From IMG/VR virus record IMGVR_UViG_3300011113_000664, positions 64,001 through 128,000 of that record: a stretch of 64,000 bases of DNA. The stretch is one strand, 5' to 3'. The position numbers and the translations under genes are program-made. This DNA comes from a virus. The notes below the pieces were generated by a model. The model had not been told where the DNA came from. It ran no database searches and saw only the letters and a program-made list of their open reading frames with translations. Shown piece by piece: positions 1 to 64,000 of this stretch (positions within the stretch are counted from its first letter, which is position 1; the number at the start of each line of letters is the position of its first letter).

Positions 1-2278
1 CAAATATAACAGGTTTTTTTCTATTTTCATCATCAATATAATAAGATTGAATTTGATTTAAAATATTTTCTTCGCTAAGTACTGTAAATGAATTCTCTTT
101 TAATACCTTATCTTCTTTCTTAACCGCAGGTAAATCTTTTTGGTTTAATACTGCTCTACCTCTTCCTGTGCCAAGTTTATTAGCATCTTTAAATTCATTT
201 GCTTTATTGGCAGCATCATATGCTTCTTTACCTGAATCGGTATATGACATTAATTCTTTCTTTCTAGCCTCCCATTTAGCATTAGGTTCACCATTTGGTG
301 CATTTTCAGGTTTAACATGTTCTAATCCTCTGTGAACTTTTTTAAGATATTCTTGTTGATGTTCAGATTGATAGTCATATTTTGGAATGTCTTTCTTTTC
401 TAAAGAATCTTTATCATATACTAAACCATCACCTTCACCTTTTTGGACAAGCATAGTGGTTGTTTTTGTACTAGCATCTTTTTTATAGTAAGAATTAGAA
501 TCATTTTTAGATTGATTTTTTAATGCATCAATTCTAATTAAAGCATCATGCTTTTTTTCTTCTTCTAATAAACCAAGTCTTTGAACTAATCTATTATAAT
601 ATTCATTTAATGTTTTTAATGCTAAATTATCTAACTGTTTTCTGTTATATACTTCAGGCAATTCACGACCTTGGTGTTTTAAAATAAATTCACTTATACT
701 ATCTCTATTATTTTCTCTGATTAATTCAATCTTAGGACTTTTAAATACATTACTAGGTGCGGATATCTTTTTGTATTCAACAATATCATCATTCATTAAA
801 GCATCTAAATCAACTAAATTATAGTTTTCATTTACACCTTTTACACTTTTATTTGTGCCTGAATAATGTGTTTTAGTATTAACTTTAACACGACCTGCTT
901 TATCAACTTTTACAGCACCTTTATTTTTCTTAAATGCAGGATTTGACCACCTACTATAAAAATCATCTAATGCACCTAAATCATTTTTTGGTTTTTCCCA
1001 CATATTTTGTTTTTTACCCTTAACCATTTCAACAAAACCTCTTGGTTTACCATCACCATAAACTTTATAATGAGGATTAGCAACAGGAAAATCTGCAATT
1101 GCAGCACTTGTTGTTGATTCATCAAGACTATCTTTTCTAACATATAATCTAAATACATTAGAACCTAAATTATCAATTTGATTACTTCTCCTAAAACCTA
1201 AATCATCATCTCCATCCATATCACCTAGCATAAAATTAGCATTACCAACTTCAGATACTACTCTTTGAGTAAATCTTTTTATTTTTTTTTCATCTTCATC
1301 ACTTAATCCACTATAATCACCATCAATTAAGGCAGGTATTGCCCATTCAGGCACTTCATAACCACGAAGACTATCATCCATTTCCTCATCAATCATTTCT
1401 TCCATTTTGCTTCCACAATATGCTTCATTGATTAATCCTGCCCAATTAGATTCATTTAAGTAATCTTCAACACCTAATTTTTTAAGTTTACTAGATTTAA
1501 CAACAACAACATCTTTTGGAGAAATATCAGAACCATAAACTTCAGATAAAACATTTAAAAAATATTCATTTTTATTTTCTTTTAATTCTTCTGAATCAAC
1601 ATTAGAATAGTCATATCCATAAAGAATATGATTTGTTTCTTTTAATAAAGCGAAATGAGAATAGTTATATTTTTGCCAATCTTTTTTATTTTCCTCATTT
1701 AATTGTCTTTTTTCTAAATTTTTAGAAGTTACAACAATTACATCATTCTCATTTAAAAAAGGATAATTTCTTTTAATATCTTTCACAAAAAACTCATTTT
1801 TATAATTTTTTAGTTCATCTTGTGTATATCCTTCATAATTCCAAGATTCTAAAATTTTATTAGTATTTTTGTTAATTGCAAAATGAGTTGAATTACTTTT
1901 ATTTTTCATGTTTTTCATTTTATTTTCTTTTAATTTTTTCTTAGTTTTTTTGAATTCATATCCCTTATTTATAGCATCTTTTATTTTCTTATACATTTCA
2001 AATAGTTTTTTATTACTTTTTACATATTTATGAAATAATAAAATGTTCAAGATTTCATTATAGTGATATCCTAATTTTTCTTGTGCATTAATAGATAGTG
2101 CATCATATTTATTTTTGAGAAAACCAACTTTGTCAACTAAAGCCTCCATTGCCTTTAAAGAAAAAGTTTTACGATTTTTAAATTCTCGTTTTTTCTTTTT
2201 CTGTGTAACACCTTTAACTCTAGTATCAACAGTCGTAGGTTGTACATTGGCTATAGGTTGCGCTTGTTGTTTTTCCAT
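1..2278 (-). CDS. Large putative internal head/prohead-core protein (>=759 aa, 3' end outside the window; absent from the ORF track)
   Basis: Manual translation from ATG at 2278 (MEKQQAQPIANVQ...) stays open to the window edge. ACTATTTAT motif lies upstream. Many LNE/INE/IDE/LKE motifs and a tandem ~70-aa repeat. Confidence 0.8.
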   Translation of the reverse strand, partial: MEKQQAQPIANVQPTTVDTRVKGVTQKKKKREFKNRKTFSLKAMEALVDKVGFLKNKYDALSINAQEKLGYHYNEILNILLFHKYVKSNKKLFEMYKKIKDAINKGYEFKKTKKKLKENKMKNMKNKSNSTHFAINKNTNKILESWNYEGYTQDELKNYKNEFFVKDIKRNYPFLNENDVIVVTSKNLEKRQLNEENKKDWQKYNYSHFALLKETNHILYGYDYSNVDSEELKENKNEYFLNVLSEVYGSDISPKDVVVVKSSKLKKLGVEDYLNESNWAGLINEAYCGSKMEEMIDEEMDDSLRGYEVPEWAIPALIDGDYSGLSDEDEKKIKRFTQRVVSEVGNANFMLGDMDGDDDLGFRRSNQIDNLGSNVFRLYVRKDSLDESTTSAAIADFPVANPHYKVYGDGKPRGFVEMVKGKKQNMWEKPKNDLGALDDFYSRWSNPAFKKNKGAVKVDKAGRVKVNTKTHYSGTNKSVKGVNENYNLVDLDALMNDDIVEYKKISAPSNVFKSPKIELIRENNRDSISEFILKHQGRELPEVYNRKQLDNLALKTLNEYYNRLVQRLGLLEEEKKHDALIRIDALKNQSKNDSNSYYKKDASTKTTTMLVQKGEGDGLVYDKDSLEKKDIPKYDYQSEHQQEYLKKVHRGLEHVKPENAPNGEPNAKWEARKKELMSYTDSGKEAYDAANKANEFKDANKLGTGRGRAVLNQKDLPAVKKEDKVLKENSFTVLSEENILNQIQSYYIDDENRKKPVIF

Positions 2279-2290
2279 ATAAGGTTTTTA

Positions 2291-2316
2291 ATAAATAGTT
2301 GAAAACAACTAATTAT
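2291..2316. promoter_or_regulatory. Back-to-back late-promoter motifs (minus ACTATTTAT 2291-2299; plus ACTAATTAT 2308-2316)
   Basis: The same motif recurs upstream of most structural genes, in sense orientation. Confidence 0.7.
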
Positions 2317-2336
2317 AATAAATTATAAAGTTTATA

Positions 2337-2531
2337 ATGACTAAAAAGGAAGAAGAATCTTTAAAAAAAGAGATTATAAAAGAACTTAAACCTTTTATTG
2401 AAAAAGAAATACAAAAAATTGTTAAAGATAAGTTTAGTGATGATGAGATTAAAAAGGTCACAGTAAAAACCTTATCTAATTTATTTAGAGTTCTTTGGAA
2501 CAGAAAAGGTACTTGGGGTGATGCTGTTTAA
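2337..2531 (+). CDS. Small hypothetical protein
   Basis: 64-aa ORF with its own late motif, filling the gap between neighbouring genes. Confidence 0.7.
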   Translation: MTKKEEESLKKEIIKELKPFIEKEIQKIVKDKFSDDEIKKVTVKTLSNLFRVLWNRKGTWGDAV

Positions 2532-2992
2532 AAAACGAAAAAAAATGTAGTTCCTAAAGTACCAACAAGTGTAATAATAATTATATTTTTATTTCTAATT
2601 TTATATTTGTTTTCCAAAAGTGCATTCTTTTGAATATTTACAATATTATTATAATGTTCTAAACTTTTATATGTACTATCCAACTGTTGTTGTTTTAAAG
2701 CAAGTATAGTTTTATATTTTTTAATTACTGAATCATTATTTGAAATTAATGAATCTTGTAATGATAATCTTTTGGTATATAAATCTTTAATCTTTTTTTG
2801 TTTTAATAAAAAAGTTGTTTGATAATAATCAAATGTAAAAAATGACATATTATTTTTTTCAAAATAATCATATGGTTTTAATGTTCTAGGTTGATTTTTA
2901 ATCCTCAAATTCAAATTGTTCGTTTGACAATTCCCTAATAAGGGTAGCATCATCCATATTATTAATACGAGTCTTAATGTTTTTTTCTTCAT
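2528..2992 (-). CDS. Secreted/lipoprotein-like coiled-coil protein with C-terminal TM (spanin-like)
   Basis: Basic n-region, hydrophobic h-region, LLGNC-Q, coiled coil and C-terminal hydrophobic stretch. Overlaps the upstream gene by 95 bp. Confidence 0.5.
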   Translation of the reverse strand: MKKKTLRLVLIIWMMLPLLGNCQTNNLNLRIKNQPRTLKPYDYFEKNNMSFFTFDYYQTTFLLKQKKIKDLYTKRLSLQDSLISNNDSVIKKYKTILALKQQQLDSTYKSLEHYNNIVNIQKNALLENKYKIRNKNIIIITLVGTLGTTFFFVF

Positions 2993-3251
2993 TTTTATTA
3001 TCTTTAATCTTTTCTTTAATTACTATAGTATTTTGCTCAGTCTTATCTATTTGAGTTTGTAGAGAATCAATTAATATTTGTTTTTCTTTATTTATTTTAT
3101 CTAATTCTTGTATTTTTGCTTCTTTCTGACTTATTAAGTCATCATTATTTTCTTCTTTTTTAAAAAAGAATGTATAAACAAAATAATAACCTAAAAATAA
3201 ATTTAAACAAAAAGCAACACTTAATAAAAATTTTAAATAACTATTACTCAT
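2898..3251 (-). CDS. N-terminal TM plus coiled-coil protein (i-spanin/Rz-like)
   Basis: Single N-terminal TM helix followed by a long heptad-rich region; Rz/Rz1-like overlap. Confidence 0.5.
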   Translation of the reverse strand: MSNSYLKFLLSVAFCLNLFLGYYFVYTFFFKKEENNDDLISQKEAKIQELDKINKEKQILIDSLQTQIDKTEQNTIVIKEKIKDNKNEEKNIKTRINNMDDATLIRELSNEQFEFED

Positions 3252-3640
3252 TATTTTTCTGTGTTATCTTTCCAAATTTTAAAGTATTCTTTAACTTTTT
3301 GTAAAGTTGTAATGGCATCATCATCTAATTCAAGTTCATCAGAAGTAATTATTGGTTTATCTTTTTCAACATCATATGTAAAAGATAATTTACCATCATA
3401 TTTTTCACCTTTAACAAGTTTATCTGACATTTCAGTTACTTTTGAATCATTTGTTGCTTTTTCAAGAGTAGATTGTGCATCAGTATCAGCCATTTCTTCT
3501 GGTGTTGGCATATCAACATCCTCCCTTAAAAATGAAGATGAGATAGAATTGTTAGGTGTTTTCATACCTTTTGTTATTGCTAGTAACTTTTTAAGTTCAT
3601 CAACTTCTTTATTTGCTTTCTTCTGATTAAATCTAAACAT
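3251..3640 (-). CDS. Hypothetical protein, probably head-internal
   Basis: 129-aa ORF with late motif at 3651-3660 and an FLRE site after a basic N-terminus. Confidence 0.7.
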   Translation of the reverse strand: MFRFNQKKANKEVDELKKLLAITKGMKTPNNSISSSFLREDVDMPTPEEMADTDAQSTLEKATNDSKVTEMSDKLVKGEKYDGKLSFTYDVEKDKPIITSDELELDDDAITTLQKVKEYFKIWKDNTEK

Positions 3641-3650
3641 AATATTTTAA

Positions 3651-3675
3651 TATAAATAGTTTTTTTCTAATTATA
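3651..3675. promoter_or_regulatory. Back-to-back late-promoter motifs (minus ACTATTTATA; plus TCTAATTATA)
   Basis: Recurrent motif in a divergent intergenic region. Confidence 0.7.
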
Positions 3676-3692
3676 TGTATAAAATACGATTT

Positions 3693-6380
3693 ATGTCAAA
3701 AAATTATTTATCGGATAAACTAAGAGCATTACCTTTCTATGATGAAGTAACAAGAGCAGGTGGTAAAATATATGCTGTTGGTGGACCTGTTAGAGATTTT
3801 ATTTTGGGTAAACAATCTAAAGATTTAGATATTATTGTTACAGGAATTGAATATGATTTATTGCAAGGTATTTTAGAAAACTATGGTAAGACTGATTTAG
3901 TTGGTAAATCATTTGGTATTATTAAATTTAAAGAAACACCGACTAGTGAAGAAATAGATGTTGCACTTCCTCGTACAGAAAAGAAAACAGGACAAGGTTA
4001 CCAAGGATTTGAAGTAACTGTTGACCCTAATATGTCAGTAGAGGATGAAATGAGAAGAAGAGATATTACCATTAATAGTTTAGCTATGGATGGTGATGGA
4101 AATATTATTGACCCATTTAATGCTCTTAATGATATAAAAAATAAAAATATTAAAGCAACATCAAATGAAAGTTTTTCGGAAGACCCATTAAGAATGTTGC
4201 GTGTTGTACAATTTGCAACAAGGTTTGGTTTTAACATTGATTCTCAAACAGAAGAAATGATTAGACAAAATGCAATGCTAATAGAAGAAATTTCTCCTGA
4301 AAGATATATTATTGAATTTGATAAAATAGTTTCAAAAGGTAACCCAACCCAAGGTGTTAAATTGCTTGTAGATTTAAATTTATTTGTACCAATATTTGGT
4401 TTTGTATATTCGGGTGATTTTAAAAACTTTGATAAAGTTAAGTCTATTGGTGAGTTTTTATATTTATGTACTTTTACACCTCAAAATTCAGCACAGAAAT
4501 TTTTTTTTGAAATTATTAAAAAAAGATTTGGTTCTGCATTAGCAGATAAGGTTAAAAAAGAAATTGAATCCTTAACAAATTTAAGTTTGTTTGGACAAGA
4601 CAAAGTTGAGAATCTTTTTACATTAATGAAGATGTATAAACTTTCTCCTGAAACAATACAAAATTCATTATTAATACCTAATGAATTAAAACAAATGGCT
4701 CAAAAATATCCAATGGATGTTAAACAACTTGATATTACAGGTATGGATATTATGGGATTAGGTTTTAAGGGTAAAGATATTGGTGATAAAATAATTGAAA
4801 TATTTAAAGCTATTTTTTCTGACCAAATACCAAATCAAAAACAATCAATAATTGATTATCTTAAAAAAAATAAACTAAATGAAAACGAATCAATGGAAAC
4901 ACCAAGAATAACATCATTTAGACAATTGGTTGAAAAATCACCAAAAGAATTAAAAGACATTTTATATTCAAACTGGCAAGCAAAACAAAATCCTAAATGG
5001 CATCCTGAAGGGAATACACTAAAACATATTATTGTTGTAACAAATAGAGCAATTAATAAACAACCATATAATATCAATTTGATATTAGCAGGTTATTTTC
5101 ATGATTTAGGTAAAATGGCGACTTATGAAATTTCACCTAAAACAGGACAACCAACTGCTTATGGGCATGAAGATGTATCTGCTGACTTAGTTAATAAATA
5201 TCAAGATTTTATTACTGAATTAGGTGGTAATCCTGAAGTGGTAAATTATATTGTAAAAAATCATATGAAAATGAAACCTACCACTTGGGATGTAATGAAA
5301 GATGCAAAGAAGGATGTTATAAAATCAAATCCTAGTTTTTCTGATTTAGAAACATTTTCAACAATTGATAAAGGTGGTTTAAATGAAAAACAAGAATTAA
5401 AAGGTGGTAAAGCAGACAAATTAACTTTGGGTAAAATTGCCGAAATACATAATATTAAAATTGAGAAATTAATACCTCAATTAAAATTAGGTATTAAGAC
5501 TGAAATGGAACATACTAATGATAAAAAACAAGCAAAGGAAATAGCATTAGACCATTTAGCTGAAAATCCAAAATACTATACAAAACTTAAAAAAGCAAAG
5601 TTAGAAGAAACTATTATTAATTCATTAAAAACATCTTTTATTGAATCTGAAAACATACCATCTAAATTAAAATCAGATGTTGAGATTGAATATCATAAAA
5701 GTTTAAATCCTTATTTCTGGTTAAACAATCATTTAAAAAGTAATATCAGAAAAAATCTTTTGAATCTTGGTAAATATTATTTTAAAAGTTTAGAATTAGA
5801 CCCAAAGGTAAAATTAAAAGATATAATTTTTACAGGTAGTTTAGCAAACTATAATTATACAGATTCATCTGATATTGACTTACATATTGTTATTGATTAT
5901 AAAGATGTGTCAGATGATGTTGATTTTGTAATGAATTATTTTTTACAAAAAAGGGCAGCATGGGAAGTATCAAATGATGTAAAGATTGGTAATTATCCTG
6001 TTGAGATATATGTTCAAGATATAAATGAACAAACTGTTGGTAAAAGTGCAATGTATTCAATACTTACTAATAAGTGGATTAAGAAACCAAAGTATAAATT
6101 ACCTGAAGTTGATAGGCATTTAGTTACACAAAAAGTTAATAAGTATTTAGATATCTTTAATAAGATATCAATGATGAAAGACTCATTAAAGAAGATTGAA
6201 AGTTATAATAAAGTACTTAAAAAGATTAAGAAAGAGCGTGGTGAAGCAACTCAAAAGGAAGGTGAATTTTCGGTAAATAATTTAGTTTTCAAAGTTTTAA
6301 GAAACAAAAAAGTATTTGATATCATTAAGGATGATAAAAAAGAAATAGTAAATAACGTATTTTCTATAAATTCTAACTAA
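3693..6380 (+). CDS. cca: Four-domain fusion: CCA-adding tRNA nucleotidyltransferase + HD phosphohydrolase + DUF5661-like + Pol-beta-type nucleotidyltransferase
   Basis: VGGPVRD..DLD, RRDITIN, EDPLR (class II NTase); HPEG..H, HDLGK, GHE (HD domain); GIKTEMEH..ALDHLAENPKYYTKL; TGSLANYNY..SDIDLH..EIYVQD. Start moved from 3675 to 3693 because the promoter motif overlaps 3675. Confidence 0.85.
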   Translation: MSKNYLSDKLRALPFYDEVTRAGGKIYAVGGPVRDFILGKQSKDLDIIVTGIEYDLLQGILENYGKTDLVGKSFGIIKFKETPTSEEIDVALPRTEKKTGQGYQGFEVTVDPNMSVEDEMRRRDITINSLAMDGDGNIIDPFNALNDIKNKNIKATSNESFSEDPLRMLRVVQFATRFGFNIDSQTEEMIRQNAMLIEEISPERYIIEFDKIVSKGNPTQGVKLLVDLNLFVPIFGFVYSGDFKNFDKVKSIGEFLYLCTFTPQNSAQKFFFEIIKKRFGSALADKVKKEIESLTNLSLFGQDKVENLFTLMKMYKLSPETIQNSLLIPNELKQMAQKYPMDVKQLDITGMDIMGLGFKGKDIGDKIIEIFKAIFSDQIPNQKQSIIDYLKKNKLNENESMETPRITSFRQLVEKSPKELKDILYSNWQAKQNPKWHPEGNTLKHIIVVTNRAINKQPYNINLILAGYFHDLGKMATYEISPKTGQPTAYGHEDVSADLVNKYQDFITELGGNPEVVNYIVKNHMKMKPTTWDVMKDAKKDVIKSNPSFSDLETFSTIDKGGLNEKQELKGGKADKLTLGKIAEIHNIKIEKLIPQLKLGIKTEMEHTNDKKQAKEIALDHLAENPKYYTKLKKAKLEETIINSLKTSFIESENIPSKLKSDVEIEYHKSLNPYFWLNNHLKSNIRKNLLNLGKYYFKSLELDPKVKLKDIIFTGSLANYNYTDSSDIDLHIVIDYKDVSDDVDFVMNYFLQKRAAWEVSNDVKIGNYPVEIYVQDINEQTVGKSAMYSILTNKWIKKPKYKLPEVDRHLVTQKVNKYLDIFNKISMMKDSLKKIESYNKVLKKIKKERGEATQKEGEFSVNNLVFKVLRNKKVFDIIKDDKKEIVNNVFSINSN

Positions 6381-6398
6381 TTATATTAAAATATTGTC

Positions 6399-6920
6399 AT
6401 GACTAACAAACAACTATATAATTTAATTTTTGAAAATTTTGTTCAAGCTAAGAGAGAATTAATTAGAGAAGGTTATACAAAAAAACATTTAGATGAAGTT
6501 GATTTCAATGAAATCTTTGGTAGAACTAAATCATTAATGCAAGAAAAGAAAATTGAATCTCTTAAAAGAGAAAATGAAATGCTAAAAAAACAACTTAGCA
6601 AAAAGCAAGGTTTAAAAGAAGCTGGTTCAATGAGTGCTGCCGAAATGGGTAAGCAAACAGGTGGCGCAGGTTCTGAAAGTATATGGAATTTTTTAACAAA
6701 AGTTGGTGCTAAATTAGGCAGTAAAACTGCAAAGGCTGATGTTATTGCTGATGAATTAGAAAAAAATAATCAGTTAAATAGTAGTGATATTGATAAATTC
6801 AAATTTAAATATATAAGATTTAAAAAATCAGGTTTAAATGATATGCAAGCCACAGAAAAAGCATTGGATGAATTGAGAATGCAGAATTTAGCTGAAAGTA
6901 AAAAAAGAAGAAGATATTAA
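6399..6920 (+). CDS. Hypothetical putative internal head protein
   Basis: Late motif ACTAATTATA at 6376-6385; IFE/IRE/LKE/LAE sites. Confidence 0.7.
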   Translation: MTNKQLYNLIFENFVQAKRELIREGYTKKHLDEVDFNEIFGRTKSLMQEKKIESLKRENEMLKKQLSKKQGLKEAGSMSAAEMGKQTGGAGSESIWNFLTKVGAKLGSKTAKADVIADELEKNNQLNSSDIDKFKFKYIRFKKSGLNDMQATEKALDELRMQNLAESKKRRRY

Positions 6921-6949
6921 TAAATAAAATAGATAAAATTTATAATAAA

Positions 6950-8125
6950 ATGATTAAAAGAGCAGATGCAAGTAAAATTAGTAGAGAGAAAGCAACTAAA
7001 GAACAGATTGCTGAAAACTTTAAAAGGTTAGCTGTTGATACTGATAAAAAAGTTCAATTAAAACCTTCTCTATTAAAGATTCAAAAAACTTTGGATGGAA
7101 ATACTTTTGGTATTATTCACGAAAATAAAACTTATTACTTAAAATATACAACTAAAAAAGGAAGTACTAATCCTGCTGATTTTAAACATTTAGATGGGTT
7201 AAATGCTACTTTTGGTATTGAGAAACATAATTCTTTTGAAAAAGCAACAAATAAAATGACATTCATTTGTGAAGCACAAAATAATGCTCATAAATTAAGA
7301 TTGCTTCTTGAGAAAGATGAGGATATTACTGATGATGCTGAAACATCAGAACCTAGTGTAGATAACAAAGAAACTAAAATCACTAGTGATGAAAAAGAGC
7401 AAGACCTTATTGCATCATTAGATAAAAAAGAAACACCACCTGCTGCCCCTGCTGCTGATATGGGTGGTGTGGAAACACCTGCTGCTCCTGCTGCTGATAT
7501 GGGTGGTGTGGAAACACCTGCTGAAGAACCTGTTGATACACAACCAAAAGGAGACTCACCTAAAGATATTGCTGATGAACTTTTAGGTCCTGAAGGAATT
7601 GGTGGTGAAGAAACACCTGCTGAAGAACCTGCTACACCTGAAGGTGGTGAAGAAACACCTGCTGAAGAACCTGCTGCTGATACTACTGCTACACCTGAAG
7701 AACCTGCTGAAGAAGTTGACCCTAAAAAGGCATTTCAAGAAGCTGTTGGTAAATTAGGACAAACTATTAATGACCTTCAAGATAATGAACAATTTGATGA
7801 AAAGGACATTAAAAATGCGATGAATAGTCTTATTAGTGCTATTGGTTCTGAAGGTTTTAAAATGGTTGGTGATAAAGTTGTTGATTCTTTCATTAAAAAA
7901 ATGAAAGGTTCACAAGAAAAAATTGATACAGAAGAAACCCCTGCTGAAGAAACCCCTGCTGAAGAAGTACCTGCTGAAGAAGAATCAACTGAAAAATTAG
8001 ATGAAAATCTTTTAAGACAATTAAAAGCTGAATCTAAAAAATTATTAAAAGAACAATTACAGCAAGAAATTGAAAAAAGAAAAAGAACTATTCTAATTGA
8101 AAGTATTAAAAGAAAATTAATTTAA
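6950..8125 (+). CDS. Acidic, Pro/Ala/Glu-repeat putative prohead core protein
   Basis: 391-aa ORF with ETPAEE repeats between folded ends; LLE/LDE/LKE/LIE sites. Confidence 0.7.
   Translation: MIKRADASKISREKATKEQIAENFKRLAVDTDKKVQLKPSLLKIQKTLDGNTFGIIHENKTYYLKYTTKKGSTNPADFKHLDGLNATFGIEKHNSFEKATNKMTFICEAQNNAHKLRLLLEKDEDITDDAETSEPSVDNKETKITSDEKEQDLIASLDKKETPPAAPAADMGGVETPAAPAADMGGVETPAEEPVDTQPKGDSPKDIADELLGPEGIGGEETPAEEPATPEGGEETPAEEPAADTTATPEEPAEEVDPKKAFQEAVGKLGQTINDLQDNEQFDEKDIKNAMNSLISAIGSEGFKMVGDKVVDSFIKKMKGSQEKIDTEETPAEETPAEEVPAEEESTEKLDENLLRQLKAESKKLLKEQLQQEIEKRKRTILIESIKRKLI
7439..7516 (+). repeat. Tandem 39-bp coding repeat (PAAPAADMGGVET x2)
   Basis: cctgctgcYcctgctgctgatatgggtggtgtggaaaca occurs twice; related GGEETPAEEPA and ETPAEE repeats at ~7601-7675 and ~7934-7980. 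Confidence 0.9.
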
Positions 8126-8126
8126 T

Positions 8127-8534
8127 ATGTTATTAATAATTTCACAAATTATACCAACTACACAAATTATTTTTGCAGCATTATCTGCAATAGTTGGTAC
8201 TATTTTAACATATGTATTTGTAATACCTGTATTACAAAATAAAATTAATGGTTTAGAGGAAGAAAGAAAAGCTCAAAAGGAAACTTTTGAAAGAATAAGT
8301 TCAGATGTTGGTGAAATTAAAACAAGAATTGCAATATTAGAAAGTTCTGATAGTAAAATGACTAAATTAATTGATGAGTTATTTGATTCTGAAAAAGAAA
8401 ATAATGATAAATTTCAAATAATGATTCAAAAAAATACTGAGGCTATTACTAAATTAGAAGCAACACTTCAAAATTTAAATGAACACACAAAAAAATTAGA
8501 CGATTTCTTTACTAGATTTTTAGAAAAGAAATAA
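8127..8534 (+). CDS. N-terminal TM plus coiled-coil membrane protein (possible holin/lysis accessory)
   Basis: One hydrophobic helix followed by heptad repeats. Confidence 0.5.
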   Translation: MLLIISQIIPTTQIIFAALSAIVGTILTYVFVIPVLQNKINGLEEERKAQKETFERISSDVGEIKTRIAILESSDSKMTKLIDELFDSEKENNDKFQIMIQKNTEAITKLEATLQNLNEHTKKLDDFFTRFLEKK

Positions 8535-8550
8535 TTTTTATTATTTATTT

Positions 8551-8988
8551 ATGGAAAAAGAATATATTAATATTGAACCTATTAAGGTTCAAGAAACCGA
8601 TTTAAAATTAGTTTATGTAAATCCTGTCGGTGAAACCCATAATGGTTCACAAAAATTAGAATTTATATTTTCAAATAATCCTGATGATTGTATTGGCCCT
8701 CAATGGGAAGATGTATGTGATTTAGGTGTTTATCCACCAAGAAAGGGATTCATTAAAAAAGTAATGGAAGTTACATCTGATTCAATTGAGTTTGATTGTA
8801 TTGTAGATTCTTCGGAATTTAGAATGCTTGATGCTGTATTTGGTGTTGTAGCACTCGCTTGGGAATATGTGGAAGATTATAGAAAGATGTCTTCGTTAAA
8901 CAAAAGTCTTGTTGTTTTTAGATATGGCGATTCATATTATGATGTTCGTGAAGTATTGAGAAACAATGATATTAAGTTTGAGGACTAA
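8551..8988 (+). CDS. Hypothetical protein upstream of terminase
   Basis: 145-aa ORF with normal composition and position. Confidence 0.7.
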   Translation: MEKEYINIEPIKVQETDLKLVYVNPVGETHNGSQKLEFIFSNNPDDCIGPQWEDVCDLGVYPPRKGFIKKVMEVTSDSIEFDCIVDSSEFRMLDAVFGVVALAWEYVEDYRKMSSLNKSLVVFRYGDSYYDVREVLRNNDIKFED

Positions 8989-9003
8989 TTAAAATAAAAC
9001 CAC

Positions 9004-10782
9004 ATGACCAAACATGAACTAATGATGGAGTATGCCAAGTGCGCTATTGATATAGAGTACTTTGCAAAAAAATATTGTAAAGTTTGGGATAAGAAAAAAC
9101 AACAGTTTGTACCTTTTCAATTATTACCACAACAAATTCAAGTATTAGAAACTTACAAAGAAAGTAATAGAGTATTGGTTGCTAAATATCGTCAAGGTGG
9201 TATTACAACTGTAACTTGTTTATATTTAGCACATTCAATTGTTTTCAGAAAAGATATTAAAGTTGGTGTTGCTGCTAACAAATTAAAACTTGCAAAGGAA
9301 AGTATCTTTTATCAAATAGCATCTATTATTAATAATTTACCAAGAGAAATATTTAATAGAATACCAACTGATTCAGATACAAAAGAAATCAAGATTTATA
9401 ACAATGGTGCAACACTACAGGCTTTCGCAGCATCTGCCGATGGTCTTCGTGGTTTTACACCTGATATATTATTTATAGATGAAGCTGCGTTCCTTGAAGA
9501 AGGTGAAGAATTTATGTCTTCTGCATCAGGTACAATGTCAGCAGGTGGTCAGATTATATTAAACTCCACACCAAGAGGTCTTGACCCAACATATTATGCT
9601 CGTTATGAAGGAGCAAGAACAAAGAAAAATAACTTTAAAGTTGTTGAAATTAATTGGTTTGAAGACCCTCGTTATAATGAAGATTTAATTTGGATTAGGG
9701 GTGATGAATTTGTTGAGGAAAAAGACCCTGAAAAATATATGCAATTAAGAGTTAATGGTTATAGACCATCATCTTCTTGGTTTAGAGATATGTGTCAAAC
9801 ATTCAATAATGACCCAAGAAAAATTGCACAGGAATTAGAAAATAAATTCTTAGGTTCAGGTGGTAACCTTGTTGATGAGGAAACCATTATGAGAATTGAA
9901 AAGACTTGTAAAGAACCAATCAAAACAGAGTTTGATAATCACTTTTGGATTTGGGAAGAACCGATATTTGGTTATGATTATTATTTAGCTTGTGATGTTG
10001 CAAAAGGTAGTGGCGATGGTGACTACTCTACAATTCAAATATTTAAAAATGACATGGCAAACATGTTACTTGTTCAAGTTGCTGAATATCAATCAAGAGT
10101 ACCGCTTGAAGTAATGGGTGAATTATGTTTACAATATGGTGAAAAATATAATAATGCTTATGTGATTGTCGATGTTACAGGAGGTTGGGGTATATCTGTT
10201 ATTAGATATTTGGTAAATAAAAAATATAAAAAAATACATTACGATAGGCCAAGACAAAATGATGTAAAGATTCAATTAAAAAATTTACAAAGAGGTGAAT
10301 TACAACCGGGATTCACAATGAAAAATGGTGCTATTCGTGATTATGTTATTAGAGAATTTGAAAGAAGATTAAGAGAAGGTGAAGCATTAATTCATTCAAT
10401 AAGATTACTTAGTGAAATTAAAACATTTGTATTTAATGACAACACAAATAGATATGACCACATGCGTTCAGCACATGATGACTTATTAATTGCAACAGGA
10501 ATGTTATTTGCTGTTTATATGTTTTCTAAAACAATTGGAAATGAATTTAATATTTATTTGAATTATGCAAAGTCAGCAATTGTAAGGAAGGGTGATGAAT
10601 TTACAGATGCAAATGCAGAGTTTCAAAAGAAAATGCTAAGTCAAGATGGACAAGATGTAAATTATGAAAGAAAGAATGATATGATAAAGGGTAAGGATTG
10701 GTATACAAATGGTAACAGCATAGATGTACCTGAACGTCAAACACCAAAAATAAATAATAACCCTTACATATTTGTTAGATAA
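9004..10782 (+). CDS. terL: Terminase large subunit (T4 gp17-like)
   Basis: KYRQGGITT Walker A variant, ILFIDEAAF Walker B, STPRG motif III, ACDVA..G..DYS and HDDLLIA nuclease motifs. Confidence 0.95.
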   Translation: MTKHELMMEYAKCAIDIEYFAKKYCKVWDKKKQQFVPFQLLPQQIQVLETYKESNRVLVAKYRQGGITTVTCLYLAHSIVFRKDIKVGVAANKLKLAKESIFYQIASIINNLPREIFNRIPTDSDTKEIKIYNNGATLQAFAASADGLRGFTPDILFIDEAAFLEEGEEFMSSASGTMSAGGQIILNSTPRGLDPTYYARYEGARTKKNNFKVVEINWFEDPRYNEDLIWIRGDEFVEEKDPEKYMQLRVNGYRPSSSWFRDMCQTFNNDPRKIAQELENKFLGSGGNLVDEETIMRIEKTCKEPIKTEFDNHFWIWEEPIFGYDYYLACDVAKGSGDGDYSTIQIFKNDMANMLLVQVAEYQSRVPLEVMGELCLQYGEKYNNAYVIVDVTGGWGISVIRYLVNKKYKKIHYDRPRQNDVKIQLKNLQRGELQPGFTMKNGAIRDYVIREFERRLREGEALIHSIRLLSEIKTFVFNDNTNRYDHMRSAHDDLLIATGMLFAVYMFSKTIGNEFNIYLNYAKSAIVRKGDEFTDANAEFQKKMLSQDGQDVNYERKNDMIKGKDWYTNGNSIDVPERQTPKINNNPYIFVR

Positions 10783-10792
10783 AATATTTATA

Positions 10793-10802
10793 TCTATTTA
10801 AA
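10793..10802 (+). promoter_or_regulatory. Late-promoter motif TCTATTTAAA (portal)
   Basis: Recurrent motif. Confidence 0.65.
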
Positions 10803-10823
10803 AGAAACGTATTTTAATTAGAT

Positions 10824-12632
10824 ATGGCAGAAGATAATAAAGGTCTATTTTCAAATATTAATACTTTCTTTAGAAGAGCAACCGATGCTTTAGATAGTAC
10901 GCAAGGTAGGCTTGAAGCACCTGTAGAAAAACAATTTATAACAGCAGCTTCTCAAGAAGATGCAATTAAAACAGCAGTAGAAGATGGTGCTATAAAATTT
11001 TATAGAGGTCAAAGTACTAAAATTGATAGAGGAAACGACCAACGCAAGTTGATGTATGAATCTAGTAGAATGATGCTCTACTATGATTACCTATCAATGG
11101 ATGGGTATCCGATTTTAGGTGCTGCATTAGATTTATTATCAGAAGAAGCAACAACTACTAAAAGTGATACAGGACAAATATTAAATATTTATTCATCTTC
11201 TGAAAAAGTTAGAAAAGAACTTGAAAGATTCTTTTATAAAGTTATGGATGTTAATACCAATTTATTTTATTGGTGTAGAAACATGTGTCAATATGGTGAT
11301 AACTTTGTTTATTTAGAACTTTCAAAAGAAAATGGTATTGTAGATTTTAGACAACTTGCATCTCAATTTGTTGAAAGAAATGAAAAATATGATACTAAAA
11401 ATAGATTCAGAGCATTCTTCAAATATAAAGACCCAAACTCAGGTGGTGAAGAAGAATACATGGATTATCAAGTTGCTCACTTTAGATTATTAGGAACAGG
11501 TGATAGACTTCCGTATGGTTGTAGTGTATATGAAAAAGTAAGAAGAACATATAAGCAACTCTTTATGATGGAAGATGCGATGATGGTATATCGTATTACA
11601 AGAGCAGCAGAAAGAAGAATTTATAAAGTTCCTGTTGGTAATGTTCCTCCTGAAGATGTTCCACAAATTCTTGAAGCATTTGCAAACAATGTAAAGAAAA
11701 AGAAATTAGTTGACCCTAAGACAGGTGATATTAACTTTAAATATAATATCGCATCAATGGATGAAGATATCTTTATTGCTGATAGAGGAAATTCATCAGG
11801 TAATTTTGTTGATACACTTCCTGGTGCATCTAATCTTGAAGCAATTTCTGATATTAATTATCTTCGTGATAATTTATTTACAGGTTTAGGAATCCATAAA
11901 ACATTACTTGGTTTTTCATCTGACCAAGCATCAGGTGATGGTAAAAATTTATCAATGCTTGATATTCGTTTTGCAAGAAAAGTAAATCGTATTCAACAAG
12001 CCTTACTTGGCGAACTTAATAAAATTGCAATCATCCATTTAGGACTACTTGGTGGTGATTATGAATCATATATTGATGATTTTAAATTATCACTTAATAA
12101 CCCATCAACAGCATCTGATTTATTACAACTTGAAATTTGGAAATCTAAATTAGAGGTTTATGGACAAGCTACAACACCTAATCAGAATACAGGATTAAAA
12201 CCGATGTCAGAAATGATGGCAAGAAAGAAATTCTTCCATATGTCTGAAGAAGATATTATCAATGACCTTCAAGAGCAAATGCTTGAGTCTAAGATTGGTG
12301 AAGAGGTTAAGGGTGCAGGTATGTTAATTAAAACATCAGGTGTGATGGATAAAATGATTAAATACAAAAACGCAGGATTTAAAGTTGAAGGACAACCACA
12401 AGGTGAACAACAACAAATAGATAATAGTCTTGGAGGTGGTTTAGGTGGTGCTGAAATGGGTGGTGGCGCACCTCCATTAGGCGGTGGACTTGAAGCAGGT
12501 GGTGGCGCACCTCCATTAGGGGGTGGTGAGGGTAGTTTACCACCACTAGCAGGTGGAGGAGGTGGAGCAGGTTTTTTAAGTGAAGAAATATTTAAAAAAA
12601 CTGCTGAATTAGATAGATTAATAAAAGAATAA
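10824..12632 (+). CDS. Portal protein (T4 gp20-like)
   Basis: MEDAMMVYRITRAAERRIYKVPVGNVP and TLPGASNL..ISDINY match gp20 signatures; position after TerL. Confidence 0.95.
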   Translation: MAEDNKGLFSNINTFFRRATDALDSTQGRLEAPVEKQFITAASQEDAIKTAVEDGAIKFYRGQSTKIDRGNDQRKLMYESSRMMLYYDYLSMDGYPILGAALDLLSEEATTTKSDTGQILNIYSSSEKVRKELERFFYKVMDVNTNLFYWCRNMCQYGDNFVYLELSKENGIVDFRQLASQFVERNEKYDTKNRFRAFFKYKDPNSGGEEEYMDYQVAHFRLLGTGDRLPYGCSVYEKVRRTYKQLFMMEDAMMVYRITRAAERRIYKVPVGNVPPEDVPQILEAFANNVKKKKLVDPKTGDINFKYNIASMDEDIFIADRGNSSGNFVDTLPGASNLEAISDINYLRDNLFTGLGIHKTLLGFSSDQASGDGKNLSMLDIRFARKVNRIQQALLGELNKIAIIHLGLLGGDYESYIDDFKLSLNNPSTASDLLQLEIWKSKLEVYGQATTPNQNTGLKPMSEMMARKKFFHMSEEDIINDLQEQMLESKIGEEVKGAGMLIKTSGVMDKMIKYKNAGFKVEGQPQGEQQQIDNSLGGGLGGAEMGGGAPPLGGGLEAGGGAPPLGGGEGSLPPLAGGGGGAGFLSEEIFKKTAELDRLIKE

Positions 12633-12665
12633 TAATTTATACTATTTATATTAAACACAAAAAAA

Positions 12666-13430
12666 ATGGTAAATTTTGGTAATGTCAAGTCAAAATTAAA
12701 TAAAGCTTATTCTCAAGATTTAATTGAAAATACAAGTAATTATAAAAAACTGTATGAAGAGTTTTTAAAAACAATTAAATCATCCACTGTTCTAATGTTA
12801 GAATATACAATTTATGAGAATTTAAAAAAACATAATCTTGAATACAATGAATCACTAAGATTCATTGAAGCTAATATTTCTGCTTTATCTAAAATTGACA
12901 AAACTGAATTACTAAAAGAAAATAAAAAACTTGAAAAGTTTGATTTAAAAGAAATAGAATTATCAGAAGATAAAATTCAATTAAATCAAAACATTGAAAA
13001 TGTTATTAATGAAAGTGTGTTTAAAAAAATAACCAATGTTAATAAACTTCATGAATCTGTAAATTTTTTAATTGAATCATTAACAAAAAAAGATGAAACA
13101 AAATTAGAAAAGACAGATAAAGGATTTAAGGTTAGTCATATTTTTCATTTAGCTAAAAAGAAATTAGAAGAGAAATTTTCAAATCTTCAACCTGATGAAA
13201 TGGAAATTATTTCAACTTTTATTAAAGGTGATGAAAAAAAGAAAAAAACAGTTTTTGAAAATTATAAAAAGACAACAAAGAATTTTCTTCTAAATGAAAA
13301 AGATAATATTAGTTCAGAGGTATTAACCGAAACATTTGATTTTATTGATACTTTGGAATATGATTCTGAAACAGCTATTAATAACTTGTCCAAACTTTTT
13401 GAGATTAAAAATCTAAACTCAAACAAATAA
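12666..13430 (+). CDS. Putative prohead core protein
   Basis: Lies between portal and protease; helical, with LIE/INE/LHE sites. Confidence 0.6.
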   Translation: MVNFGNVKSKLNKAYSQDLIENTSNYKKLYEEFLKTIKSSTVLMLEYTIYENLKKHNLEYNESLRFIEANISALSKIDKTELLKENKKLEKFDLKEIELSEDKIQLNQNIENVINESVFKKITNVNKLHESVNFLIESLTKKDETKLEKTDKGFKVSHIFHLAKKKLEEKFSNLQPDEMEIISTFIKGDEKKKKTVFENYKKTTKNFLLNEKDNISSEVLTETFDFIDTLEYDSETAINNLSKLFEIKNLNSNK

Positions 13431-14131
13431 TGAAAGAAATACAACTACTAAAAGAAGGACAGGAAGGATATGGTTTATTAGTAGAAACTGATGCAGGTAT
13501 TATTAGTAATGATTTAACCATAAATAATAAAAAAATATTTGAAGATTTAAATTCAAAATATAGAAGAAATGATTTTGATGGTCATTTCTATATTGATTGT
13601 AAACTTCAGGAAGCTGATGTGTTAAATCGTAATGGAAGAGTGTATCCAAGAGAAATATTAGCAAAACAAATAGATGAATATCAAAAACTTATTAATGATT
13701 ATGCAGCACTTAATGAGGCTGACCATCCCGAAAGTGTCACCATTTCTTTACAGAATATATCTCACAGAATCGCAAAAACTTGGTGGTCAGGTAATGCTGT
13801 TTTTGGAACTCTTGATATTATCGTTAGCGATTCATTCATGAGAGATGGTATTGGTTGGACAATTGGTGATAAAATTGCTCTTTACTTGCAAAGAAATCTT
13901 AAACTTGGTATTTCTTCAAGAGGATTGGGTAGTGTTAAAAAAGTAGGTGGAAAAAATATTGTTCAAAATGATTTTGAACTTATTTGTTTTGACTTAGTAG
14001 CGACACCATCTACACCTAATGCTTATTTATTTTTGGAAACAAAAAATGATACTTTAAAAGAATCTGTAGAAATACAAAACAATAATGTAAAAAAATATGA
14101 TGATTCAATAAGAAAAATAATTGGTGGTTAA
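13430..14131 (+). CDS. Prohead protease (T4 gp21-like)
   Basis: NRNGRVYP, EADHP, ISH, LGISSRGLGS, FDLVATPSTPNA. Confidence 0.95.
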   Translation: MKEIQLLKEGQEGYGLLVETDAGIISNDLTINNKKIFEDLNSKYRRNDFDGHFYIDCKLQEADVLNRNGRVYPREILAKQIDEYQKLINDYAALNEADHPESVTISLQNISHRIAKTWWSGNAVFGTLDIIVSDSFMRDGIGWTIGDKIALYLQRNLKLGISSRGLGSVKKVGGKNIVQNDFELICFDLVATPSTPNAYLFLETKNDTLKESVEIQNNNVKKYDDSIRKIIGG

Positions 14132-14166
14132 TTTTTTTACTAATTAAATATAGATAATAAAATAAA

Positions 14167-16140
14167 ATGAATAATAAAAAATCTTTATTACAAGATAGTT
14201 TGCAAGAACTAGAAAATATCAAGAATGAATCTTTGGAACTTGCCAAAGAACAATTGATTAATGAAAGTGCTGACTTGTTAGAAAAAAAATCTGCTGAATT
14301 ATTTGAAAAACTAATTGCAGGTGAAGATGTAGAAGAAGAAAGCAAAGAAGAAGAAAAGGAAGAGGACAAAGAAGAGGACAAATCATTAAATGAAATATTA
14401 AATGAACTTAAAGATTTCTCAGATGAAGAAGATGAGGATGAAATGTCTGATGATGAGGATGAAATGGAAGATTCAGAAGATGAAGAAGAAATGTCATTAG
14501 ATGCTTTAAGAAAAGCAGCAGAAGAACAAGGTTTTAAATTAGTTCAAGCCGATTCTGATGAAGAAGATATGGAATCAGATGAAGAAGATATGGAAGATTC
14601 GGAAGATGAAGAAGAAATGGAGGATTCGGATGATGAAGAAGACATTGAATTTAATGATGAAGAATCGGATGATGAATTTTCTGATGTTGATGTTGATGAT
14701 AAAGTCTTAGCTGAACCAAGTGATGAGGAAGAAGAGAAAGAAGAAAGCTTTCAAAAAATAAATGAAAATTTTAAAAGAAATAATACTAAAATGAGAAATA
14801 CAAAAAAACAAGTTTTAAAAGATTTAAGAGATGTAAGCTTTAATAAATTGGTTGAAGCATATTACAACATGGGGGATAATGATTCTTTCATTATTAAAGA
14901 AAATGAATATATAGATGAAGATTTATATGAAGGTGACCCAAATGATAAATATGATGATTATGCACCAGACCCTGATTCTGAATATGAAAGAAGATTTGAA
15001 ATTGATTCAGATATGGATGAAACTGAGCCTTATGATGATGAAGAAATGGATGATGAAGAAATGGATGATGATATAATATATGAAATTGATATGCCTGAAG
15101 GTAGGTATGACATGGAATCAATGTCTGATGAAGGTTATGAAATGACTGATGAAGATATTAATGAAATGCTTGCTGAAATGGGTATAGATGAAGATGTACC
15201 TTCTAGAGAGCAAGGTTCTGCTTATCGTACTCAAGAAAAACATAGACATTTTAAAGGCGATATTCATAACTATCATGATGAACTTGAAGAATCTATTGCT
15301 ACTAGAACAAGAGATAAATTTGTTAAACAAGGTCTTGGTGGTCATACTTCTGCTGAAAAAACTGAACTTGAAGAAATGTTTGAAGAAATGTCAATGGAAG
15401 AATTGATGGAAATGGAAAGAATGCTTCAAGAAGATGGGGATGGTGCTGAAGAAGGGTTTGAATCAGGTCAAGATGGACAAGGTGGTGCTGCTATGTCTAA
15501 ACATGCTAGATTTAAAAAAGATTATATGGATAAGCAAGATTTAACCGAAGCTGAAATTGAAGAAATATTATCATCAATGAAAGAAGAGGAAGATATAGAA
15601 GAAGGTATGTCTTTAAGACGTTCTCAAGCTAATAAACATCAAGCACCTAGTCCTAGAAATAGAGAAGAAAGAATCAGACCATTAGCTGAAGAAGATATGG
15701 AAGAAGTTGAATCTTTAAGAGAACAACTTAAAAAACTTAAAGCTGAAAATAAATCCTTGAATGAAGGTTTTACAAATAAAGTTAAATCATTAGAGAATAA
15801 AGTCTATGATGTAACGATTAGTGCATTAAAAGCAGGATTTGTAAACAAGTTTTTACTTGAGCATCCTTTAAGAGAGAATGAAAAATTACAAATCATTCAT
15901 CGCTTTGCAAATGCACAAACTAAAGAGCAAATTAAAGAAACTTATATTTCATTAACAAATGAGTTTGCAAAAGGGCAAACAGTTAAAGATGGTTCAATGT
16001 TGAATGAATCAGTACAAAATAAAGTTGGTAAAGTTCATAGAACTGACAATGTAGTTGTCACGGAAAAGAACTTGATGAACGAAAATGATGAAACTAATAG
16101 GTTTAAACAATTACTTAACTATAATTTTGGTAGGAAATAA
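14167..16140 (+). CDS. Prohead scaffolding protein (highly acidic)
   Basis: Lies between protease and MCP; D/E-rich low complexity with a coiled-coil C-terminus; late motif at 14139-14148. Confidence 0.8.
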   Translation: MNNKKSLLQDSLQELENIKNESLELAKEQLINESADLLEKKSAELFEKLIAGEDVEEESKEEEKEEDKEEDKSLNEILNELKDFSDEEDEDEMSDDEDEMEDSEDEEEMSLDALRKAAEEQGFKLVQADSDEEDMESDEEDMEDSEDEEEMEDSDDEEDIEFNDEESDDEFSDVDVDDKVLAEPSDEEEEKEESFQKINENFKRNNTKMRNTKKQVLKDLRDVSFNKLVEAYYNMGDNDSFIIKENEYIDEDLYEGDPNDKYDDYAPDPDSEYERRFEIDSDMDETEPYDDEEMDDEEMDDDIIYEIDMPEGRYDMESMSDEGYEMTDEDINEMLAEMGIDEDVPSREQGSAYRTQEKHRHFKGDIHNYHDELEESIATRTRDKFVKQGLGGHTSAEKTELEEMFEEMSMEELMEMERMLQEDGDGAEEGFESGQDGQGGAAMSKHARFKKDYMDKQDLTEAEIEEILSSMKEEEDIEEGMSLRRSQANKHQAPSPRNREERIRPLAEEDMEEVESLREQLKKLKAENKSLNEGFTNKVKSLENKVYDVTISALKAGFVNKFLLEHPLRENEKLQIIHRFANAQTKEQIKETYISLTNEFAKGQTVKDGSMLNESVQNKVGKVHRTDNVVVTEKNLMNENDETNRFKQLLNYNFGRK

Positions 16141-16159
16141 TAAAAAAAGAAAAAATCTT

Positions 16160-16169
16160 ACTATTTAAA
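16160..16169 (+). promoter_or_regulatory. Late-promoter motif ACTATTTAAA (MCP)
   Basis: Recurrent motif; both flanking genes are on +, which fixes its orientation. Confidence 0.75.
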
Positions 16170-16194
16170 TTAAATTAAAAAAACTTAAAAAATT

Positions 16195-17958
16195 ATGTAC
16201 GGAATTACCGAAATCCTTAACTCTGGAAAAGTTGGTCAAGAATACCGCCAACTTAGAGAACAGCGTGAATTGATTACCGAAAAGTGGAATCAGTTCGGCT
16301 TGCTTGATGGCCTTGAAGGTCACATGGCTGAAAACATTGCTCAATTGTATGAGAACCAAGCTTCTTATCTCATTAACGAATCTACTGATGCTACATCTTC
16401 AGGTTCTTTTGAGACAGTTGCGTTCCCAATCATCAGACGTGTTTTCCAAAAATTACTTGCAAACGAAATCGTATCAGTTCAGGCTATGAACATGCCGATT
16501 GGTCGTTTGTATTTCATTAACCCTAAAATCTCTGTTAGAACTAACAATGCACATTCTCCATTTGATGGTGTATTTAATAATGCTGCTAACAACTATAACC
16601 CTGCAAACCATGCAACAAGTCCATACACCAAAACAGGTGGTACAACTTTTCAAACTACTTCTCTTTACGATTCTTTCTATAACACAGGAAGTTCTTTAGA
16701 TGATGATGGTGGTCTTTTTGATAGAACTAAGGGTACGATTTATACAAATAGTCCTACTTTACAAGTAATGGCAGGTTCTATTCTTTCAGGTTCGGTTGCT
16801 TCTAGAGTAACAACTAGATTAACCGGTTTTACTACTACTAACGAAGGTAAATTACAAGGACCTGTTGGACTTCCAGTTGATACTGAGTCTTTTTTAATGG
16901 GTCTTAAAGTTACTTGTAATCAAACTTTGATTGCAAGAGTTGGTGATACTAGTTATAATATTAATGCAGGTGATTCTATTCCATTTAGAGTACCAATGCA
17001 AGCATATGGTAAAGAATTAGTGGCTAAAGGTACTAATTATATTACTCTTGAGCTTTTATTAGATGGTCCTAGTTCAGCAGGTGTTTATGGTGTAAGTCCA
17101 AGTACTGCAACTACAGGTGGCTATTCTGCTTCTACTGGTCCATTAGCATTTACTGCTACTTATAGAATATATTCTCCTATGGAAGAAGATGCTAATATTC
17201 CTCAAGTAACATTTACTTTCGATTATATTGATGTATCTGTTGAGAAAAGAATGTTAGGTGCTACCTTTACACCTGAACTTCAGCAAGATGTTAATGCTTT
17301 CCACTCAATTGATGTTGAAGCTGAATTAACTGCTCTTCTTTCTGAGGTTGTATCAGGTGAAATTGACCGTGAAATTCTTCGTGACCTTCGTAAATCTGCT
17401 TCCCATGTTGAATTCTTCGATTGGGGTGGTTATGACAGAAGAATTACTTCAGGTGGTCTTGCACTTACTCGCAAAGATTATAACCAAGATTTGATTACTA
17501 AGATTAACCAAATCTCTGCTAAAATCATGAAATTCACTCTTCGTGGTGGTGCTAACTGGGTTGTATGTTCTCCTGAAGTTGCTGCAATCTTTAATGACCT
17601 TGAGTACTTCCATGCTTCTGATGCTTCTGCTGAAGAAACTAAGTTCTCTTTAGGTATTGAGAAAGTTGGTAATGTAGCTAACAGATACACAGTATATGTT
17701 GATGCTTATGCTCCTGCTGGTGTTGTTCTTGTAGGACACAAAGGAGATTCAATCTTCCATGCAGGTTACATCTACGCTCCATATGTACCGTTGATGCTTA
17801 TGCCTAAAACCATTAACCCTGCTGATTTCAAACCTGTAATGGGTATCATGACTCGTTATGCTAAGAAGGTTGTTAACAACAGGTTCTATGGTAAAGTAAT
17901 GGTTCAGGGTCTTCCTGTTGCTTCTCCTAACGAATTCATGTTAGATACAATTTCCTAA
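16195..17958 (+). CDS. Major capsid protein (T4 gp23-like)
   Basis: PIIRRVF..LLANEIVSVQAM..P.G, ELQQD..AFH.IDVEAEL, EIDREI, AGYIYAPYVPL, GIMTRY. Confidence 0.97.
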   Translation: MYGITEILNSGKVGQEYRQLREQRELITEKWNQFGLLDGLEGHMAENIAQLYENQASYLINESTDATSSGSFETVAFPIIRRVFQKLLANEIVSVQAMNMPIGRLYFINPKISVRTNNAHSPFDGVFNNAANNYNPANHATSPYTKTGGTTFQTTSLYDSFYNTGSSLDDDGGLFDRTKGTIYTNSPTLQVMAGSILSGSVASRVTTRLTGFTTTNEGKLQGPVGLPVDTESFLMGLKVTCNQTLIARVGDTSYNINAGDSIPFRVPMQAYGKELVAKGTNYITLELLLDGPSSAGVYGVSPSTATTGGYSASTGPLAFTATYRIYSPMEEDANIPQVTFTFDYIDVSVEKRMLGATFTPELQQDVNAFHSIDVEAELTALLSEVVSGEIDREILRDLRKSASHVEFFDWGGYDRRITSGGLALTRKDYNQDLITKINQISAKIMKFTLRGGANWVVCSPEVAAIFNDLEYFHASDASAEETKFSLGIEKVGNVANRYTVYVDAYAPAGVVLVGHKGDSIFHAGYIYAPYVPLMLMPKTINPADFKPVMGIMTRYAKKVVNNRFYGKVMVQGLPVASPNEFMLDTIS

Positions 17959-17979
17959 TCTAACTTAGAATAAAAAATT

Positions 17980-18008
17980 AAGGGGTAGATTTTTCTACCC
18001 CTTTTTTT
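17980..18008 (+). terminator. Rho-independent terminator after MCP
   Basis: AAGGGGTAGA-TTTT-TCTACCCCTT followed by a T-run. Confidence 0.9.
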
Positions 18009-18027
18009 ATTTACTATTTATAATAAA

Positions 18028-18426
18028 ATGATTAAGGTTTCTTATTCTAAAAAAATAGACAATTTAAATCCTGCAAAATTTAAACATTTAAAAATGTTTT
18101 TAAAGTTTTGTAGGGATGAGTTAGGTATTACAAATGAGATTAGAATATTTTTATTAACAAGAAAAAATAATTTAAATATAACTACAGGAGGTTATAACCC
18201 ATCAGACAAATGTGTTTATACTATTGCTGAAGCAAGACAAATTGCTGATATACTTAGGACAATAGCACATGAACTTGTTCATCAAAAGCAAGACTTACAA
18301 GGCAAAATCAAAGGGGATATACCTGATATTGGTGGTGTAATAGAAGATACGGCCAATGCTATAGCAGGTAGATTGGTTAAGATGTATGTCAAGAAATACG
18401 ATTCTAGAGAGATTTACTCTCTATAG
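18028..18426 (+). CDS. Zincin-like metallopeptidase (HExxH)
   Basis: LRTIAHELVHQKQ and downstream IEDTANA; own late motif at 18013-18022. Confidence 0.75.
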   Translation: MIKVSYSKKIDNLNPAKFKHLKMFLKFCRDELGITNEIRIFLLTRKNNLNITTGGYNPSDKCVYTIAEARQIADILRTIAHELVHQKQDLQGKIKGDIPDIGGVIEDTANAIAGRLVKMYVKKYDSREIYSL

Positions 18427-18707
18427 ATTATATAAGCACTAATTCCTTGCGATAAAAAGATATAATACCAAGGAATTGCTGTAAATAAACAAAATACTGC
18501 AAACACAAAAAAACAAACCCATACTGAAAAGCATTTAATGCAAGTTCCAAGAGGCTTTGCTAATTTTTTTGATATTGGTTCAATATATTTCAATAAAAAT
18601 ATATAATACCAATCAAATATATTTCCTTCATTAAAAGAAAAATCCAATACTCTAGTTAATTGAGCCGAACAAAACCCAATTACTAATGATAAAAATATAT
18701 GTTCCAT
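18414..18707 (-). CDS. Small membrane protein with CxxC (DUF1360-like)
   Basis: Hydrophobic helices and LGTCIKCFSVW, resembling the L..CxxC..VW signature. Confidence 0.6.
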   Translation of the reverse strand: MEHIFLSLVIGFCSAQLTRVLDFSFNEGNIFDWYYIFLLKYIEPISKKLAKPLGTCIKCFSVWVCFFVFAVFCLFTAIPWYYIFLSQGISAYIIYRE

Positions 18708-18778
18708 TATCTTCTAGGTCTTCTAACGGTAACTGTTGGTTTTTGAGTTGAACCACAACCACATCCTCTATTTTCCAT
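18707..18778 (-). CDS. 23-aa Cys peptide MENRGCGCGSTQKPTVTVRRPRR (unannotated)
   Basis: Fills the gap exactly: starts 1 nt after the upstream stop, and its TAA overlaps the next ATG (TAATG). Confidence 0.7.
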   Translation of the reverse strand: MENRGCGCGSTQKPTVTVRRPRR

Positions 18779-18779
18779 A

Positions 18780-19274
18780 TTAAAGTAAATTTTTAAGATT
18801 TTGCGGTAATCTATATTCTTTTACATATGTTGCTGTAATATCATTATAGAAAGCCTTATAGTTATACATTTGATTTGATGTTGTAAAATTAGTTATTGTA
18901 TTTATTTCATAAAAACGCTTAGTATCATTATCATCAAAGAGTATAAAATCACCTCTTTTAATATCAATACCTAATTTATCCAATTCATCAATATAAACAC
19001 CTAATTTTACAGTTTCAACATTTTCATTTAGTAACATACTTCCACCAATTTTTATTTTTTCTGATGGTGGAATTGATATCCAAACACTTAATTTTACAGG
19101 GTCAAGAAATTCTTTTTCATTTGGCATACTTTCGCCATAAATATCTTTTTGTGATTTGGTTATATTAATTTGATATAAAAGAACACTAAGACTCATATCT
19201 TCATCAATATAGTCTTTTGACATTTTAATATCAACATCAAAGTCTTTTTGATTATAGAAGTTAGTTCTATTCAT
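18780..19274 (-). CDS. Head-closure/neck protein (gp14-like)
   Basis: DIYGE, DEL..LGIDIKRGDFI..YEI pattern; adjacent to the neck gene. Confidence 0.65.
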   Translation of the reverse strand: MNRTNFYNQKDFDVDIKMSKDYIDEDMSLSVLLYQINITKSQKDIYGESMPNEKEFLDPVKLSVWISIPPSEKIKIGGSMLLNENVETVKLGVYIDELDKLGIDIKRGDFILFDDNDTKRFYEINTITNFTTSNQMYNYKAFYNDITATYVKEYRLPQNLKNLL

Positions 19275-20399
19275 TTATTTCCAAATTATTTGTGTTTGTG
19301 CAGGTGCGTATGATAATACCTTATTTAAATTTTCACCAATTGATGCTTTCTTTTCCATAATTTTTTGATATGTAAATTCAGCTAAATCATCTTGTAATTC
19401 TTTAAATATTGCATCTTTTTCTTTATCATAATCATCGGCAAAATATTTATAATCAATTTCTAAAACATCATCTCTTGTTGGTAATTTAATTTTACCTGAT
19501 GTTTTTGCCCAAATAGTTGCTAAGTATTTTTTTACATATGCAACTGATAATCTTCTTACTTTATTTTTAGATGGTGAATTTAGATTATCCCATTTTTTTA
19601 ATCTAATAGGAACATCAGATGGAAGTTTTACAACATCTTCATTTTCTTCTAAACACAAATCTCTTTGATTATTATCTAATGTATCATAATAAAAATACCA
19701 TACTTTAGAACCTTCATATGATTTACCAAATTTACCAACAATTTCTTCTCTACTACCCGGAATTGGATATAAATATAATTTTTTTGTTTTATTTGGTCCA
19801 GGTGCTATTCTATATGTTAATTCACTTTGAATAATCTTTTTCTTTTGTAATCTATCCATAGTGGATAAAATTAATGAGAATGATGGTAACATTGCTTGTG
19901 CAGGAACATTGGCATAATACCATCCTGTTGGTGCGCCAAACCATCCACCACCCATACCAATTGGGTCAAGAATATTAGTTGCTATTTGTGGTGGTGTATA
20001 CCATAAAACTTCATTAATTTCTCTTCCTGATGGAATAGTATATACTTGTGTATCAGCAGAAATAGTTACATAATCACTTTTAAGTTCCCACTCACCTAAT
20101 GTTGATATACCTGTTTGCTTTCCATATGCGATGGCAAAAGATTTTTCAAAGTCAAGAGTTTTGGTTGTAAATGCTTCAACAAAGTTAGCTGAACTAATAC
20201 TTAATCCCTCTAAAGATGACCATTGTTGTTCAATTAACCAATTATCCAAATAAGAAATATAGTCCTCTATAGCCATTTCGACATATGTTTCGATAACATC
20301 ATCTGTAACCCAATCTCCGTAATCACGAACAGGTTCACCTATTGAAACTCTGATTTGTCTGTAAAGTTTTTCTTGCTCTTGTAAATCCTTAAAAATCAT
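19275..20399 (-). CDS. Neck/head-tail adaptor protein (gp13-like)
   Basis: N-terminal IG.PV..V.DD.I..YVEMAIEDY, KKLYLYPIP; size and context fit. Confidence 0.7.
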   Translation of the reverse strand: MIFKDLQEQEKLYRQIRVSIGEPVRDYGDWVTDDVIETYVEMAIEDYISYLDNWLIEQQWSSLEGLSISSANFVEAFTTKTLDFEKSFAIAYGKQTGISTLGEWELKSDYVTISADTQVYTIPSGREINEVLWYTPPQIATNILDPIGMGGGWFGAPTGWYYANVPAQAMLPSFSLILSTMDRLQKKKIIQSELTYRIAPGPNKTKKLYLYPIPGSREEIVGKFGKSYEGSKVWYFYYDTLDNNQRDLCLEENEDVVKLPSDVPIRLKKWDNLNSPSKNKVRRLSVAYVKKYLATIWAKTSGKIKLPTRDDVLEIDYKYFADDYDKEKDAIFKELQDDLAEFTYQKIMEKKASIGENLNKVLSYAPAQTQIIWK

Positions 20400-20405
20400 T
20401 ATGAC

Positions 20406-20873
20406 TTATTTATTATAAATAGTCATGATATCATCTATGCTTTTTAATTCGTTTACTTCTTCAATCTTTTCTACAATCTCGTTTTTAGGTTTCTTAACTG
20501 ATTGAGTACCACGAAGTGAATTAATTTTTTTACTGATATTTTCTTCAAGTTCTTTCTTTTCTTGTTCAAGTTTTTTATTTAATTCAAAAAGCATTTTTTC
20601 TCTTTCTAAAAATGTATTCTTTATTTGTACAAGAATGTTAAATAACTCATCAGTATGGTCTACAGATTTTAAAAGAAACTGATAAATATTATATTGTCTT
20701 CCGTTATCTTCAAATGTTTTTTTTGGATTTTCTAATATATAAACTTCATTTTCATCAAAAAATGGTGTCATATCCCAATCCGTTGGAAATGACATATAAA
20801 CATCAACAAAATCGTCAAAATTTATTTGAACGATATAATCTTTTAGTTCTTCAATTATTTTTTTAAATTTCAT
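20406..20873 (-). CDS. Hypothetical protein with C-terminal coiled coil
   Basis: ORF within a coupled operon. Confidence 0.7.
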   Translation of the reverse strand: MKFKKIIEELKDYIVQINFDDFVDVYMSFPTDWDMTPFFDENEVYILENPKKTFEDNGRQYNIYQFLLKSVDHTDELFNILVQIKNTFLEREKMLFELNKKLEQEKKELEENISKKINSLRGTQSVKKPKNEIVEKIEEVNELKSIDDIMTIYNK

Positions 20874-21073
20874 ATTAAAATATAAGTAAATATATAAGTT
20901 ATTGCTAGGTAAAAATATTGTGTTTCTCTTAAAGAAAGAGATTGAGACAATTTTTCTTGTTTTTTAATGCATCTTAAAAAGATATAGCAAACAAAAATAA
21001 AATAAATTATTGACCCACAAAGTAAAAACTTTGAAAGAAATATTGTAAAAAAGGTATAAATTAAATCTATCAT
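20870..21073 (-). CDS. Small membrane protein
   Basis: Two hydrophobic segments; ATGA overlaps at both ends. Confidence 0.65.
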   Translation of the reverse strand: MIDLIYTFFTIFLSKFLLCGSIIYFIFVCYIFLRCIKKQEKLSQSLSLRETQYFYLAITYIFTYILI

Positions 21074-21810
21074 ATGAATCTTCCTTTTGAGTTTATAGTT
21101 TTTAATTCTTTTGGTATTGGTGGTAAAAGTTTGTTTTTTGCATTTTCATTAACTTGTTTTTTCTCTAATTCCGGCTCTATTAACTCAGTAATTGTATAAG
21201 AAGGTAAATCATTATAAATATAATACGTTTTATTGGTTTTATCTAAAATTATTTTAAAATAATTTTTTCGACTATCTTTTTCTTGTCCACATTGAAAAAA
21301 TCTTAATTTACCGTTTGCTGCATTAAAAAAGGATATTTTTAAGTAAAATGTATCACCGCTTTCTAAAAGATATTGGGGTATGTAAACACTTCTAAATTCT
21401 TTTGAAAGTTTTTTATTATCAAAATTTATAGATGCGCTTGTGTTAAATATAGAAAAAATTTTACTTAATTTAGTAAAATTTCTAGAAATTAATTTTTGTG
21501 TATTTTCAACAAAACTATCGTAAATATCAAATAAATAAAAAGATTCATTTATAAATGCATAAGTTACTAATCCAATATCTGTATATGATGTAAGATTATT
21601 TGCAAATTTTACATTTAAAGTAAAATTAGATTTTGGTATAAATGATACATGTTCAACATCTTGCTCCTCCATTAAAGATTCATCAAGAGTTTTTTCTACC
21701 TCATAATCAATATATTTTTTTATTGATTCACTTTTATTAGAAAAATCATGAATTTGACTAATATTTAAATTAATATTTATATCGCTATTATTATTTAATA
21801 ATCTTAACAT
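21070..21810 (-). CDS. Putative virion structural (baseplate/tail) protein
   Basis: Member of a late operon; N/F/Y-rich. Confidence 0.55.
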   Translation of the reverse strand: MLRLLNNNSDININLNISQIHDFSNKSESIKKYIDYEVEKTLDESLMEEQDVEHVSFIPKSNFTLNVKFANNLTSYTDIGLVTYAFINESFYLFDIYDSFVENTQKLISRNFTKLSKIFSIFNTSASINFDNKKLSKEFRSVYIPQYLLESGDTFYLKISFFNAANGKLRFFQCGQEKDSRKNYFKIILDKTNKTYYIYNDLPSYTITELIEPELEKKQVNENAKNKLLPPIPKELKTINSKGRFI

Positions 21811-23306
21811 ATTGATTTTAATTTTCTAACATTAACTTTTATATTATCTTTATTAAATGTATAATTATTAATTTTATAATCCCCTAAGAATTCATTCACC
21901 AAAATGAATGTATTTCTATCAGATAAATCAGGTTTTAAATAAAATAATACATCATCAAAAATATAATGATTATTGTTTACAAATGGATAATCGTAATTTT
22001 CCGCATCTCCATAAATTAGTAATTCTCTCCATATATATCTATCTTGATAGAGAATTGCATTTTGAGGTATTTCTATAATATTTTGAGTATTTGCTGTATA
22101 GACTTCATTTAAAAAGTCACTATATCTTTTTAAACCAATTTTTTTAAATGGATTAAATTTAAACCAAAAATCTATCAATACATACTTATCTACATTACTA
22201 CTAAAGTAAGTAAATGAACTATAATTTTCATTTGTATAACTTGTAAAAGCAGATACGTCACTTATAAATGTTCTTTTTTCATCTTTATATGTGATTTTTA
22301 AAAGATATTCTTTTTCTAAAATGTTATTAAATGAATAATTTTCTTTATTAAAATAAACATAATTTCCTTCCACATTTGATAAATCAAAGGTTGCCATTTT
22401 TATTTCTTTAATATTTGTATTTACAACTTTTTTATTATAATCACCATTTCCAATATCAAGATAATTTCTAATAAATCTTAAATTTTTTGAAATATTAGAA
22501 TCGGATATTTCTAAATTATATATTCTAAAAAATAAATCAAGTTTTGATGAAAAATATTTTTTAAAATCGTTTACTGTGAAATTACTACCAATAACAATAT
22601 CATTTATTTGCGAATTAGTAAATGCTGTTGTATTTGCTGAATAACCAAATGTACTAGTTGAATCTATTTCATTTACATAATCAGTTACACCACTATAATA
22701 TAGTTTTTCATAAATTGTTAAATTTGAATCAACTTTTGGTGTAAAACCAAGATAAATACTATTGTCATAGATAAGTTCTGTATTTGTTGATGAGGATAAA
22801 AAAATTAATTCTTTTGGGTCAAGAATTGAAGTATTAAATCTAAAGTGGTAATTTCTTTCTCCAAATAGATTTCTAGAGTATGTAAAATAATTTAAAACAG
22901 AATCACCTGAAACAGCTTGTAATTTTTCAAAAAATGTACTACTTGAATAATTGTAAGTATCTTGTATTTTTTTTAATCTAAATAATTTTATGTCAAAAAA
23001 ATTTTCTAAATTAAAAAATGTATTTGTAATACTTTCTCTAAAAAAATTATTTATAACACTTTCTGTTGCACTTGTAAAAATTCCACCATTTTTTTTATCC
23101 CTTAAAAAAGAAAAATAATTAACATTACCATATATTCTATATTTATATGATTCATTTCTTTCCTTTGTAAATAATTCAGTTAAAGAAATAACTTTACTAT
23201 TATTAAACTCATTTAATTCATTAAAATTTGTTTTTAATGATAGATTTAAAGATAAATCCTCATCTTGCGCTAATAAATATCTCTTATTTGGTTTTATCTG
23301 CTCCAT
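21804..23306 (-). CDS. Putative virion structural (baseplate/tail) protein
   Basis: Member of a late operon; ERNESYKYRIYG, WRELL.YG, YPFVNNNHY. Confidence 0.55.
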   Translation of the reverse strand: MEQIKPNKRYLLAQDEDLSLNLSLKTNFNELNEFNNSKVISLTELFTKERNESYKYRIYGNVNYFSFLRDKKNGGIFTSATESVINNFFRESITNTFFNLENFFDIKLFRLKKIQDTYNYSSSTFFEKLQAVSGDSVLNYFTYSRNLFGERNYHFRFNTSILDPKELIFLSSSTNTELIYDNSIYLGFTPKVDSNLTIYEKLYYSGVTDYVNEIDSTSTFGYSANTTAFTNSQINDIVIGSNFTVNDFKKYFSSKLDLFFRIYNLEISDSNISKNLRFIRNYLDIGNGDYNKKVVNTNIKEIKMATFDLSNVEGNYVYFNKENYSFNNILEKEYLLKITYKDEKRTFISDVSAFTSYTNENYSSFTYFSSNVDKYVLIDFWFKFNPFKKIGLKRYSDFLNEVYTANTQNIIEIPQNAILYQDRYIWRELLIYGDAENYDYPFVNNNHYIFDDVLFYLKPDLSDRNTFILVNEFLGDYKINNYTFNKDNIKVNVRKLKSIC

Positions 23307-25675
23307 TAAAATATTTTAATTTTATCAAATAAATATTTAATTATGTGATTTTTATTTGAACCTGCTAAAGATTCATTTGTAGTGTTAGTATTATACTGCC
23401 CTAATAAAAAGTAACGCTCTCGTACATCATCCCCATTATCTTGATTTAAATAAAATAAACGACCAACTGATGGTGATTCACTATTAAGATAGTTAGCCTG
23501 TAACCCTCTTGCATTTGGGTCATCATAAGGTTGTTCAGAATTATCCTTTCTTGGATAATTTCCTTTTAACATATTATTTGGTATTTTAACACCCAATTGT
23601 GTAACTTCTACTGTATCTGTACCACCTGTCGCATTTATAATTGTTGCATTAAGTTTATAATCATATAAAAATAATAAATCTTCTTTGTTTACTTTAAAAA
23701 AATTTGTTTTTATTGTTTGTCCATTTGCTAATAAAAAAACTATATCTGTACTGTTATTTAAACCAATATCAGAGTTTCTTTTTATTTTTGCACCAATTCC
23801 ATCTGATACTTGGCTATTAGGTTTTGACCTTAATGGTACTGCTTGCGCTCCATAATATACATAACTATCACTACTTAGTAGATAAGTACCAGTACCAAAA
23901 TTTATAAAATATAAAGAAAAATTCATCCATTGACTTTTTAGGGAAAATTGATAATAAAGAAAATTATCACCAAAAGTAGTATTAAAAGGACTCCTTCCTG
24001 CTTTAATATGATTATAAAAATTTAAATATTCAGGAAATAATATATTTGAATTAGGTTTATAATCATTTTGATTGGATATAAAAGATTTTGGAGTATAGCC
24101 AAAATTTAATATATTAGTTTGTATGTTTGTTTTTTCATCATTTAATGCTAAAGCAACACCTCTTGTTTCATTATATTGGGTTATACCATAAATTTCACCA
24201 AAATCAAATTTAAAATGTTTCCATATCCAAGGTCTTCTTATTGGATTAGTGGTTGCATTTTCATTATAACCATAAAGTTGGGGAACTTTAAGTTTTATTG
24301 TTTTAATATTAGGGGCTGGTTGATAATTAGTTGTATCAAACCAAAAATAACCTCTAAAAGCGGTAAAAAGACCTAACTCATTATCATCATTTACTGAAAC
24401 TATTTCACCAAATTCATTTGTTATAATTTTATTTCTATCACAAGGTAGTAATACAACTAAATTACCGTTTTCTTTAAAAACAGTATATTTAGAATTGTCT
24501 AAAATTGCAATATCATTATCATAATCATATTTATCATATATTGAATTAAAAGTAGTATTTTCATAATTGTTAAGTATTTCTGCATCCATATCTGAAACTG
24601 TGTTTTTGATTGTAAAAACTCTTAAATCAAAATCACCTTTAACATGAAGTCTTATTTGTGAATCATTAGCCAATTCATTTGTTGGTGTAAAATCTCCACT
24701 ATCATCACCACTAAATCCATTTGAGTCTGTTAAACCAGCATTTTCATCACTAAAATTTGGAATTGGGTTTCTACTACCTTGCCAATAATGATTGGGATTC
24801 ATAGTAAAATAATTACTTATTACAGTAACAAATGGTTTTACTGATTTAATCAAATTAAAATCTAATCTATTAATTCCAACATTTGTATTATTTATATTTT
24901 GTGACCATAAAGGTTTGACTGTAATTGTTTTATTCTGTATATCAATATTTGGAAGTTCTTCTAATGGTATATCAGGATTCATTGACCCACCATCTTCTGT
25001 AAAAAAAATATCAGGATATCCTTCAGATTTTAAAATTGCAGGTGATGTTGAAAACACACCAATATCAGTAACATCACAAGACATATTAACTGTATATGTT
25101 TTATTTGATGGTACAACTAAAATATAATCACCACTTTCATTTGTAGTGGTAGAATATTTATAATATTTATCAAAAACATATGCAAGAGTTTCATTTGTTA
25201 TTATCTCTTCTTTTTCAGGAAATGTACCAACAGGGCTTTTTGGTGTAACACCTATTCCTAAATCATTTTCAGGAAAACCATTAAATCCTCTAAATCTTCT
25301 GTATTTTGGTAAAAGATTGTAAATTTTTCCATTTCCATCTTTATCATAAACTGTTTGAAAAGGATATATGGCTGCTGCTTCTATTTTTTTAATATCATCT
25401 AATCTTGTTGGGTTAGCAATAGTTTCTTCTTCGGAAGAAATAAAAACCGAAATTCTACAATTTGGTATTCCAACACCTCTACCTAAAACTCTTCCAACTA
25501 TAATCCCATAATCAGCATCAAATAATCTATAAATATCTTTTTGAAAGATTTTTAAAGATAAAATATCCAAAGATTCATAAGTTTGGTCAAGATTAACATT
25601 TAAAAACTTATCACCAATATCTGTCCTAACTCTCAAAGACTTATGGTTTACATTATCAGAATTTATAAAATTCAT
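23306..25675 (-). CDS. Putative virion structural protein with N-terminal prealbumin-like beta-sandwich
   Basis: GIIVGRV..GIPNCRISVF..TTTNESGDY pattern; first gene after the late motif at 25696-25704. Confidence 0.55.
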   Translation of the reverse strand: MNFINSDNVNHKSLRVRTDIGDKFLNVNLDQTYESLDILSLKIFQKDIYRLFDADYGIIVGRVLGRGVGIPNCRISVFISSEEETIANPTRLDDIKKIEAAAIYPFQTVYDKDGNGKIYNLLPKYRRFRGFNGFPENDLGIGVTPKSPVGTFPEKEEIITNETLAYVFDKYYKYSTTTNESGDYILVVPSNKTYTVNMSCDVTDIGVFSTSPAILKSEGYPDIFFTEDGGSMNPDIPLEELPNIDIQNKTITVKPLWSQNINNTNVGINRLDFNLIKSVKPFVTVISNYFTMNPNHYWQGSRNPIPNFSDENAGLTDSNGFSGDDSGDFTPTNELANDSQIRLHVKGDFDLRVFTIKNTVSDMDAEILNNYENTTFNSIYDKYDYDNDIAILDNSKYTVFKENGNLVVLLPCDRNKIITNEFGEIVSVNDDNELGLFTAFRGYFWFDTTNYQPAPNIKTIKLKVPQLYGYNENATTNPIRRPWIWKHFKFDFGEIYGITQYNETRGVALALNDEKTNIQTNILNFGYTPKSFISNQNDYKPNSNILFPEYLNFYNHIKAGRSPFNTTFGDNFLYYQFSLKSQWMNFSLYFINFGTGTYLLSSDSYVYYGAQAVPLRSKPNSQVSDGIGAKIKRNSDIGLNNSTDIVFLLANGQTIKTNFFKVNKEDLLFLYDYKLNATIINATGGTDTVEVTQLGVKIPNNMLKGNYPRKDNSEQPYDDPNARGLQANYLNSESPSVGRLFYLNQDNGDDVRERYFLLGQYNTNTTNESLAGSNKNHIIKYLFDKIKIF

Positions 25676-25695
25676 ATTTCTAAAGATACTTTTTA

Positions 25696-25719
25696 ATAAA
25701 TAGTTCTTAACTATTTATA
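25696..25719. promoter_or_regulatory. Back-to-back late-promoter motifs
   Basis: ATAAATAGT (minus) and ACTATTTATA (plus). Confidence 0.75.
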
Positions 25720-25733
25720 AAAAATTGATTTAA

Positions 25734-28700
25734 GTGGCAAAAAAAATAAAATATGTTGGTAGTACACCTGTAAATAAAGATTCACAACCTTCATTTTCAA
25801 ACTTCAATGATACTTTTCAAACTACCATTTTTAATGGTGATATTGGTTTATCTACTAAATTTACAACCAATGAAACTATAAAAAGAGAAAGTAGGATTAT
25901 TGTAACACAGAAAAATGTAACATTAAGTGATTTAAAAATTTCAAATTTAGACCAATTAAATAAATTTGTTAACCTTACAAATAAACTAAAACTTAATAAT
26001 GATAAAACAAATTTATCAAGTTATGCAGTTTATGGTTCATTAAAAGAAAAATATAGAATTACTGTAAATAATGTCATAAATAAATTTGTTGGTGGTTTAT
26101 TTATGAATTCATATCTTAGTGGAACACCATATAATACTTTATTAGATTATACATATGATGATATTACAGAAATATCCACATTTAGAATTCCTATAACAGT
26201 TGTTGAAAATCCATTTTTTATAAATTTAAGCACATTTAATTCAAATGAGTCATTAAATATTGATAATCTTATTACAAGATATCAAGATTATGTTTTAACA
26301 TATAATGATGTTAATTATCATATAAATGGTTTTACAGGTTTTACTAGTGGTAATTCAGCTTATTTATATTTTAGTGTAAATGATAATCCATTTTCAGGAA
26401 ATTCTACACCACAAAATATTGGTTATGATTTTTTAATTAAACCAAATGATATTGAATTTAATAAATTTTATGATTCGTTAAGTGAACTTGAAAGATATTT
26501 TTTAAATAAAAATTCAACCCCAAAATATAGTTTTTCTTTTAAAATACCTAAAGTCGATGAAGATGGTAATTTGACTTTTTCTGAATATGTATTTAACTTT
26601 CCAATAAGATATGATGGTTATAATTTGGATACTGAATCCATAAGTTATGTTGTATTTTTGGAAAAATTATTTGAGATTGGTGATTTATATGATGAATATA
26701 AATCAAATTTAATTTTAAGGAAATTAATTCCAAAAACATTACTTGATTTGGATATAACCAATCCATATAAATCTGAATCAATATTTAAGATTTATGGAAA
26801 GGAAATTGATGAAATAAAAATGTTCATTGATTCTTTAATGAACATTAATGCCACATCATATGATAAAGTAAATAATATTCCCGATGCATTAATTAAGAAT
26901 TTAGCAAAAACTTTAAGTTGGAATGGTAAAAATATAATTACTAGTAACGATTTAGCATCATCTATTTTTGCAAATGACAATGCAGGTGGTACTAATCAAA
27001 CAGCATCATTAGCAGAAGTTGATATAGAAATTTGGAGAAGAATTGTTATTAATACCGCTTGGTTTATGAAATCAAAAGGTACAAGAAAAGTTCTTGAAGC
27101 AATATTTAGTTTTATTGGCGCACCTGAATGTTTATCTGTTATTAATGAATATATTTATGTGGTTGATGGTAAAATTAATCCAAGTAATGTTGACCCAAGT
27201 ATTTTAATTGATACAGGAACAACTCAAACAATACCAATTCCTTATGATGAAGATGGTTATCCTATTGCCCCAATTCCTACATCTAGTATTTATTTTCAAA
27301 ATAATGGTAATGAGGATAGTGGTCAATTTTATATTAATCTTTATAGAAAACTTGGTTTTAATATAACAAAAACTATTGATAATAAAAAATCTTGGGTTTA
27401 CTATGAAACTGCCAATACACATTCTTCTACAGGAAGAAACACATATTATGAAGTAAATGATTCAAGATTAATAATAAACACAAAAGAAATTTCAGTAAAT
27501 TTAGATATTGCTAATGCGATTGAATGTGATGTATATAATTTCAATAAAATAAATAATTATCCTGTTACAGATACAGGTAGAACAATACCTTACCCACAAA
27601 GAGAAACAAATAAATTTAATGCTAATTCATTAACTTTTGCACAATACGTTGATAGAATTTATTCCACATTCATAAACGCTCAAAATAGAAAAGTTAGCGA
27701 TTCAGCAATTGGTTCTTATTATCCATCATTAACAAAACTTTATTATGATTATCTAAACGAATCTTTTAATGATATTGGTGTAGAATCTAACAAAAGAAGA
27801 TTCAGAGAGTTAATGAAATATGTTGATAATATTGATGGTATATTCAATGATTTTGTTGAACAATTTATTCCTGCAACGGCTATACTTATTGATAAAGGTG
27901 TAAAAATTAGAAATACTATATTTACTCCTCAAAAATTTGTTTATAAACAAGGTATTGATGATGGTTCTGAATTTGAAGGTGCTGTAAAAGGTAAAGAAGA
28001 AAATCCAAAACAAAATGTAGTAATAATTGAAACAGAGTTTTTTGATACATATGAAGATAGTATAAATGTCGCTACAATTTCAACTGAGGTTGCAAGTAGT
28101 AATTCAGGTAGTATTGATACTCCTACATATGGAGAAACTACTACTACTAAAAATATACAACCTGTTTGGGATGGTGTTATTTGTGAAAATGAAGCACCAA
28201 GTTTTGCTATCACAGGTGCAACCAAAATAGAATTATCAAGTTTAACTAATAATGAAATTTTTAATAAGACAACAGGAACAACACATACATTAACTTTTAA
28301 TTTCACATCTGCAACTGAAACATTATCGGCATCTACAACAGAATTTTATTTTAACATACATCAATATGATAAATTACCAAGTGTATTAGGTTTTAGTGAT
28401 ACATCAATATATACTTTTAGTGCTTCATCAACCGCATTTACAACATCATCCACAATAAGTGTTGATATACCTTCTTCTGTTTTAAGTTGTGATTCTGAAT
28501 ATATTATAAAACCTTATTTTAAAATAAATACTTGTGCAGAATCGGGGCAAACATTTACAGCTTCAAGCCCATACACAATGTATGAAAGATTCCTTTATAA
28601 TGAATATTATAATTTTTATCCAACTAATTTAGTTGAAAGATTTTTTGATTATACTAAATTTAAATTATCAACAGGATTAACTGTTTCAACATTAATACCT

Positions 28701-29660
28701 AATAGTCAATATACACCATTATTTAGGAATTATAACACTAGCTATGATTATTATTTTATTTCTTTATGTGATGCACCACAACCTTTATTTAATTTCTTTG
28801 GTATAGGTTTTGAAACACAAGGCTTAATAACTGAAACAATACCTGTTAATAGTACAAATTTTACAAATTTTAATGTATCATTTAAACCAATTGGTGATAT
28901 AATTCTCGCTGTTAATGGTGTTACAATATTAAAAGACCTTGAATATAGTGCTGAAACATCAACATTAATACCACCATCAATAAGGGATTTAAGTTTTAAT
29001 CTTACCAATCCATTAACATCTGAATATAATGATGTATTAACTGTTAGTTATTATAAAAATTCAGATAATGGACAAAAATTAATTAAAGAAAATTTTGAAT
29101 ATACAGCTTCAACAAATATTTCATCAACAGGTATAAATTTTTATATTGATTTAACATATCAATTAGCAGGTGGAGATGTTGTTGTATATTGGAATGGTCT
29201 TATGTTATCTCAAGGCTCTGATTATACTTTTTCAACTTTAAATGGTAATAGAATTATTTTGAATTCTACAATATCCCTTATCAATGGTGATTTTATATCT
29301 GTAGTTTATTTTACACCTTTAACAACATCAATTGCAATTGTAAATTTAACAGGTAGTTCTATATCTTGGAATATTAATACATTAATATCTGATAATGCTA
29401 CAGGTAATTTTATACACGAATTCTATGATTTATCTAACACAGGTTTAACAGGTACAAGTTTATATTCATTAAATACTACTTATCAATATAATACATATAG
29501 TTTTTCACAAGCATTTGATTGGGCAAATTCGCCACCATTAATAGTTGGACAAATTTATAACTATAGAATAAAATCAGAAAAATATTTTAAAACAATAAAT
29601 AATATTGGGTTTACATCAACAACTTATAGTAATGCTATAAAAGTTAAATTACCTACTTAA
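25734..29660 (+). CDS. Large baseplate wedge protein (gp7/P2 gpI-like core plus C-terminal beta modules)
   Basis: LAKTLSW..WRRIVIN..KSKGTRK (gpI-like KGT motif); VNG..DLEY and WNG..GSDY modules; GTG start. Confidence 0.65.
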   Translation: MAKKIKYVGSTPVNKDSQPSFSNFNDTFQTTIFNGDIGLSTKFTTNETIKRESRIIVTQKNVTLSDLKISNLDQLNKFVNLTNKLKLNNDKTNLSSYAVYGSLKEKYRITVNNVINKFVGGLFMNSYLSGTPYNTLLDYTYDDITEISTFRIPITVVENPFFINLSTFNSNESLNIDNLITRYQDYVLTYNDVNYHINGFTGFTSGNSAYLYFSVNDNPFSGNSTPQNIGYDFLIKPNDIEFNKFYDSLSELERYFLNKNSTPKYSFSFKIPKVDEDGNLTFSEYVFNFPIRYDGYNLDTESISYVVFLEKLFEIGDLYDEYKSNLILRKLIPKTLLDLDITNPYKSESIFKIYGKEIDEIKMFIDSLMNINATSYDKVNNIPDALIKNLAKTLSWNGKNIITSNDLASSIFANDNAGGTNQTASLAEVDIEIWRRIVINTAWFMKSKGTRKVLEAIFSFIGAPECLSVINEYIYVVDGKINPSNVDPSILIDTGTTQTIPIPYDEDGYPIAPIPTSSIYFQNNGNEDSGQFYINLYRKLGFNITKTIDNKKSWVYYETANTHSSTGRNTYYEVNDSRLIINTKEISVNLDIANAIECDVYNFNKINNYPVTDTGRTIPYPQRETNKFNANSLTFAQYVDRIYSTFINAQNRKVSDSAIGSYYPSLTKLYYDYLNESFNDIGVESNKRRFRELMKYVDNIDGIFNDFVEQFIPATAILIDKGVKIRNTIFTPQKFVYKQGIDDGSEFEGAVKGKEENPKQNVVIIETEFFDTYEDSINVATISTEVASSNSGSIDTPTYGETTTTKNIQPVWDGVICENEAPSFAITGATKIELSSLTNNEIFNKTTGTTHTLTFNFTSATETLSASTTEFYFNIHQYDKLPSVLGFSDTSIYTFSASSTAFTTSSTISVDIPSSVLSCDSEYIIKPYFKINTCAESGQTFTASSPYTMYERFLYNEYYNFYPTNLVERFFDYTKFKLSTGLTVSTLIPNSQYTPLFRNYNTSYDYYFISLCDAPQPLFNFFGIGFETQGLITETIPVNSTNFTNFNVSFKPIGDIILAVNGVTILKDLEYSAETSTLIPPSIRDLSFNLTNPLTSEYNDVLTVSYYKNSDNGQKLIKENFEYTASTNISSTGINFYIDLTYQLAGGDVVVYWNGLMLSQGSDYTFSTLNGNRIILNSTISLINGDFISVVYFTPLTTSIAIVNLTGSSISWNINTLISDNATGNFIHEFYDLSNTGLTGTSLYSLNTTYQYNTYSFSQAFDWANSPPLIVGQIYNYRIKSEKYFKTINNIGFTSTTYSNAIKVKLPT

Positions 29661-29661
29661 T

Positions 29662-30609
29662 ATGAGTGAATTAACATACGGAAAAAATTTTCAAAAAAGT
29701 TCATTTGGTACGAATGTTCCTTTAACAATAAATAAAAATATTTATGTTGCTAAAGTTATTGATGTTAAAGATGATAAAAATGTTGGTAGAATTAAAGTTT
29801 ATATTGATGGTTTGGACCATTCAAATATTAATTTACCTTATGCTTATCCATTAATGTCAAGAATAATACATGTAATGCCACAAGTTGGTGAACTTGTTTT
29901 AGTATTCTTTGCCGATGCAAAAAAAGAAAAAGAGAATCAAAAATATCAAAATAGATTTTGGATTGGCCCAATAATTACAAATTATGAACATGTAAATTTT
30001 GATAGTCAGGATGTGTTAAATTCTGCAACTAATATTTTAACATATACTAACTTATCTGACCCATTACAAACCAAATCAAAAAATAAAAAAAATACAGAAA
30101 GAGGGTTATTTCCAATTGATACTGAGACACCACCATTAGTAAATAATTTAAATGATATTACCATTGTTGGAAAAAACAACACAGATATTACTCAATCCGA
30201 TAATAAAATTAAATTAAGAGCAGGTAAACATAAAAAAAATAAACCAACTGAAACTAATACAAAAAATCCTGTTTATTCGGTATTAGAATTTATTGATGAA
30301 AATACATCTTATTCTCTAACCGCAGGTGATGAAATTTATTTAATTAGCCATAAAGGTCGATTTAGATTTAAAAAAACTTTAACAAATAAAGATATAGGTG
30401 ATTTAAAACAAAATGCTCAATCAATGCTCTATGGTGAACTAACTGTTCAATATTTAAAAGTTTTAACTGAAGTTTTTTTAAATCATATACATCAACATCC
30501 AAGTCAAGCACCAACATATGGTGCAACATCACCGTTTAAAATCGAAGATTTGAGAAGACAATTGCAAAACATTGAACAATTATTGGCAAAAAACATAAAA
30601 ATTAATTAA
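29662..30609 (+). CDS. Baseplate central spike (gp5/gpV-like OB-fold)
   Basis: VIDVKD..GRIKV, PQVGELVLVFF, RFWIG; C-terminal NHIH metal-binding tip motif. Confidence 0.8.
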   Translation: MSELTYGKNFQKSSFGTNVPLTINKNIYVAKVIDVKDDKNVGRIKVYIDGLDHSNINLPYAYPLMSRIIHVMPQVGELVLVFFADAKKEKENQKYQNRFWIGPIITNYEHVNFDSQDVLNSATNILTYTNLSDPLQTKSKNKKNTERGLFPIDTETPPLVNNLNDITIVGKNNTDITQSDNKIKLRAGKHKKNKPTETNTKNPVYSVLEFIDENTSYSLTAGDEIYLISHKGRFRFKKTLTNKDIGDLKQNAQSMLYGELTVQYLKVLTEVFLNHIHQHPSQAPTYGATSPFKIEDLRRQLQNIEQLLAKNIKIN

Positions 30610-30624
30610 AGTTTGAAATAAAAA

Positions 30625-30634
30625 ACTATTTATA
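30625..30634 (+). promoter_or_regulatory. Late-promoter motif ACTATTTATA (sheath)
   Basis: Recurrent motif, 15 nt before the ATG. Confidence 0.75.
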
Positions 30635-30649
30635 ATAAAATATTATAAA

Positions 30650-33409
30650 ATGGCAAATTTTAATTTCAAATCACCTAGCGTTAAATTTCAAGAAATAGAC
30701 AGAAGTTTCGCTTCAACCCCATCATTGGGGATAACATCAGTTGGTATGGTTGGTGAAACCTTGAAAGGGCCAGCTTTTTCACCTGTTTTGGTTACAACAA
30801 AAGCTGAATTTAGGAGATATTTTGGTGGAACATCTACCGAAAAATTTTCTAATGGGAAGATGAAATTCTTAGCACCAACTTATGCAAATTCATTTTTAGA
30901 AGAAGGTGACCAATTATATTTCACAAGAATTCTTGGAAAATCAGGATATAATGCAGGTAGAGGTTGGGCTATAACTGTTGGTGGTGCTTGTTTAGCATCA
31001 ACTTCAGCACAAACATCAACACTTTCAAGTTCCACAGGTACAACAACATTTAGTGGTTCAAATGTAGTAACATTTACTGCAAATTCTGTTAATTATAGTT
31101 TTTCAATTACAGGAAATGGAACATATGATAATGTTTCTAATATAACATTTGTAAGAAATAGTTCAGGAGTGTTTACTGCATCAAGTGCATTTGTAACAGT
31201 TTCTTCTTATTATAGTGCATCAACAACAAACATTAGTGGTTCTGCCACATTTACTTCTTTCACTTATACAGCACAGACAGACCAAACCTATGATAATATG
31301 GTTGTTGCTTTATTAAGAAGTAGAGGTACAGGTTTACGAGATGCAGCTACATTTAGGGTAAGTTCAGTAACAGGAACATTTACAGCCACTAATGGTAATC
31401 CACTTGCAAATTTTACATTAACCGCTGTAGGTGCAAGCGTATCAGAAAATTTACAGTTTAACTTGGATGTAACTTCTTCAAGTTATATTTCTAAAGCAAT
31501 GGGAAGTAAAAATTCAGATGCAAAGTCAAACTTATGGGTTGAAGCAGTTTATCCTGATTTAATTAGAAAACTTGCTACTGATGGTACTATTAGTGGTATT
31601 AATAATGTAGTTCCATTTACAAGTGGTACTTTTTCTGATTATACAGCGCAATATACAAATCCTGAAACACCTTGGATTGTTTCTGAAATTAATGGTAGTA
31701 ACATAACTAGATTGTTTAAATTTATTTCATATTCTGATGGTGATGCAGCAAATAAAGAAGTAAAAATTGCAATTGAAAATATTAATCCAACAACAAAAGA
31801 GTTTGATGTTGTGATTAGAGATTACAATGATACTGATGCAAATCCTTCAATTCTTGAAAGATTTGGAAGATGTACTATGAACCCTAATAGTAATAACTTT
31901 ATTATGAGAAGAATTGGTGGTGTTTATAGTAATGCTGATGAATCATTCTTAGAAGATGCAAGGTCTGCTTATGTTTATGTAAATGTTAATGTAAATGCAT
32001 CTATAACATCAATTCCTTGTGGTTTTGAAGGTTATAATTTTAGAAATTATACTGTAGGTGGTGCTAGTACAGCAAATACTCCTGTAATGGTTTATAAAAA
32101 GAGTTATGATAGTGCGGATAAACCACTTAAAACATATCTTGGTATTTCAGAAAAAGCTTTTGATACTGCAAATACTAGGGGTCTTTCAATAAATGATGAC
32201 TTGTTTAAATTTATTGGTGCTAATACTTCAGCAAGTAGTTATACAAAAACTAAAGGTTTCCATTTGGATTCAGGTGCTACAGGAACTTATGTTGATTCTC
32301 AAAATAATGCAATTGGTCAATTTGAAGTAGGTTTAGGTTCAATAACAAATACTGCAAGTGTTGGAATAGGAACTTACTATGCTGATATTACAAAACGCAA
32401 ATTTGTTCTTGTTCCGGCAGGTGGTTTTGATGGTTGGGATATAAACTATGAAATGACAGGTGGAAGGTCAATTGGAAGTACATTTGAAGTAGGTCAGGCT
32501 GATGAATTTGATGAATCAGATTACAATGCTTACAAAGAGGCATATCAAATCTATGAAGATACTGAAAGAACACCAATTAACTTATTTACAACTCCGGGTA
32601 TAAATTGGGATGATAATTTAGGTTTAGTTGAAGATGTTATTGAAATTGTTGAAGAAGTACGTCAAGATGCTCTTTACATTATTGATGCTCCTGATGCAAA
32701 TCTTAATAGTACACCAACTGTTGCAGCAGGTACTTATGCTGATGCTCTTGATGCATCGGGAATTGATTCTTCTTATGCTGCTACTTATGTACCTTGGGTT
32801 AGAAGAAAAGACCCTGATTCAAATACAAACATTTATATTCCACCAACAGGTGAAATTTTAAAAGCAATGGCACTTGCTGATAGAACTTCGTTTATTTGGT
32901 TTGCAACAGCAGGTTTAAATAGAGGTGGTCTTCCAAATGCTAGAGATGTAAGAAAAACATTTAAAGAGTCTGATAGAGATACACTATATCTTGCAAGATT
33001 AAATCCAATTGTTAAATTCTCTAATAATACTCCTGGGATTTTCATCTATGGTCAGAAGACTTTACAAATTGCAGATACTAAACTTGATAGAATTGATGTG
33101 AGAAGACTTCTTCTTTACGCAAAACAAATCATTTCTTCTCAAGCTAGACTTTACTTGTTTGAACCTAATGATGATGTATTGGCAACTAACTTTATTGCTG
33201 AATCTAATAAGAAACTTAAAGTTATTCAAGATAACAGAGGTTTACAAACATTTAGCGTAAGATTAGATAATACATTAAATACACCTGAAAGTAGAGACAG
33301 AAATGAAATCTACTTTGTGATTGACTTGTTACCAATCGGTGCTGTTGAATTTATTGGTCTAACATTTGTTGTAAATAAATCTACAAGTTCAATTCAATTT
33401 AATGGATAA
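30650..33409 (+). CDS. Contractile tail sheath protein
   Basis: SPSVKFQEID, GETLKGPAF, WFATAGLNRG, LNPI, GQKTLQ..LDRIDVRRLL, FEPND. Confidence 0.97.
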   Translation: MANFNFKSPSVKFQEIDRSFASTPSLGITSVGMVGETLKGPAFSPVLVTTKAEFRRYFGGTSTEKFSNGKMKFLAPTYANSFLEEGDQLYFTRILGKSGYNAGRGWAITVGGACLASTSAQTSTLSSSTGTTTFSGSNVVTFTANSVNYSFSITGNGTYDNVSNITFVRNSSGVFTASSAFVTVSSYYSASTTNISGSATFTSFTYTAQTDQTYDNMVVALLRSRGTGLRDAATFRVSSVTGTFTATNGNPLANFTLTAVGASVSENLQFNLDVTSSSYISKAMGSKNSDAKSNLWVEAVYPDLIRKLATDGTISGINNVVPFTSGTFSDYTAQYTNPETPWIVSEINGSNITRLFKFISYSDGDAANKEVKIAIENINPTTKEFDVVIRDYNDTDANPSILERFGRCTMNPNSNNFIMRRIGGVYSNADESFLEDARSAYVYVNVNVNASITSIPCGFEGYNFRNYTVGGASTANTPVMVYKKSYDSADKPLKTYLGISEKAFDTANTRGLSINDDLFKFIGANTSASSYTKTKGFHLDSGATGTYVDSQNNAIGQFEVGLGSITNTASVGIGTYYADITKRKFVLVPAGGFDGWDINYEMTGGRSIGSTFEVGQADEFDESDYNAYKEAYQIYEDTERTPINLFTTPGINWDDNLGLVEDVIEIVEEVRQDALYIIDAPDANLNSTPTVAAGTYADALDASGIDSSYAATYVPWVRRKDPDSNTNIYIPPTGEILKAMALADRTSFIWFATAGLNRGGLPNARDVRKTFKESDRDTLYLARLNPIVKFSNNTPGIFIYGQKTLQIADTKLDRIDVRRLLLYAKQIISSQARLYLFEPNDDVLATNFIAESNKKLKVIQDNRGLQTFSVRLDNTLNTPESRDRNEIYFVIDLLPIGAVEFIGLTFVVNKSTSSIQFNG

Positions 33410-33424
33410 TAACAATTAAAAGAA

Positions 33425-33434
33425 ACTATTTAAA
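33425..33434 (+). promoter_or_regulatory. Late-promoter motif ACTATTTAAA (tube)
   Basis: Recurrent motif. Confidence 0.75.
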
Positions 33435-33447
33435 ATAAAGAAATAAA

Positions 33448-33942
33448 ATGCCACAAGGATTTAGAAATGTACCTACCCAATATGAACCTCTCAGACCTAA
33501 TAGATTTGAGTTGTTCTTCCCTCAAGATATTGAATTAAGTAAATATACTTGGATTGTTAATGCTGTTGATAGACCAAAAATGAAAGTTAACTCAATTCCA
33601 ATCAAATACTTGAACTATGAGCAAAAAGTTGCAGGTCATGTAACATTTGATGATTTAACTGTTGAATTAATTGACCTGCAAGGTCCATCTTCAGTTCAGT
33701 TAATTCTGGAATGGTATAGACTATGTGCTGAAAACTTAACAGGTAGAATGGGTTATGCTTCAGGTTATAAGAAAGATTTAAGACTTGTTGCACTTGACCC
33801 AACTCTTGTAGGTGTTCAACAATTTACACTTTTTGGTGCATTCATCTCTACTCTTGATTTTGGAAAGAATGAATATACTAGTGATGAGGTTCAAAAAATT
33901 ACTCTAACATTGAGTTATGATATCGCTGAAAATAACTACTAA
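33448..33942 (+). CDS. Tail tube protein (gp19-like)
   Basis: Follows the sheath; EPLRPNRF, GYASGYKKD, ITLTLSYD. Confidence 0.9.
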   Translation: MPQGFRNVPTQYEPLRPNRFELFFPQDIELSKYTWIVNAVDRPKMKVNSIPIKYLNYEQKVAGHVTFDDLTVELIDLQGPSSVQLILEWYRLCAENLTGRMGYASGYKKDLRLVALDPTLVGVQQFTLFGAFISTLDFGKNEYTSDEVQKITLTLSYDIAENNY

Positions 33943-33962
33943 AAAATAGCGATTTTAAAATT

Positions 33963-33997
33963 AAAAATTCCCATTGGTTTCCGATGGGATTTTTTTT
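33963..33997 (+). terminator. Rho-independent terminator after tail tube
   Basis: TCCCATTGG-TTT-CCGATGGGA followed by a T-run. Confidence 0.85.
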
Positions 33998-34038
33998 GGT
34001 ATAAAAGTTGTATATTTAATATTAAAACAATTAAAGAT

Positions 34039-34419
34039 ATGATAAAATATAATTTAGAAAAACACTTAAAAGATAATTGGTTCAATACCAATGATACATT
34101 TTCATTATTTGAAAAATGGATTGATGATAAAAAATTTATCACAACTGAAAATCTTTACACTTATAAAGATTTTAAAAAACAATTACAATTTGCAGGATAC
34201 GATAAAGATGAAGTTTTTGTATCATATGAAAATGACTATTTGACAGTTGATGCTAAATCAAGTATGTTAAATAGTCAGCATACAAAAAAATATTATCTAC
34301 CAACAAAGTATTATGATGTTGATAGTATTGATGTAAAGTTTGAAAAATGCATTTTAAGTATTGAATGCAAATTGAAAGAAGAAAAAGAATCAAAGGTGAT
34401 GAAAATTAAAATCAAATAA
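34039..34419 (+). CDS. Small heat-shock protein (Hsp20/alpha-crystallin)
   Basis: AGYDKDEVFVSYENDYLTV..YYLP..DVDSIDVKFEKCILSI..KIKIK. Confidence 0.8.
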   Translation: MIKYNLEKHLKDNWFNTNDTFSLFEKWIDDKKFITTENLYTYKDFKKQLQFAGYDKDEVFVSYENDYLTVDAKSSMLNSQHTKKYYLPTKYYDVDSIDVKFEKCILSIECKLKEEKESKVMKIKIK

Positions 34420-34444
34420 AAAAAGCCCCGATTTGGGGCTTTTT
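34418..34444. terminator. Bidirectional terminator between hsp20 and nrdA
   Basis: A-run, AGCCCC-GATTT-GGGGCT, T-run between convergent genes. Confidence 0.9.
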
Positions 34445-34446
34445 AA

Positions 34447-36183
34447 TTATCCTTCGCACATCAGGCATTCGGAATATAAATCTCTTTGTTGCTTTGTATC
34501 TGCTCTTAGTACAGATTCAGACCTTAAATAATAAAGTGATTTCAATCCAAGTTTCCATGCCTCAATATGAACTTGATTAATAAATTTAGCAGGAGCATCA
34601 CTAAAGAATGCAAGATTTAATGATTGTCCTTGGTCAATATATCTTTGGCGAATACCTGCTTGCCTAACAAGTTCAAGTTGATTAATTTCTTTAAATGTTT
34701 TGAATACAGCTTTTTCTTCAGCACTCATACATCTAACATTTACAACTGAACCTTTATCTTCAGATATTGCATCCCAAACTTGTGGTAAATTTTTACCTTT
34801 TGATTCAAGTAATTGTTCTAAGAATGGATTTCTTCTAATGTGTAAACCTTTAGCATCATCATCCATATAAAGATTTGCTGCTAGTGGTTCAACACCTTGT
34901 GAATAACCACCTGCAAGTTTTGATGAAGACCTATTTGGTGCAATTGCAAGAAGAGTTAAATTTCTTCTTCCTGTACCTTTACACCATTCAGGTTCACCAT
35001 ATTCTTTTGCCATATCAAATGTGGCTCTTTCAGATTCATCTCTAAGATGTTTAAAGATAATATTTGTCCATGCATTTGCTTCAATAGAAATAAATGGAAT
35101 CATTTTACTTTGAAGAAAACTATGCCATCCTAAAGCACCCAATCCTAATGCTCTTGACTTTGTAGCAAAGCGTACAGCATCTTCAATACCTTTGTAGTCA
35201 CCTGAATTACCCTTTTGAAGAAAGTCTTCCATTACTGCATCTAAAAACATTGTAGATAGATATACAGTATCAGTATCTTTCCATTCATCAAACTTTACAA
35301 GATTTAAAGAAGAAAGACAACATACTAATGTGTGGGTTTCATCAGTAGGTAAAAAGATTTCAGAACAAAGATTTGAATGTCTAATCTTTAAATCATTTTG
35401 TTTCCACCATTCAGGTACAGCATTATTAGCATTGTCAATGAACATTGTATAAGGTTCTCCTGTCTTTACTCTTTTCTTTAAAGTTTCAAGCCAAATCTCC
35501 CTTTCTTTACCATTTTTTTCAATGACTTTATTCATAAATTCATCTGTAAAGATTGCTCCTTGATGAATATTATGTGATTGTCTATTTACATCACCTTTTG
35601 GTTCTCTTACTTCAAGAAATTCTTTAAATTCGCCATGTTCTGCATTCAGATAGATAGCTACAGCACCTCTTCTTGTTTTACCTTGCTTTGATGCTAGAAT
35701 AGTTGAATCAAATGATTTAATGAATGGGATAATACCATCAGAACTACCACCTCTACCATCTTTGATTTTAGTACCGATTGCTCTAATAGCGGAAAAATCA
35801 TAAGCAGTACCTCCACCATACTTTGAAAGCATTGCCATTTCAAGGTTTTTACGATAGATTTCATACATAGAATCACCAACATGAGAAGAAAAACAGCTAA
35901 TTGGTAATGCTACATCTGTTCCAAGATTAGCCATTACAGGAGTAGATGGAATTAACCAACCTTTCCAAAGAATATCAAAAAATCTTTCTTGCAATTCAGG
36001 TTTATTAAGTAACTCTGCTGCTCTTGATGATACTCTTACATATCCATCTTTTGGTGTTTCACCATCAATAAGGTATCCACCTTTAATCGTGGTTAAATAT
36101 AATGCATTGTTACCCCATTCAGGAAAGTCAATACCAACTTTCCATCCCATATTTCTTGCTATATCGTGTGTTTCTGTTTTCAT
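34447..36183 (-). CDS. nrdA: Ribonucleotide reductase class I alpha subunit (short, no ATP cone)
   Basis: PISCF, SNLCSEI, LAIAPN, KSLYYLR, C-terminal CLMC. Confidence 0.97.
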   Translation of the reverse strand: MKTETHDIARNMGWKVGIDFPEWGNNALYLTTIKGGYLIDGETPKDGYVRVSSRAAELLNKPELQERFFDILWKGWLIPSTPVMANLGTDVALPISCFSSHVGDSMYEIYRKNLEMAMLSKYGGGTAYDFSAIRAIGTKIKDGRGGSSDGIIPFIKSFDSTILASKQGKTRRGAVAIYLNAEHGEFKEFLEVREPKGDVNRQSHNIHQGAIFTDEFMNKVIEKNGKEREIWLETLKKRVKTGEPYTMFIDNANNAVPEWWKQNDLKIRHSNLCSEIFLPTDETHTLVCCLSSLNLVKFDEWKDTDTVYLSTMFLDAVMEDFLQKGNSGDYKGIEDAVRFATKSRALGLGALGWHSFLQSKMIPFISIEANAWTNIIFKHLRDESERATFDMAKEYGEPEWCKGTGRRNLTLLAIAPNRSSSKLAGGYSQGVEPLAANLYMDDDAKGLHIRRNPFLEQLLESKGKNLPQVWDAISEDKGSVVNVRCMSAEEKAVFKTFKEINQLELVRQAGIRQRYIDQGQSLNLAFFSDAPAKFINQVHIEAWKLGLKSLYYLRSESVLRADTKQQRDLYSECLMCEG

Positions 36184-36189
36184 ATATTT

Positions 36190-37155
36190 TTAAAATAAAT
36201 CATCTACAAAGTTCCAATCTTCATTAGGTTTTGAATATGATGTTTCTCTATTGGCAAAGAAATCAGTTTGTTGTTCACCTGATGTTGCAATATAAAACCA
36301 TTCCATATCCATAAGCATTTCATCATCAACAGTATAAACAGGTGTCAACATTAACTCTTTAAGTTTTCTGTTTGCTCTGTCATACATGAAATTTTTAAGA
36401 GTTCTTTTTGAAATTGTTTCTAAATCACCAAGTTCAAATATTTTATCAATGTAATTGAATTCATTTGTTATTGCTAAATCAAGACCTCTATAAAGAGTAT
36501 CTTTTAATTCATCTGTCCAAATGTAAGGATTTTCTTCAATAAGTGTTCTAAATAATTTACAGCCTGATTCAGAATGTAAAGATTCATCACGAATAGAGAA
36601 AATCATTTGCTGACCAATACCTGTCATCATATTCTTTTTTCTAAAAGAAAGAAGAACAGCAAATGAAGAATATAATTGCATACCTTCTGCACAAGCAGAG
36701 AATAATGCAAGACTTCTAGCAATATTAGAAAGATTAGTATCATTAGGGTCGATTTCCATCAACACATTTAGTTTTGCCATTGTTTCTTCATCTTCTAAAA
36801 ATGCTTTAAAGTCTGTAAGACCCAATGTATCGTTTAGATATGAATATGCAACTGCATGGATTGTTTCAAATGCACCAAATGTACTTGCCATCATCTTAAC
36901 TTCAGGAACAGGAAACCATTTAGTTACATATGTTGACCAATAATCATTAACAACAGTTTCTGTTTGTGTAAATCCCTTTAAGATATTACCAATAACATTC
37001 TTTTCTTCAATTGTTAATTCATTGTTCCAATCTTTAACATCTTTTTGCATGTTAATTTCCGTATGTAACCAATGTGCATTTTGTTGTTTAAACCATGCTT
37101 CGTAAGCCCATTGATATTCAAATGGTTTGAATTCTAATCTTTCTTGTGTAATCAT
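36190..37155 (-). CDS. nrdB: Ribonucleotide reductase class I beta subunit
   Basis: KPFEY, ETIHAVAY, EGMQLYSSF, RDESLH, DFFANRETSY. Confidence 0.97.
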   Translation of the reverse strand: MITQERLEFKPFEYQWAYEAWFKQQNAHWLHTEINMQKDVKDWNNELTIEEKNVIGNILKGFTQTETVVNDYWSTYVTKWFPVPEVKMMASTFGAFETIHAVAYSYLNDTLGLTDFKAFLEDEETMAKLNVLMEIDPNDTNLSNIARSLALFSACAEGMQLYSSFAVLLSFRKKNMMTGIGQQMIFSIRDESLHSESGCKLFRTLIEENPYIWTDELKDTLYRGLDLAITNEFNYIDKIFELGDLETISKRTLKNFMYDRANRKLKELMLTPVYTVDDEMLMDMEWFYIATSGEQQTDFFANRETSYSKPNEDWNFVDDLF

Positions 37156-37174
37156 TTTATAAATTTATAAGTAT

Positions 37175-37208
37175 AAAAAAATCCTGCTTATATTACTACA
37201 AACAGGAT
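37175..37208 (-). terminator. Terminator-like hairpin upstream of nrdB
   Basis: Minus strand reads ATCCTGTTT, 10-nt loop, AAGCAGGAT, then a T-run. Confidence 0.6.
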
Positions 37209-37222
37209 ATGTTTTGTTATTG

Positions 37223-37477
37223 TTATTTCAATCTTGTTGTTCTATAGATGAACCAAAAAGCACCCAACAGAAATTTAGGTAATAAAATTAGTGTTAGGGT
37301 TTTTAAAAACTCTTCATCTACCCACTCAATTCCAATGAATTGCATTACCGAAAAAATTACTGTTGGTACAATCAAATATAGAGCAAATTTAGGTAAATAA
37401 AATGCAAATCCAAGAAAAAGATTGTCTAATATTTTACCTAATTTGCTGTGTACTATGTTATCTAAAAACTTTTTCAT
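37223..37477 (-). CDS. Small membrane protein
   Basis: Two hydrophobic segments; coupled to phoH. Confidence 0.7.
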   Translation of the reverse strand: MKKFLDNIVHSKLGKILDNLFLGFAFYLPKFALYLIVPTVIFSVMQFIGIEWVDEEFLKTLTLILLPKFLLGAFWFIYRTTRLK

Positions 37478-38229
37478 TATTTTTTCTTTTCATCAAATAA
37501 TTTGGTTATTTTTTGGATTAATGGACTTCTTACGCAGTCTGAATCTACAAATTCAACGACCTTAACATGGTCATCAAAATCTTTAAAATGTTTAGTTAAA
37601 AACATTAATCCATTATCTTCTTTGTCTTTAAAATCTCTTTGTCTAATATCACCAATAATAATCATTTTAGCATTTTCTTCTAAACGAGTCATTACTGTTT
37701 CTGCATTATCAACTGATACATTTTGAAATTCATCAAATATGTTAATATTATCTAAAGATAAACCTCTTAAATTACCCATTGGAATTACTTCAATAATTTT
37801 TTCTTTAAAAAGTATTTCTAAAGCAATTGGAGATAATAATTTATTTAACTGCATTGAGTAAGACATTAAAACATACTCAAGTTTTTCTTCAACACCTCCG
37901 GGTAATATACCAATATCTTCATTTTGAAGTTGTTTTAATGGTTTGAATATTCTAATTTTTGTATATTCATTATCATCACTTAAAAGTAAGTTTATTGCTT
38001 GTACTAATGCTATAAAAGTTTTACCTGCACCTGCTATACCTGTAGCAATAACATACATTGATTCATTATCTAAAATATCTCTAACAAATTTTCCTTGATT
38101 TTCTGTTTTAGGAGCAATTTTTAAATACGGCTTTCCAACCTTTTTTCTGATTTCATTTTTCTTTGCCTTTAACCTATCTTCATCAGTTTCTTCAACTTGG
38201 TATTTTTTTATTTTCCTATTCACACTCAT
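37477..38229 (-). CDS. phoH: PhoH-like ATPase
   Basis: GIAGAGKT, IGILPG, LRGLSL, DEFQN, TRL, GDIRQRD, VRSPL. Confidence 0.95.
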   Translation of the reverse strand: MSVNRKIKKYQVEETDEDRLKAKKNEIRKKVGKPYLKIAPKTENQGKFVRDILDNESMYVIATGIAGAGKTFIALVQAINLLLSDDNEYTKIRIFKPLKQLQNEDIGILPGGVEEKLEYVLMSYSMQLNKLLSPIALEILFKEKIIEVIPMGNLRGLSLDNINIFDEFQNVSVDNAETVMTRLEENAKMIIIGDIRQRDFKDKEDNGLMFLTKHFKDFDDHVKVVEFVDSDCVRSPLIQKITKLFDEKKK

Positions 38230-38235
38230 TTGTTT

Positions 38236-38757
38236 TCATGTAAATAGGTCATCGGTTAGATTTGTTTTTAAAAAAACTATTAATTTTTGGTCAAAATCCT
38301 TTATTTTTTGATATGAAAAGTTCATCTTTTTTATAATTGTCTTATTGTCATAATGTTTCAAATATTTATTTTCATAAAAATTTTTTAATGTTTCATCTTG
38401 ACAAATTTTCATAATTTCATTAAGGGAATCAAATTGTTTTTCATAATCTGTTGTAATAAAAACAGGTTCAATAGTTTGTTCTTTATCATCAATTGATGTG
38501 TACTTTTTATATTTTTTTCTGTTAATCTTCCTTACATAATCATAAAAATGATTTTGTGTAACAGTATACACCCAATTATCTAAAGTTTTTTTATTTAACT
38601 TCTTATGGTAATTAATAATAATTTTGCTCATTGTTTCCGCACTTAAATCTTTTGAAAGTTGTGCATCGGAGGTTTTTGAGTAAAAATAATTCAAGACTAA
38701 TTTTTCATACTTTTTGTAAATTTGTTTGTCTAACTTTTCCTTTTCTATATCCAACAT
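38236..38757 (-). CDS. ECF-like RNA polymerase sigma factor
   Basis: Region-2-like Y.KY..LV.NYF..DLSAET..WVYTVTQN.FYDYVRK; degenerate region 4. Confidence 0.7.
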   Translation of the reverse strand: MLDIEKEKLDKQIYKKYEKLVLNYFYSKTSDAQLSKDLSAETMSKIIINYHKKLNKKTLDNWVYTVTQNHFYDYVRKINRKKYKKYTSIDDKEQTIEPVFITTDYEKQFDSLNEIMKICQDETLKNFYENKYLKHYDNKTIIKKMNFSYQKIKDFDQKLIVFLKTNLTDDLFT

Positions 38758-38783
38758 TAAAATTTTTCATTATACTTTATAGC

Positions 38784-39746
38784 TTATTGTTTTAAATTCG
38801 TTTTCATTAGTTCAAATATATAATCTTTTCCATTATTTTGTATATTTTCATTCAAATCAGCATTATCTTCATAGGTTTGTATCATTACATTTGTTAAACC
38901 TAAGTTCAATAATCGTTCCTGAATTTCTAAAGATGAATTTGGTGTCTTAGAATAGTTAAAATCTTGTCTTTTTTCTATTGCATCAGGATTTAACATTATA
39001 ATAACATTTGGTTTATATTTTATTAATTTTGATAAAATATTATCTTGTAAAGACTTACCTAATAATACAATAGTATTAATAGGAATTGTAGTGTATTCAA
39101 AATATGCTTCAACAATATAAACCGTTGAGTTCCAATTTATATGTTTTTCATTAAAAATTATCTCTTTTTTATCTGCTTGTGGTAATTTATAAGCATGATG
39201 TTTATCAACATCATTTGTAAATGCTCTAGTAATATAAAAATTTATTTTACCATTCAAATCATATGATGGTATTACAATTCTATTTTTATAATAACCTTCA
39301 AGACAGAAACCTAAGTTGTCTCTTTTTATTAAAAAATCAGAAACCTTTCTATTTTTTAAATATGTATATGCTTGAACATGTAATGGATTTGTTTTATCCA
39401 TTTTTTGAAAAGAGATAAATTCTTTTGGGAGACCAAAAATTTTATATTTCTTTATTTGTGACAAAATAACAGGTTCATTTTCATATTTTAAAAATTCTGC
39501 AATTTGTTTTCTTGTTGCATACTTTTTAAACACAAAAAATAATGGTCCTGACAAACCACACTTCCAACACTTACATACTTTATTGTATTTTCCCCTATTA
39601 TTTAATGATATATTAACTTCAAGATTATATTTATCATCAGCAACACCATAATTTAATTTAGCGCATTCAGGACAATTAAATTGCATCTGTGTTGATGCAT
39701 TATTTTTGGGATGACCAAAAACTTCTTCAAGAAGATTATAAATCAT
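38784..39746 (-). CDS. DNA primase-like protein (Zn finger + TOPRIM, degenerate acidic motifs)
   Basis: CPEC..CWKC, YLKNR, RIVIP, TOPRIM-like VEAYFE, LLGK, LNPDA, DLNE. Confidence 0.8.
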   Translation of the reverse strand: MIYNLLEEVFGHPKNNASTQMQFNCPECAKLNYGVADDKYNLEVNISLNNRGKYNKVCKCWKCGLSGPLFFVFKKYATRKQIAEFLKYENEPVILSQIKKYKIFGLPKEFISFQKMDKTNPLHVQAYTYLKNRKVSDFLIKRDNLGFCLEGYYKNRIVIPSYDLNGKINFYITRAFTNDVDKHHAYKLPQADKKEIIFNEKHINWNSTVYIVEAYFEYTTIPINTIVLLGKSLQDNILSKLIKYKPNVIIMLNPDAIEKRQDFNYSKTPNSSLEIQERLLNLGLTNVMIQTYEDNADLNENIQNNGKDYIFELMKTNLKQ

Positions 39747-40578
39747 TTTTAATCTTGTTTATACCCTTATCATGAATTTTTTTAATATCTTTTTCTGACA
39801 TGTTTAAAAGTTTCGATATTTGATTGAAACTCAATTCAGGTTTATCACTCAAGCCATATCTATAGTTAATTATTAATTTTTCAATTTTATTTAAACCTTT
39901 TAATGATAAAGATTTTAAATCACTATTAAGATAAATAAATTCATCATTTAAAACTGATGTTGGTAACATTTCTTCATAATTTATTTCTTCGGAACTATTT
40001 ACGGTAGTATAAATTGATAAAATATTGTTATCATCAATAGCATTGACCGATTTTGCAATTACTTCACTAGCAGTTTCTTCAATTAAATCATCCTTTATAT
40101 CATCTATATTTGGGTCAAAACCGTATTTATTATAAAAATTATTTTTTAATTCTAAATACTTTTGATTTATTGAATGTTGTTTGATTGGTTGTTTAATGAT
40201 TTTTGATTCCTTTGCAATTCCTTCTAATATTGCTTGTTTAATCCACCAAACTGCATAAGTACTAAATTTATAACCTTTATTTGGGTCAAATTCTTCAACA
40301 GCTTTTATTAAACCAATATTTCCTGATGATATGATGTCGGACAATTGATAAAAACTGCTATTATGGTAGTATTTAGCAACATTTATTACAAATCTTAAAT
40401 TATTAATAATTAATAATTCCTTAATTTTTGGACACTTTGTTGTTTGATATTCATAAAACATTTCGGTTTCTTGTTTTTTTGAAATCTCATCAATATTTCT
40501 AATATCTTGATGATAAAGTTTTAAAATATCGGATGTGTCCTTTGTTATTTTGATTGTATTTGATGATATTTTCTTCAT
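39736..40578 (-). CDS. Sigma-70 family (RpoD-like, short) sigma factor
   Basis: NLRFVINVAKYY, DIISSGNIGLIKAVEEFDP.KGYKFSTYAVWWIKQAI. Start moved to ATG 40578, downstream of the promoter. Confidence 0.92.
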   Translation of the reverse strand: MKKISSNTIKITKDTSDILKLYHQDIRNIDEISKKQETEMFYEYQTTKCPKIKELLIINNLRFVINVAKYYHNSSFYQLSDIISSGNIGLIKAVEEFDPNKGYKFSTYAVWWIKQAILEGIAKESKIIKQPIKQHSINQKYLELKNNFYNKYGFDPNIDDIKDDLIEETASEVIAKSVNAIDDNNILSIYTTVNSSEEINYEEMLPTSVLNDEFIYLNSDLKSLSLKGLNKIEKLIINYRYGLSDKPELSFNQISKLLNMSEKDIKKIHDKGINKIKNDL

Positions 40579-40592
40579 AGATAAACAATAAA

Positions 40593-40624
40593 CAAATATA
40601 AAAATTGCTCTTTTTATATGCAAA
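40593..40624 (-). promoter_or_regulatory. Bacteroidota-type housekeeping promoter TTTG-N20-TATATTTG
   Basis: Exact match to the -33 TTTG / -7 TAnnTTTG consensus with a 20-nt spacer, 14 nt upstream of the sigma ATG. Confidence 0.75.
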
Positions 40625-40632
40625 AAAAATTT

Positions 40633-40929
40633 TTATTTTTTATTATAACGCTGATTTAGAATCAAAATCAGTTCTGACCAACGCTTTTCAATCAAAAGAA
40701 TTTTGTCTTCTAAAGACGCTGCTCTTTTTTTATAATCTTCTTTTTTAATATTTTTAAAAAAATAATTGTCCTCAATTGGTGTTGCTTCAATTTCAGTTAA
40801 TAAATTATTTAACTGATTTTGATTTTTTTCAAATTCATCAACCAAAAAATTGATAGTTTCAATTAATTTTTCATTTTTTTCTTTTGAAAAAGTATCAATT
40901 TTCCTTTCAAGAATTTCTTTTACATCCAT
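40633..40929 (-). CDS. Hypothetical coiled-coil protein
   Basis: 98-aa ORF. Confidence 0.65.
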   Translation of the reverse strand: MDVKEILERKIDTFSKEKNEKLIETINFLVDEFEKNQNQLNNLLTEIEATPIEDNYFFKNIKKEDYKKRAASLEDKILLIEKRWSELILILNQRYNKK

Positions 40930-40949
40930 AAATATAAATATAAGATATA

Positions 40950-41348
40950 TTATTCAAGAACTGCACCACCATTTGAAAAATTTGTGGTTGCCCCATAAAC
41001 AACAATAGGACCACCTGAATTACCTCCTGATGCAACCACAGGAGTTCCGGGAATATCAGAAACTGATATTCTAGCTTCAATTGTTATTTCATCTATAATT
41101 GCTTTAATAGCTGTATACCAAAGTATATCATCAAAATTTGCACTACCATCAGTTAAATTTCCTGTTGGAATGCCTAATTCTTTCTTTTTTTCTAATACCT
41201 TATTTGCTGCCCTTAAAGCAGACATACCACCTCTTGTTCTTGATAAAGGAATCAATGGTGGAGGTACTACACCAATATTTGGTGGTGGTTTAATACTTAA
41301 AATACCATTTAGTGTAGATAATGCGCTTTGTAGAGTTGATATAACCAT
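40950..41348 (-). CDS. Putative baseplate-associated structural protein
   Basis: Last gene of the late baseplate-wedge operon; Gly/Pro-rich beta-type C-terminus. Confidence 0.55.
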   Translation of the reverse strand: MVISTLQSALSTLNGILSIKPPPNIGVVPPPLIPLSRTRGGMSALRAANKVLEKKKELGIPTGNLTDGSANFDDILWYTAIKAIIDEITIEARISVSDIPGTPVVASGGNSGGPIVVYGATTNFSNGGAVLE

Positions 41349-41350
41349 AT

Positions 41351-42607
41351 TTATATAAAATTTCTTACTTGTGAACCTACTCCTGATAATGAAAGCAGCA
41401 GTTCACTTCTTTTTTGTAATTGTTCTTTTAAAAGTATTATTATAATTGTAATAACTAGTTTTGTTACATAGTTTCTAATAAAATTAAAAATAACACAGAA
41501 AAATATATCATATATAGTATCAAATATTTTTTCAATTAAATTTTTAATTTTTTCAAATATCTCAGGTATGCTAACTGAAAAAGTTTCATCTAAATTCATT
41601 AATTTATTGATTATATTAATAATAAACATTACACCTGGTTGTTTCATTACAATCATAAGTAATGCTTCAATAATTATTTTTATGATACTTTTATGATAGT
41701 CATTCTTAAAATTTGTTGTTGAAGTATTTGTACCAAATTCAGGAATTAATGTATTAAAACTTTCAACAGTTGGATTAGAAATAACAGCTTCAATTTGTTT
41801 TACAGTTAAATCTATGTTTTCTTTAAAACAACTCGTATCAACATTAAGACCTTTTACTTCAGTATCTAATTCTAAATCTAATAATTTTTTTAAATCTAAT
41901 TTAAATACATCTTTATTTTCGTATTTTGTATATGAACGAACTAATGTTAAAAGTTGGGCATCATCTCTAGAAAAATTGGTATGAAATAAAAGATTCATAA
42001 TTTCAGCCACAACTACTTGTGAACTAAATAATGGTCCGATTGATTCTTTGATTATATCAAAAATTGCTTTCTGACTTAATTCAGGTAATGTTATTTTTAC
42101 ATTAGAATTTGGTTCATCATAATTGATTTTAATAGGTACTGGGCCAATTGCTACATTCACATCAATATTTGGTTGTGGTAAAACATCATCGACCATTTTT
42201 TTAAAAAATGGATTGGACATCATTTTAGATGCACTTGAACCTGAAATATTAACTTTTCTAAGACTATCACCAACATCAAAACTTTTAATTGACATTGTTA
42301 TACCACTTTGTAATGATGGTGGTAATATACTATTTTCAGATAAGTTTTCACTTATTGAATCGTAAATTGAATTACTAAATTTATCTAGTGTTTCTTGTTT
42401 TAGAATTGAAGAAAGTGCTGTTTGAACAAGTGTTTCTAATATGTTTTCACCTACTGTTGATTTAATTAAATCAAATATAAACTCTATTGGGTCATTACTG
42501 TCAGATATTAAATCATCAAATGAAATAGTATCCATTTGACTATTAGCTAAACTAACATACAATTTTATTTTTTCAATAACTTCTGATTTATCCTTAGATA
42601 ATCCCAT
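41351..42607 (-). CDS. Hypothetical protein in the baseplate operon (hydrophobic helical C-terminus)
   Basis: ORF coupled downstream of the wedge gene. Confidence 0.6.
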   Translation of the reverse strand: MGLSKDKSEVIEKIKLYVSLANSQMDTISFDDLISDSNDPIEFIFDLIKSTVGENILETLVQTALSSILKQETLDKFSNSIYDSISENLSENSILPPSLQSGITMSIKSFDVGDSLRKVNISGSSASKMMSNPFFKKMVDDVLPQPNIDVNVAIGPVPIKINYDEPNSNVKITLPELSQKAIFDIIKESIGPLFSSQVVVAEIMNLLFHTNFSRDDAQLLTLVRSYTKYENKDVFKLDLKKLLDLELDTEVKGLNVDTSCFKENIDLTVKQIEAVISNPTVESFNTLIPEFGTNTSTTNFKNDYHKSIIKIIIEALLMIVMKQPGVMFIINIINKLMNLDETFSVSIPEIFEKIKNLIEKIFDTIYDIFFCVIFNFIRNYVTKLVITIIIILLKEQLQKRSELLLSLSGVGSQVRNFI

Positions 42608-42613
42608 AATATA

Positions 42614-44434
42614 TTAACCTAATTTTGATATTGTTACTTTTACATCCGTATTATATTTTATTTCAAAAATTCCATCATAAGAATTGTAAAGTGTTCCATC
42701 TGTTAAATCGATTTCTCTTAAAGTTCTATCGTTATTAACAAAACTAGTTTGCATTTCATTATTAGAATAGTTCTCACCTACTTTATTAAAACATCTAATT
42801 GAGTTTATATTTATTACATTTGGTACATTATTGATTGCTTCAATTAATCTACCAATATAAATATTTTGCCCAATAATGGCTTTATTTATTGAATGAAAAT
42901 CTAATACTTCTTTAATTGTTCTTGCAATAATTTCATAATCATTATTTGTATTTCTTTCAACTAATACATTTATTTGATATGCAATATTGTAAATTTGTCC
43001 ATCTTCAACTTCAATATAATCATTTACCATTCTATAGTGAGTTAAAAATTCGGCAATATTTTCCTTTAATAAATCTGTTGATGTATTTGTTAAATAACCA
43101 TCAGCACCTAAACCAATTATATTGAAAATAACTTTATTATTTCTTAATGAAGTAATAAACTTGAATGGTACACCATATCTACCATCCATTCTAAATAAAA
43201 TAGCATAATAATCTTCTAATGTAACTGCTCTATTTTGCGCTCCATAATTATAAGAAATCATATTCCTAATTTCTTCAATTGTTAATGGGTCTTTTCCACC
43301 CAATGCAGGAATAGGATTATTACAAACCAAAGAATTTATAACAGATTGATTTACATTTGAATTTGGTCCATTAACAAGCATGTTTTTATTTGTTACAATT
43401 GTTACTGTGTTTGGACCTAAATTTGTATTTAATCCACCACCAACTCTATACTTTATGAAAATACTTGAATTTGCAGGTATTTTTTCACCTAGCGATGTAT
43501 TATATAAATAAGCTTCAATTTTTGAAAATTCAGATAAATTTTGTAAAGCATTATTAAAATTATTTAAATTGCTATCACCACCTCCAAATGTTATCCTACA
43601 ATTACCATTTTCATTAAATTCTTTAATAAATTTCTTTTTAACTTTTTTCCAATAACCTTTTCTTACACCATTTTCAGAAATAACAGGTGATGTTTCAACA
43701 AAAACATCCGTTTCGGCTAAAAAATCAACTTGAAAATATTGTAAATCTTGGTCGTTGAATTCATCATCAGTTGGTGTTGTGGAAATATTACCTGATTTGA
43801 CAACAATTGATGTAATATCAATAACATCATCTTCAGGAAGAATGATTTGATAAAATGGTATTGCTTCTTCTGTTGTTACGAATCTTTTTGCAATTCTTGT
43901 TGCACCATTATAAACAATTTCTCTTTTTGAAATTCTATAAGATGTGACTTCACTAAAATTATTTAATATAGGTATGATTGTTCTATTTGGTAAACCTTCA
44001 ATTGAAACGCTTGATGAAAAATCAATATCATATAAAAGTTCAAAGGCAACACTACCATTTGTAAATTGTGTTCCTGCTTTTACAATTGGTAGATAATTAC
44101 TATTATATGAATCGTTTAGTGCAGGAACAATAACATCCATATCAATTAATGTAACAGCAGGTTTTTTATTTGGTAATTTTACACCAAGATTTTTAGCAAT
44201 GTTAAATAAAGATTTTTTTAATTGAGCATTTTCAAGTTGTGTTTCTTGAAATGTACGGTCAAGATTGAAATAATTTGATTCTGATGTACCTGCTAAAATG
44301 TCAATAAAAACAGAACCAACAGAATTATCCTCTAAATTTTGGAAAACATCGGGATAATTTTGTTTTATGTATGATTTAATCTCTTCCCTTAACTCATAAA
44401 AATTTCTTTTATTATAGTTTAAAACTGTTGCCAT
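42614..44434 (-). CDS. Baseplate wedge protein (T4 gp6 / gpJ-like)
   Basis: YN.RNF..LREE, ETQLENAQ, ITFGGG, YRVGGG..N, GGKD..IEEIR, QNRAVTLEDY. Confidence 0.92.
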   Translation of the reverse strand: MATVLNYNKRNFYELREEIKSYIKQNYPDVFQNLEDNSVGSVFIDILAGTSESNYFNLDRTFQETQLENAQLKKSLFNIAKNLGVKLPNKKPAVTLIDMDVIVPALNDSYNSNYLPIVKAGTQFTNGSVAFELLYDIDFSSSVSIEGLPNRTIIPILNNFSEVTSYRISKREIVYNGATRIAKRFVTTEEAIPFYQIILPEDDVIDITSIVVKSGNISTTPTDDEFNDQDLQYFQVDFLAETDVFVETSPVISENGVRKGYWKKVKKKFIKEFNENGNCRITFGGGDSNLNNFNNALQNLSEFSKIEAYLYNTSLGEKIPANSSIFIKYRVGGGLNTNLGPNTVTIVTNKNMLVNGPNSNVNQSVINSLVCNNPIPALGGKDPLTIEEIRNMISYNYGAQNRAVTLEDYYAILFRMDGRYGVPFKFITSLRNNKVIFNIIGLGADGYLTNTSTDLLKENIAEFLTHYRMVNDYIEVEDGQIYNIAYQINVLVERNTNNDYEIIARTIKEVLDFHSINKAIIGQNIYIGRLIEAINNVPNVININSIRCFNKVGENYSNNEMQTSFVNNDRTLREIDLTDGTLYNSYDGIFEIKYNTDVKVTISKLG

Positions 44435-44479
44435 TTAAATAGTTATTTTCCTTAAATAGTGAAATTTTAACTATTTATA
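44434..44479. promoter_or_regulatory. Three late-promoter motifs (two minus at 44434-44443 and 44451-44460; one plus at 44470-44479)
   Basis: Recurrent motif in a divergent intergenic region. Confidence 0.7.
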
Positions 44480-44488
44480 ATAAAGTAT

Positions 44489-44911
44489 ATGCCAAGACCT
44501 AAACGCTCCAAATTATCTCTAACACAGGAAAGTATCGAAAAACATATGAATGAAGTTTATGGTATTTTAGAACACTATAAACAAATGGGTGTTAGACATT
44601 ATAACTTTGTACTTAGAATCATCGAAGAATTGGGTTCAGATAGCATCGAAGACCCTGTAAGGCTTCAGTTGATGGCTCAACTTGAGCAATCAAGAAACAA
44701 CTCCCTAAATGCTTTTAAAGAGTATTTAAGAATGAAGACTGATTTAATCACCAAACACCTTAATAGTGTTAAAATTTTTGGTGATTTGGATATTAAAACC
44801 AATAAAAGTAAAGCTACATCAGGCGATAATAATTCTTTAAGTAAAGAAGACCAAGATGAGGTTCAAAAAATGATTCAAGAATTAATGGATATGAAACAAA
44901 CTAAGTTTTAA
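44489..44911 (+). CDS. Late helical protein, candidate terminase small subunit
   Basis: 140 aa with a basic N-terminus, helical pattern and its own late motif; function is inferred. Confidence 0.4.
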   Translation: MPRPKRSKLSLTQESIEKHMNEVYGILEHYKQMGVRHYNFVLRIIEELGSDSIEDPVRLQLMAQLEQSRNNSLNAFKEYLRMKTDLITKHLNSVKIFGDLDIKTNKSKATSGDNNSLSKEDQDEVQKMIQELMDMKQTKF

Positions 44912-45480
44912 TTTTCAAAAATTATTGAATTTAGTTTGTCTAAATTTAAACTTGGGTTTGGAGAATAGGAAAAAACATCAATATCCTTTAAAAATATTAT
45001 TGAGTTGTCTTCTCTATTTTTAATGTTTATTTGTTTTAGATTTAAATTATATTTATTACCTAAATAAATAATTAATTGACCAAGTGATTTGATTTGGTCA
45101 ATTTTGTATTTTTCATAATATGAAAATTCTTTGTTTGAAATTATTTCATCAACATTTTTTACATCAATAATTTCATCACACCAATTTAAAAAATTATCAT
45201 TTTCTTTTGTTAGTTTACCTGAGTTTTCAAGGGCAATAAATATTGAGTTTTTATTTATTTTGTTAATATTTGTTAAATTAGTATAATATGAGTCATCATA
45301 AAATTTATGAATTGACCCATCTTTCTTTATAACATATGCAGGAGCATATTCTTTTTTAGCTAATGAAAGAATATATTTATCAAAATCGTTTCTTAATGTA
45401 TCAAGAAGTATAATGTATTTTTTATTACATTTATCCTTAACACAATTTTCAATCGGATTTATTAATATTTCTTTAAGCAT
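44908..45480 (-). CDS. Amidase_2/PGRP-fold protein lacking Zn ligands
   Basis: YVIKKDGSI, NKNSIFIALENSG, Y..DQIKSL..LI..L..KYNL; the expected His ligands are replaced. Confidence 0.7.
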   Translation of the reverse strand: MLKEILINPIENCVKDKCNKKYIILLDTLRNDFDKYILSLAKKEYAPAYVIKKDGSIHKFYDDSYYTNLTNINKINKNSIFIALENSGKLTKENDNFLNWCDEIIDVKNVDEIISNKEFSYYEKYKIDQIKSLGQLIIYLGNKYNLNLKQINIKNREDNSIIFLKDIDVFSYSPNPSLNLDKLNSIIFEN

Positions 45481-46192
45481 TTAAACAAAGTCTTTTCATT
45501 ACTTTCCCTGTTAATACAACATCCATTTCGCAATAATCAATAATCTTTTGTAGATTTTTTTCTTTATGAAATGTTGAACCAACCATTGAACCTTCCATTG
45601 CATTTTTATGTGTTTCAAGTCCTAAACAACTTGCAACAGCATCTAAAGAAACAAAGTTTCTTGTATTTAGTTGCCAAAGAAGAAATATATCTTTAAATTT
45701 TGCAGATAATTCCCAAGGTTTTTTATCAAAAATCTTAAAAATTGTTGGGATTTGTAAAATATTGTTAACAAATGCTCTTTTAATTATAAAAGGAACATCA
45801 AAAGTGTTAATATTATACCCAACAATACATGTTATAGGATTTTTTGATATCTTTTTGTTAATAAATGTAAAAAAATTGTTAATAATTTCTTGTTCATTAT
45901 CTTCAGATGAGAATGAAACAGTTGCAATTTCATCATCTTTAAATCCACCACAAGTAATAACAACGATTTTACCATATTCCGAATATAGTGGTGACTTTTC
46001 AAAGTAAATTTTACTTAAAAGTTCATCAGTTAAATCAGAACGATATTCATTATCCGCATACCATTTTGCTCTTTTTAAAAAACTTGCTGCTAAAGCAGGT
46101 TTTTTTTCTTTACATTCTTCAAAAGATGCAAATTCGGGAACGGTTTCAATGTCGATAATGATACCATTATCAATATCAAATTTTGTAATCAT
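45473..46192 (-). CDS. PolB-related 3'-5' exonuclease (DEDDy)
   Basis: IDIETVP, GYNINTFDVPFI, SLD, YCEMDV. Confidence 0.9.
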   Translation of the reverse strand: MITKFDIDNGIIIDIETVPEFASFEECKEKKPALAASFLKRAKWYADNEYRSDLTDELLSKIYFEKSPLYSEYGKIVVITCGGFKDDEIATVSFSSEDNEQEIINNFFTFINKKISKNPITCIVGYNINTFDVPFIIKRAFVNNILQIPTIFKIFDKKPWELSAKFKDIFLLWQLNTRNFVSLDAVASCLGLETHKNAMEGSMVGSTFHKEKNLQKIIDYCEMDVVLTGKVMKRLCLNA

Positions 46193-46198
46193 AAAATA

Positions 46199-47773
46199 TT
46201 AATATAAAACTTCGTTTGAAAAACTAAAACCTGAATTTTCACAAACACCAAGTAAAAATCCGGGCAATTGATTATTACCTAATCTATCTAAGATAAACTC
46301 ATCAACTGAACAAACTGATGGTAATGAAATTTCCATATAATTTGTTCCTGCATTAAATGAGATATCAGTTGAATGCCAATGACCGTTTACAACTAAATGA
46401 TATCCTGATGTACCAATACCATAAAGATTAACAAGTTCATGACCTTTCTTTTTAATTATTTCAGCATCACCATGATGTGCAATAATACATAAATCATTCA
46501 TTTCATGATTTTGAACCTTTTCAACATAAACAGGTTTTCTAGGTATATTTACTTGTAAAAATCTATCTTCTTTAAATTCTCTATCAATCATATGATAAGC
46601 AATCAATGAACCTGTTCTCTCTGAATCATCATCTCTATCTTTACCTATGCGGTCATGATTACCACCAATGTATGTAATTACAATAGGAAATTCTTTTCCA
46701 AGATTATTTCTTAATGTATCTAAAAATTCTATTTGAGAATCAACACCATAAAGTATTTGGTCAATACCAACTAAATCCATTCCTCTAAGGTGTTCACTAC
46801 GCATACCACTTGTCATCACGGATTCAAATAAATCACCACCAAAAAGAATATAAAGACTATTAAGATTTTTAAATTTAATATAATCAACAGTCTTTTTAGC
46901 GATTTGCATCATTCTTTCATGAGCAATATCTTTATTATAACCTCTACCAAATACAGGATTTTCATATTTTTTACCATAATGTATATCTGAATACATAAGA
47001 TAACAAATATCTGAATATTTACCTAATATGTCAGGTGTTTTAAGTTCTTGCTCTTGTTCGGTTCTATTATAGAACCTTTCAATAGTTTCTTCAATGAACT
47101 TTTGAATATTTTCAAGGTCATGAATCTTTTCTTGACTTTCAAAATATTTTTTTTCAATAAATGATGCTCTTTTTTCAACAATTTTATTAAGACTTGCTGA
47201 TGCTTTATTTTTCAAAGCGAATTCAGCAATCTCTTCCTCTGTATGTTCTTCAAGAATATGCAAAGGAAACAATGTATCTTTTGTAATATTAAAACATCTT
47301 AAAATCCTTTTAAACTGTTGAAATGTTAAATAAGGAAAATAAGAAGAAACATTCATCATTGTAACATGTGGATAATGTTGATGAATTGTTTCAAGTTGCT
47401 GTCTTGTTAATTTACCTATAAAAGGTTTTTCACCATGAATATAAATTGTAAATGAATAATCTATGATTTTATTATTTTCATCACGATTTGTTGTCCATGT
47501 ACTTCTACTATCATATTTATCTTCTTTATCAACATTAGTTTTAAATGTAACATTTTTTACATTCTTTTTAGATGCTAAATATTGATTATAAATTTCTAAT
47601 AAATCTTTATAATTTTTAGTTGCTTTTGTTGCTTTACCAACCAAAACTTTTCTGACAAACCCTTCGTATTGTTCAGTTTGATTTATTGATGTATTATTTT
47701 TAATGCAATTTTTGATAACATCAATTGCTGTGTCAACTCTGTTTTCGGCTGACAAATAATTTTTTCTAATCAT
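46199..47773 (-). CDS. Calcineurin-like metallophosphoesterase with long N-terminal extension
   Basis: SDIHYG, GGDLFE, GNHDR, HHGD, GHWH. Confidence 0.88.
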   Translation of the reverse strand: MIRKNYLSAENRVDTAIDVIKNCIKNNTSINQTEQYEGFVRKVLVGKATKATKNYKDLLEIYNQYLASKKNVKNVTFKTNVDKEDKYDSRSTWTTNRDENNKIIDYSFTIYIHGEKPFIGKLTRQQLETIHQHYPHVTMMNVSSYFPYLTFQQFKRILRCFNITKDTLFPLHILEEHTEEEIAEFALKNKASASLNKIVEKRASFIEKKYFESQEKIHDLENIQKFIEETIERFYNRTEQEQELKTPDILGKYSDICYLMYSDIHYGKKYENPVFGRGYNKDIAHERMMQIAKKTVDYIKFKNLNSLYILFGGDLFESVMTSGMRSEHLRGMDLVGIDQILYGVDSQIEFLDTLRNNLGKEFPIVITYIGGNHDRIGKDRDDDSERTGSLIAYHMIDREFKEDRFLQVNIPRKPVYVEKVQNHEMNDLCIIAHHGDAEIIKKKGHELVNLYGIGTSGYHLVVNGHWHSTDISFNAGTNYMEISLPSVCSVDEFILDRLGNNQLPGFLLGVCENSGFSFSNEVLY

Positions 47774-47787
47774 AAAGTAAATATAGA

Positions 47788-48300
47788 TTATTTTTTAATC
47801 TTTTTAATTTTTTCTCTGATTTTAACAGCTAATTCATAATTTTCTGTTTTCAGAGCATCATCTAATTCAGATTGAAGTTCAATTTCTGTTTTTCTTCTTC
47901 TTTTTGTTTTTATCTTAAAAAGGTCAATAACATATAAAGTTGTGAATTGCTCACCACCGCTATAATGAACTGTAACAGGAATTAATAAATCAATAAAATC
48001 CTTTTTAATATGTTCTTTTTTATCTTCAAGTGGAATCTGTTCCCAAGTGTTAATAAAATCAATAAATTCACTATCAACAAGAGTTCCTGTTAAGTACATT
48101 ACTCTTTGAGATTGTTCTAATATTGGGTCTAGTGCTTCAAAGAATACTTCAGGATTTTCATAATCTTTTGAATATTCATCAAAAAACTCCTCCACATCTT
48201 CAGGAAGAATCATTTCACATGAAAAATATGAAAATCTGTTAATAGTTGTTAGTAAATCTACATAAATCTGTGGTTTATCTTTTTTAGTATTCTTTTTCAT
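47788..48300 (-). CDS. Hypothetical protein with C-terminal UVR (UvrB/C) motif
   Basis: LQSELDDALKTENYELAVKIREKI; start taken at ATG 48300. Confidence 0.75.
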   Translation of the reverse strand: MKKNTKKDKPQIYVDLLTTINRFSYFSCEMILPEDVEEFFDEYSKDYENPEVFFEALDPILEQSQRVMYLTGTLVDSEFIDFINTWEQIPLEDKKEHIKKDFIDLLIPVTVHYSGGEQFTTLYVIDLFKIKTKRRRKTEIELQSELDDALKTENYELAVKIREKIKKIKK

Positions 48301-48904
48301 AATGTTTCTTAAAAGATGCTTTTGCAAGAGCAATTGAATCGGTTATATCATAGTTTTCAGTCTTAAAATTTCCATTCCTATCCAAAATCCATGAAATATT
48401 TTCATACTCCTTTGCTATCTTTTCAAATATATAGCTTTTTGGGTCAATTTTTCTTGATTTAAACTTTAAAATTGTCTTATCTTTTTTTGCATCATACTCT
48501 GTCATTTCAGGACAGAATAATCTTCTGACCTCATCCACGCTCATAAACTTTGGAATGATACCCAAAACATCCCTCAAGATATAAGAACAGATTCCATTGA
48601 ATTTTAACAGTTTATTAACAGTATAAACATTATTAGATTTAACCAAAGGCTCTTCGACAAATATATCAATTATTTCATAAATTTTTAATTCTTCAACAAA
48701 TTTTTTAAACCCATCACCTTTTACAATTTCAGGGTCTTCTTGACAATCTTTTGTTTTTGTCATTTTAAGTGCTTTGACAGAGGTAAGTTTAAAATTTTCA
48801 TTAAAAATAGAAACACCAATACAACTTGTTGATATATCAAAAGATAGAAACACTCTATCTTTGGGTATCATTATACCCAAATCTTTAAAATCAATAATTT
48901 CCAT
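48284..48904 (-). CDS. RuvC-like Holliday junction resolvase
   Basis: SFDISTSCIG, IFVEEP, DITDSIALA. Confidence 0.8.
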   Translation of the reverse strand: MEIIDFKDLGIMIPKDRVFLSFDISTSCIGVSIFNENFKLTSVKALKMTKTKDCQEDPEIVKGDGFKKFVEELKIYEIIDIFVEEPLVKSNNVYTVNKLLKFNGICSYILRDVLGIIPKFMSVDEVRRLFCPEMTEYDAKKDKTILKFKSRKIDPKSYIFEKIAKEYENISWILDRNGNFKTENYDITDSIALAKASFKKHYEKEY

Positions 48905-48921
48905 AATATTATAATACGATA

Positions 48922-50322
48922 TTATACCACCAATCTAATATTAAATGGTATTACTGTAGAAGGTAATTTTTTAACAGGTTCACTTAATTTTCCTATTCCT
49001 ATTAATTCACCTGCTGCATTATAAAGTCCTATTGATGTAATAAATGTTGGTGCTTCTTCACCAGCTAAATATGCACCTTCGTATGTTGAATTTGTTGTTG
49101 ATGCAAATTCATTTGGTCCGGCAAGACAAATAATATTTTGAACAAATTCTGTTGTAATTGAATCAAATTGAGAATTTGAAATTGATGTATTTGTAAAATA
49201 TATTTTAGCAAAATTTTTATCACCCGAATATGTAAGTCCTGAGTTAATTCCATTAAATCCTGAACTTGTTCCTGCTGTATATCTAAAATTTGCTACTAAT
49301 GTTGGGTCAGTAATAACAGCAAATCCTTTATCTTGATATAAAATACCAACAGGTTTATCAAAAGCAGGATATGCTGTTGCACCATCGGTAACACCATCAT
49401 ATGAAGCATATATTTTTTTACTTTCATCCCCTAAAACACTTGGGAACTGATTAGTTTTAGACCAAACATCCCATAATAAATTATTTGAAAGTTGTCTAAC
49501 TTTAACCACTATAGTAAATGTTTTACTATCATTAGATACAGGATTATCTAAATGTGCTTTTAGTGTTAAAGAAGTAATTCCGGGTGTATTTATTGGAAAC
49601 CAAGAATTTTTATTTATAACAGCTTCACCAACTGTAAATTTTACATTGTCAACACCTGTTGGAGGTGTATATTCAATATATACTTCATCATCTGTATTAA
49701 GTATTACAGTAGAAAAGTCATATTTGTTACTAGCATCACCTGTTACTGTAACAGTTGTTGATGTCAAAATAGTAATTTCAGTTCCTTTATCTTTTGGTAC
49801 AGCAATATCATTTGAGTATAAAAATGTTACATTGGTATTAAAATCATTATCAGCAGTTGGTTCAAAACCAAAATAATTTTTTCTTTTTTCTGAATACCTA
49901 CTGTTTAATTTATTTCCAATAAAAGTACTAGTAGAAGGTGTACCATCAAAACCAAAATATGTACCATAAACAGTTGTTGCTGTTTCAACGCTGTTTAAAG
50001 TAACCGGAAGAGTTAATTTAAAAGTTTTACCATCAATTAGTTCACCATATTCACCTTTTGGTATTTCAATAACAATTATGCTGTCAACATTTAAATCTTT
50101 TAAGGCAGTACTATTATAAGTGTTATAATACTCATTTAATTCTGCTGAAGTAATTGGAAAATTAAAAGATTTAAATAAATTTGCATAAGGTGTTGAAGTA
50201 TTAAGTTTTTCTGCATAAGTATACAAAAGTTTATTCCCACTTAAACTTGAACTATTTCTATATGGTACTTTTTGAAAACCACCTGAAGATACAATTTCTT
50301 TTAATCCATCTTGTGCTGCCAT
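48922..50322 (-). CDS. Tail/baseplate protein carrying the C-terminal half of a tail-collar-type domain
   Basis: NEF.STTNST..FITSIGLYNAAGELIGIGKLSEPVKK; own late motif at 50339-50348. Confidence 0.7.
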   Translation of the reverse strand: MAAQDGLKEIVSSGGFQKVPYRNSSSLSGNKLLYTYAEKLNTSTPYANLFKSFNFPITSAELNEYYNTYNSTALKDLNVDSIIVIEIPKGEYGELIDGKTFKLTLPVTLNSVETATTVYGTYFGFDGTPSTSTFIGNKLNSRYSEKRKNYFGFEPTADNDFNTNVTFLYSNDIAVPKDKGTEITILTSTTVTVTGDASNKYDFSTVILNTDDEVYIEYTPPTGVDNVKFTVGEAVINKNSWFPINTPGITSLTLKAHLDNPVSNDSKTFTIVVKVRQLSNNLLWDVWSKTNQFPSVLGDESKKIYASYDGVTDGATAYPAFDKPVGILYQDKGFAVITDPTLVANFRYTAGTSSGFNGINSGLTYSGDKNFAKIYFTNTSISNSQFDSITTEFVQNIICLAGPNEFASTTNSTYEGAYLAGEEAPTFITSIGLYNAAGELIGIGKLSEPVKKLPSTVIPFNIRLVV

Positions 50323-50357
50323 GATATATAAATTTTATTATAAATAGTGTTAAACAT

Positions 50358-51977
50358 TTATAAATTGCAGTAAAGACCATATGGTGTATAATCTATATTT
50401 GAATTTATTAATACACCCCAAGGATAACAATATTCAAATGTTACATTTAGAGAATCGTAAATAATTGAACCATATATATATTTTTGACCATCAGAAAGAT
50501 AGCTATAATATGCATTTGGTTTAGGGTAATCAGTATTTAATGTTGAATTATATGTTAGATTATCCATATTTTTTAAAATTCTTCTAAGTCTTAAAGTTCC
50601 ACCAGCTGGATTTTGAGTAGCATAATTTATAGTTGAATATATTTCTGTTGTTACTTCAACATATCTTATTTGAAAACCTGTACTTCCATTTTTCCAATTT
50701 TCAAATAAACGAACTGTTAGATGAAATGGGGAAAGTCGTTCAGTAAAAGTACTTGAATTATATGATTGAGGTAAATTATTTGAATAAACAGAATCACTTT
50801 GTGTCACATCAGGTGCATAATCAGCAAAACTAGTTCCGGTTATTAATGGTGTTGGTATAAATGTTGGTACTGTTTGTTTCACATAGAAAGGATTGAATCC
50901 TTGATTACTATATATGTATGTATCTTCTAAATTTCTTCCATCAAAATCAATAGGAATCGAACCTGCGTTATAATCTGGAAAGGTGGCTACATCAGGGGTT
51001 TTAGAGTTAGCTTCGTTAGTACCATCATAATATAAATCTAAAGCAAATGAATTTTCAAGCACTTTATTATTATCTATGTTATAAAAATAATCTATGTCAG
51101 CTTGAGTCATATTTAAATCACTTCTTCTATTACCATTATCAACTTTAATAATTGCGTAACCAGCTTTTAAACTTTCAAGTTCAGCCATTGGTGAAGTATA
51201 TGCATTGTATGGTACATCAGCAGGTAGGTTGTTAGAATCAAGTCTAGTTACCATATATAATTTTCTTGAACAATTAATATTATCAAATCTTTTGGTAAAA
51301 CCTACTTGTCCTGAACTATCTTTAACTTCAACTATAAAATTAAATGCATCAGCCTTTCTTGGTAAAAAATCATCATCTAATAAACAATAAATAGGATTTG
51401 CTCCGGTATTATCTTTTATTATGCGTTTACAAGTCGCATTTAAAGTAATTTTTTTATAAGCAACAGTTGTATTACCAACAGTAACAGGGTCAAAACTATA
51501 TGATTCTGATGTTTCTGTTTTTAAAACTTGTGCTTGTTCAATTGTTGAGTTTGAATTTGGAAAAGTTATTGTTTCTGTAATAATATTAAATGTGTATCCT
51601 TCAAATACACCATTTTTTGATACAGTAATTTCAAATTGTTCTTTATTTGGGTCTGTTGAACAAGTACCATTAACAAGGTATTCACCCTGAAATGGTGGAA
51701 AGTAAATTAAATTATTTTTTAATAATGCGCTTTCTGAAATATTTGGTGAACAAAAATCATTATTACCTGTTATATCAGATATAAACCCACTTTTAAGAGT
51801 ATTATATGTTGATGCAGAAATTAATTGAGATGCAATTTTATAATTTACATCTTCATCATGTAAACTAAAATATGCCACTTGAAAATCTACAGTATCACCT
51901 GTAATAAATTTTTCTTTACCTTTTTGCGTTAGGTAAGCATGTATTTTTTTGATATCTGATTGTTGTATATATCCCAT
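50358..51977 (-). CDS. Tail appendage paralog 4 (conserved ~90-aa N-module + variable domain)
   Basis: MGYI..AYLTQKGK..FSLHDEDVNY..GFISDITGNNDFC. Confidence 0.7.
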   Translation of the reverse strand: MGYIQQSDIKKIHAYLTQKGKEKFITGDTVDFQVAYFSLHDEDVNYKIASQLISASTYNTLKSGFISDITGNNDFCSPNISESALLKNNLIYFPPFQGEYLVNGTCSTDPNKEQFEITVSKNGVFEGYTFNIITETITFPNSNSTIEQAQVLKTETSESYSFDPVTVGNTTVAYKKITLNATCKRIIKDNTGANPIYCLLDDDFLPRKADAFNFIVEVKDSSGQVGFTKRFDNINCSRKLYMVTRLDSNNLPADVPYNAYTSPMAELESLKAGYAIIKVDNGNRRSDLNMTQADIDYFYNIDNNKVLENSFALDLYYDGTNEANSKTPDVATFPDYNAGSIPIDFDGRNLEDTYIYSNQGFNPFYVKQTVPTFIPTPLITGTSFADYAPDVTQSDSVYSNNLPQSYNSSTFTERLSPFHLTVRLFENWKNGSTGFQIRYVEVTTEIYSTINYATQNPAGGTLRLRRILKNMDNLTYNSTLNTDYPKPNAYYSYLSDGQKYIYGSIIYDSLNVTFEYCYPWGVLINSNIDYTPYGLYCNL

Positions 51978-51989
51978 ATTAATAATTTA

Positions 51990-53177
51990 TTATGTCCAAT
52001 AATGGAATCTGTATTCTAAAGTTATATCGCTTGAATATGATGGGTTGATAAAATCGCTATAGACTCTAAATAGAATATTTCCTTGTGCAGAATTTGGTAT
52101 TGTACTTGTAGAGCCTGGTGGTTTTGTTCTTGCTACATCTTTTCTTATTACTTTTATTGGTACTGATTTTTTATATATTGTATTATTAGCCGTTGGAGTT
52201 ACAGTACCATTTGTATTGTTATTAAATTCAAATCTTAAATTTGATGTAATTACTGTTTCTGAATACGGTGGGTTATCCACTCCAATAACTAAATCAATAT
52301 AATTCCAAGCAGAATCGGTAAGATTACTTTTTTCTATTTTAAAAAATGCTGTATTTAATGTATTTTGTGTTATTTGTGAATTATCTGAATTTCTTATTGA
52401 TACATCTATATAATTATAATAACTTGGGTCTAATGTAATTGTCTGTTTATTTCCACCAACAACAGCTACACTAGCAGGATTAGTAGGAATAGTATTGTCA
52501 AAAGTATTTGTTTGACTAAATATTAAATTATTTTGTGGTTGATTTGGTAAACAGTCTAAATTAGTTTGCCCAATCAATTTTTCAGTTCCTTGACCATCTT
52601 TTACATAAACTTGATAATAAATTGGTATTACTTGTTGTGCATCTCTTGTAGAAAATTCAAATGATTGACCTATTTGTTTTGGTGTAAAATAGTTATCAGG
52701 ACCAAAATCTGTATAAAATTGATTTATTGTTACTTGTGGTGTACCATTTGGAAATACAGGTGCAACTCTCCATGTATAAGGTCCACCTGAACCTCCTACA
52801 GGGTTTGTAACATTTATTATTACAACATAATCAAAAGTGGAACAGTTTTGAGAAAAATTAGCACTCATTGGTGAATTACCTTCACCTTTAAGCATATTTT
52901 TACCAAATACAACCATTCCTTTATTACTTTTAATACAAACATCATTATCACCTGTTATATCAGGTATAAAACCACTTTTTGGTGTGTTATATAATGTGTT
53001 TCCTGAAGAGTCAACCCCAATAATTTGTTTACTAATTTGATAATTTATATCCTCATCATGTAAACTAAAATTTTTAATTTGAAAATCAATAACATCGCCA
53101 TTAAAAATTCTTTCTCTTGCATATTCTGTAAAATATGCATAAAGTTGTACTGTTGATGAACTTACTATAAATCCCAT
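51990..53177 (-). CDS. Tail appendage paralog 3 (N-module + beta-rich domains)
   Basis: MGFI..AYFTEYAR..FSLHDEDINY..GFIPDITGDNDVC; GGSGGPYTW..YQVYVKDGQG resembles an SprB-type repeat. Confidence 0.7.
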   Translation of the reverse strand: MGFIVSSSTVQLYAYFTEYARERIFNGDVIDFQIKNFSLHDEDINYQISKQIIGVDSSGNTLYNTPKSGFIPDITGDNDVCIKSNKGMVVFGKNMLKGEGNSPMSANFSQNCSTFDYVVIINVTNPVGGSGGPYTWRVAPVFPNGTPQVTINQFYTDFGPDNYFTPKQIGQSFEFSTRDAQQVIPIYYQVYVKDGQGTEKLIGQTNLDCLPNQPQNNLIFSQTNTFDNTIPTNPASVAVVGGNKQTITLDPSYYNYIDVSIRNSDNSQITQNTLNTAFFKIEKSNLTDSAWNYIDLVIGVDNPPYSETVITSNLRFEFNNNTNGTVTPTANNTIYKKSVPIKVIRKDVARTKPPGSTSTIPNSAQGNILFRVYSDFINPSYSSDITLEYRFHYWT

Positions 53178-53186
53178 TGTTTTATA

Positions 53187-54197
53187 TTAATTAGATATTG
53201 TCTTTTCAAGTTGCGCTCTATATGTATATGTATTTTTTTGAGTGTTTACTTGTATATTTGAATTAGTTGAATTTAAAGTAAACGTAAACTCAAAATGTCT
53301 ATTAATAGTGGTTTGGTCTAAATAACTTGGTTCAATATAAAGTACCATTTCTGTTAATTTATTTATAACATCATTAGTTGTTACACTAGCAAAACTATAA
53401 TTAGATATATAATTTGAAATATTACCAAGATTACTAGTTGGATTATAATCTTTAAAACTAATTTTTATAAAATCTTCAAAAACTTTGTTTGGTTTTGTTC
53501 CGGTAAAAGTATATCCAATGGTACTTGGTGTTGAAATAGATAAATTGAATTTTACAGCATCTCTCTCTGCTTGAGTAATTGGTGTTGTATCACCGGGAGA
53601 TGTTTTTAATACAATTGCAAATCTTGAATCTTGGTCACCAAGTGGTATTTGTGTGCCTGGGGTTGGACTATCACCATTTATTATGATGGTACAATTTTGA
53701 CCTAACTTTAATTTATTTGTTGTGCTATCGATAGGGTCTACTTTTCTTCTATGTATCCAATAATCATTGCGATTATCATAATTTGTTGCATATTCAAATT
53801 CCAATATTAATGGTTGAGTTCTTGGTGTTACAGACCCACCACCTGTTCCTCCTCCTGTTCCACCACCTGTTCCTGTTGATGAGGTTATAGAAGATAAAAC
53901 AACAAGTGGTCCACCATAAATTAAATGACTATCATCATCTACGATATAGGCTTGTGATACACTTTTAATACAAATGTCATTATCACCTGTTGCATCAGGT
54001 AAAAATCCATTTTTTAAATAATTATAATTTAAATTTTGGTCAATAATTGATGAAATTTTATAATTTACATCATTATCATGTAGACTAAAAAATTTTATTT
54101 CAGAATGTGTTGCTGATGAATATAATAATTTTTTTCTACCATCTTGTGTAAGATAGCATTTTATTACTTGTGGTGTTGTATCTGTTATAAATCCCAT
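53187..54197 (-). CDS. Tail appendage paralog 2 (N-module + GT linker + variable domain)
   Basis: MGFI..CYLTQDGR..FSLHDNDVNY..GFLPDATGDNDIC; TGGGTGGGTGGG linker. Confidence 0.7.
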   Translation of the reverse strand: MGFITDTTPQVIKCYLTQDGRKKLLYSSATHSEIKFFSLHDNDVNYKISSIIDQNLNYNYLKNGFLPDATGDNDICIKSVSQAYIVDDDSHLIYGGPLVVLSSITSSTGTGGGTGGGTGGGSVTPRTQPLILEFEYATNYDNRNDYWIHRRKVDPIDSTTNKLKLGQNCTIIINGDSPTPGTQIPLGDQDSRFAIVLKTSPGDTTPITQAERDAVKFNLSISTPSTIGYTFTGTKPNKVFEDFIKISFKDYNPTSNLGNISNYISNYSFASVTTNDVINKLTEMVLYIEPSYLDQTTINRHFEFTFTLNSTNSNIQVNTQKNTYTYRAQLEKTISN

Positions 54198-54210
54198 TTT
54201 ATTTTATAAT

Positions 54211-55389
54211 TTATGCTGACTTTTTTCCTTCTACCCTACCTTTATAATCATATGTATCTTTTCCTGTTACTACTGATAAATTAGGTGAATCAGATATTAA
54301 TTTTATTTTAAATTGAAACTCTTTAATTAAATTAGTATATAAACCAGTTGTTATAGTACTGTTAAAATAGCTTTGTTTAATACCAAAAGTTAAATCTGTT
54401 ATTGGGTTATAAGGATTTCCCGGTGGTCCAAAATTTAAAATAGATGTAGTACCAACAGTATTTAATATACCGTTAAAATTTCCAACATCTATACTTGGTT
54501 TAATATAAAAAATCCAATTGGTATCAACAATTGATTCTAATAGAATTTTAAATTTAATTGAATTTATTTCATCTTGTGTTATATTAGTTTGAGTTGGGTC
54601 AACAAAACTATATCTAATCTTTAATGTATTATTAGTTTTTAAACTAAAATCTGTTCTAGCCTGAGTAGGGGTATTAACATTTTGTGTATGTAAAAATTCA
54701 GGTGAATCTTTAGTTAAAGGTGCAAGTACATTAGTTGGATTAACAAATTCTATTTGAAATTGTCTAAGTGGTGGGTCTGAAACAGTAATATATGAAGTTC
54801 TTGTTTTACTATCTGAACCAAATTGATTAGTTGCTCTTAGTTTTACAGCATAAACACCTGATGTTGTGTATGTATGACTTGGGTTTTGTAATGTACTATC
54901 ATTAGTACCATCATTTTCAAAATCCCATTCCCATGCAAGAGATGTTAATGGTGCAGACATATTTGTAGAATTATCAGTAAACTGAACGGTTAACGGTTTA
55001 TATCCTGAAAGTGTCGAAGCCGTAAAATCGGCAACAGGTATAAATGTCGTAGGTCCACCACCGCCACCACTAGTACCACCTCCACCATCAGGTGGTTGAG
55101 GTGTTCCACCATAAATTAAATAACTATTATCATCCACAATGTATGCTTGAGCGATACTTCTAATACAATTATCATTATCACCTGTTACATCGGGTACAAA
55201 TCCCCTTTTTAACTTATTATACTCAAAATTTATAATTTTGGATGCTACATCATAATTTATATCATTATCATGTAATGTAAAATGCGTTGCTGTACATGCG
55301 GTAGCATCGCCAAAAAGTAAATTACTTCTACCCTTTTGTGTTAAGTAAGCATAAAGTGTTTGAGTGGTTGAACTTGGTACATAACCCAT
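54211..55389 (-). CDS. Tail appendage paralog 1 (N-module + PKD domain + variable domain)
   Basis: Shared N-module; PVADFTAS..PLTVQFTDNS..WEWDF..QNPSHTY..G.Y.VKL.ATN is a PKD domain. Confidence 0.8.
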   Translation of the reverse strand: MGYVPSSTTQTLYAYLTQKGRSNLLFGDATACTATHFTLHDNDINYDVASKIINFEYNKLKRGFVPDVTGDNDNCIRSIAQAYIVDDNSYLIYGGTPQPPDGGGGTSGGGGGPTTFIPVADFTASTLSGYKPLTVQFTDNSTNMSAPLTSLAWEWDFENDGTNDSTLQNPSHTYTTSGVYAVKLRATNQFGSDSKTRTSYITVSDPPLRQFQIEFVNPTNVLAPLTKDSPEFLHTQNVNTPTQARTDFSLKTNNTLKIRYSFVDPTQTNITQDEINSIKFKILLESIVDTNWIFYIKPSIDVGNFNGILNTVGTTSILNFGPPGNPYNPITDLTFGIKQSYFNSTITTGLYTNLIKEFQFKIKLISDSPNLSVVTGKDTYDYKGRVEGKKSA

Positions 55390-55390
55390 A

Positions 55391-57445
55391 TTAAAAATCC
55401 ATATCTAATTCTACTGTAAATAATTTATTGGTACTCTTTTTAATAGGATTATTTAATTTACCAATAGCGACTAATGAATTATTTTGGTCATAAATAGCAG
55501 CTTCGGTTATATACACACTATCATTACTATCCCATGTTGGATTATTAGAAGTGTTATATTCATTAAATCCTAAAATATGTGACATTTTTGTTCTATAAAC
55601 TGTTGCCTTAATTTCTGTGTTTATATTGCCAAGTAATATACTTTCCTCACCAAAACCTAATTTTGTTGTTGTTGAATAATCTCCTGTTGTTGGTAATGTT
55701 CCTATCCAATTTTCAATATTATATGTTGTACCACCTGTATAATCATCATTATTTAATGTATAATTTTGGGTAAGTGCTGTTACAGGTATTGAATATACAC
55801 CCCATAAACCATAATCTCGTAATTTTGATGTATAATCAATTAATTTCCAAGTTGCAGGATTTGGTGTTAGATTTGTATTAACTTTTTGAGCCAAAATATA
55901 AAATTTGTTTGCGTTAAACCCTGTTCCATCTGATGAAGATACATCAGATACCATGAATTTTAAATCAGATGATTTAAAACTAAATAATACATTTTGGTCT
56001 GATGTAGTAGATGGATATATGTATGTTGTATAACCACAATGAATACCACCTCTTAAACCTAAACTAGTATTAGTATTGTAACCATCATTATATGCGTTTT
56101 CATTAGTAAATAAATATGTTAAAGCAACATATTGTGTTGAATTTTTAGGTAATAGTGAATTTGTACTTGGAGAAGTTGCAATAGAACCTTGCCAATTTGG
56201 TAATGGTAAAGTATGTGACCTGTCACTTTTAAGTGCTAAAACATTTACTAATTCTTCATCCTCAATAACTGCAATTCTTAAATCATTAAATACTTTCCCC
56301 ACAATATTTTGAGAAGTTGATTCAACAAGATTATAATATTCAGTTGTAAATCCTGTTAATGTTGTTAGTTCTGTTTTCTTTTGTGTATCTGCCGATAAAA
56401 CAATACCCATTGTTCGGTTTTCTTTACCATGATACATAACTGTCGGTAAATCAATTCTAAATGTATTATTATAAAATCCTTCACCGTAATAATTTGATAT
56501 TGATTTATTAGTATAATGAATTATTGCAAATTTAGATGTAGAATTATCAAGCGATAAACCTTGAATGTATTCTTTAAAACCTGAAAATATTGCACTATCA
56601 TAATATTGCGGTACATAACTATTTGTTATACCTGCTAAAGTATCTTTATAAACAATATTTAAATTCCAAACAGGTACATCATCGTTTGCACCAATATTAC
56701 AAGTTGAATCAAACGATAGAGTGTTATAATTCCAATAACCAACAGTTGTTCCTGTACTATAGTAATTATCAACTGCATTATTTGGAGGATAAATATAAAT
56801 TAAACATTTATATGTTCCACCATTTCCATTAAAACGTGGTAAAGTCCTATCAAGTGTTATACCCGTACCATTTACAGCTTGAACTTTATACCAAAGAAAT
56901 TGTCTTGGATAGTTTTCACCAATAACACCTGTTGTACTCGTAAATACTGTTAATTTTGGATTTCTAAAATCAATTAAAAGTGTAGTACCTGTTATAATAT
57001 TTGTTGCTGATGCTACATTAATTACACTACCACCTGTAAAACCTGTAATAAAAGCAGTTGTCATGCCTTTAATATATGTTGATGATGTTAATGCTGTAAA
57101 ACCTGCTGAAGTAGAACCTGTAAAAAATCCTCTTTGTTTAGCGGTATTTTTAACTTGTGTAGTGACAGGTAGAATATTATCAATAGTTTTTTTTGTTACT
57201 GTTGAGTCACTTGATGAAATTGGAACACCATATTTAATATTAGGATTTGCATCTTTTGGTCGCATTATTGAAAGGTCAGAACCATCAATTACACTTTCAA
57301 AATTTCTTAAAAAATTATAATCAACTTCTGAATCACCAAATTCAATTCTTGTAAAGTTTAAATTACCTGAAGCAAGTAGTAGTCTACCTATATTTGTCAG
57401 TTTTGTGTTAATTACAACTGCATCTGTTTTTTGTATAAAACTCAT
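55391..57445 (-). CDS. Tail/baseplate protein with both halves of a tail-collar-type domain
   Basis: N-terminal LTNIGRLLLASG..FGDSEVDY; C-terminal NTSNNPTW..ITEAAIYDQNNSLVAIGKLNNPIKK. Confidence 0.7.
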   Translation of the reverse strand: MSFIQKTDAVVINTKLTNIGRLLLASGNLNFTRIEFGDSEVDYNFLRNFESVIDGSDLSIMRPKDANPNIKYGVPISSSDSTVTKKTIDNILPVTTQVKNTAKQRGFFTGSTSAGFTALTSSTYIKGMTTAFITGFTGGSVINVASATNIITGTTLLIDFRNPKLTVFTSTTGVIGENYPRQFLWYKVQAVNGTGITLDRTLPRFNGNGGTYKCLIYIYPPNNAVDNYYSTGTTVGYWNYNTLSFDSTCNIGANDDVPVWNLNIVYKDTLAGITNSYVPQYYDSAIFSGFKEYIQGLSLDNSTSKFAIIHYTNKSISNYYGEGFYNNTFRIDLPTVMYHGKENRTMGIVLSADTQKKTELTTLTGFTTEYYNLVESTSQNIVGKVFNDLRIAVIEDEELVNVLALKSDRSHTLPLPNWQGSIATSPSTNSLLPKNSTQYVALTYLFTNENAYNDGYNTNTSLGLRGGIHCGYTTYIYPSTTSDQNVLFSFKSSDLKFMVSDVSSSDGTGFNANKFYILAQKVNTNLTPNPATWKLIDYTSKLRDYGLWGVYSIPVTALTQNYTLNNDDYTGGTTYNIENWIGTLPTTGDYSTTTKLGFGEESILLGNINTEIKATVYRTKMSHILGFNEYNTSNNPTWDSNDSVYITEAAIYDQNNSLVAIGKLNNPIKKSTNKLFTVELDMDF

Positions 57446-57452
57446 TGGAAAT

Positions 57453-57471
57453 ACTATTTATAATAAATAGT
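57453..57471. promoter_or_regulatory. Face-to-face late-promoter pair forming the palindrome ACTATTTAT-A-ATAAATAGT
   Basis: Perfect 9-bp inverted repeat in a 33-bp divergent gap. Confidence 0.75.
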
Positions 57472-57478
57472 TAGTATT

Positions 57479-57739
57479 ATGTTTGGTTTATTTTCAAAAT
57501 TTATAAATGATTTACTTAGGGATAGTAATTCTAAAAAAACTTCACTAACAAGAATACTAGCTATTATGTTATTTTTTATTGTTATATGGTTTCATATTGA
57601 AGCAATTTCAATAATGGTTTCTAAACAAGAGATTGACCACGCATTAATATTTGAAGATTTTGCTTTTATTAGTGCATTGATTATGCATAAAAATTATATT
57701 AATAGAAATAGCAAAGAAGAGCAAGTTGAACCTTCTTAA
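57479..57739 (+). CDS. Two-TM membrane protein, holin candidate
   Basis: 86 aa, two TMs, charged C-terminus, late motif. Confidence 0.5.
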   Translation: MFGLFSKFINDLLRDSNSKKTSLTRILAIMLFFIVIWFHIEAISIMVSKQEIDHALIFEDFAFISALIMHKNYINRNSKEEQVEPS

Positions 57740-58275
57740 AATGGTGTTAAAAAGTTTAAAAAGGGTAATCCAATAATATCTTTTTCAGATAATATGGGAT
57801 TATCAATAACCCAATTAATATTTAAATCTTTATCTAAAGGGTTTATTGATATTTCAGATTCTTTATTATATATATTTGAACATTTATAACTAAAAATCGA
57901 ATCTTCTAAAGCAACAAAACCATGTGCAAATCCTTTTGGTATATAAAGACTGTTGTTTTTTTCACTAGAAAGTTCAATAGATATATATTTTCCATATGTT
58001 TTTGACCCATTTCTAATATCAACAGCAACATCTAAAACTTTACCATTTACTACTCTCACTAATTTTGCTTGTTCAAATGGTGGTTTTTGTAGATGTAGAC
58101 CTCTTACAACATTTTTTTTTGAAAAAGATTGATTATCTTGTATAAAATCATCGGTAATCCCTATTTTTTCAAATGTATTTTGGTTATATGATTCAAAAAA
58201 ATAACCTCTATTATCTTCAAATTTTTTGGGTATAATTTCTATTATGCCCTCTATATCAAAATAATTTATTTCCAT
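57736..58275 (-). CDS. rmlC: dTDP-4-dehydrorhamnose 3,5-epimerase
   Basis: DNRGYFFESY, QDNQSFS, RGLHLQ, QAKLVRV, GFAHGF, YKCSN.Y, ILSEKD. Confidence 0.97.
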   Translation of the reverse strand: MEINYFDIEGIIEIIPKKFEDNRGYFFESYNQNTFEKIGITDDFIQDNQSFSKKNVVRGLHLQKPPFEQAKLVRVVNGKVLDVAVDIRNGSKTYGKYISIELSSEKNNSLYIPKGFAHGFVALEDSIFSYKCSNIYNKESEISINPLDKDLNINWVIDNPILSEKDIIGLPFLNFLTPF

Positions 58276-58277
58276 AA

Positions 58278-59681
58278 TTAAGCAACTAATTCAAATTTTT
58301 CTTTCATCAATCCTCTATAAAAGTCTGCCCTGATATGACTTAATACATCAATGTCATATCTTTTACATGCAAGTTCATATGCTGTTTCACCCATATCTTT
58401 AACATGATTTGGATTATTGATACAATATTTAATCTTTTTATACCAATCTTTATATTGTCTATCAGGATTTACATATAAAATATTTTTACCATCTACCCAA
58501 TCTTTGTCATGGTTGTAAATTGGAACATCTGAAGCAATTACAGGAACTTTGTGAAATGCAGCTTCAATTACTTTAAGATTTGATTTTGCAAATTGATAGC
58601 GATTATCTGAATTATCATCCATAACACCTTTACCATATACTTTAATAGGTGCAAGTGCTACATCACCATGTTTATAATTTGCAGCAAACTTGTAAAGACC
58701 TTGAGTTTTGTGTCTAAAATAATTTTGTTCTGCTTGTTTTTCATAAACAGCATCCAAATCAAACTTCATTAGAAAATCATAATAGTCTTTATCTTTAATA
58801 AGTTTATAATTTGATGTGAAAATCTCTTCATATCTTGTCCAAACAGTTTCTTGTGGTTTAATTGGTCTAGTTTGTTCTTGAAGAACATTTCCATTATATT
58901 TTTCAACAAGTTGTCTTGGAATTTCAGGTGTATCGGAAATATTAAAATTATTTGCCACAAGTTTATTATAAAGCTGTTGAGTAAATAAACCCATAGCTTG
59001 CACTTCTTTAATAAACTCTTCATTAACAATATAATTTGTTGTTGTTCCTCTCAAATCAAAACCCGAAAGATGAACTTGAAATTTATTTTCAATTGATGTA
59101 TCAGCAATAAGTCTTTCAAAACTATCTTTTAATAAAGAGACATCTTGTAAGTGTGATGAACCAGCAAGATAAAGAATTCTTAATTTATCATAAGAACATT
59201 TATCGTTTGCAGGAATCCATTCTTTAAGATTTCTATTTACTCCATTTGGGATAATTAAAATATTTTTATTATAAGGTTTAATATAATTTTCATAAACAGG
59301 AGTTGTTGTTGAAACAGCATCCACGATTTTAAGATTACCAACAATTTTTTCTTTTAAACCATCTTTTTTAACTGCATGATATAGAGGATGTTCTCTTGAT
59401 ACTTCCCAATAATCATCAATATCAAGTATTACCTTAATACCAAATGAATGAAGTTTATCTACTAAATATGGCATTTGAGCAAAATCACAAAGAGTTCTAT
59501 GTCCATGAATAATATCATATTGTTTTAAAAATTCATCATTATTCCAATCAATATTTTTAAGATAATCAATTTCAAATTCATCATCATAAAGTTTTGATAA
59601 AGAGATAGCAGGTTGTTCAGAACGATAAAAGTTTACACCATGAACATCCATGTTTGTAATCAAAATTCTTGGTTTTCTCAT
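58278..59681 (-). CDS. GT-B fold glycosyltransferase (GT4-like)
   Basis: GVNFYR..P, DIDDYW, IIPNG, GSSH..D, DVALAP, KSNLKVIEA, VIASDV. Confidence 0.88.
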   Translation of the reverse strand: MRKPRILITNMDVHGVNFYRSEQPAISLSKLYDDEFEIDYLKNIDWNNDEFLKQYDIIHGHRTLCDFAQMPYLVDKLHSFGIKVILDIDDYWEVSREHPLYHAVKKDGLKEKIVGNLKIVDAVSTTTPVYENYIKPYNKNILIIPNGVNRNLKEWIPANDKCSYDKLRILYLAGSSHLQDVSLLKDSFERLIADTSIENKFQVHLSGFDLRGTTTNYIVNEEFIKEVQAMGLFTQQLYNKLVANNFNISDTPEIPRQLVEKYNGNVLQEQTRPIKPQETVWTRYEEIFTSNYKLIKDKDYYDFLMKFDLDAVYEKQAEQNYFRHKTQGLYKFAANYKHGDVALAPIKVYGKGVMDDNSDNRYQFAKSNLKVIEAAFHKVPVIASDVPIYNHDKDWVDGKNILYVNPDRQYKDWYKKIKYCINNPNHVKDMGETAYELACKRYDIDVLSHIRADFYRGLMKEKFELVA

Positions 59682-59683
59682 AA

Positions 59684-59703
59684 TTTAAGTAATATTACTT
59701 AAA
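59684..59703. repeat. Perfect 20-bp palindrome TTTAAGTAATATTACTTAAA
   Basis: Read directly; 2 nt upstream of the glycosyltransferase ATG. Confidence 0.85.
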
Positions 59704-59715
59704 ATACGACAAAAA

Positions 59716-60108
59716 TTATGCACTTATTGAAAGTGATATATTATCAGCAACTGTTGTATATAAGTTGGTGTATAAAAAATCAATATTAATACTTAATGTA
59801 TTTGTGTTTTGGGATTGGTCAATTTGAATATCTTCAATCAAAAGATTTTTAAAATATTTTTCAATATCTTTTTTTAAAGATGCTTTTATTTCTGAAGCAA
59901 CGATTTGGTCATTTTTCTCAAATAAAAATTCATACAGTTTTGTTCCAAAATCAGGGTCATACCATCTTTCACCTTTTTTTGTTGTAACAAAAAAATATAA
60001 AGAAGAACGAATATCCTCAATACTAGTGGTATTCATTTTTAAAAGTTTACCATTAGTTTCATCATCCCTAAATGGGAATGCTATTGATATTGTTCTATTA
60101 TTTGCCAT
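59716..60108 (-). CDS. Baseplate gp25/GPW-like protein
   Basis: IAFPF, IRSSL..TKKGERWYDPDFGT.LYEFLFE. Confidence 0.92.
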   Translation of the reverse strand: MANNRTISIAFPFRDDETNGKLLKMNTTSIEDIRSSLYFFVTTKKGERWYDPDFGTKLYEFLFEKNDQIVASEIKASLKKDIEKYFKNLLIEDIQIDQSQNTNTLSINIDFLYTNLYTTVADNISLSISA

Positions 60109-60989
60109 TAAGTAATTATTAGCATTAATTTATCACCAAAGTTGATTCCATCATATCCTGCTCTTTTTGCAAAACCATTTAATCTGTTTTTAATAAAATG
60201 TGCATAAACCTGATTTACATCGGATGCCATCTTTTTAATCATAGTTGGGTCTTTTTCAAAGTTAGGGTCAAGAATATACATACCTGCTAAATAGAATGGG
60301 TCATGAAGTTCCATTTCCTCATTAGGAACATATAAAACTTTATCAAAAAGAATTTCATATTCTTTATCATAACCTTTATCTTTTGTAAAGGACATAATAA
60401 AACCTGAAGTATTTCCTTTATCAAATGGTCTTACTGAATATAATGTAACAACTTTATTTGTAACATCATTAAAATCTAAATTTTCTTTCTGTTTTTCTAT
60501 TTCTTGCTCTTTATCAGGACCAAGATATTGTGCTTGCTGTTTTGGTTGATATAGATTACTTAATTCATTTTGAATAGTATCCATCATGTTAAATGTTGAT
60601 GGACTTTTAATTCCATATTCTTTTTTAAAATCAAGTCTATCTTGGATTTTATTTAAAATCCTACAAGCATCTTTAGAATTTAAAAAGATTTTATAACATT
60701 CTACTTTATCAATATCAGGTCTTGATTGATAAGCATAAACTCTGTGATGACCATCCAAAATATTATTATTTGCATCTACCCATGTCCTTGGTAAATAACC
60801 ATCATCATCAATAACACTATTAATATCATCAATTTTAGTTTTAGAAACCTTTTTTTGTAATGGTTTTAAATAGCTAGGTTCAACCATAACAGATTTAACA
60901 ATAATTCCACTATCCTTTAGTTCTTGAAGGATTTCATTTACATTTTCTTCTTTTACTTGCGGTAGCCAAATTTCAGAAACAGTATGCAT
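60108..60989 (-). CDS. ParB/Srx-like domain protein with C-terminal GYDG domain
   Basis: LPQV, LKPLQ, ILDGHHR; C-terminal KRAGYDGI. Confidence 0.7.
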   Translation of the reverse strand: MHTVSEIWLPQVKEENVNEILQELKDSGIIVKSVMVEPSYLKPLQKKVSKTKIDDINSVIDDDGYLPRTWVDANNNILDGHHRVYAYQSRPDIDKVECYKIFLNSKDACRILNKIQDRLDFKKEYGIKSPSTFNMMDTIQNELSNLYQPKQQAQYLGPDKEQEIEKQKENLDFNDVTNKVVTLYSVRPFDKGNTSGFIMSFTKDKGYDKEYEILFDKVLYVPNEEMELHDPFYLAGMYILDPNFEKDPTMIKKMASDVNQVYAHFIKNRLNGFAKRAGYDGINFGDKLMLIIT

Positions 60990-61004
60990 GTATCTATTTT
61001 TCTA

Positions 61005-61024
61005 TTAAATAGTGACTATTTATA
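61005..61024. promoter_or_regulatory. Back-to-back late-promoter motifs
   Basis: TTAAATAGT-G-ACTATTTATA. Confidence 0.75.
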
Positions 61025-61040
61025 TAAAAATTTTTATCTT

Positions 61041-61826
61041 ATGGAAAATATGTCAAATGTAAAAAGTAAGCTAGATAGCTTATTACCAAAAGTCGTATCA
61101 GATTATGTTGATTTCCCATCTCAAGGTTTATTTTATGAAAGTAAAATTGACAAAGTAATGGTTGAATACATGACCGCTGCTGATGAACAATATCTATTAT
61201 CTGAAAACTATATCAAGAATGGTACAGGTCTTGAACTTTTAGTTAAAAATAAAATTAAAGACCCTGAATTTAATTCACTTATGCGTGTTGAAGATTTATT
61301 GACAGGTGATTTAGATGCTGTATTGTTATTTTTAAGAAGATTTGCTTATGGTGATGAATATCCTGTTCAGGTTCGTGATACAGATAATAGGTCATATGAA
61401 ACAACTATTGATTTATCAAAAATTAAATATAAAGAAATTATTCAACCAACAGATGAGTTAAATTATTCATTTCATTTACCTCTTTGTAAAACAGATGTTA
61501 CATTTAAATTGCTAACATATGGTGATAAAAAGAAATTAGACCAAAGAATTGAAAAGATTTCAAAATATAAGAACGATTCACCAATTTTTGAAACACAAGA
61601 AAGAATTATTGCTCAAATAGAAACAATTGCAGGTGAAAATGATAGAGTTTTTATTGAAAAGTTTGTAAAACTAATGCCACCAAAAGATGCATTGTCTTTG
61701 AGAAAATATATTTTAGAAGTTGAGCCGGGTATTGATTATAATTATGAATTTGAAGGAAAATTCACAGGTGACTTTTTTCGTCAGACCGTTACCTTCGGTA
61801 TCGACTTTTTTTATCCAAGACAATAA
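61041..61826 (+). CDS. Tail/baseplate-hub assembly chaperone (gp26-like)
   Basis: FPSQGLFY, MTAADE..L, DLL.GD..A.L..LR..AYG..Y, LP.CK..VTFKLLT, C-terminal GIDFF. Start moved to 61041, downstream of the promoter. Confidence 0.8.
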   Translation: MENMSNVKSKLDSLLPKVVSDYVDFPSQGLFYESKIDKVMVEYMTAADEQYLLSENYIKNGTGLELLVKNKIKDPEFNSLMRVEDLLTGDLDAVLLFLRRFAYGDEYPVQVRDTDNRSYETTIDLSKIKYKEIIQPTDELNYSFHLPLCKTDVTFKLLTYGDKKKLDQRIEKISKYKNDSPIFETQERIIAQIETIAGENDRVFIEKFVKLMPPKDALSLRKYILEVEPGIDYNYEFEGKFTGDFFRQTVTFGIDFFYPRQ

Positions 61827-62004
61827 TTACGAAGAATTAATAGCGCAAGAAGTTAATTTTCTTGTTGAAAGTAATTATTCATATCATGATGTCATGTATA
61901 TGATGCCTGTGTATATGCGTAAAAAAATAATAGGTATAATCTTTGAAAAGAATCAAAAACTTCTAAAAGAAAAACAAAAAGCAGCAGGTTATAAAGATGT
62001 TTAA
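61801..62004 (+). CDS. Probable frameshift-accessed C-terminal extension of the tail chaperone (G-T type)
   Basis: +1-frame ORF with no convincing start, overlapping a T7 run; YSYHDVMYMMPVYMRK pattern. Confidence 0.55.
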   Translation, partial: STFFIQDNNYEELIAQEVNFLVESNYSYHDVMYMMPVYMRKKIIGIIFEKNQKLLKEKQKAAGYKDV

Positions 62005-62028
62005 TATCTATTTATATTAAAATATAAT

Positions 62029-63000
62029 ATGAAGATATTATCTTATAAGATATTAAATGAAGCTACTGTAAATCTTTTTAATAAAAATGCAAGTGCTTTA
62101 GGAGGTGGTATTAGCCGTAACTTATTAAAAACAACACAAATCTCTAAAAGAAGAGGTATTGAAGGTGCTAGTGATACCTTAAAATATATGACTCGTTTTA
62201 TTCAGTTGTTGTTTAATTTTTATGATGCACAAGGGAATGTTCAACTTTCTAGTGATATAAATGTTGCTTTTGGTATATATTTTAGTGAGGGTGGAACTAA
62301 AGCACATATATTACCCTATTATTCAGAATCAATACAAAACTTAATGGAAGAAAATCTTCAATATGCAACTTTGGAGTTATTTAACCCAAATGATTTAAGT
62401 GAAAAAATAAATATTGAAGATTATTTTAATAATTTTGAAATAGCAAGATATCCATTTAAATTAGAAATATCAAATCTAAATACATTTAAAAATATTAATG
62501 ATGAATATAAATTTAGTTTTTTAAATGTTTTAACAAATTTTGCAAATAAAACCCCAACAAATAATATTACAATTGGTTTTAATGCTTCTAGTGGATTAAG
62601 AAGATTAAGTTTAGATAGAGGTCAACAAGGTCAAAGTAGTCAACAAAATTATTCTTTTATTCAATTTGAGGTTTCTATTCCACAAAGTCCACAAACTCAA
62701 ACTATAATTACTACAGCAGAGGTAGCACAAATAAACAATTTATTCAAAAATAATGGACAACAAAATTGTATTATTGAATTTAATAATGCTACTAGACAAA
62801 GAGGTGTAAATTTACCTAATTTAAGATATACTACTAAAATAACTTACCAAACAAATAAAGTATTATACATTTATAGTACTAATCAAATAAATACAAGAGT
62901 TCAACCACAAAATATGATGAATAATGCAGGTAGAATTTTTATACAATTAGGTACTGCTATTCCAAAAGAATGCAATTTAAAAATAATTCAATTAACTTAA
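62029..63000 (+). CDS. Hypothetical late protein
   Basis: Late motif at 62007-62016; N-terminal ILNE site. Confidence 0.7.
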   Translation: MKILSYKILNEATVNLFNKNASALGGGISRNLLKTTQISKRRGIEGASDTLKYMTRFIQLLFNFYDAQGNVQLSSDINVAFGIYFSEGGTKAHILPYYSESIQNLMEENLQYATLELFNPNDLSEKINIEDYFNNFEIARYPFKLEISNLNTFKNINDEYKFSFLNVLTNFANKTPTNNITIGFNASSGLRRLSLDRGQQGQSSQQNYSFIQFEVSIPQSPQTQTIITTAEVAQINNLFKNNGQQNCIIEFNNATRQRGVNLPNLRYTTKITYQTNKVLYIYSTNQINTRVQPQNMMNNAGRIFIQLGTAIPKECNLKIIQLT

Positions 63001-63007
63001 TTAAACG

Positions 63008-64000
63008 ATGACACCTGAAGAAAGATTAAAATTATTAGCTGAACAGGTAAACTCAGCAAATGAACTTAATGAGGTATATTCAAGAATAAGTTATACAATT
63101 GAACAACAAAATAAATCATTAAGTGGATTTTATAATGCTCAAAAAGAAGTTTTAAGATTATCAAGAGAAGAAAGTTTAATTAAAAAAACTCAAAAACAAA
63201 TATTAAAGGAAATTGAAGCTGTTCAAGAAGGAATTAATGATGGTTCAATAATAGAAACAGCCGAAATTAAAAAACAAAAAGCATTATTAGAGGGTAAGTT
63301 AGCTACTTTAGAAAAAACCAAAAAAGAAATTCAAGATGAAAAGGCTTTACTTGAAGATAATTCTAGTTTAATTAAAGCAAGTTTAAATACTCTTAAAGAC
63401 CAATCTATTGCTTGGGCAAGTCAAGAATTTTCAGTTAGTAATATATGGGGTTATTTACAACAGATTGATGGTGCAATAAGAACAACACAATTAAATCTTG
63501 GTGTATCAGGTAGTAAAGCCCAAATGATGAGGGAACAGTTTGAAGGTGCTGTTAATGCTGCTCAAAGGTTTGGTGCTAGTGCAAAAGACATTTCAGAACT
63601 ACAAGAAGGAATAGCTGATGCAACAGGTAGAGCAGCAGCCTTTACAAGCAATGAATTAGTTTCATTAGTGCAAATTGCTAAAGGAACAGGTCTTCAAAAT
63701 ACTGAAACAGCAAAGTTAGTTGGTACAATGCAAAACTTTGGTTTAAGTGTTGAAACATCAAAAGATTTAATTGAAGATAGTATTAATTCAACAGCAAAGT
63801 TAGGACTAAGTTCAAATGGAGTTTTAAAAAAATTAATTCAAAATATTGATAAACTCAATAATTATAGATTTGATAAGGGTGTAAAGGGTATTGAGGAAAT
63901 GGCTAAAGCATCTGAAAAGTTTAGATTTTCAATGGAAGGTGTGTTTTCTGCTGCTGAAAAGTTTAGAACACTTGAAGGATTACTTGAAGCAGGTGCAACA
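63008..64000 (+). CDS. Tape measure protein (5' part; runs off the window)
   Basis: Open frame from MTPEERLKLLAEQ; helical and A/G/S/Q-rich, with LNLGVSG..AQRFGAS..AKGTGL..QNFGLS..AKLGLS repeats; follows the chaperone genes. Confidence 0.8.
   Translation, partial: MTPEERLKLLAEQVNSANELNEVYSRISYTIEQQNKSLSGFYNAQKEVLRLSREESLIKKTQKQILKEIEAVQEGINDGSIIETAEIKKQKALLEGKLATLEKTKKEIQDEKALLEDNSSLIKASLNTLKDQSIAWASQEFSVSNIWGYLQQIDGAIRTTQLNLGVSGSKAQMMREQFEGAVNAAQRFGASAKDISELQEGIADATGRAAAFTSNELVSLVQIAKGTGLQNTETAKLVGTMQNFGLSVETSKDLIEDSINSTAKLGLSSNGVLKKLIQNIDKLNNYRFDKGVKGIEEMAKASEKFRFSMEGVFSAAEKFRTLEGLLEAGAT

What the first reader, a model, noticed from the sequence alone, without database searches (positions are those of the whole stretch)
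3693..6380. Late-expressed CCA / HD / DUF5661-like / NTase fusion with protease-type sites at the domain joints: candidate virion-delivered tRNA-repair polyprotein
Seen: four recognisable modules in one ORF, with joints at KLNE|NESM (~4875-4883), GLNE|KQE (~5379-5387) and KLEE|T..FIE|S (~5600-5650). The HD module lies after the CCA tail domain (LDITG.DI..LG.KGKDIG) rather than inside the enzyme as in E. coli Cca, so this looks like concatenation of independent genes. The gene carries the structural-gene promoter motif and sits among head genes. Known: T4 gp21-type proteases cut after [L/I]-x-E; CCA enzymes and their HD domains repair tRNA 3' ends; host defences attack tRNA. Inferred: the protein is packaged in the prohead, cut into separate enzymes and ejected with the DNA as a pre-made RNA-repair or counter-defence kit. 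The substrate of the second NTase is unknown.
Basis: partly seen in the sequence, partly recalled or inferred. Interest (0 to 1): 0.85.

Follow-up and report, generated by a model that had tools for sequence, protein, structure and literature searches.

The report
Phage multi-enzyme cargo protein with cut-sites
An uncultured T4-like jumbo phage makes, from a late promoter just ahead of its head genes, one long protein that strings a tRNA-end repair enzyme pair to two other modules, and every joint (here and in hundreds of shuffled relatives) carries the short motif that the T4-type head protease cuts, so it is probably loaded into the capsid, cut into separate enzymes and injected, though neither cutting nor packaging has been shown.

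Summary
ORF 3693-6380 (895 aa; ATG 3675 is probably false) has four modules: a CCA-adding enzyme, an E. coli-Cca-type HD phosphohydrolase, DUF5661 and an unstudied phage nucleotidyltransferase (NT). They are joined at LNE (4875-4883), LNE (5379-5387) and LEE (5601-5609).

In this protein alone [LI]xE is at chance level (15 seen, 11 expected). The signal is comparative:
- Close relatives drop or insert modules exactly at these motifs.
- In distant homologs, 247 of 314 module boundaries have [LI]xE within 12 residues (91.5 expected). Control motifs are flat.

The phage has a T4 gp21-type protease (Peptidase_S77). Its capsid protein has INE|S at residue 62, and its scaffold-like protein has 30 sites against 14.6 expected. 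The gene shares the structural-gene promoter motif. It sits at a hypervariable locus before terminase and portal, where relatives carry anything from a 322-aa core to a 2398-aa version with ART-PolyVal and Acb1-like domains.

So this is a polyvalent protein (Iyer et al. 2017) that seems to rely on the prohead protease instead of a built-in peptidase. Cleavage, packaging and injection remain inferred. It also lacks the N-terminal leader that other late proteins of this phage carry. This scan has reached similar readings on other DNA (e1-5318696, e1-5319993).

The parts
3666..3675 (+). Promoter-like motif TCTAATTATA (WCTAWTTAWA), 17 nt before ATG 3693
   Evidence: 26 copies against 10.1 expected. 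The same motif precedes TerL, portal, the scaffold-like gene and the major capsid gene. Late timing is inferred from that association.
3693..6380 (+). Polyvalent protein gene (895 aa from ATG 3693; the frame is open from 3675)
3693..4883 (+). Module 1: class II CCA-adding enzyme (head, neck, body, tail), residues 7-403
   Evidence: closest solved: 6ibp and 1miv CCA-adding enzymes. GGPVRD, DLD, RRD and EDPLR motifs are visible.
4875..4883 (+). Joint 1: L-N-E, then NESMET
   Evidence: Lies in a low-confidence coil between folded domains. P0005 lacks HD and is joined exactly here.
4884..5387 (+). Module 2: HD phosphohydrolase of the E. coli Cca type, residues 404-571
   Evidence: weak fold matches to binuclear HD enzymes. 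Free-standing forms of 156-230 aa exist.
5379..5387 (+). Joint 2: L-N-E, then KQELKGGKAD
   Evidence: Low-confidence coil. Relatives whose protein begins with DUF5661 start MKGGKAD three residues later.
5388..5609 (+). Module 3: DUF5661, a small helical domain with invariant E-x-E-H-T ... D-H-L-x-E ... Y-Y, residues 572-645
5601..5609 (+). Joint 3: L-E-E, the slot where relatives insert further modules
   Evidence: Predicted inside a long helix. May be partly intrinsic to DUF5661.
5646..6377 (+). Module 4: pol-beta-type nucleotidyltransferase core plus helical bundle (phrog_36119), residues 658-901
   Evidence: invariant G, S-D-x-D, H, W, R, N, K, R; pLDDT 92
13430..14131 (+). Prohead protease, T4 gp21 family; has LKE ending at residue 9, as T4 gp21 has LIE-9
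   Evidence: T4 parallel from PMC9026906
14167..16140 (+). Acidic scaffold-like protein at the gp22 position, 30 [LI]xE sites against 14.6 expected
16372..16380 (+). I-N-E at residues 60-62 of the gp23-type capsid protein, the likely propeptide cut (T4 gp23 is cut after E65)

Best explanation
The gene encodes a 'beads-on-a-string' polyvalent protein of a T4-like jumbo phage, probably infecting Bacteroidota.

Shown:
- It joins four independently folding modules. A constant DUF5661 plus nucleotidyltransferase (NT) core is found at this locus in all close relatives. A CCA-adding enzyme and a Cca-type HD phosphohydrolase have been added at the N-terminal side.
- It carries the promoter-like motif of the head genes and opens the terminase-portal-protease-capsid block.
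- In relatives, modules are gained, lost and swapped at this locus.
- Joints in this protein and across the wider family carry [L/I]-x-E.
- The phage encodes a gp21-type protease, and its own capsid and scaffold-like proteins carry the same motif where T4 proteins are cut.

Inferred:
- The protein is made late and incorporated into the prohead.
- The prohead protease cuts it after the joint glutamates into free enzymes, which are ejected with the DNA.
- The CCA enzyme and HD module then restore tRNA 3' ends. HD would remove a 2',3'-cyclic or 3'-phosphate, and CCA addition would rebuild the end, before any phage gene is expressed.
- The NT module would nucleotidylate an unknown RNA or protein target.
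- The prohead protease would thus play the part that built-in zincin peptidases play in other polyvalent proteins.
For: Modules and their independence.

Exact joins at the motif in close relatives:
- P0005 joins CCA to DUF5661 at ..NLNE|KQELKGG.
- P0004 joins HD to NT at ..GGLAE|EEKIPSKL.
- P0006 has a different N-terminal module joined at ..NNLNE|.
- P0003, P0007-P0020 and L004 insert further modules after LEE|, each closed by LKE|, IME| or IEE|.

Distant homologs:
- 247 of 314 boundaries have [LI]xE within 12 residues against 91.5 expected. Controls: [LI]xD 0.84x, [LI]xQ 0.88x, [AG]xE 0.56x.
- Every boundary type shows a peak at or right beside the boundary (a sharp one-bin peak at most, a broader one at the CCA and HD N-terminal borders), while two control motifs show no peak there.
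- After removing redundant junctions and counting only sequence outside the shared module: 66 of 175 against 34.6 expected, p = 3e-8.

Joints 1 and 2 lie in low-confidence coil between domains modelled at pLDDT 93-98.

Protease and its substrates in the same phage: Peptidase_S77, gp20 and gp23 homologs. The capsid protein has 5 of its 6 sites in the first 62 residues, ending INE|S. [LI]xE seen against expected: scaffold-like protein 30 against 14.6, core-position protein 13 against 6.2, protease 7 against 2.8.

Promoter motif.

Conserved locus with variable content. At the same position, L048 holds a 2398-aa version with ART-PolyVal, RES and Acb1-like 2H domains.

Homologous modules carry cleavable leaders elsewhere: HD proteins begin MNLQE|SIRRILRE|E, NT proteins begin MKLF..LIE|N..LDE|ID, and Cr30 gp180 begins MRKFSQLLE|D.

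tRNA-repair theme: the closest CCA relatives are fused to a 2H cyclic phosphodiesterase and a HAD_SAK_1 phosphatase, and sit beside RlaP and Thg1 genes.

T4 precedent for head cargo trimmed by gp21: PMC3012670 and PMC9026906.
Against: - No experiment bears on packaging or cleavage.
- The protein has no N-terminal leader, although this phage uses a conserved leader on at least seven other late proteins. How it would reach the prohead is unexplained.
- [LI]xE is not enriched within this protein alone.
- The LEE after DUF5661 lies in a predicted helix. Related endings occur in phages without an S77 protease, and Cr30's free-standing DUF5661 simply ends in LKE. That joint may therefore be a domain end rather than a selected cut site.
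- In the cultured T4-like phage Cr30, DUF5661 and NT are separate genes among replication and tRNA genes, not head genes.
- In other phages the CCA fusions sit among RNA-repair genes rather than head genes.
- Many boundaries counted are inherited, so the number of independent events is smaller than the counts.
Confidence: 0.52

Rival explanations
1. It is an intact, cytoplasmic 'Swiss-army-knife' RNA-repair enzyme that is never packaged. It is made late to keep tRNAs serviceable during heavy late translation. The [LI]xE motifs are helix-end or linker features, or leftovers of leaders from once-separate late genes, with no present proteolytic role.
For: - CCA relatives fused to 2H and HAD_SAK_1 domains lie among RlaP, Thg1 and kinase genes, a typical repair neighbourhood.
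- E. coli Cca works as one CCA+HD polypeptide (NF008137 match).
- This protein has no N-terminal leader.
- Cr30's modules are free-standing among replication and tRNA genes.
- Cr30's DUF5661 protein ends in LKE, so the motif can be a natural domain end.
Against: - Linker composition alone does not explain the signal. Other x-x-E motifs rise only 1.3-1.65x against 2.7x for [LI]xE, and [LI]xD and [LI]xQ are not enriched.
- The motif is kept while the linker sequences around it differ (LNE, LKE, LAE, IME, IEE, LTE).
- The family shares its frame with ART-PolyVal and Acb1-like counter-defence modules, which are useful only early in infection.
- The locus is fixed at the head-gene block in relatives.
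Confidence: 0.3
2. The CCA module is a housekeeping enzyme that matures the phage's own tRNAs, whose genes lack an encoded CCA end. The fusion to the other modules is incidental.
For: The two tRNA genes found by ARAGORN on the contig are not followed by CCA. CCA-adding enzymes are common in jumbo phages (PMC7824862; 533 phage records matched).
Against: - Close relatives with 96% identical terminase lack the CCA and HD modules altogether, so the function is dispensable and recently acquired at this locus.
- The promoter motif is that of structural genes, not what a tRNA-maturation function would be expected to need early.
- This reading does not explain the joints or the pairing with end-healing domains.
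Confidence: 0.12
3. The motifs at the joints are coincidence in a K/E/L/I-rich protein.
For: 15 [LI]xE sites against 11.1 expected in this protein, about one site per 60 residues.
Against:: enrichment and sharp positional peaks at boundaries across hundreds of homologs, with flat controls.
Confidence: 0.03

Closest known systems
Polyvalent proteins of phages and conjugative elements (Iyer, Burroughs, Anand, de Souza, Aravind 2017; PMC5512222)
   Same: Several unrelated enzymatic domains in one polypeptide. Encoded by a phage with a portal-terminase system. Predicted to be packaged, processed into units and delivered with the DNA. Homologs in the same frame carry the catalogued ART-PolyVal and LPD23 domains.
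   Different: - There is no built-in zincin or other peptidase domain. The joints instead carry the motif of the phage's own prohead protease.
[quoted passage not shown]
- Two DUF5661 proteins from phage records without an S77 match carry an HExxH motif, which fits the contrast but is anecdotal.
Phage T4 internal proteins IPI-III and Alt: capsid targeting sequence plus gp21 cleavage after [L/I]-x-E (PMC3012670, PMC9026906)
   Same: T4-type head module with a gp21-family protease. Late genes at a fast-changing locus. The same cleavage-type motif. Enzymes delivered pre-made as counter-defence (Alt, IPI).
   Different: T4 cargo has a 10-20 residue N-terminal targeting peptide and one cut, or for Alt two. 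Here there is no N-terminal leader, the motifs are internal, and they would release several enzymes from one chain.
E. coli multifunctional CCA addition/repair protein (NF008137)
   Same: CCA-adding head/neck plus an HD phosphohydrolase in one chain. The HD module matches the HD region of that model.
   Different: Here a complete Bacillus-type enzyme with its own body and tail (NF009814 positions 8-394 of 396) is followed, after a flexible LNE joint, by a separate HD module that also exists free-standing.
'Swiss Army Knife' RNA repair proteins (Pfam HAD_SAK_1, PF10307) and phage RNA-repair sets (RlaP, Thg1, Pnkp/Rnl; PMC7824862)
   Same: The nearest CCA relatives are 2H-CCA-HAD_SAK_1 fusions next to RlaP and Thg1 genes. 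The theme is end-healing plus nucleotide restoration.
   Different: A different healing module (HD), no ligase or kinase, fusion to DUF5661 and NT, and a position in the head-gene block.
Ejection and inner-body proteins of phiKZ, 201phi2-1 and SPN3US, processed by gp21-related proteases (PMC5694885)
   Same: Many head-internal proteins are cut after Glu at short motifs, often at several sites, with long propeptides.
   Different: Those proteases prefer small residues at P3 (A/S/G-x-E), and the pieces are propeptide plus one mature protein, not a chain of enzymes.

Membership tests
Class II CCA-adding enzyme (tRNA nucleotidyltransferase) | Pol-beta head domain with GGxVRD...DxD, and the neck RNA-binding domain | tested here: met
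   PF01743 76.5 bits (cut-off 23) and PF12627 56.4 bits (cut-off 22). GGPVRD and DLD are visible.
Class II CCA-adding enzyme (tRNA nucleotidyltransferase) | RRD and EDxxR motifs that select CTP/ATP; full-length body and tail | tested here: met
   RRRD and EDPLR are present. NF009814 aligns residues 17-400 to model positions 8-394 of 396.
Class II CCA-adding enzyme (tRNA nucleotidyltransferase) | Score above NCBIfam's equivalog cut-off | tested here: not met
   172.5 bits against a cut-off of 290. It is a divergent phage branch. CCA versus A- or CC-adding specificity is not settled by sequence.
HD phosphohydrolase, E. coli Cca type | H...HD...H...D metal ligands; HD/HDIG profile above cut-off | tested here: met
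   PF01966 26.7 bits (cut-off 22). HDIG 28.3 bits (cut-off 27.6) and NF008137 positions 215-286 at 1.3e-5.
HD phosphohydrolase, E. coli Cca type | 2',3'-cyclic phosphodiesterase or phosphatase activity | not testable with these tools
   Fold matches are only to generic binuclear HD enzymes (PhnZ, YhaM, an HD-bearing tRNA processing enzyme), all with E above 1e-3.
DUF5661 (PF18905) | Profile match above the gathering score | tested here: met
   57.6 bits against a cut-off of 27. Invariant E-x-E-H-T, H, E and Y-Y in 42 sequences.
Pol-beta superfamily nucleotidyltransferase | hG[GS]x9-13Dh[DE]h motif and a third carboxylate on the fold | tested here: met
   G-S...S-D-I-D is invariant in 54 sequences. 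The confident model has the NTase core, and its best core match is the MNT-like 2rff at Z 7.4.
Pol-beta superfamily nucleotidyltransferase | Membership of a named Pfam NTase family | tested here: inconclusive
   NTP_transf_2 scores 20.3 bits against a cut-off of 21, and Polbeta and MTPAP-like score below their cut-offs. Only phrog_36119, of unknown function, matches well.
Polyvalent proteins (Iyer et al. 2017) | Two or more unrelated enzymatic domains in one polypeptide of a phage or conjugative element | tested here: met
Polyvalent proteins (Iyer et al. 2017) | Phage context with a portal-terminase system; shares domains with catalogued polyvalent proteins | tested here: met
   The same-frame homolog P0086 has ART-PolyVal, and P0099 has LPD23 next to the HD module.
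Polyvalent proteins (Iyer et al. 2017) | Delivered into the host with the DNA | not testable with these tools
   Needs virion proteomics or an injection assay.
Substrates of a T4 gp21-type prohead protease | S77 protease encoded by the same phage, and [L/I]-x-E sites in accessible segments | tested here: met
   (PF03420, 81.6 bits). Joints 1 and 2 lie in low-confidence coil.
Substrates of a T4 gp21-type prohead protease | N-terminal capsid targeting sequence | tested here: not met
   The protein starts directly with the CCA module. The phage's own leader family is absent from it.
Substrates of a T4 gp21-type prohead protease | Actual cleavage and presence in virions | not testable with these tools
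   No cultured relative with a virion proteome was found.

The most novel reading that the evidence does not exclude
T4-like jumbo phages may build their injected counter-defence arsenal as chains of enzymes whose joints are written in the cleavage code of the prohead protease. On this reading one late gene next to the head genes can be re-loaded with new modules: tRNA 3'-end repair here, and ART, RES and Acb1-like modules in relatives. The capsid itself would then cut them apart, and the protease would replace the built-in peptidase of classical polyvalent proteins. The injected proteome of uncultured phages could be read from sequence, with a pre-made tRNA-end repair kit among the cargo.
Probability: 0.45. 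Interest if true: 0.8.

Novelty: new variant of a known kind. Interest (0 to 1): 0.68.

Why it matters
- It would link two known ideas that I did not find connected in print: polyvalent proteins, and T4-style head cargo trimmed by gp21. It would also give a simple rule, [L/I]-x-E at module borders in phages with an S77 protease, for predicting which enzymes uncultured phages carry into the cell.
- It would make RNA repair a pre-loaded activity rather than one expressed after infection. That bears on how phages escape tRNA-targeting defences that act within minutes.
- The constant NT module belongs to a very large phage family. Together the HD, DUF5661 and NT modules drew 8718 hits at E <= 0.001 among 50%-identity representatives. 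NT has no studied member, so any function found here would annotate thousands of genes.

Tried and rejected
- TATAAATA as the late promoter: not enriched (30 against 20.9 +/- 4.8).
- Nucleotide search of 3000-15000 against cultured phages: no match. No phage record covers 80% of the protein.
- Literature search for DUF5661: no paper. Searches joining polyprotein, prohead protease and ejection proteins found no description of this arrangement. The Burroughs and Aravind 2016 RNA-repair paper is not held.
- NT module against solved structures: by sequence only weak MNT and DrrA-type hits. Foldseek's best was CdnE at E 2.6e-4 with TM about 0.25. VIA-align gave nothing above Z 7.5, with the helical half matching generic bundles. 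Pfam RlaP (PF10127) did not appear among the hits, so I do not file NT as RlaP.
- HD module: no PDB match by sequence.
- DUF5661 as a mere targeting tag: doubted, because its invariant Glu and His residues look like a metal site. DUF5661 and NT as an obligate pair: rejected, since only 31 of 95 NT-bearing representatives have DUF5661. I therefore sent no complex prediction.
- A full-length alignment (A2) was dropped because fragments were misplaced. A 301-residue stretch was folded instead.
- The likeness of the HD N-terminus (RITSFRQLVE) to the phage's leader (RITESQLRGLV) was considered and set aside. That stretch aligns with the first helix of free-standing HD proteins.
- Whether the records holding P0025, P0027, P0050 and P0086 encode an S77 protease could not be checked, because those records are not held.
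Full report
**What is there.** The window is part of a 170-kb IMG/VR contig that CheckV rates 52% complete, with about 27% G+C. A single frame is open from 3675 to 6380.

- A complete class II CCA-adding enzyme. The head and neck domains score far above Pfam cut-offs. There is an end-to-end match to the Bacillus-type model NF009814, though below its equivalog cut-off.
- An HD/HDIG domain whose best specific match is the HD region of E. coli-type Cca.
- DUF5661.
- A C-terminal module that matches PHROG 36119 (function unknown) and has the G-S...D-x-D signature of pol-beta nucleotidyltransferases. I call it NT below.

The real start is ATG 3693. Homologs begin there. The bases between 3675 and 3693 are conserved untranslated sequence in relatives whose protein starts differently. 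The promoter-like motif overlaps 3675.

**The joints.** L-N-E, L-N-E and L-E-E lie exactly at the coordinates given. In this protein alone the motif is at chance level (15 sites, 11.1 expected). What makes the observation real is comparison.

Close relatives (65-93% identical in the shared parts) are combinatorial:
- One has the same four modules.
- One lacks HD, with CCA joined to DUF5661 at ..NLNE|KQELKGG.
- One lacks DUF5661, with HD joined to NT at ..GGLAE|EEK.
- One has a GNAT-like module in front, joined at ..NNLNE|.
- More than a dozen begin with DUF5661 (MKGGKAD, three residues after joint 2). These carry one to three other modules between LEE| and NT, each closed by LKE|, IME|, IEE| or LNE|.

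I then defined boundaries only from BLAST extents in representatives that are at most 50% identical to one another:
- 247 of 314 internal boundaries have [LI]xE within 12 residues, against 91.5 expected. [LI]xD, [LI]xQ and [AG]xE are at or below expectation, and other x-x-E motifs rise only 1.3-1.65-fold.
- Position histograms show a peak at or right beside every boundary type, for example 22 of 22 at the C-terminal end of CCA and 46 of 79 at the C-terminal end of NT; the peaks at the CCA and HD N-terminal borders are broader. The control motifs show no peak there.
- Counting only sequence outside the shared module, and only non-redundant junctions, gives 66 of 175 against 34.6 expected (p = 3e-8).

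A 2398-aa relative has only 30 sites in all (26 expected), yet by eye about a dozen of them sit at its module borders. Many junctions are inherited, so these are not all independent events. The neighbouring modules do differ widely.

**Structure.** A model of residues 380-680 (mean pLDDT 88) puts joints 1 and 2 in low-confidence coil (block means 63 and 55) between domains modelled at 93-98. Joint 3 lies in a long helix that extends from DUF5661.

The NT module folds confidently (pLDDT 92) as an NTase core plus a helical bundle. Its only close structural relatives are uncharacterised phage proteins. Solved structures match weakly: MNT-like core at Z 7.4, and CdnE and ANT enzymes at low TM-score.

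**The phage and its protease.** Downstream on the same strand lie:
- four small or acidic ORFs,
- a T4-type large terminase,
- a gp20 portal,
- a 254-aa protein,
- a Peptidase_S77 (gp21) protease,
- a 657-aa very acidic protein at the gp22 position,
- a gp23 capsid protein.

The capsid protein has five of its six [LI]xE sites in its first 62 residues, the last being INE|S. T4 gp23 is cut after E65. Seen against expected counts are 30 against 14.6 for the scaffold-like protein, 13 against 6.2 for the 254-aa protein and 7 against 2.8 for the protease. The protease count includes LKE ending at residue 9, matching T4's LIE-9 (PMC9026906). So the motif is used in this phage where T4 uses it.

**Expression and locus.** It lies 10-25 nt before this gene, TerL, portal, the scaffold-like gene, the capsid gene and other structural-type genes. 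That it is a late promoter is inferred from this association.

In five related contigs with about 96% identical terminase, the gene order from the divergent upstream gene through to gp23 is the same. At this position, however, they have only DUF5661-NT (322 or 335 aa) or DUF5661-ParB-like-NT. A more distant contig with the same order has a 2398-aa gene here: CCA, two ART-PolyVal, DUF5661, DUF3990, RES, an Acb1-like 2H phosphoesterase, and NT.

The locus is therefore a re-loadable slot with a constant DUF5661/NT frame. The family belongs with the polyvalent proteins of Iyer et al. 2017 (PMC5512222), which those authors predicted to be packaged, processed and delivered. They assign processing mainly to built-in zincin peptidases. 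This family has none. Two DUF5661 proteins from phage records without an S77 match do carry HExxH, which fits the idea but is only anecdotal.

**Function of the modules.** The nearest CCA relatives are fused to a 2H cyclic phosphodiesterase and a HAD_SAK_1 phosphatase. They sit beside RlaP, Thg1 and kinase genes. Pairing CCA addition with 3'-end healing is thus recurrent, and is achieved with non-homologous healing domains. This supports tRNA 3'-end repair for the CCA+HD pair.

The phage's own tRNA genes lack an encoded CCA, so a maturation role cannot be excluded. However, relatives with near-identical head genes do without these modules.

DUF5661 has invariant Glu, His and Tyr residues that look like a metal site. 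NT has invariant catalytic residues. Neither has a known substrate.

**For and against packaging.**

For:
- the border motif;
- the promoter motif and the locus;
- the protease;
- family ties to polyvalent proteins;
- leaders with cleavage-type motifs on homologous free-standing modules in other phages (MNLQE|SIRRILRE|E before HD, MKLF..LIE|N..LDE|ID before NT, and MRKFSQLLE|D on Cr30 gp180).

Against:
- This phage has its own conserved leader on at least seven late proteins. Of the genes with the promoter motif, 22 of 34 have [LI]xE in the first 30 residues, against 44 of 129 other ORFs. This protein has no leader.
- In Cr30 the two core modules are ordinary separate genes among tRNA and replication genes.
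- Joint 3 may be a domain end rather than a selected site.

I put the packaged-and-cleaved reading at about one half. The intact cytoplasmic repair enzyme is at about 0.3.

**Earlier notes of this scan.** Other agents reached similar readings on other DNA:
- e1-5318696: the short DUF5661-NT version at the same locus.
- e1-5319993: a triple nucleotidyltransferase polyprotein.
- e1-5380584 and e1-5369789: related cases.

I used e1-5667333 (the promoter motif) and e1-5678189 (the leader family) as leads and re-tested both here.

**Verdict.** This is a new variant of a known kind, namely polyvalent proteins and T4 head cargo.

Noticed in passing
Genome coordinates outside the window (G000:C1): 48638, 49691, 50043 (two copies, N-terminal and at residue 102), 50730, 9080, 10701 on +; 54533 and 40526 on -: A family of late-motif genes shares an N-terminal leader (MKKVRITE|SQLRGLVRRMIKE|E and variants) followed by unrelated bodies. 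One gene has a second internal copy. It looks like a T4-style capsid targeting sequence. A similar LKE|SIRRILKE|E follows the HD module in many distant homologs.
   Followed up: partly
window 6399-6920 and 6950-8125: The two genes after the polyvalent gene look like head-internal proteins. The 173-aa ORF has 6 [LI]xE sites against 2.4 expected and starts MTNKQLYNLIFE|N. The 391-aa ORF is acidic with ETPAEEP-type repeats, and is only 54-93% identical in relatives whose terminase is 96% identical.
   Followed up: partly
window 3675-3692: The apparent N-terminal extension MYKIRF is a conserved 5' leader. In relatives the same bases form a tiny out-of-frame upstream ORF ending at the real start.
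   Followed up: partly
Proteins P0003 and P0007-P0020 (relatives), between DUF5661 and NT: A roughly 290-aa module with a hydrophobic segment (..SLATAALGLGLMG..) and two copies of an unknown domain (..HGALGSKRL..TEASCDI..FTTRGSIG..) has no Pfam match. Other inserts are ParB-like (DGRHR) or unassigned.
   Followed up: partly
L048:2595-9791 (protein P0086): At the same locus before terminase and portal, a 2398-aa protein combines CCA, two ART-PolyVal, DUF5661, DUF3990, RES and an Acb1-like 2H phosphoesterase with the NT module. An anti-CBASS-type domain therefore appears in a probable head-cargo chain.
   Followed up: partly
L010 and L030 (DUF5661 proteins of phage records with no Peptidase_S77 match): Both carry an HExxH zincin-type motif in the same polypeptide. 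The S77-bearing relatives examined have no peptidase domain.
   Followed up: no
L049:2151-2363 and 3505-4212 (Caulobacter phage Cr30 gp177 and gp180): In this cultured T4-like phage, DUF5661 and the NT module are separate genes flanking tRNA-Pro and tRNA-Met genes. gp180 begins MRKFSQLLE|D, much like the T4 targeting peptide. gp177 ends in LKE.
   Followed up: partly
L052:5601-7698 compared with L050:6001-8145: The 2H cyclic phosphodiesterase is a separate gene in one phage and fused to CCA-HAD in another. The separate CCA gene starts MITE|V and has TATAAATA 12 nt upstream.
   Followed up: no
Genome coordinates 8479-8553 and 48490-48574: The two tRNA genes that ARAGORN calls (Met, Leu) are not followed by an encoded CCA.
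   Followed up: no
window 3651-3660 (-) and 3666-3675 (+): Two copies of the promoter-like motif sit back to back in the 52-nt divergent spacer, one for each flanking gene.
   Followed up: no

Follow-up and report, generated by a model that had tools for sequence, protein, structure and literature searches.

In an uncultured jumbo phage of a T4-like clade, three large proteins on the outside of the particle carry a three- to six-fold excess of the short motif [ST][GA]x[ST], which is also found in their relatives in hundreds of contigs and is under selection as a unit, order-specific, located in loops, specific to the clade and mobile in position. The best reading of this motif, with a probability of roughly 45%, is that it is an O-glycosylation acceptor signal on outer virion proteins for phage-encoded cytoplasmic glycosyltransferases; the particle is plausibly sugar-coated at the motif sites. 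We infer the purpose of the selection (glycosylation), the enzyme (a glycosyltransferase encoded among the tail genes) and the acceptor residue. The source is IMGVR_UViG_3300011113_000664, a 170-kb contig that is 52% complete, and the window, meaning the whole stretch of DNA that was analysed, covers 64,000 nucleotides of it (64001-128000). A search for a cultured relative found none. The virion genes that were scored are the following, with positions counted from the first letter of the window.

16195-17958, plus strand: major capsid protein (MCP) of the gp23 family (PF07068, E 3e-68)
21804-23306, minus strand: motif-rich 500-aa protein of the neck/tail module (6 sites, mostly Y-[ST]-[GA]-x-T)
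25734-29660, plus strand: 1308-aa virion-module protein, richest of all in the motif (19 sites)
30650-33409, plus strand: tail sheath, 919 aa (Pfam Phage_sheath_1 and Phage_sheath_1C, residues 639-908)
48922-55389, minus strand: five cassette genes of the preliminary description, not enriched in this phage
55391-57445, minus strand: 684-aa tail/baseplate-peripheral protein (11 sites)

Counts of [ST][GA]x[ST], written as observed versus expected, were compared with shuffles that keep composition within blocks of 10, 20 or 40 residues (5000 each). The 1308-aa protein has 19 sites versus 5.3, a number reached by none of 5000 local shuffles at any block size, the 500-aa protein has 6 versus 0.94 (reached by 1 of 5000) and the 684-aa protein has 11 versus 4.2 (reached by 7 of 5000), so that all three exceed what their composition yields. 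Eleven permuted control patterns built from the same residue classes are flat. The preliminary description, whose pentapeptides were all located in the proteins to which it assigned them, had proposed that the motif recurs across exposed virion proteins in general; this holds for these three, to which the excess is limited among the proteins of this phage that were tested, but not for the MCP (5 versus 3.5), the sheath (10 versus 7.7) or the cassette genes (0-3 sites each versus 1.1-2.6), where it is not significant under local shuffles (24 versus 20.4 when pooled). All MCP sites lie within an insertion at residues 147-311, and the G001 homologue has 4 versus 1.9. Likewise, all 10 sheath sites fall within a non-conserved middle insertion (residues 119-541), which across 18 homologues holds 208 sites versus 101, while the conserved core holds 6 versus 22.8. 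That the MCP and sheath, the most exposed of the abundant proteins, are not significantly enriched in this phage counts against glycosylation. The rarity of the motif in enzymes and head-internal proteins, previously judged by eye, is borne out by the remaining 207 ORFs of the contig (45 versus 56). The narrower pattern [ST]G.T is depleted in the non-virion ORFs of this phage (5 versus 14.5), a depletion that was not replicated in the complete relative G006. Helicases are false positives through motifs of their own, as in a 484-aa DnaB-like protein and T4 UvsW (both 5 versus 0.9).

The excess is found again in homologues of the three proteins. Ten homologues of the 1308-aa protein at 56-65% identity have 14-23 sites versus 4-5.5, which in the family alignment occupy 46 distinct columns, 6 of them common to all; S/T and G/A swap at conserved sites, and in the protein itself 13 of the 19 sites fall in the variable C-terminal part (residues 780-1308). 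Searches of PHROG, Pfam, NCBIfam and PDB sequences gave no match to this protein, and its earlier label of wedge is thus unsupported. Homologues of the 500-aa protein, for which family and PDB searches also gave no match, have 3-6 sites versus 0.4-0.7 at 44-56% identity, and the G006 homologue has 12 versus 1.7. The 684-aa protein, a marker present on at least 552 IMG/VR contigs, has an AF2 model (pLDDT 83) in which both terminal parts look like fibre adaptors or tailspike anchors of phages: Foldseek aligns it locally with the N-terminal domains of tailspikes, and VIA matches it to baseplate/fibre-adaptor chains of phages. Its 120 homologues have a mean of 12.2 sites versus 4.2, and over 50 of them the sites take 95 distinct positions, mostly in coil between strands, with a number of low-occupancy sites close to chance expectation. 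At 30-40% identity, homologues still have about 12.8 sites but just 3.2 positions in common with this protein, and this maintenance of number while positions move was counted in favour of glycosylation. Positions 109, 137, 231 and 570 are invariant through the whole family and could be structural, which, like the chance-level number of low-occupancy sites, speaks against glycosylation.

At the level of whole genomes, G006 has 485 sites versus 223 with 15 enriched proteins, several of them without an identified homologue, arranged in blocks beside homologues of the tail/baseplate genes of this phage; its proteins of the portal region and those resembling a terminase or polymerase have almost no sites. 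The 647 ORFs around 79 loci contain 2671 sites versus 1215, compared with 1524 for the reverse control. Outside the clade, no comparable excess is seen in T4 (55 versus 56), Flavobacterium phage immuto (99 versus 83) or coliphage muut (42 versus 33).

The core of the motif is hydrophobic-[S/T]-G-x-T. At position 2, Gly is enriched 4.7- to 5-fold and Ala about 2-fold, while Ser, Asn, Asp, Pro and Val are not enriched, and the restriction to small apolar residues argues against simple turn propensity. A hydrophobic residue is needed at position -1, where a charged residue gives a factor of 1.08, and Asn at position 0 or 3 gives no enrichment. The three motif positions co-vary across 113 homologues (observed/expected 1.44 versus 0.94-1.24 in controls). 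Ser is encoded from both of its codon families and Thr, Gly and Ala by several codons, which shows that the motif is not a DNA word. Known sequons of the host type lack such an excess. The general O-glycosylation sequon of Bacteroidota is D-[S/T]-[A/I/L/V/M/T]; it is not enriched in six virion proteins of this phage (18 versus 16.9) and reaches 51 versus 40.5 in the 15 enriched G006 proteins. Similarly, the N-x-[ST] sequon shows no enrichment in this phage (76 versus 74.5) or in G006 (173 versus 167).

The same grammar could describe a structural or surface element of beta-rich outer domains that stays unmodified, for example a strand end, tight turn and strand start in succession, or a loop kept neutral and hydrophilic against aggregation or proteolysis, with the glycosyltransferase acting on another substrate; we consider this rather unlikely. 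The sites do flank beta-strands (in the 684-aa family strand is over-represented at -3 and +7, coil from 0 to +3) and are densest in a single inserted beta-barrel domain of the 684-aa model (about residues 116-222). The hydrophobic residue before the motif, the four family-wide positions of the 684-aa protein and the six invariant columns of the 1308-aa family would also suit such a role. However, the good turn formers Asn and Asp are not enriched at position 2 although Ala is, most sites shift between subclades while the count stays at about 12, the motif is spread over unrelated proteins as well as over the 95 positions within one family, and in T4, immuto and muut the beta-rich proteins of the virion lack the excess. 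The location in loops and outer insertion domains, such as the coil of the 684-aa family and the sheath insertion, agrees with what had been expected of a surface sequon.

A candidate enzyme for glycosylation is encoded directly upstream of the 684-aa gene, in the following order.

57455-57462, minus strand: T4-type late-promoter-like box TATAAATA, 10 nt upstream of the 684-aa gene
57736-58275, minus strand: rmlC, dTDP-4-dehydrorhamnose 3,5-epimerase (PF00908, TIGR01221), an accessory insertion behind the glycosyltransferase
58278-59681, minus strand: 467-aa GT-B glycosyltransferase of GT4 type (AF2 fold), candidate protein glycosyltransferase
59716-60108, minus strand: gp25-like baseplate wedge/sheath initiator (PF04965, E 3e-10), directly upstream of the glycosyltransferase
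60108-60989, minus strand: 293-aa protein, first gene of the operon, syntenic at 75-88% identity and without a match in a Pfam search
61017-61024, minus strand: T4-type late-promoter-like box TATAAATA, 28 nt upstream of the 293-aa gene

The predicted fold (pLDDT 92.3) confirms the 467-aa protein as a GT-B, GT4-type glycosyltransferase, as had been proposed, with VIA Z scores of 24-28.6 to GT4 enzymes across about 320 residues, the best superpositions being on 6kih (Z 28.6, rmsd 3.4, 335 residues) and 2jjm ('family GT4 glycosyltransferase', Z 27.4), and a Foldseek E of 1.4e-13. At the sequence level it stays below the Pfam gathering thresholds of Glyco_transf_4 and Glycos_transf_1 (16.5 and 16.8 bits versus 28.5 and 27), while some homologues bear precomputed PF00534, PF13439 or PF13692 matches and the family profile finds GT1/GT4 chains in the PDB at E 6.7e-8 to 2.7e-6. 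The C-terminal nucleotide-sugar motif of GT4 enzymes is E-x7-E. The second Glu is kept as Glu373 (in KSNLKVIEA), which like K366 and K370 is invariant across 34 homologues, and the first is not, with Ala365 eight residues before it. A specific insertion at about residues 209-300 is missing from distant homologues. By sequence comparison the predicted enzyme is a core, highly conserved gene of the clade, found in 6 of 6 complete relatives and 88-93% identical among close relatives, compared with 57-70% for the 684-aa protein next to it. The order 293-aa gene, gp25, glycosyltransferase and rmlC on a single strand agrees, for the last three, with the preliminary description, and no terminator-like sites were found between 61200 and 57300. 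As a consensus match, the glycosyltransferase would sit behind a late-type promoter and in a late operon; TATAAATA is weakly over-represented window-wide (30 versus 20.9), so each box is a match and not proof. Since every complete relative has the glycosyltransferase, its co-occurrence with the motif is uninformative, and because no relative negative for the enzyme exists the link between the two is circumstantial. In contig G012 (68% complete) the glycosyltransferase was not seen, yet enriched proteins are present.

The identity of rmlC is solid, with PF00908 at 223.4 bits (cut-off 27, E 2e-66) and TIGR01221 at 209.6 bits (cut-off 155.75). The gene is genuine but accessory: it is missing beside the glycosyltransferase in 10 of 10 full-length syntenic relatives and, of 5 complete relatives, 2 encode it at another locus. 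The formerly predicted coat of rhamnose or deoxyhexose is therefore not a conserved feature and the rhamnose prediction is weak. Searches of the contig, which is 52% complete, turned up no rmlA, rmlB or rmlD; the RmlD and dehydratase models have a single match there, a GDP-mannose 4,6-dehydratase, and the sole nucleotidyltransferase is a HAD-NTP-transferase fusion. Other sugar genes include a hypervariable island (GDP-mannose dehydratase, aminotransferase, C-methyltransferase, GT10 and GT1) and a conserved GT2/GT-B triad about 40 kb downstream of the glycosyltransferase operon, which is an equally possible motif-reading enzyme.

These sugar genes could instead modify phage DNA bases, a polymer of the host envelope or a lipid-bound glycan and have nothing to do with the motif, which seems clearly improbable. 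The closest structural neighbours of the GT4 enzyme act on small molecules, lipids or polysaccharides, with protein glycosyltransferases (SdgB) ranking lower, and muut has rmlABCD and four glycosyltransferase genes beside its replication genes without any motif excess. Phage glycosyltransferases that hypermodify DNA with glycans are documented and work with sugar-nucleotide genes, and they act on hydroxymethylated or hydroxylated pyrimidines and require matching base-modifying enzymes (bioRxiv 10.1101/2023.12.21.572611; PMC13326640). In contrast, no base-modifying enzymes were found on this contig (52% complete), neither a thymidylate-synthase-family nor a Tet/JBP gene, the Tet control being silent, and the glycosyltransferase belongs to a late structural operon, where it is flanked by gp25 and tail genes and follows a late-type promoter without an intervening terminator; in G006 too it is within the structural region. 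A thymidylate-synthase-family gene is present in 5 of 5 complete relatives tested, but its scores of 310-327 bits presumably indicate an ordinary ThyA. Lastly, an artefact of Ser/Thr/Gly/Ala-rich patches and the many ORFs tested could account for the MCP, sheath and cassette excess that dissolves under local shuffles and for the helicases, but as an explanation of the whole it is already contradicted by replication across hundreds of homologues and independent genomes, by the 1308-aa count and by the flat permuted controls.

If the motif is a glycosylation signal, its closest counterparts are found in several systems. Mycobacteriophage Che8 and its relatives themselves encode the glycosyltransferases that modify their virion proteins (Freeman et al. 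2023, Cell Host Microbe 31:1216, cited in PMC11256854). This is again a tailed phage with glycosyltransferases of its own, whose shield-forming glycans have to be added before lysis, in the host cytoplasm; the glycans are proven experimentally there, whereas the present system is known from sequence and predicted structures, and the hosts of those small siphoviruses are Actinobacteria. No short internal sequon for a Che8-type system is described in the accessible texts citing Freeman et al. 2023. What sets the jumbo clade apart is a four-residue motif scattered through proteins of the tail and baseplate periphery. GtfA and GtfB of serine-rich-repeat adhesins are cytoplasmic GT4-family protein O-glycosyltransferases. 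Like SdgB of S. aureus (PDB 7vfl, with a bound O-glycosylated Ser-Asp peptide), which has the GT-B/GT4 fold in common with the phage enzyme (Foldseek E about 1e-9), they are soluble and, ahead of export, modify Ser where a simple peptide context is repeated. The acceptors of these enzymes are long repeats of low complexity, unlike the dispersed hydrophobic-[ST]-G-x-T of folded phage domains; the insertion mentioned above is particular to the phage enzyme, and SdgB ranks under many small-molecule GT4 enzymes as its neighbour. Chlorovirus PBCV-1 glycosylates its capsid at atypical sequons with enzymes of its own (PMC9614988, PMC5408694), and shares host-independent machinery, non-canonical acceptor sites and many viral sugar genes with the phage. 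The structural neighbours of the phage enzyme include a chlorella-virus glycosyltransferase (PDB 3oy2, Z 23.2). The chlorovirus is however a eukaryotic giant virus unrelated to tailed phages, and its capsid glycosylation is N-linked.

For the glycosylation reading, the earlier proposal of a glycan-coat sequon therefore stands in so far as the motif is a selected unit in loops of outer virion proteins, in a clade with a core GT4 enzyme, but not for the MCP, sheath and cassette genes or for a conserved rhamnose. The acceptor signal would be hydrophobic-[S/T]-[G/A]-x-[T/S] with the core [S/T]-G-x-T. The late operon (293-aa gene, gp25, glycosyltransferase and, where present, rmlC) would have the GT4 enzyme made simultaneously with the tail proteins; this enzyme, or the GT2/GT-B triad, may add the first sugar to Ser/Thr in exposed loops, and the sugar island and add-ons such as rmlC may supply and extend a strain-specific glycan. 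It is tentatively suggested, with more doubt than for the signal itself, that a large aquatic clade of T4-like jumbo phages uses hydrophobic-[S/T]-G/A-x-T as a portable O-glycosylation sequon, read by a core cytoplasmic GT4 enzyme, to coat fibres, baseplate periphery and sheath, with the island making the glycan strain-specific. If true, this would be the first defined sequon for the glycosylation of phage particles and a new minimal tag for cytoplasmic O-glycosylation.

The window covers positions 64001-128000 of one IMG/VR virus contig of 170,056 bp and 27.7% G+C. CheckV rates the contig as 52% complete and complete relatives span 288-380 kb, so it represents a portion of the genome of an uncultured T4-like jumbo phage. 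Recognisable genes in the window encode a gp23-type major capsid protein (MCP), the tail sheath and gp25. Ten large proteins of the structural region lack a PHROG match, and three presumed outer virion proteins of 1308, 500 and 684 aa find nothing in PHROGs, Pfam or NCBIfam. Family profiles of the 1308- and 500-aa proteins gave zero matches to PDB sequences, and no cultured phage with the 684-aa family occurs among 50,697 phage records. The motif [ST][GA]x[ST], a candidate O-glycosylation sequon, was placed by the preliminary description across the exposed virion proteins in general and was combined with a glycosyltransferase (GT) and rmlC into a candidate virion glycosylation system. The motif was tallied in all ORFs, with expectations taken from shuffles that preserve composition in blocks of 10, 20 or 40 residues.

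Motif counts in window proteins against shuffled sequences
25734-29660, + strand, 1308-aa protein: 19 observed, 5.3 expected, reached by 0 of 5000 shuffles
21804-23306, - strand, 500-aa protein: 6 observed, 0.94 expected, reached by 1 of 5000 shuffles
55391-57445, - strand, 684-aa protein: 11 observed, 4.2 expected, reached by 7 of 5000 shuffles
30650-33409, + strand, sheath: 10 observed, 7.7 expected, not significant
16195-17958, + strand, MCP: 5 observed, 3.5 expected, not significant

All of the pentapeptides named in the preliminary description are present in the sequence, but the enrichment holds under local shuffles for the 1308-, 500- and 684-aa proteins only and is lost for the MCP, the sheath and the five cassette genes within 48922-55389 (- strand). 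Composition is therefore ruled out as the source of the motif in the former three proteins and accepted for the latter group in this phage. A 460-aa protein just past the window end has an excess as well (4 sites, 1.0 expected). None of eleven patterns made by permuting these residue classes is comparably enriched, the reverse pattern occurs 5, 1 and 5 times in the 1308-, 500- and 684-aa proteins, and the remaining 207 ORFs of the contig hold 45 sites where 56 are expected. A 484-aa protein outside the window (5 sites, 0.9 expected) turned out to be a DnaB-like helicase and was set aside as a false positive, of the sort that the helicase UvsW gives in T4. The 207 non-virion ORFs have fewer copies of the sub-motif [ST]-G-x-T than expected (5 against 14.5, P ~0.007), which would fit the avoidance of a promiscuous modifying enzyme; such avoidance is not claimed, as G006, a complete relative, shows no such deficit (48 against 44).

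The codons of the motif are varied and include both serine families and several threonine, glycine and alanine codons, so the signal lies at the protein level, which rules out a word in the DNA, for example a site for restriction or methylation. Its composition was resolved in a pool of 35 enriched proteins from five genomes, in which values are valid only for comparison among sub-motifs. In this pool [ST]-G-x-T is enriched 4.7- to 5.0-fold and [ST]-A-x-T about twofold, serine is weak at the last position, and S, N, D, P or V at position 2 give no enrichment (0.55-0.9). The preceding position favours hydrophobic residues (4.8-fold; charged residues 1.08-fold), and these values lead to the working definition hydrophobic-[S/T]-[G>A]-x-T. 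As alanine is favoured at position 2 and the turn-forming asparagine and aspartate are not, what is required there is probably a small apolar side chain and not a left-handed turn. The host-type sequons of Bacteroidota, D-S/T-x, and N-x-S/T are not enriched.

The excess extends through the relatives of this phage. G006 (371 kb) contains 485 sites against 223 expected, and 15 of its proteins are individually enriched. These form blocks adjoining homologues of the tail and baseplate genes of this phage, and homologues of the 1308-, 500-, 460- and 684-aa proteins are among them; several of the 15, including very large proteins in a run at 79-105 kb, are without an identified homologue, and from their position we infer that they are virion proteins. 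Homologues of portal-region, terminase-like, polymerase-like and other enzyme genes in G006 have 0-4 sites, and a more distant relative with a sheath of 34% identity shows a pattern like that of G006. The flanks of 79 loci contain 647 distinct ORFs, which together carry 2671 sites where 1215 are expected (reverse control 1524); 132 of these ORFs are individually enriched. The set of motif-bearing proteins varies between relatives, and a 246-aa protein adjoining the 500-aa gene (21070-21810, - strand) has a single site here and 8 in its G006 homologue (1.4 expected). Phages from outside the clade show little or no excess, with 55 sites against 56 expected in T4 virion proteins, 42 against 33 in those of coliphage muut and 99 against 83 in Flavobacterium phage immuto, where one fibre has 15 against 7.4 and the 467-aa GT family discussed below is absent. 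These three phages rule out a generic property of myovirus tail proteins. The cultured, phAPEC8-like Escherichia phage muut (NC_052657.1) itself carries a full rmlABCD set and four adjacent GT genes (35398-38659 and 107413-110589), which adjoin primase and DNA polymerase genes.

Within families the number of sites is maintained and their positions move. Ten 1308-aa sequences of 56-65% identity have 14-23 sites each (4-5.5 expected) and 500-aa homologues have 3-6 (about 0.5 expected); the same comparison finds no enrichment in the adjacent 789-aa and gp15-like proteins. The 1308-aa alignment has sites in 46 columns, six of them common to all sequences; at conserved sites S/T and G/A interchange and x varies, and at variable sites the flanking positions often vanish together. 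The 684-aa family comprises at least 552 IMG/VR stretches and 225 database proteins, and the 120 members listed average 12.2 sites against 4.2 expected (reverse control 5.7). Fifty diverse members use 95 distinct positions, and each sequence has about 2.8 sites at four near-universal positions, about 4.5 at positions retained within subclades only and about 5 at low-occupancy positions, the last being near chance level. Homologues of 30-40% identity have 12.8 sites, of which only 3.2 positions are common with the 11 of this protein. In 113 aligned homologues the three motif-defining positions co-occur 1.44 times as often as predicted from independent columns (0.94-1.24 for nine control patterns).

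In its N- and C-terminal parts the 684-aa protein, as modelled by AF2 (pLDDT 83), resembles phage fibre adaptors and tailspike anchors, and a beta-barrel is inserted at about residues 116-222, where motif density peaks. The stretch of about residues 100-240 has six sites, the one at 231 being close to its end. Judged by secondary structure only, its sites lie mostly in strand-bracketed coil. Among 18 sheath homologues, sites are scarce in the conserved core formed by the N- and C-terminal parts (6, with 22.8 expected) and frequent in the variable middle insertion (208, with 101 expected); by analogy with T4 gp18 the core presumably faces the tube and the insertion points outward.

The 467-aa GT (58278-59681, - strand) scores below Pfam thresholds and on its own has zero matches to PDB sequences. 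Its family contains 133 proteins, all of uncultured phages and some with GT1 or GT4 Pfam matches, and the family profile matches GT1/GT4 chains in the PDB (E 6.7e-8). Superposition of the model (pLDDT 92) on GT4 enzymes gives Z 24-28.6, and of the E-x7-E motif the second glutamate alone is retained. Residues of about 209-300 form an extra helical and strand insertion between the two Rossmann domains which is missing from the 404-424-aa homologues of distant jumbo relatives; residues 217-268 weakly match a stretch of the ribonucleotide reductase large subunit (E 0.008-0.15). On G018, the contig behind locus L095, the family match is split into four pieces over 3.4 kb (69402-72845) in one stop-free frame of 1156 aa, which may be a GT gene interrupted in frame by large inserts, for instance inteins. 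Ten syntenic full-length relatives have the GT placed between gp25 and the 684-aa gene; in nine close ones it is 88-93% identical and its neighbours 57-88%. A TATAAATA box is located upstream of the 293aa-gp25-GT-rmlC operon and a second upstream of the 684-aa gene, and no terminator-like site was found between the two. As the GT is present in six of six complete clade genomes it is a core gene, and there is no natural GT-negative control; low-motif 684-aa homologues do occur, one of them in these six genomes. On the contig of G012, a 68% complete relative, no GT was seen and enriched proteins are still present.

The assignment of rmlC as proposed proved correct, and the gene is a genuine equivalog. 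It follows the GT in this phage only among the syntenic loci compared and is found elsewhere in two of five complete relatives; no rmlA, rmlB or rmlD partners occur on the 170-kb contig. In its place behind the GT, a relative of 60% identity (locus L016, 11470-12820) has ORFs of 153 and 295 aa without a Pfam match, and accessory genes seem to accumulate in this slot. The gap that separates rmlC/GT from the 684-aa gene is occupied by an oppositely oriented ORF of 86 aa (57479-57739, +), which has no family match and, at 60-83% identity, keeps its place in all close relatives. The contig also carries a variable sugar island (GDP-mannose dehydratase, HAD-nucleotidyltransferase fusion, DegT aminotransferase, sugar C-methyltransferase, GT10 and GT1), which adjoins a second set of core glycosyltransferases:

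Contig 164497-167163 (window coordinates 100497-103163, past the window end): conserved triad comprising a protein of 265 aa, a GT2 of 267 aa and a GT-B-like protein of 357 aa, with homologues in G006, G012 and the more distant relative G001

The sequon-reading enzyme, if any, need not be the 467-aa GT.

Glycosylation of the motif is a tentative reading to which we assign a probability of about 0.45. A purely structural role is unlikely, and the few invariant sites may be structural; in general a modification site fits the data better than a requirement of the fold, because the motif is order-specific and demands a small residue at position 2, its positions drift at constant count, its sites lie in loops and outer domains, it is limited to a clade with dedicated core GTs of predicted late expression, and host-type sequons are not enriched. 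That the GT acts elsewhere and the motif is unrelated to it is quite improbable. Against the glycosylation reading, the structural neighbours of the GT are mostly not protein GTs. A role in DNA modification keeps some likelihood, because thymidylate-synthase-family genes occur in five of five complete relatives tested, although none was found on this 52% complete contig.

To our knowledge, experimental proof of phage-particle glycosylation is confined to a few mycobacteriophages. Full-text literature searches brought up no acceptor motif for this modification. Mycobacteriophages provide a documented case of virions glycosylated by phage GTs (Freeman et al. 2023, as cited in PMC11256854). Cheap and concrete tests of the glycosylation reading are possible with one enzyme and one 120-residue domain, and a four-residue tag with a soluble GT4 enzyme would be useful for cytoplasmic glyco-engineering. 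If the motif is structural instead, it would be a rule specific to the clade by which outer phage domains are built, and would still call for an explanation. If it is a sequon, sugar coats would be common among abundant freshwater and marine jumbo phages, with consequences for host recognition, for escape from grazers and from defences that bind particles, and for the stability of the particles.
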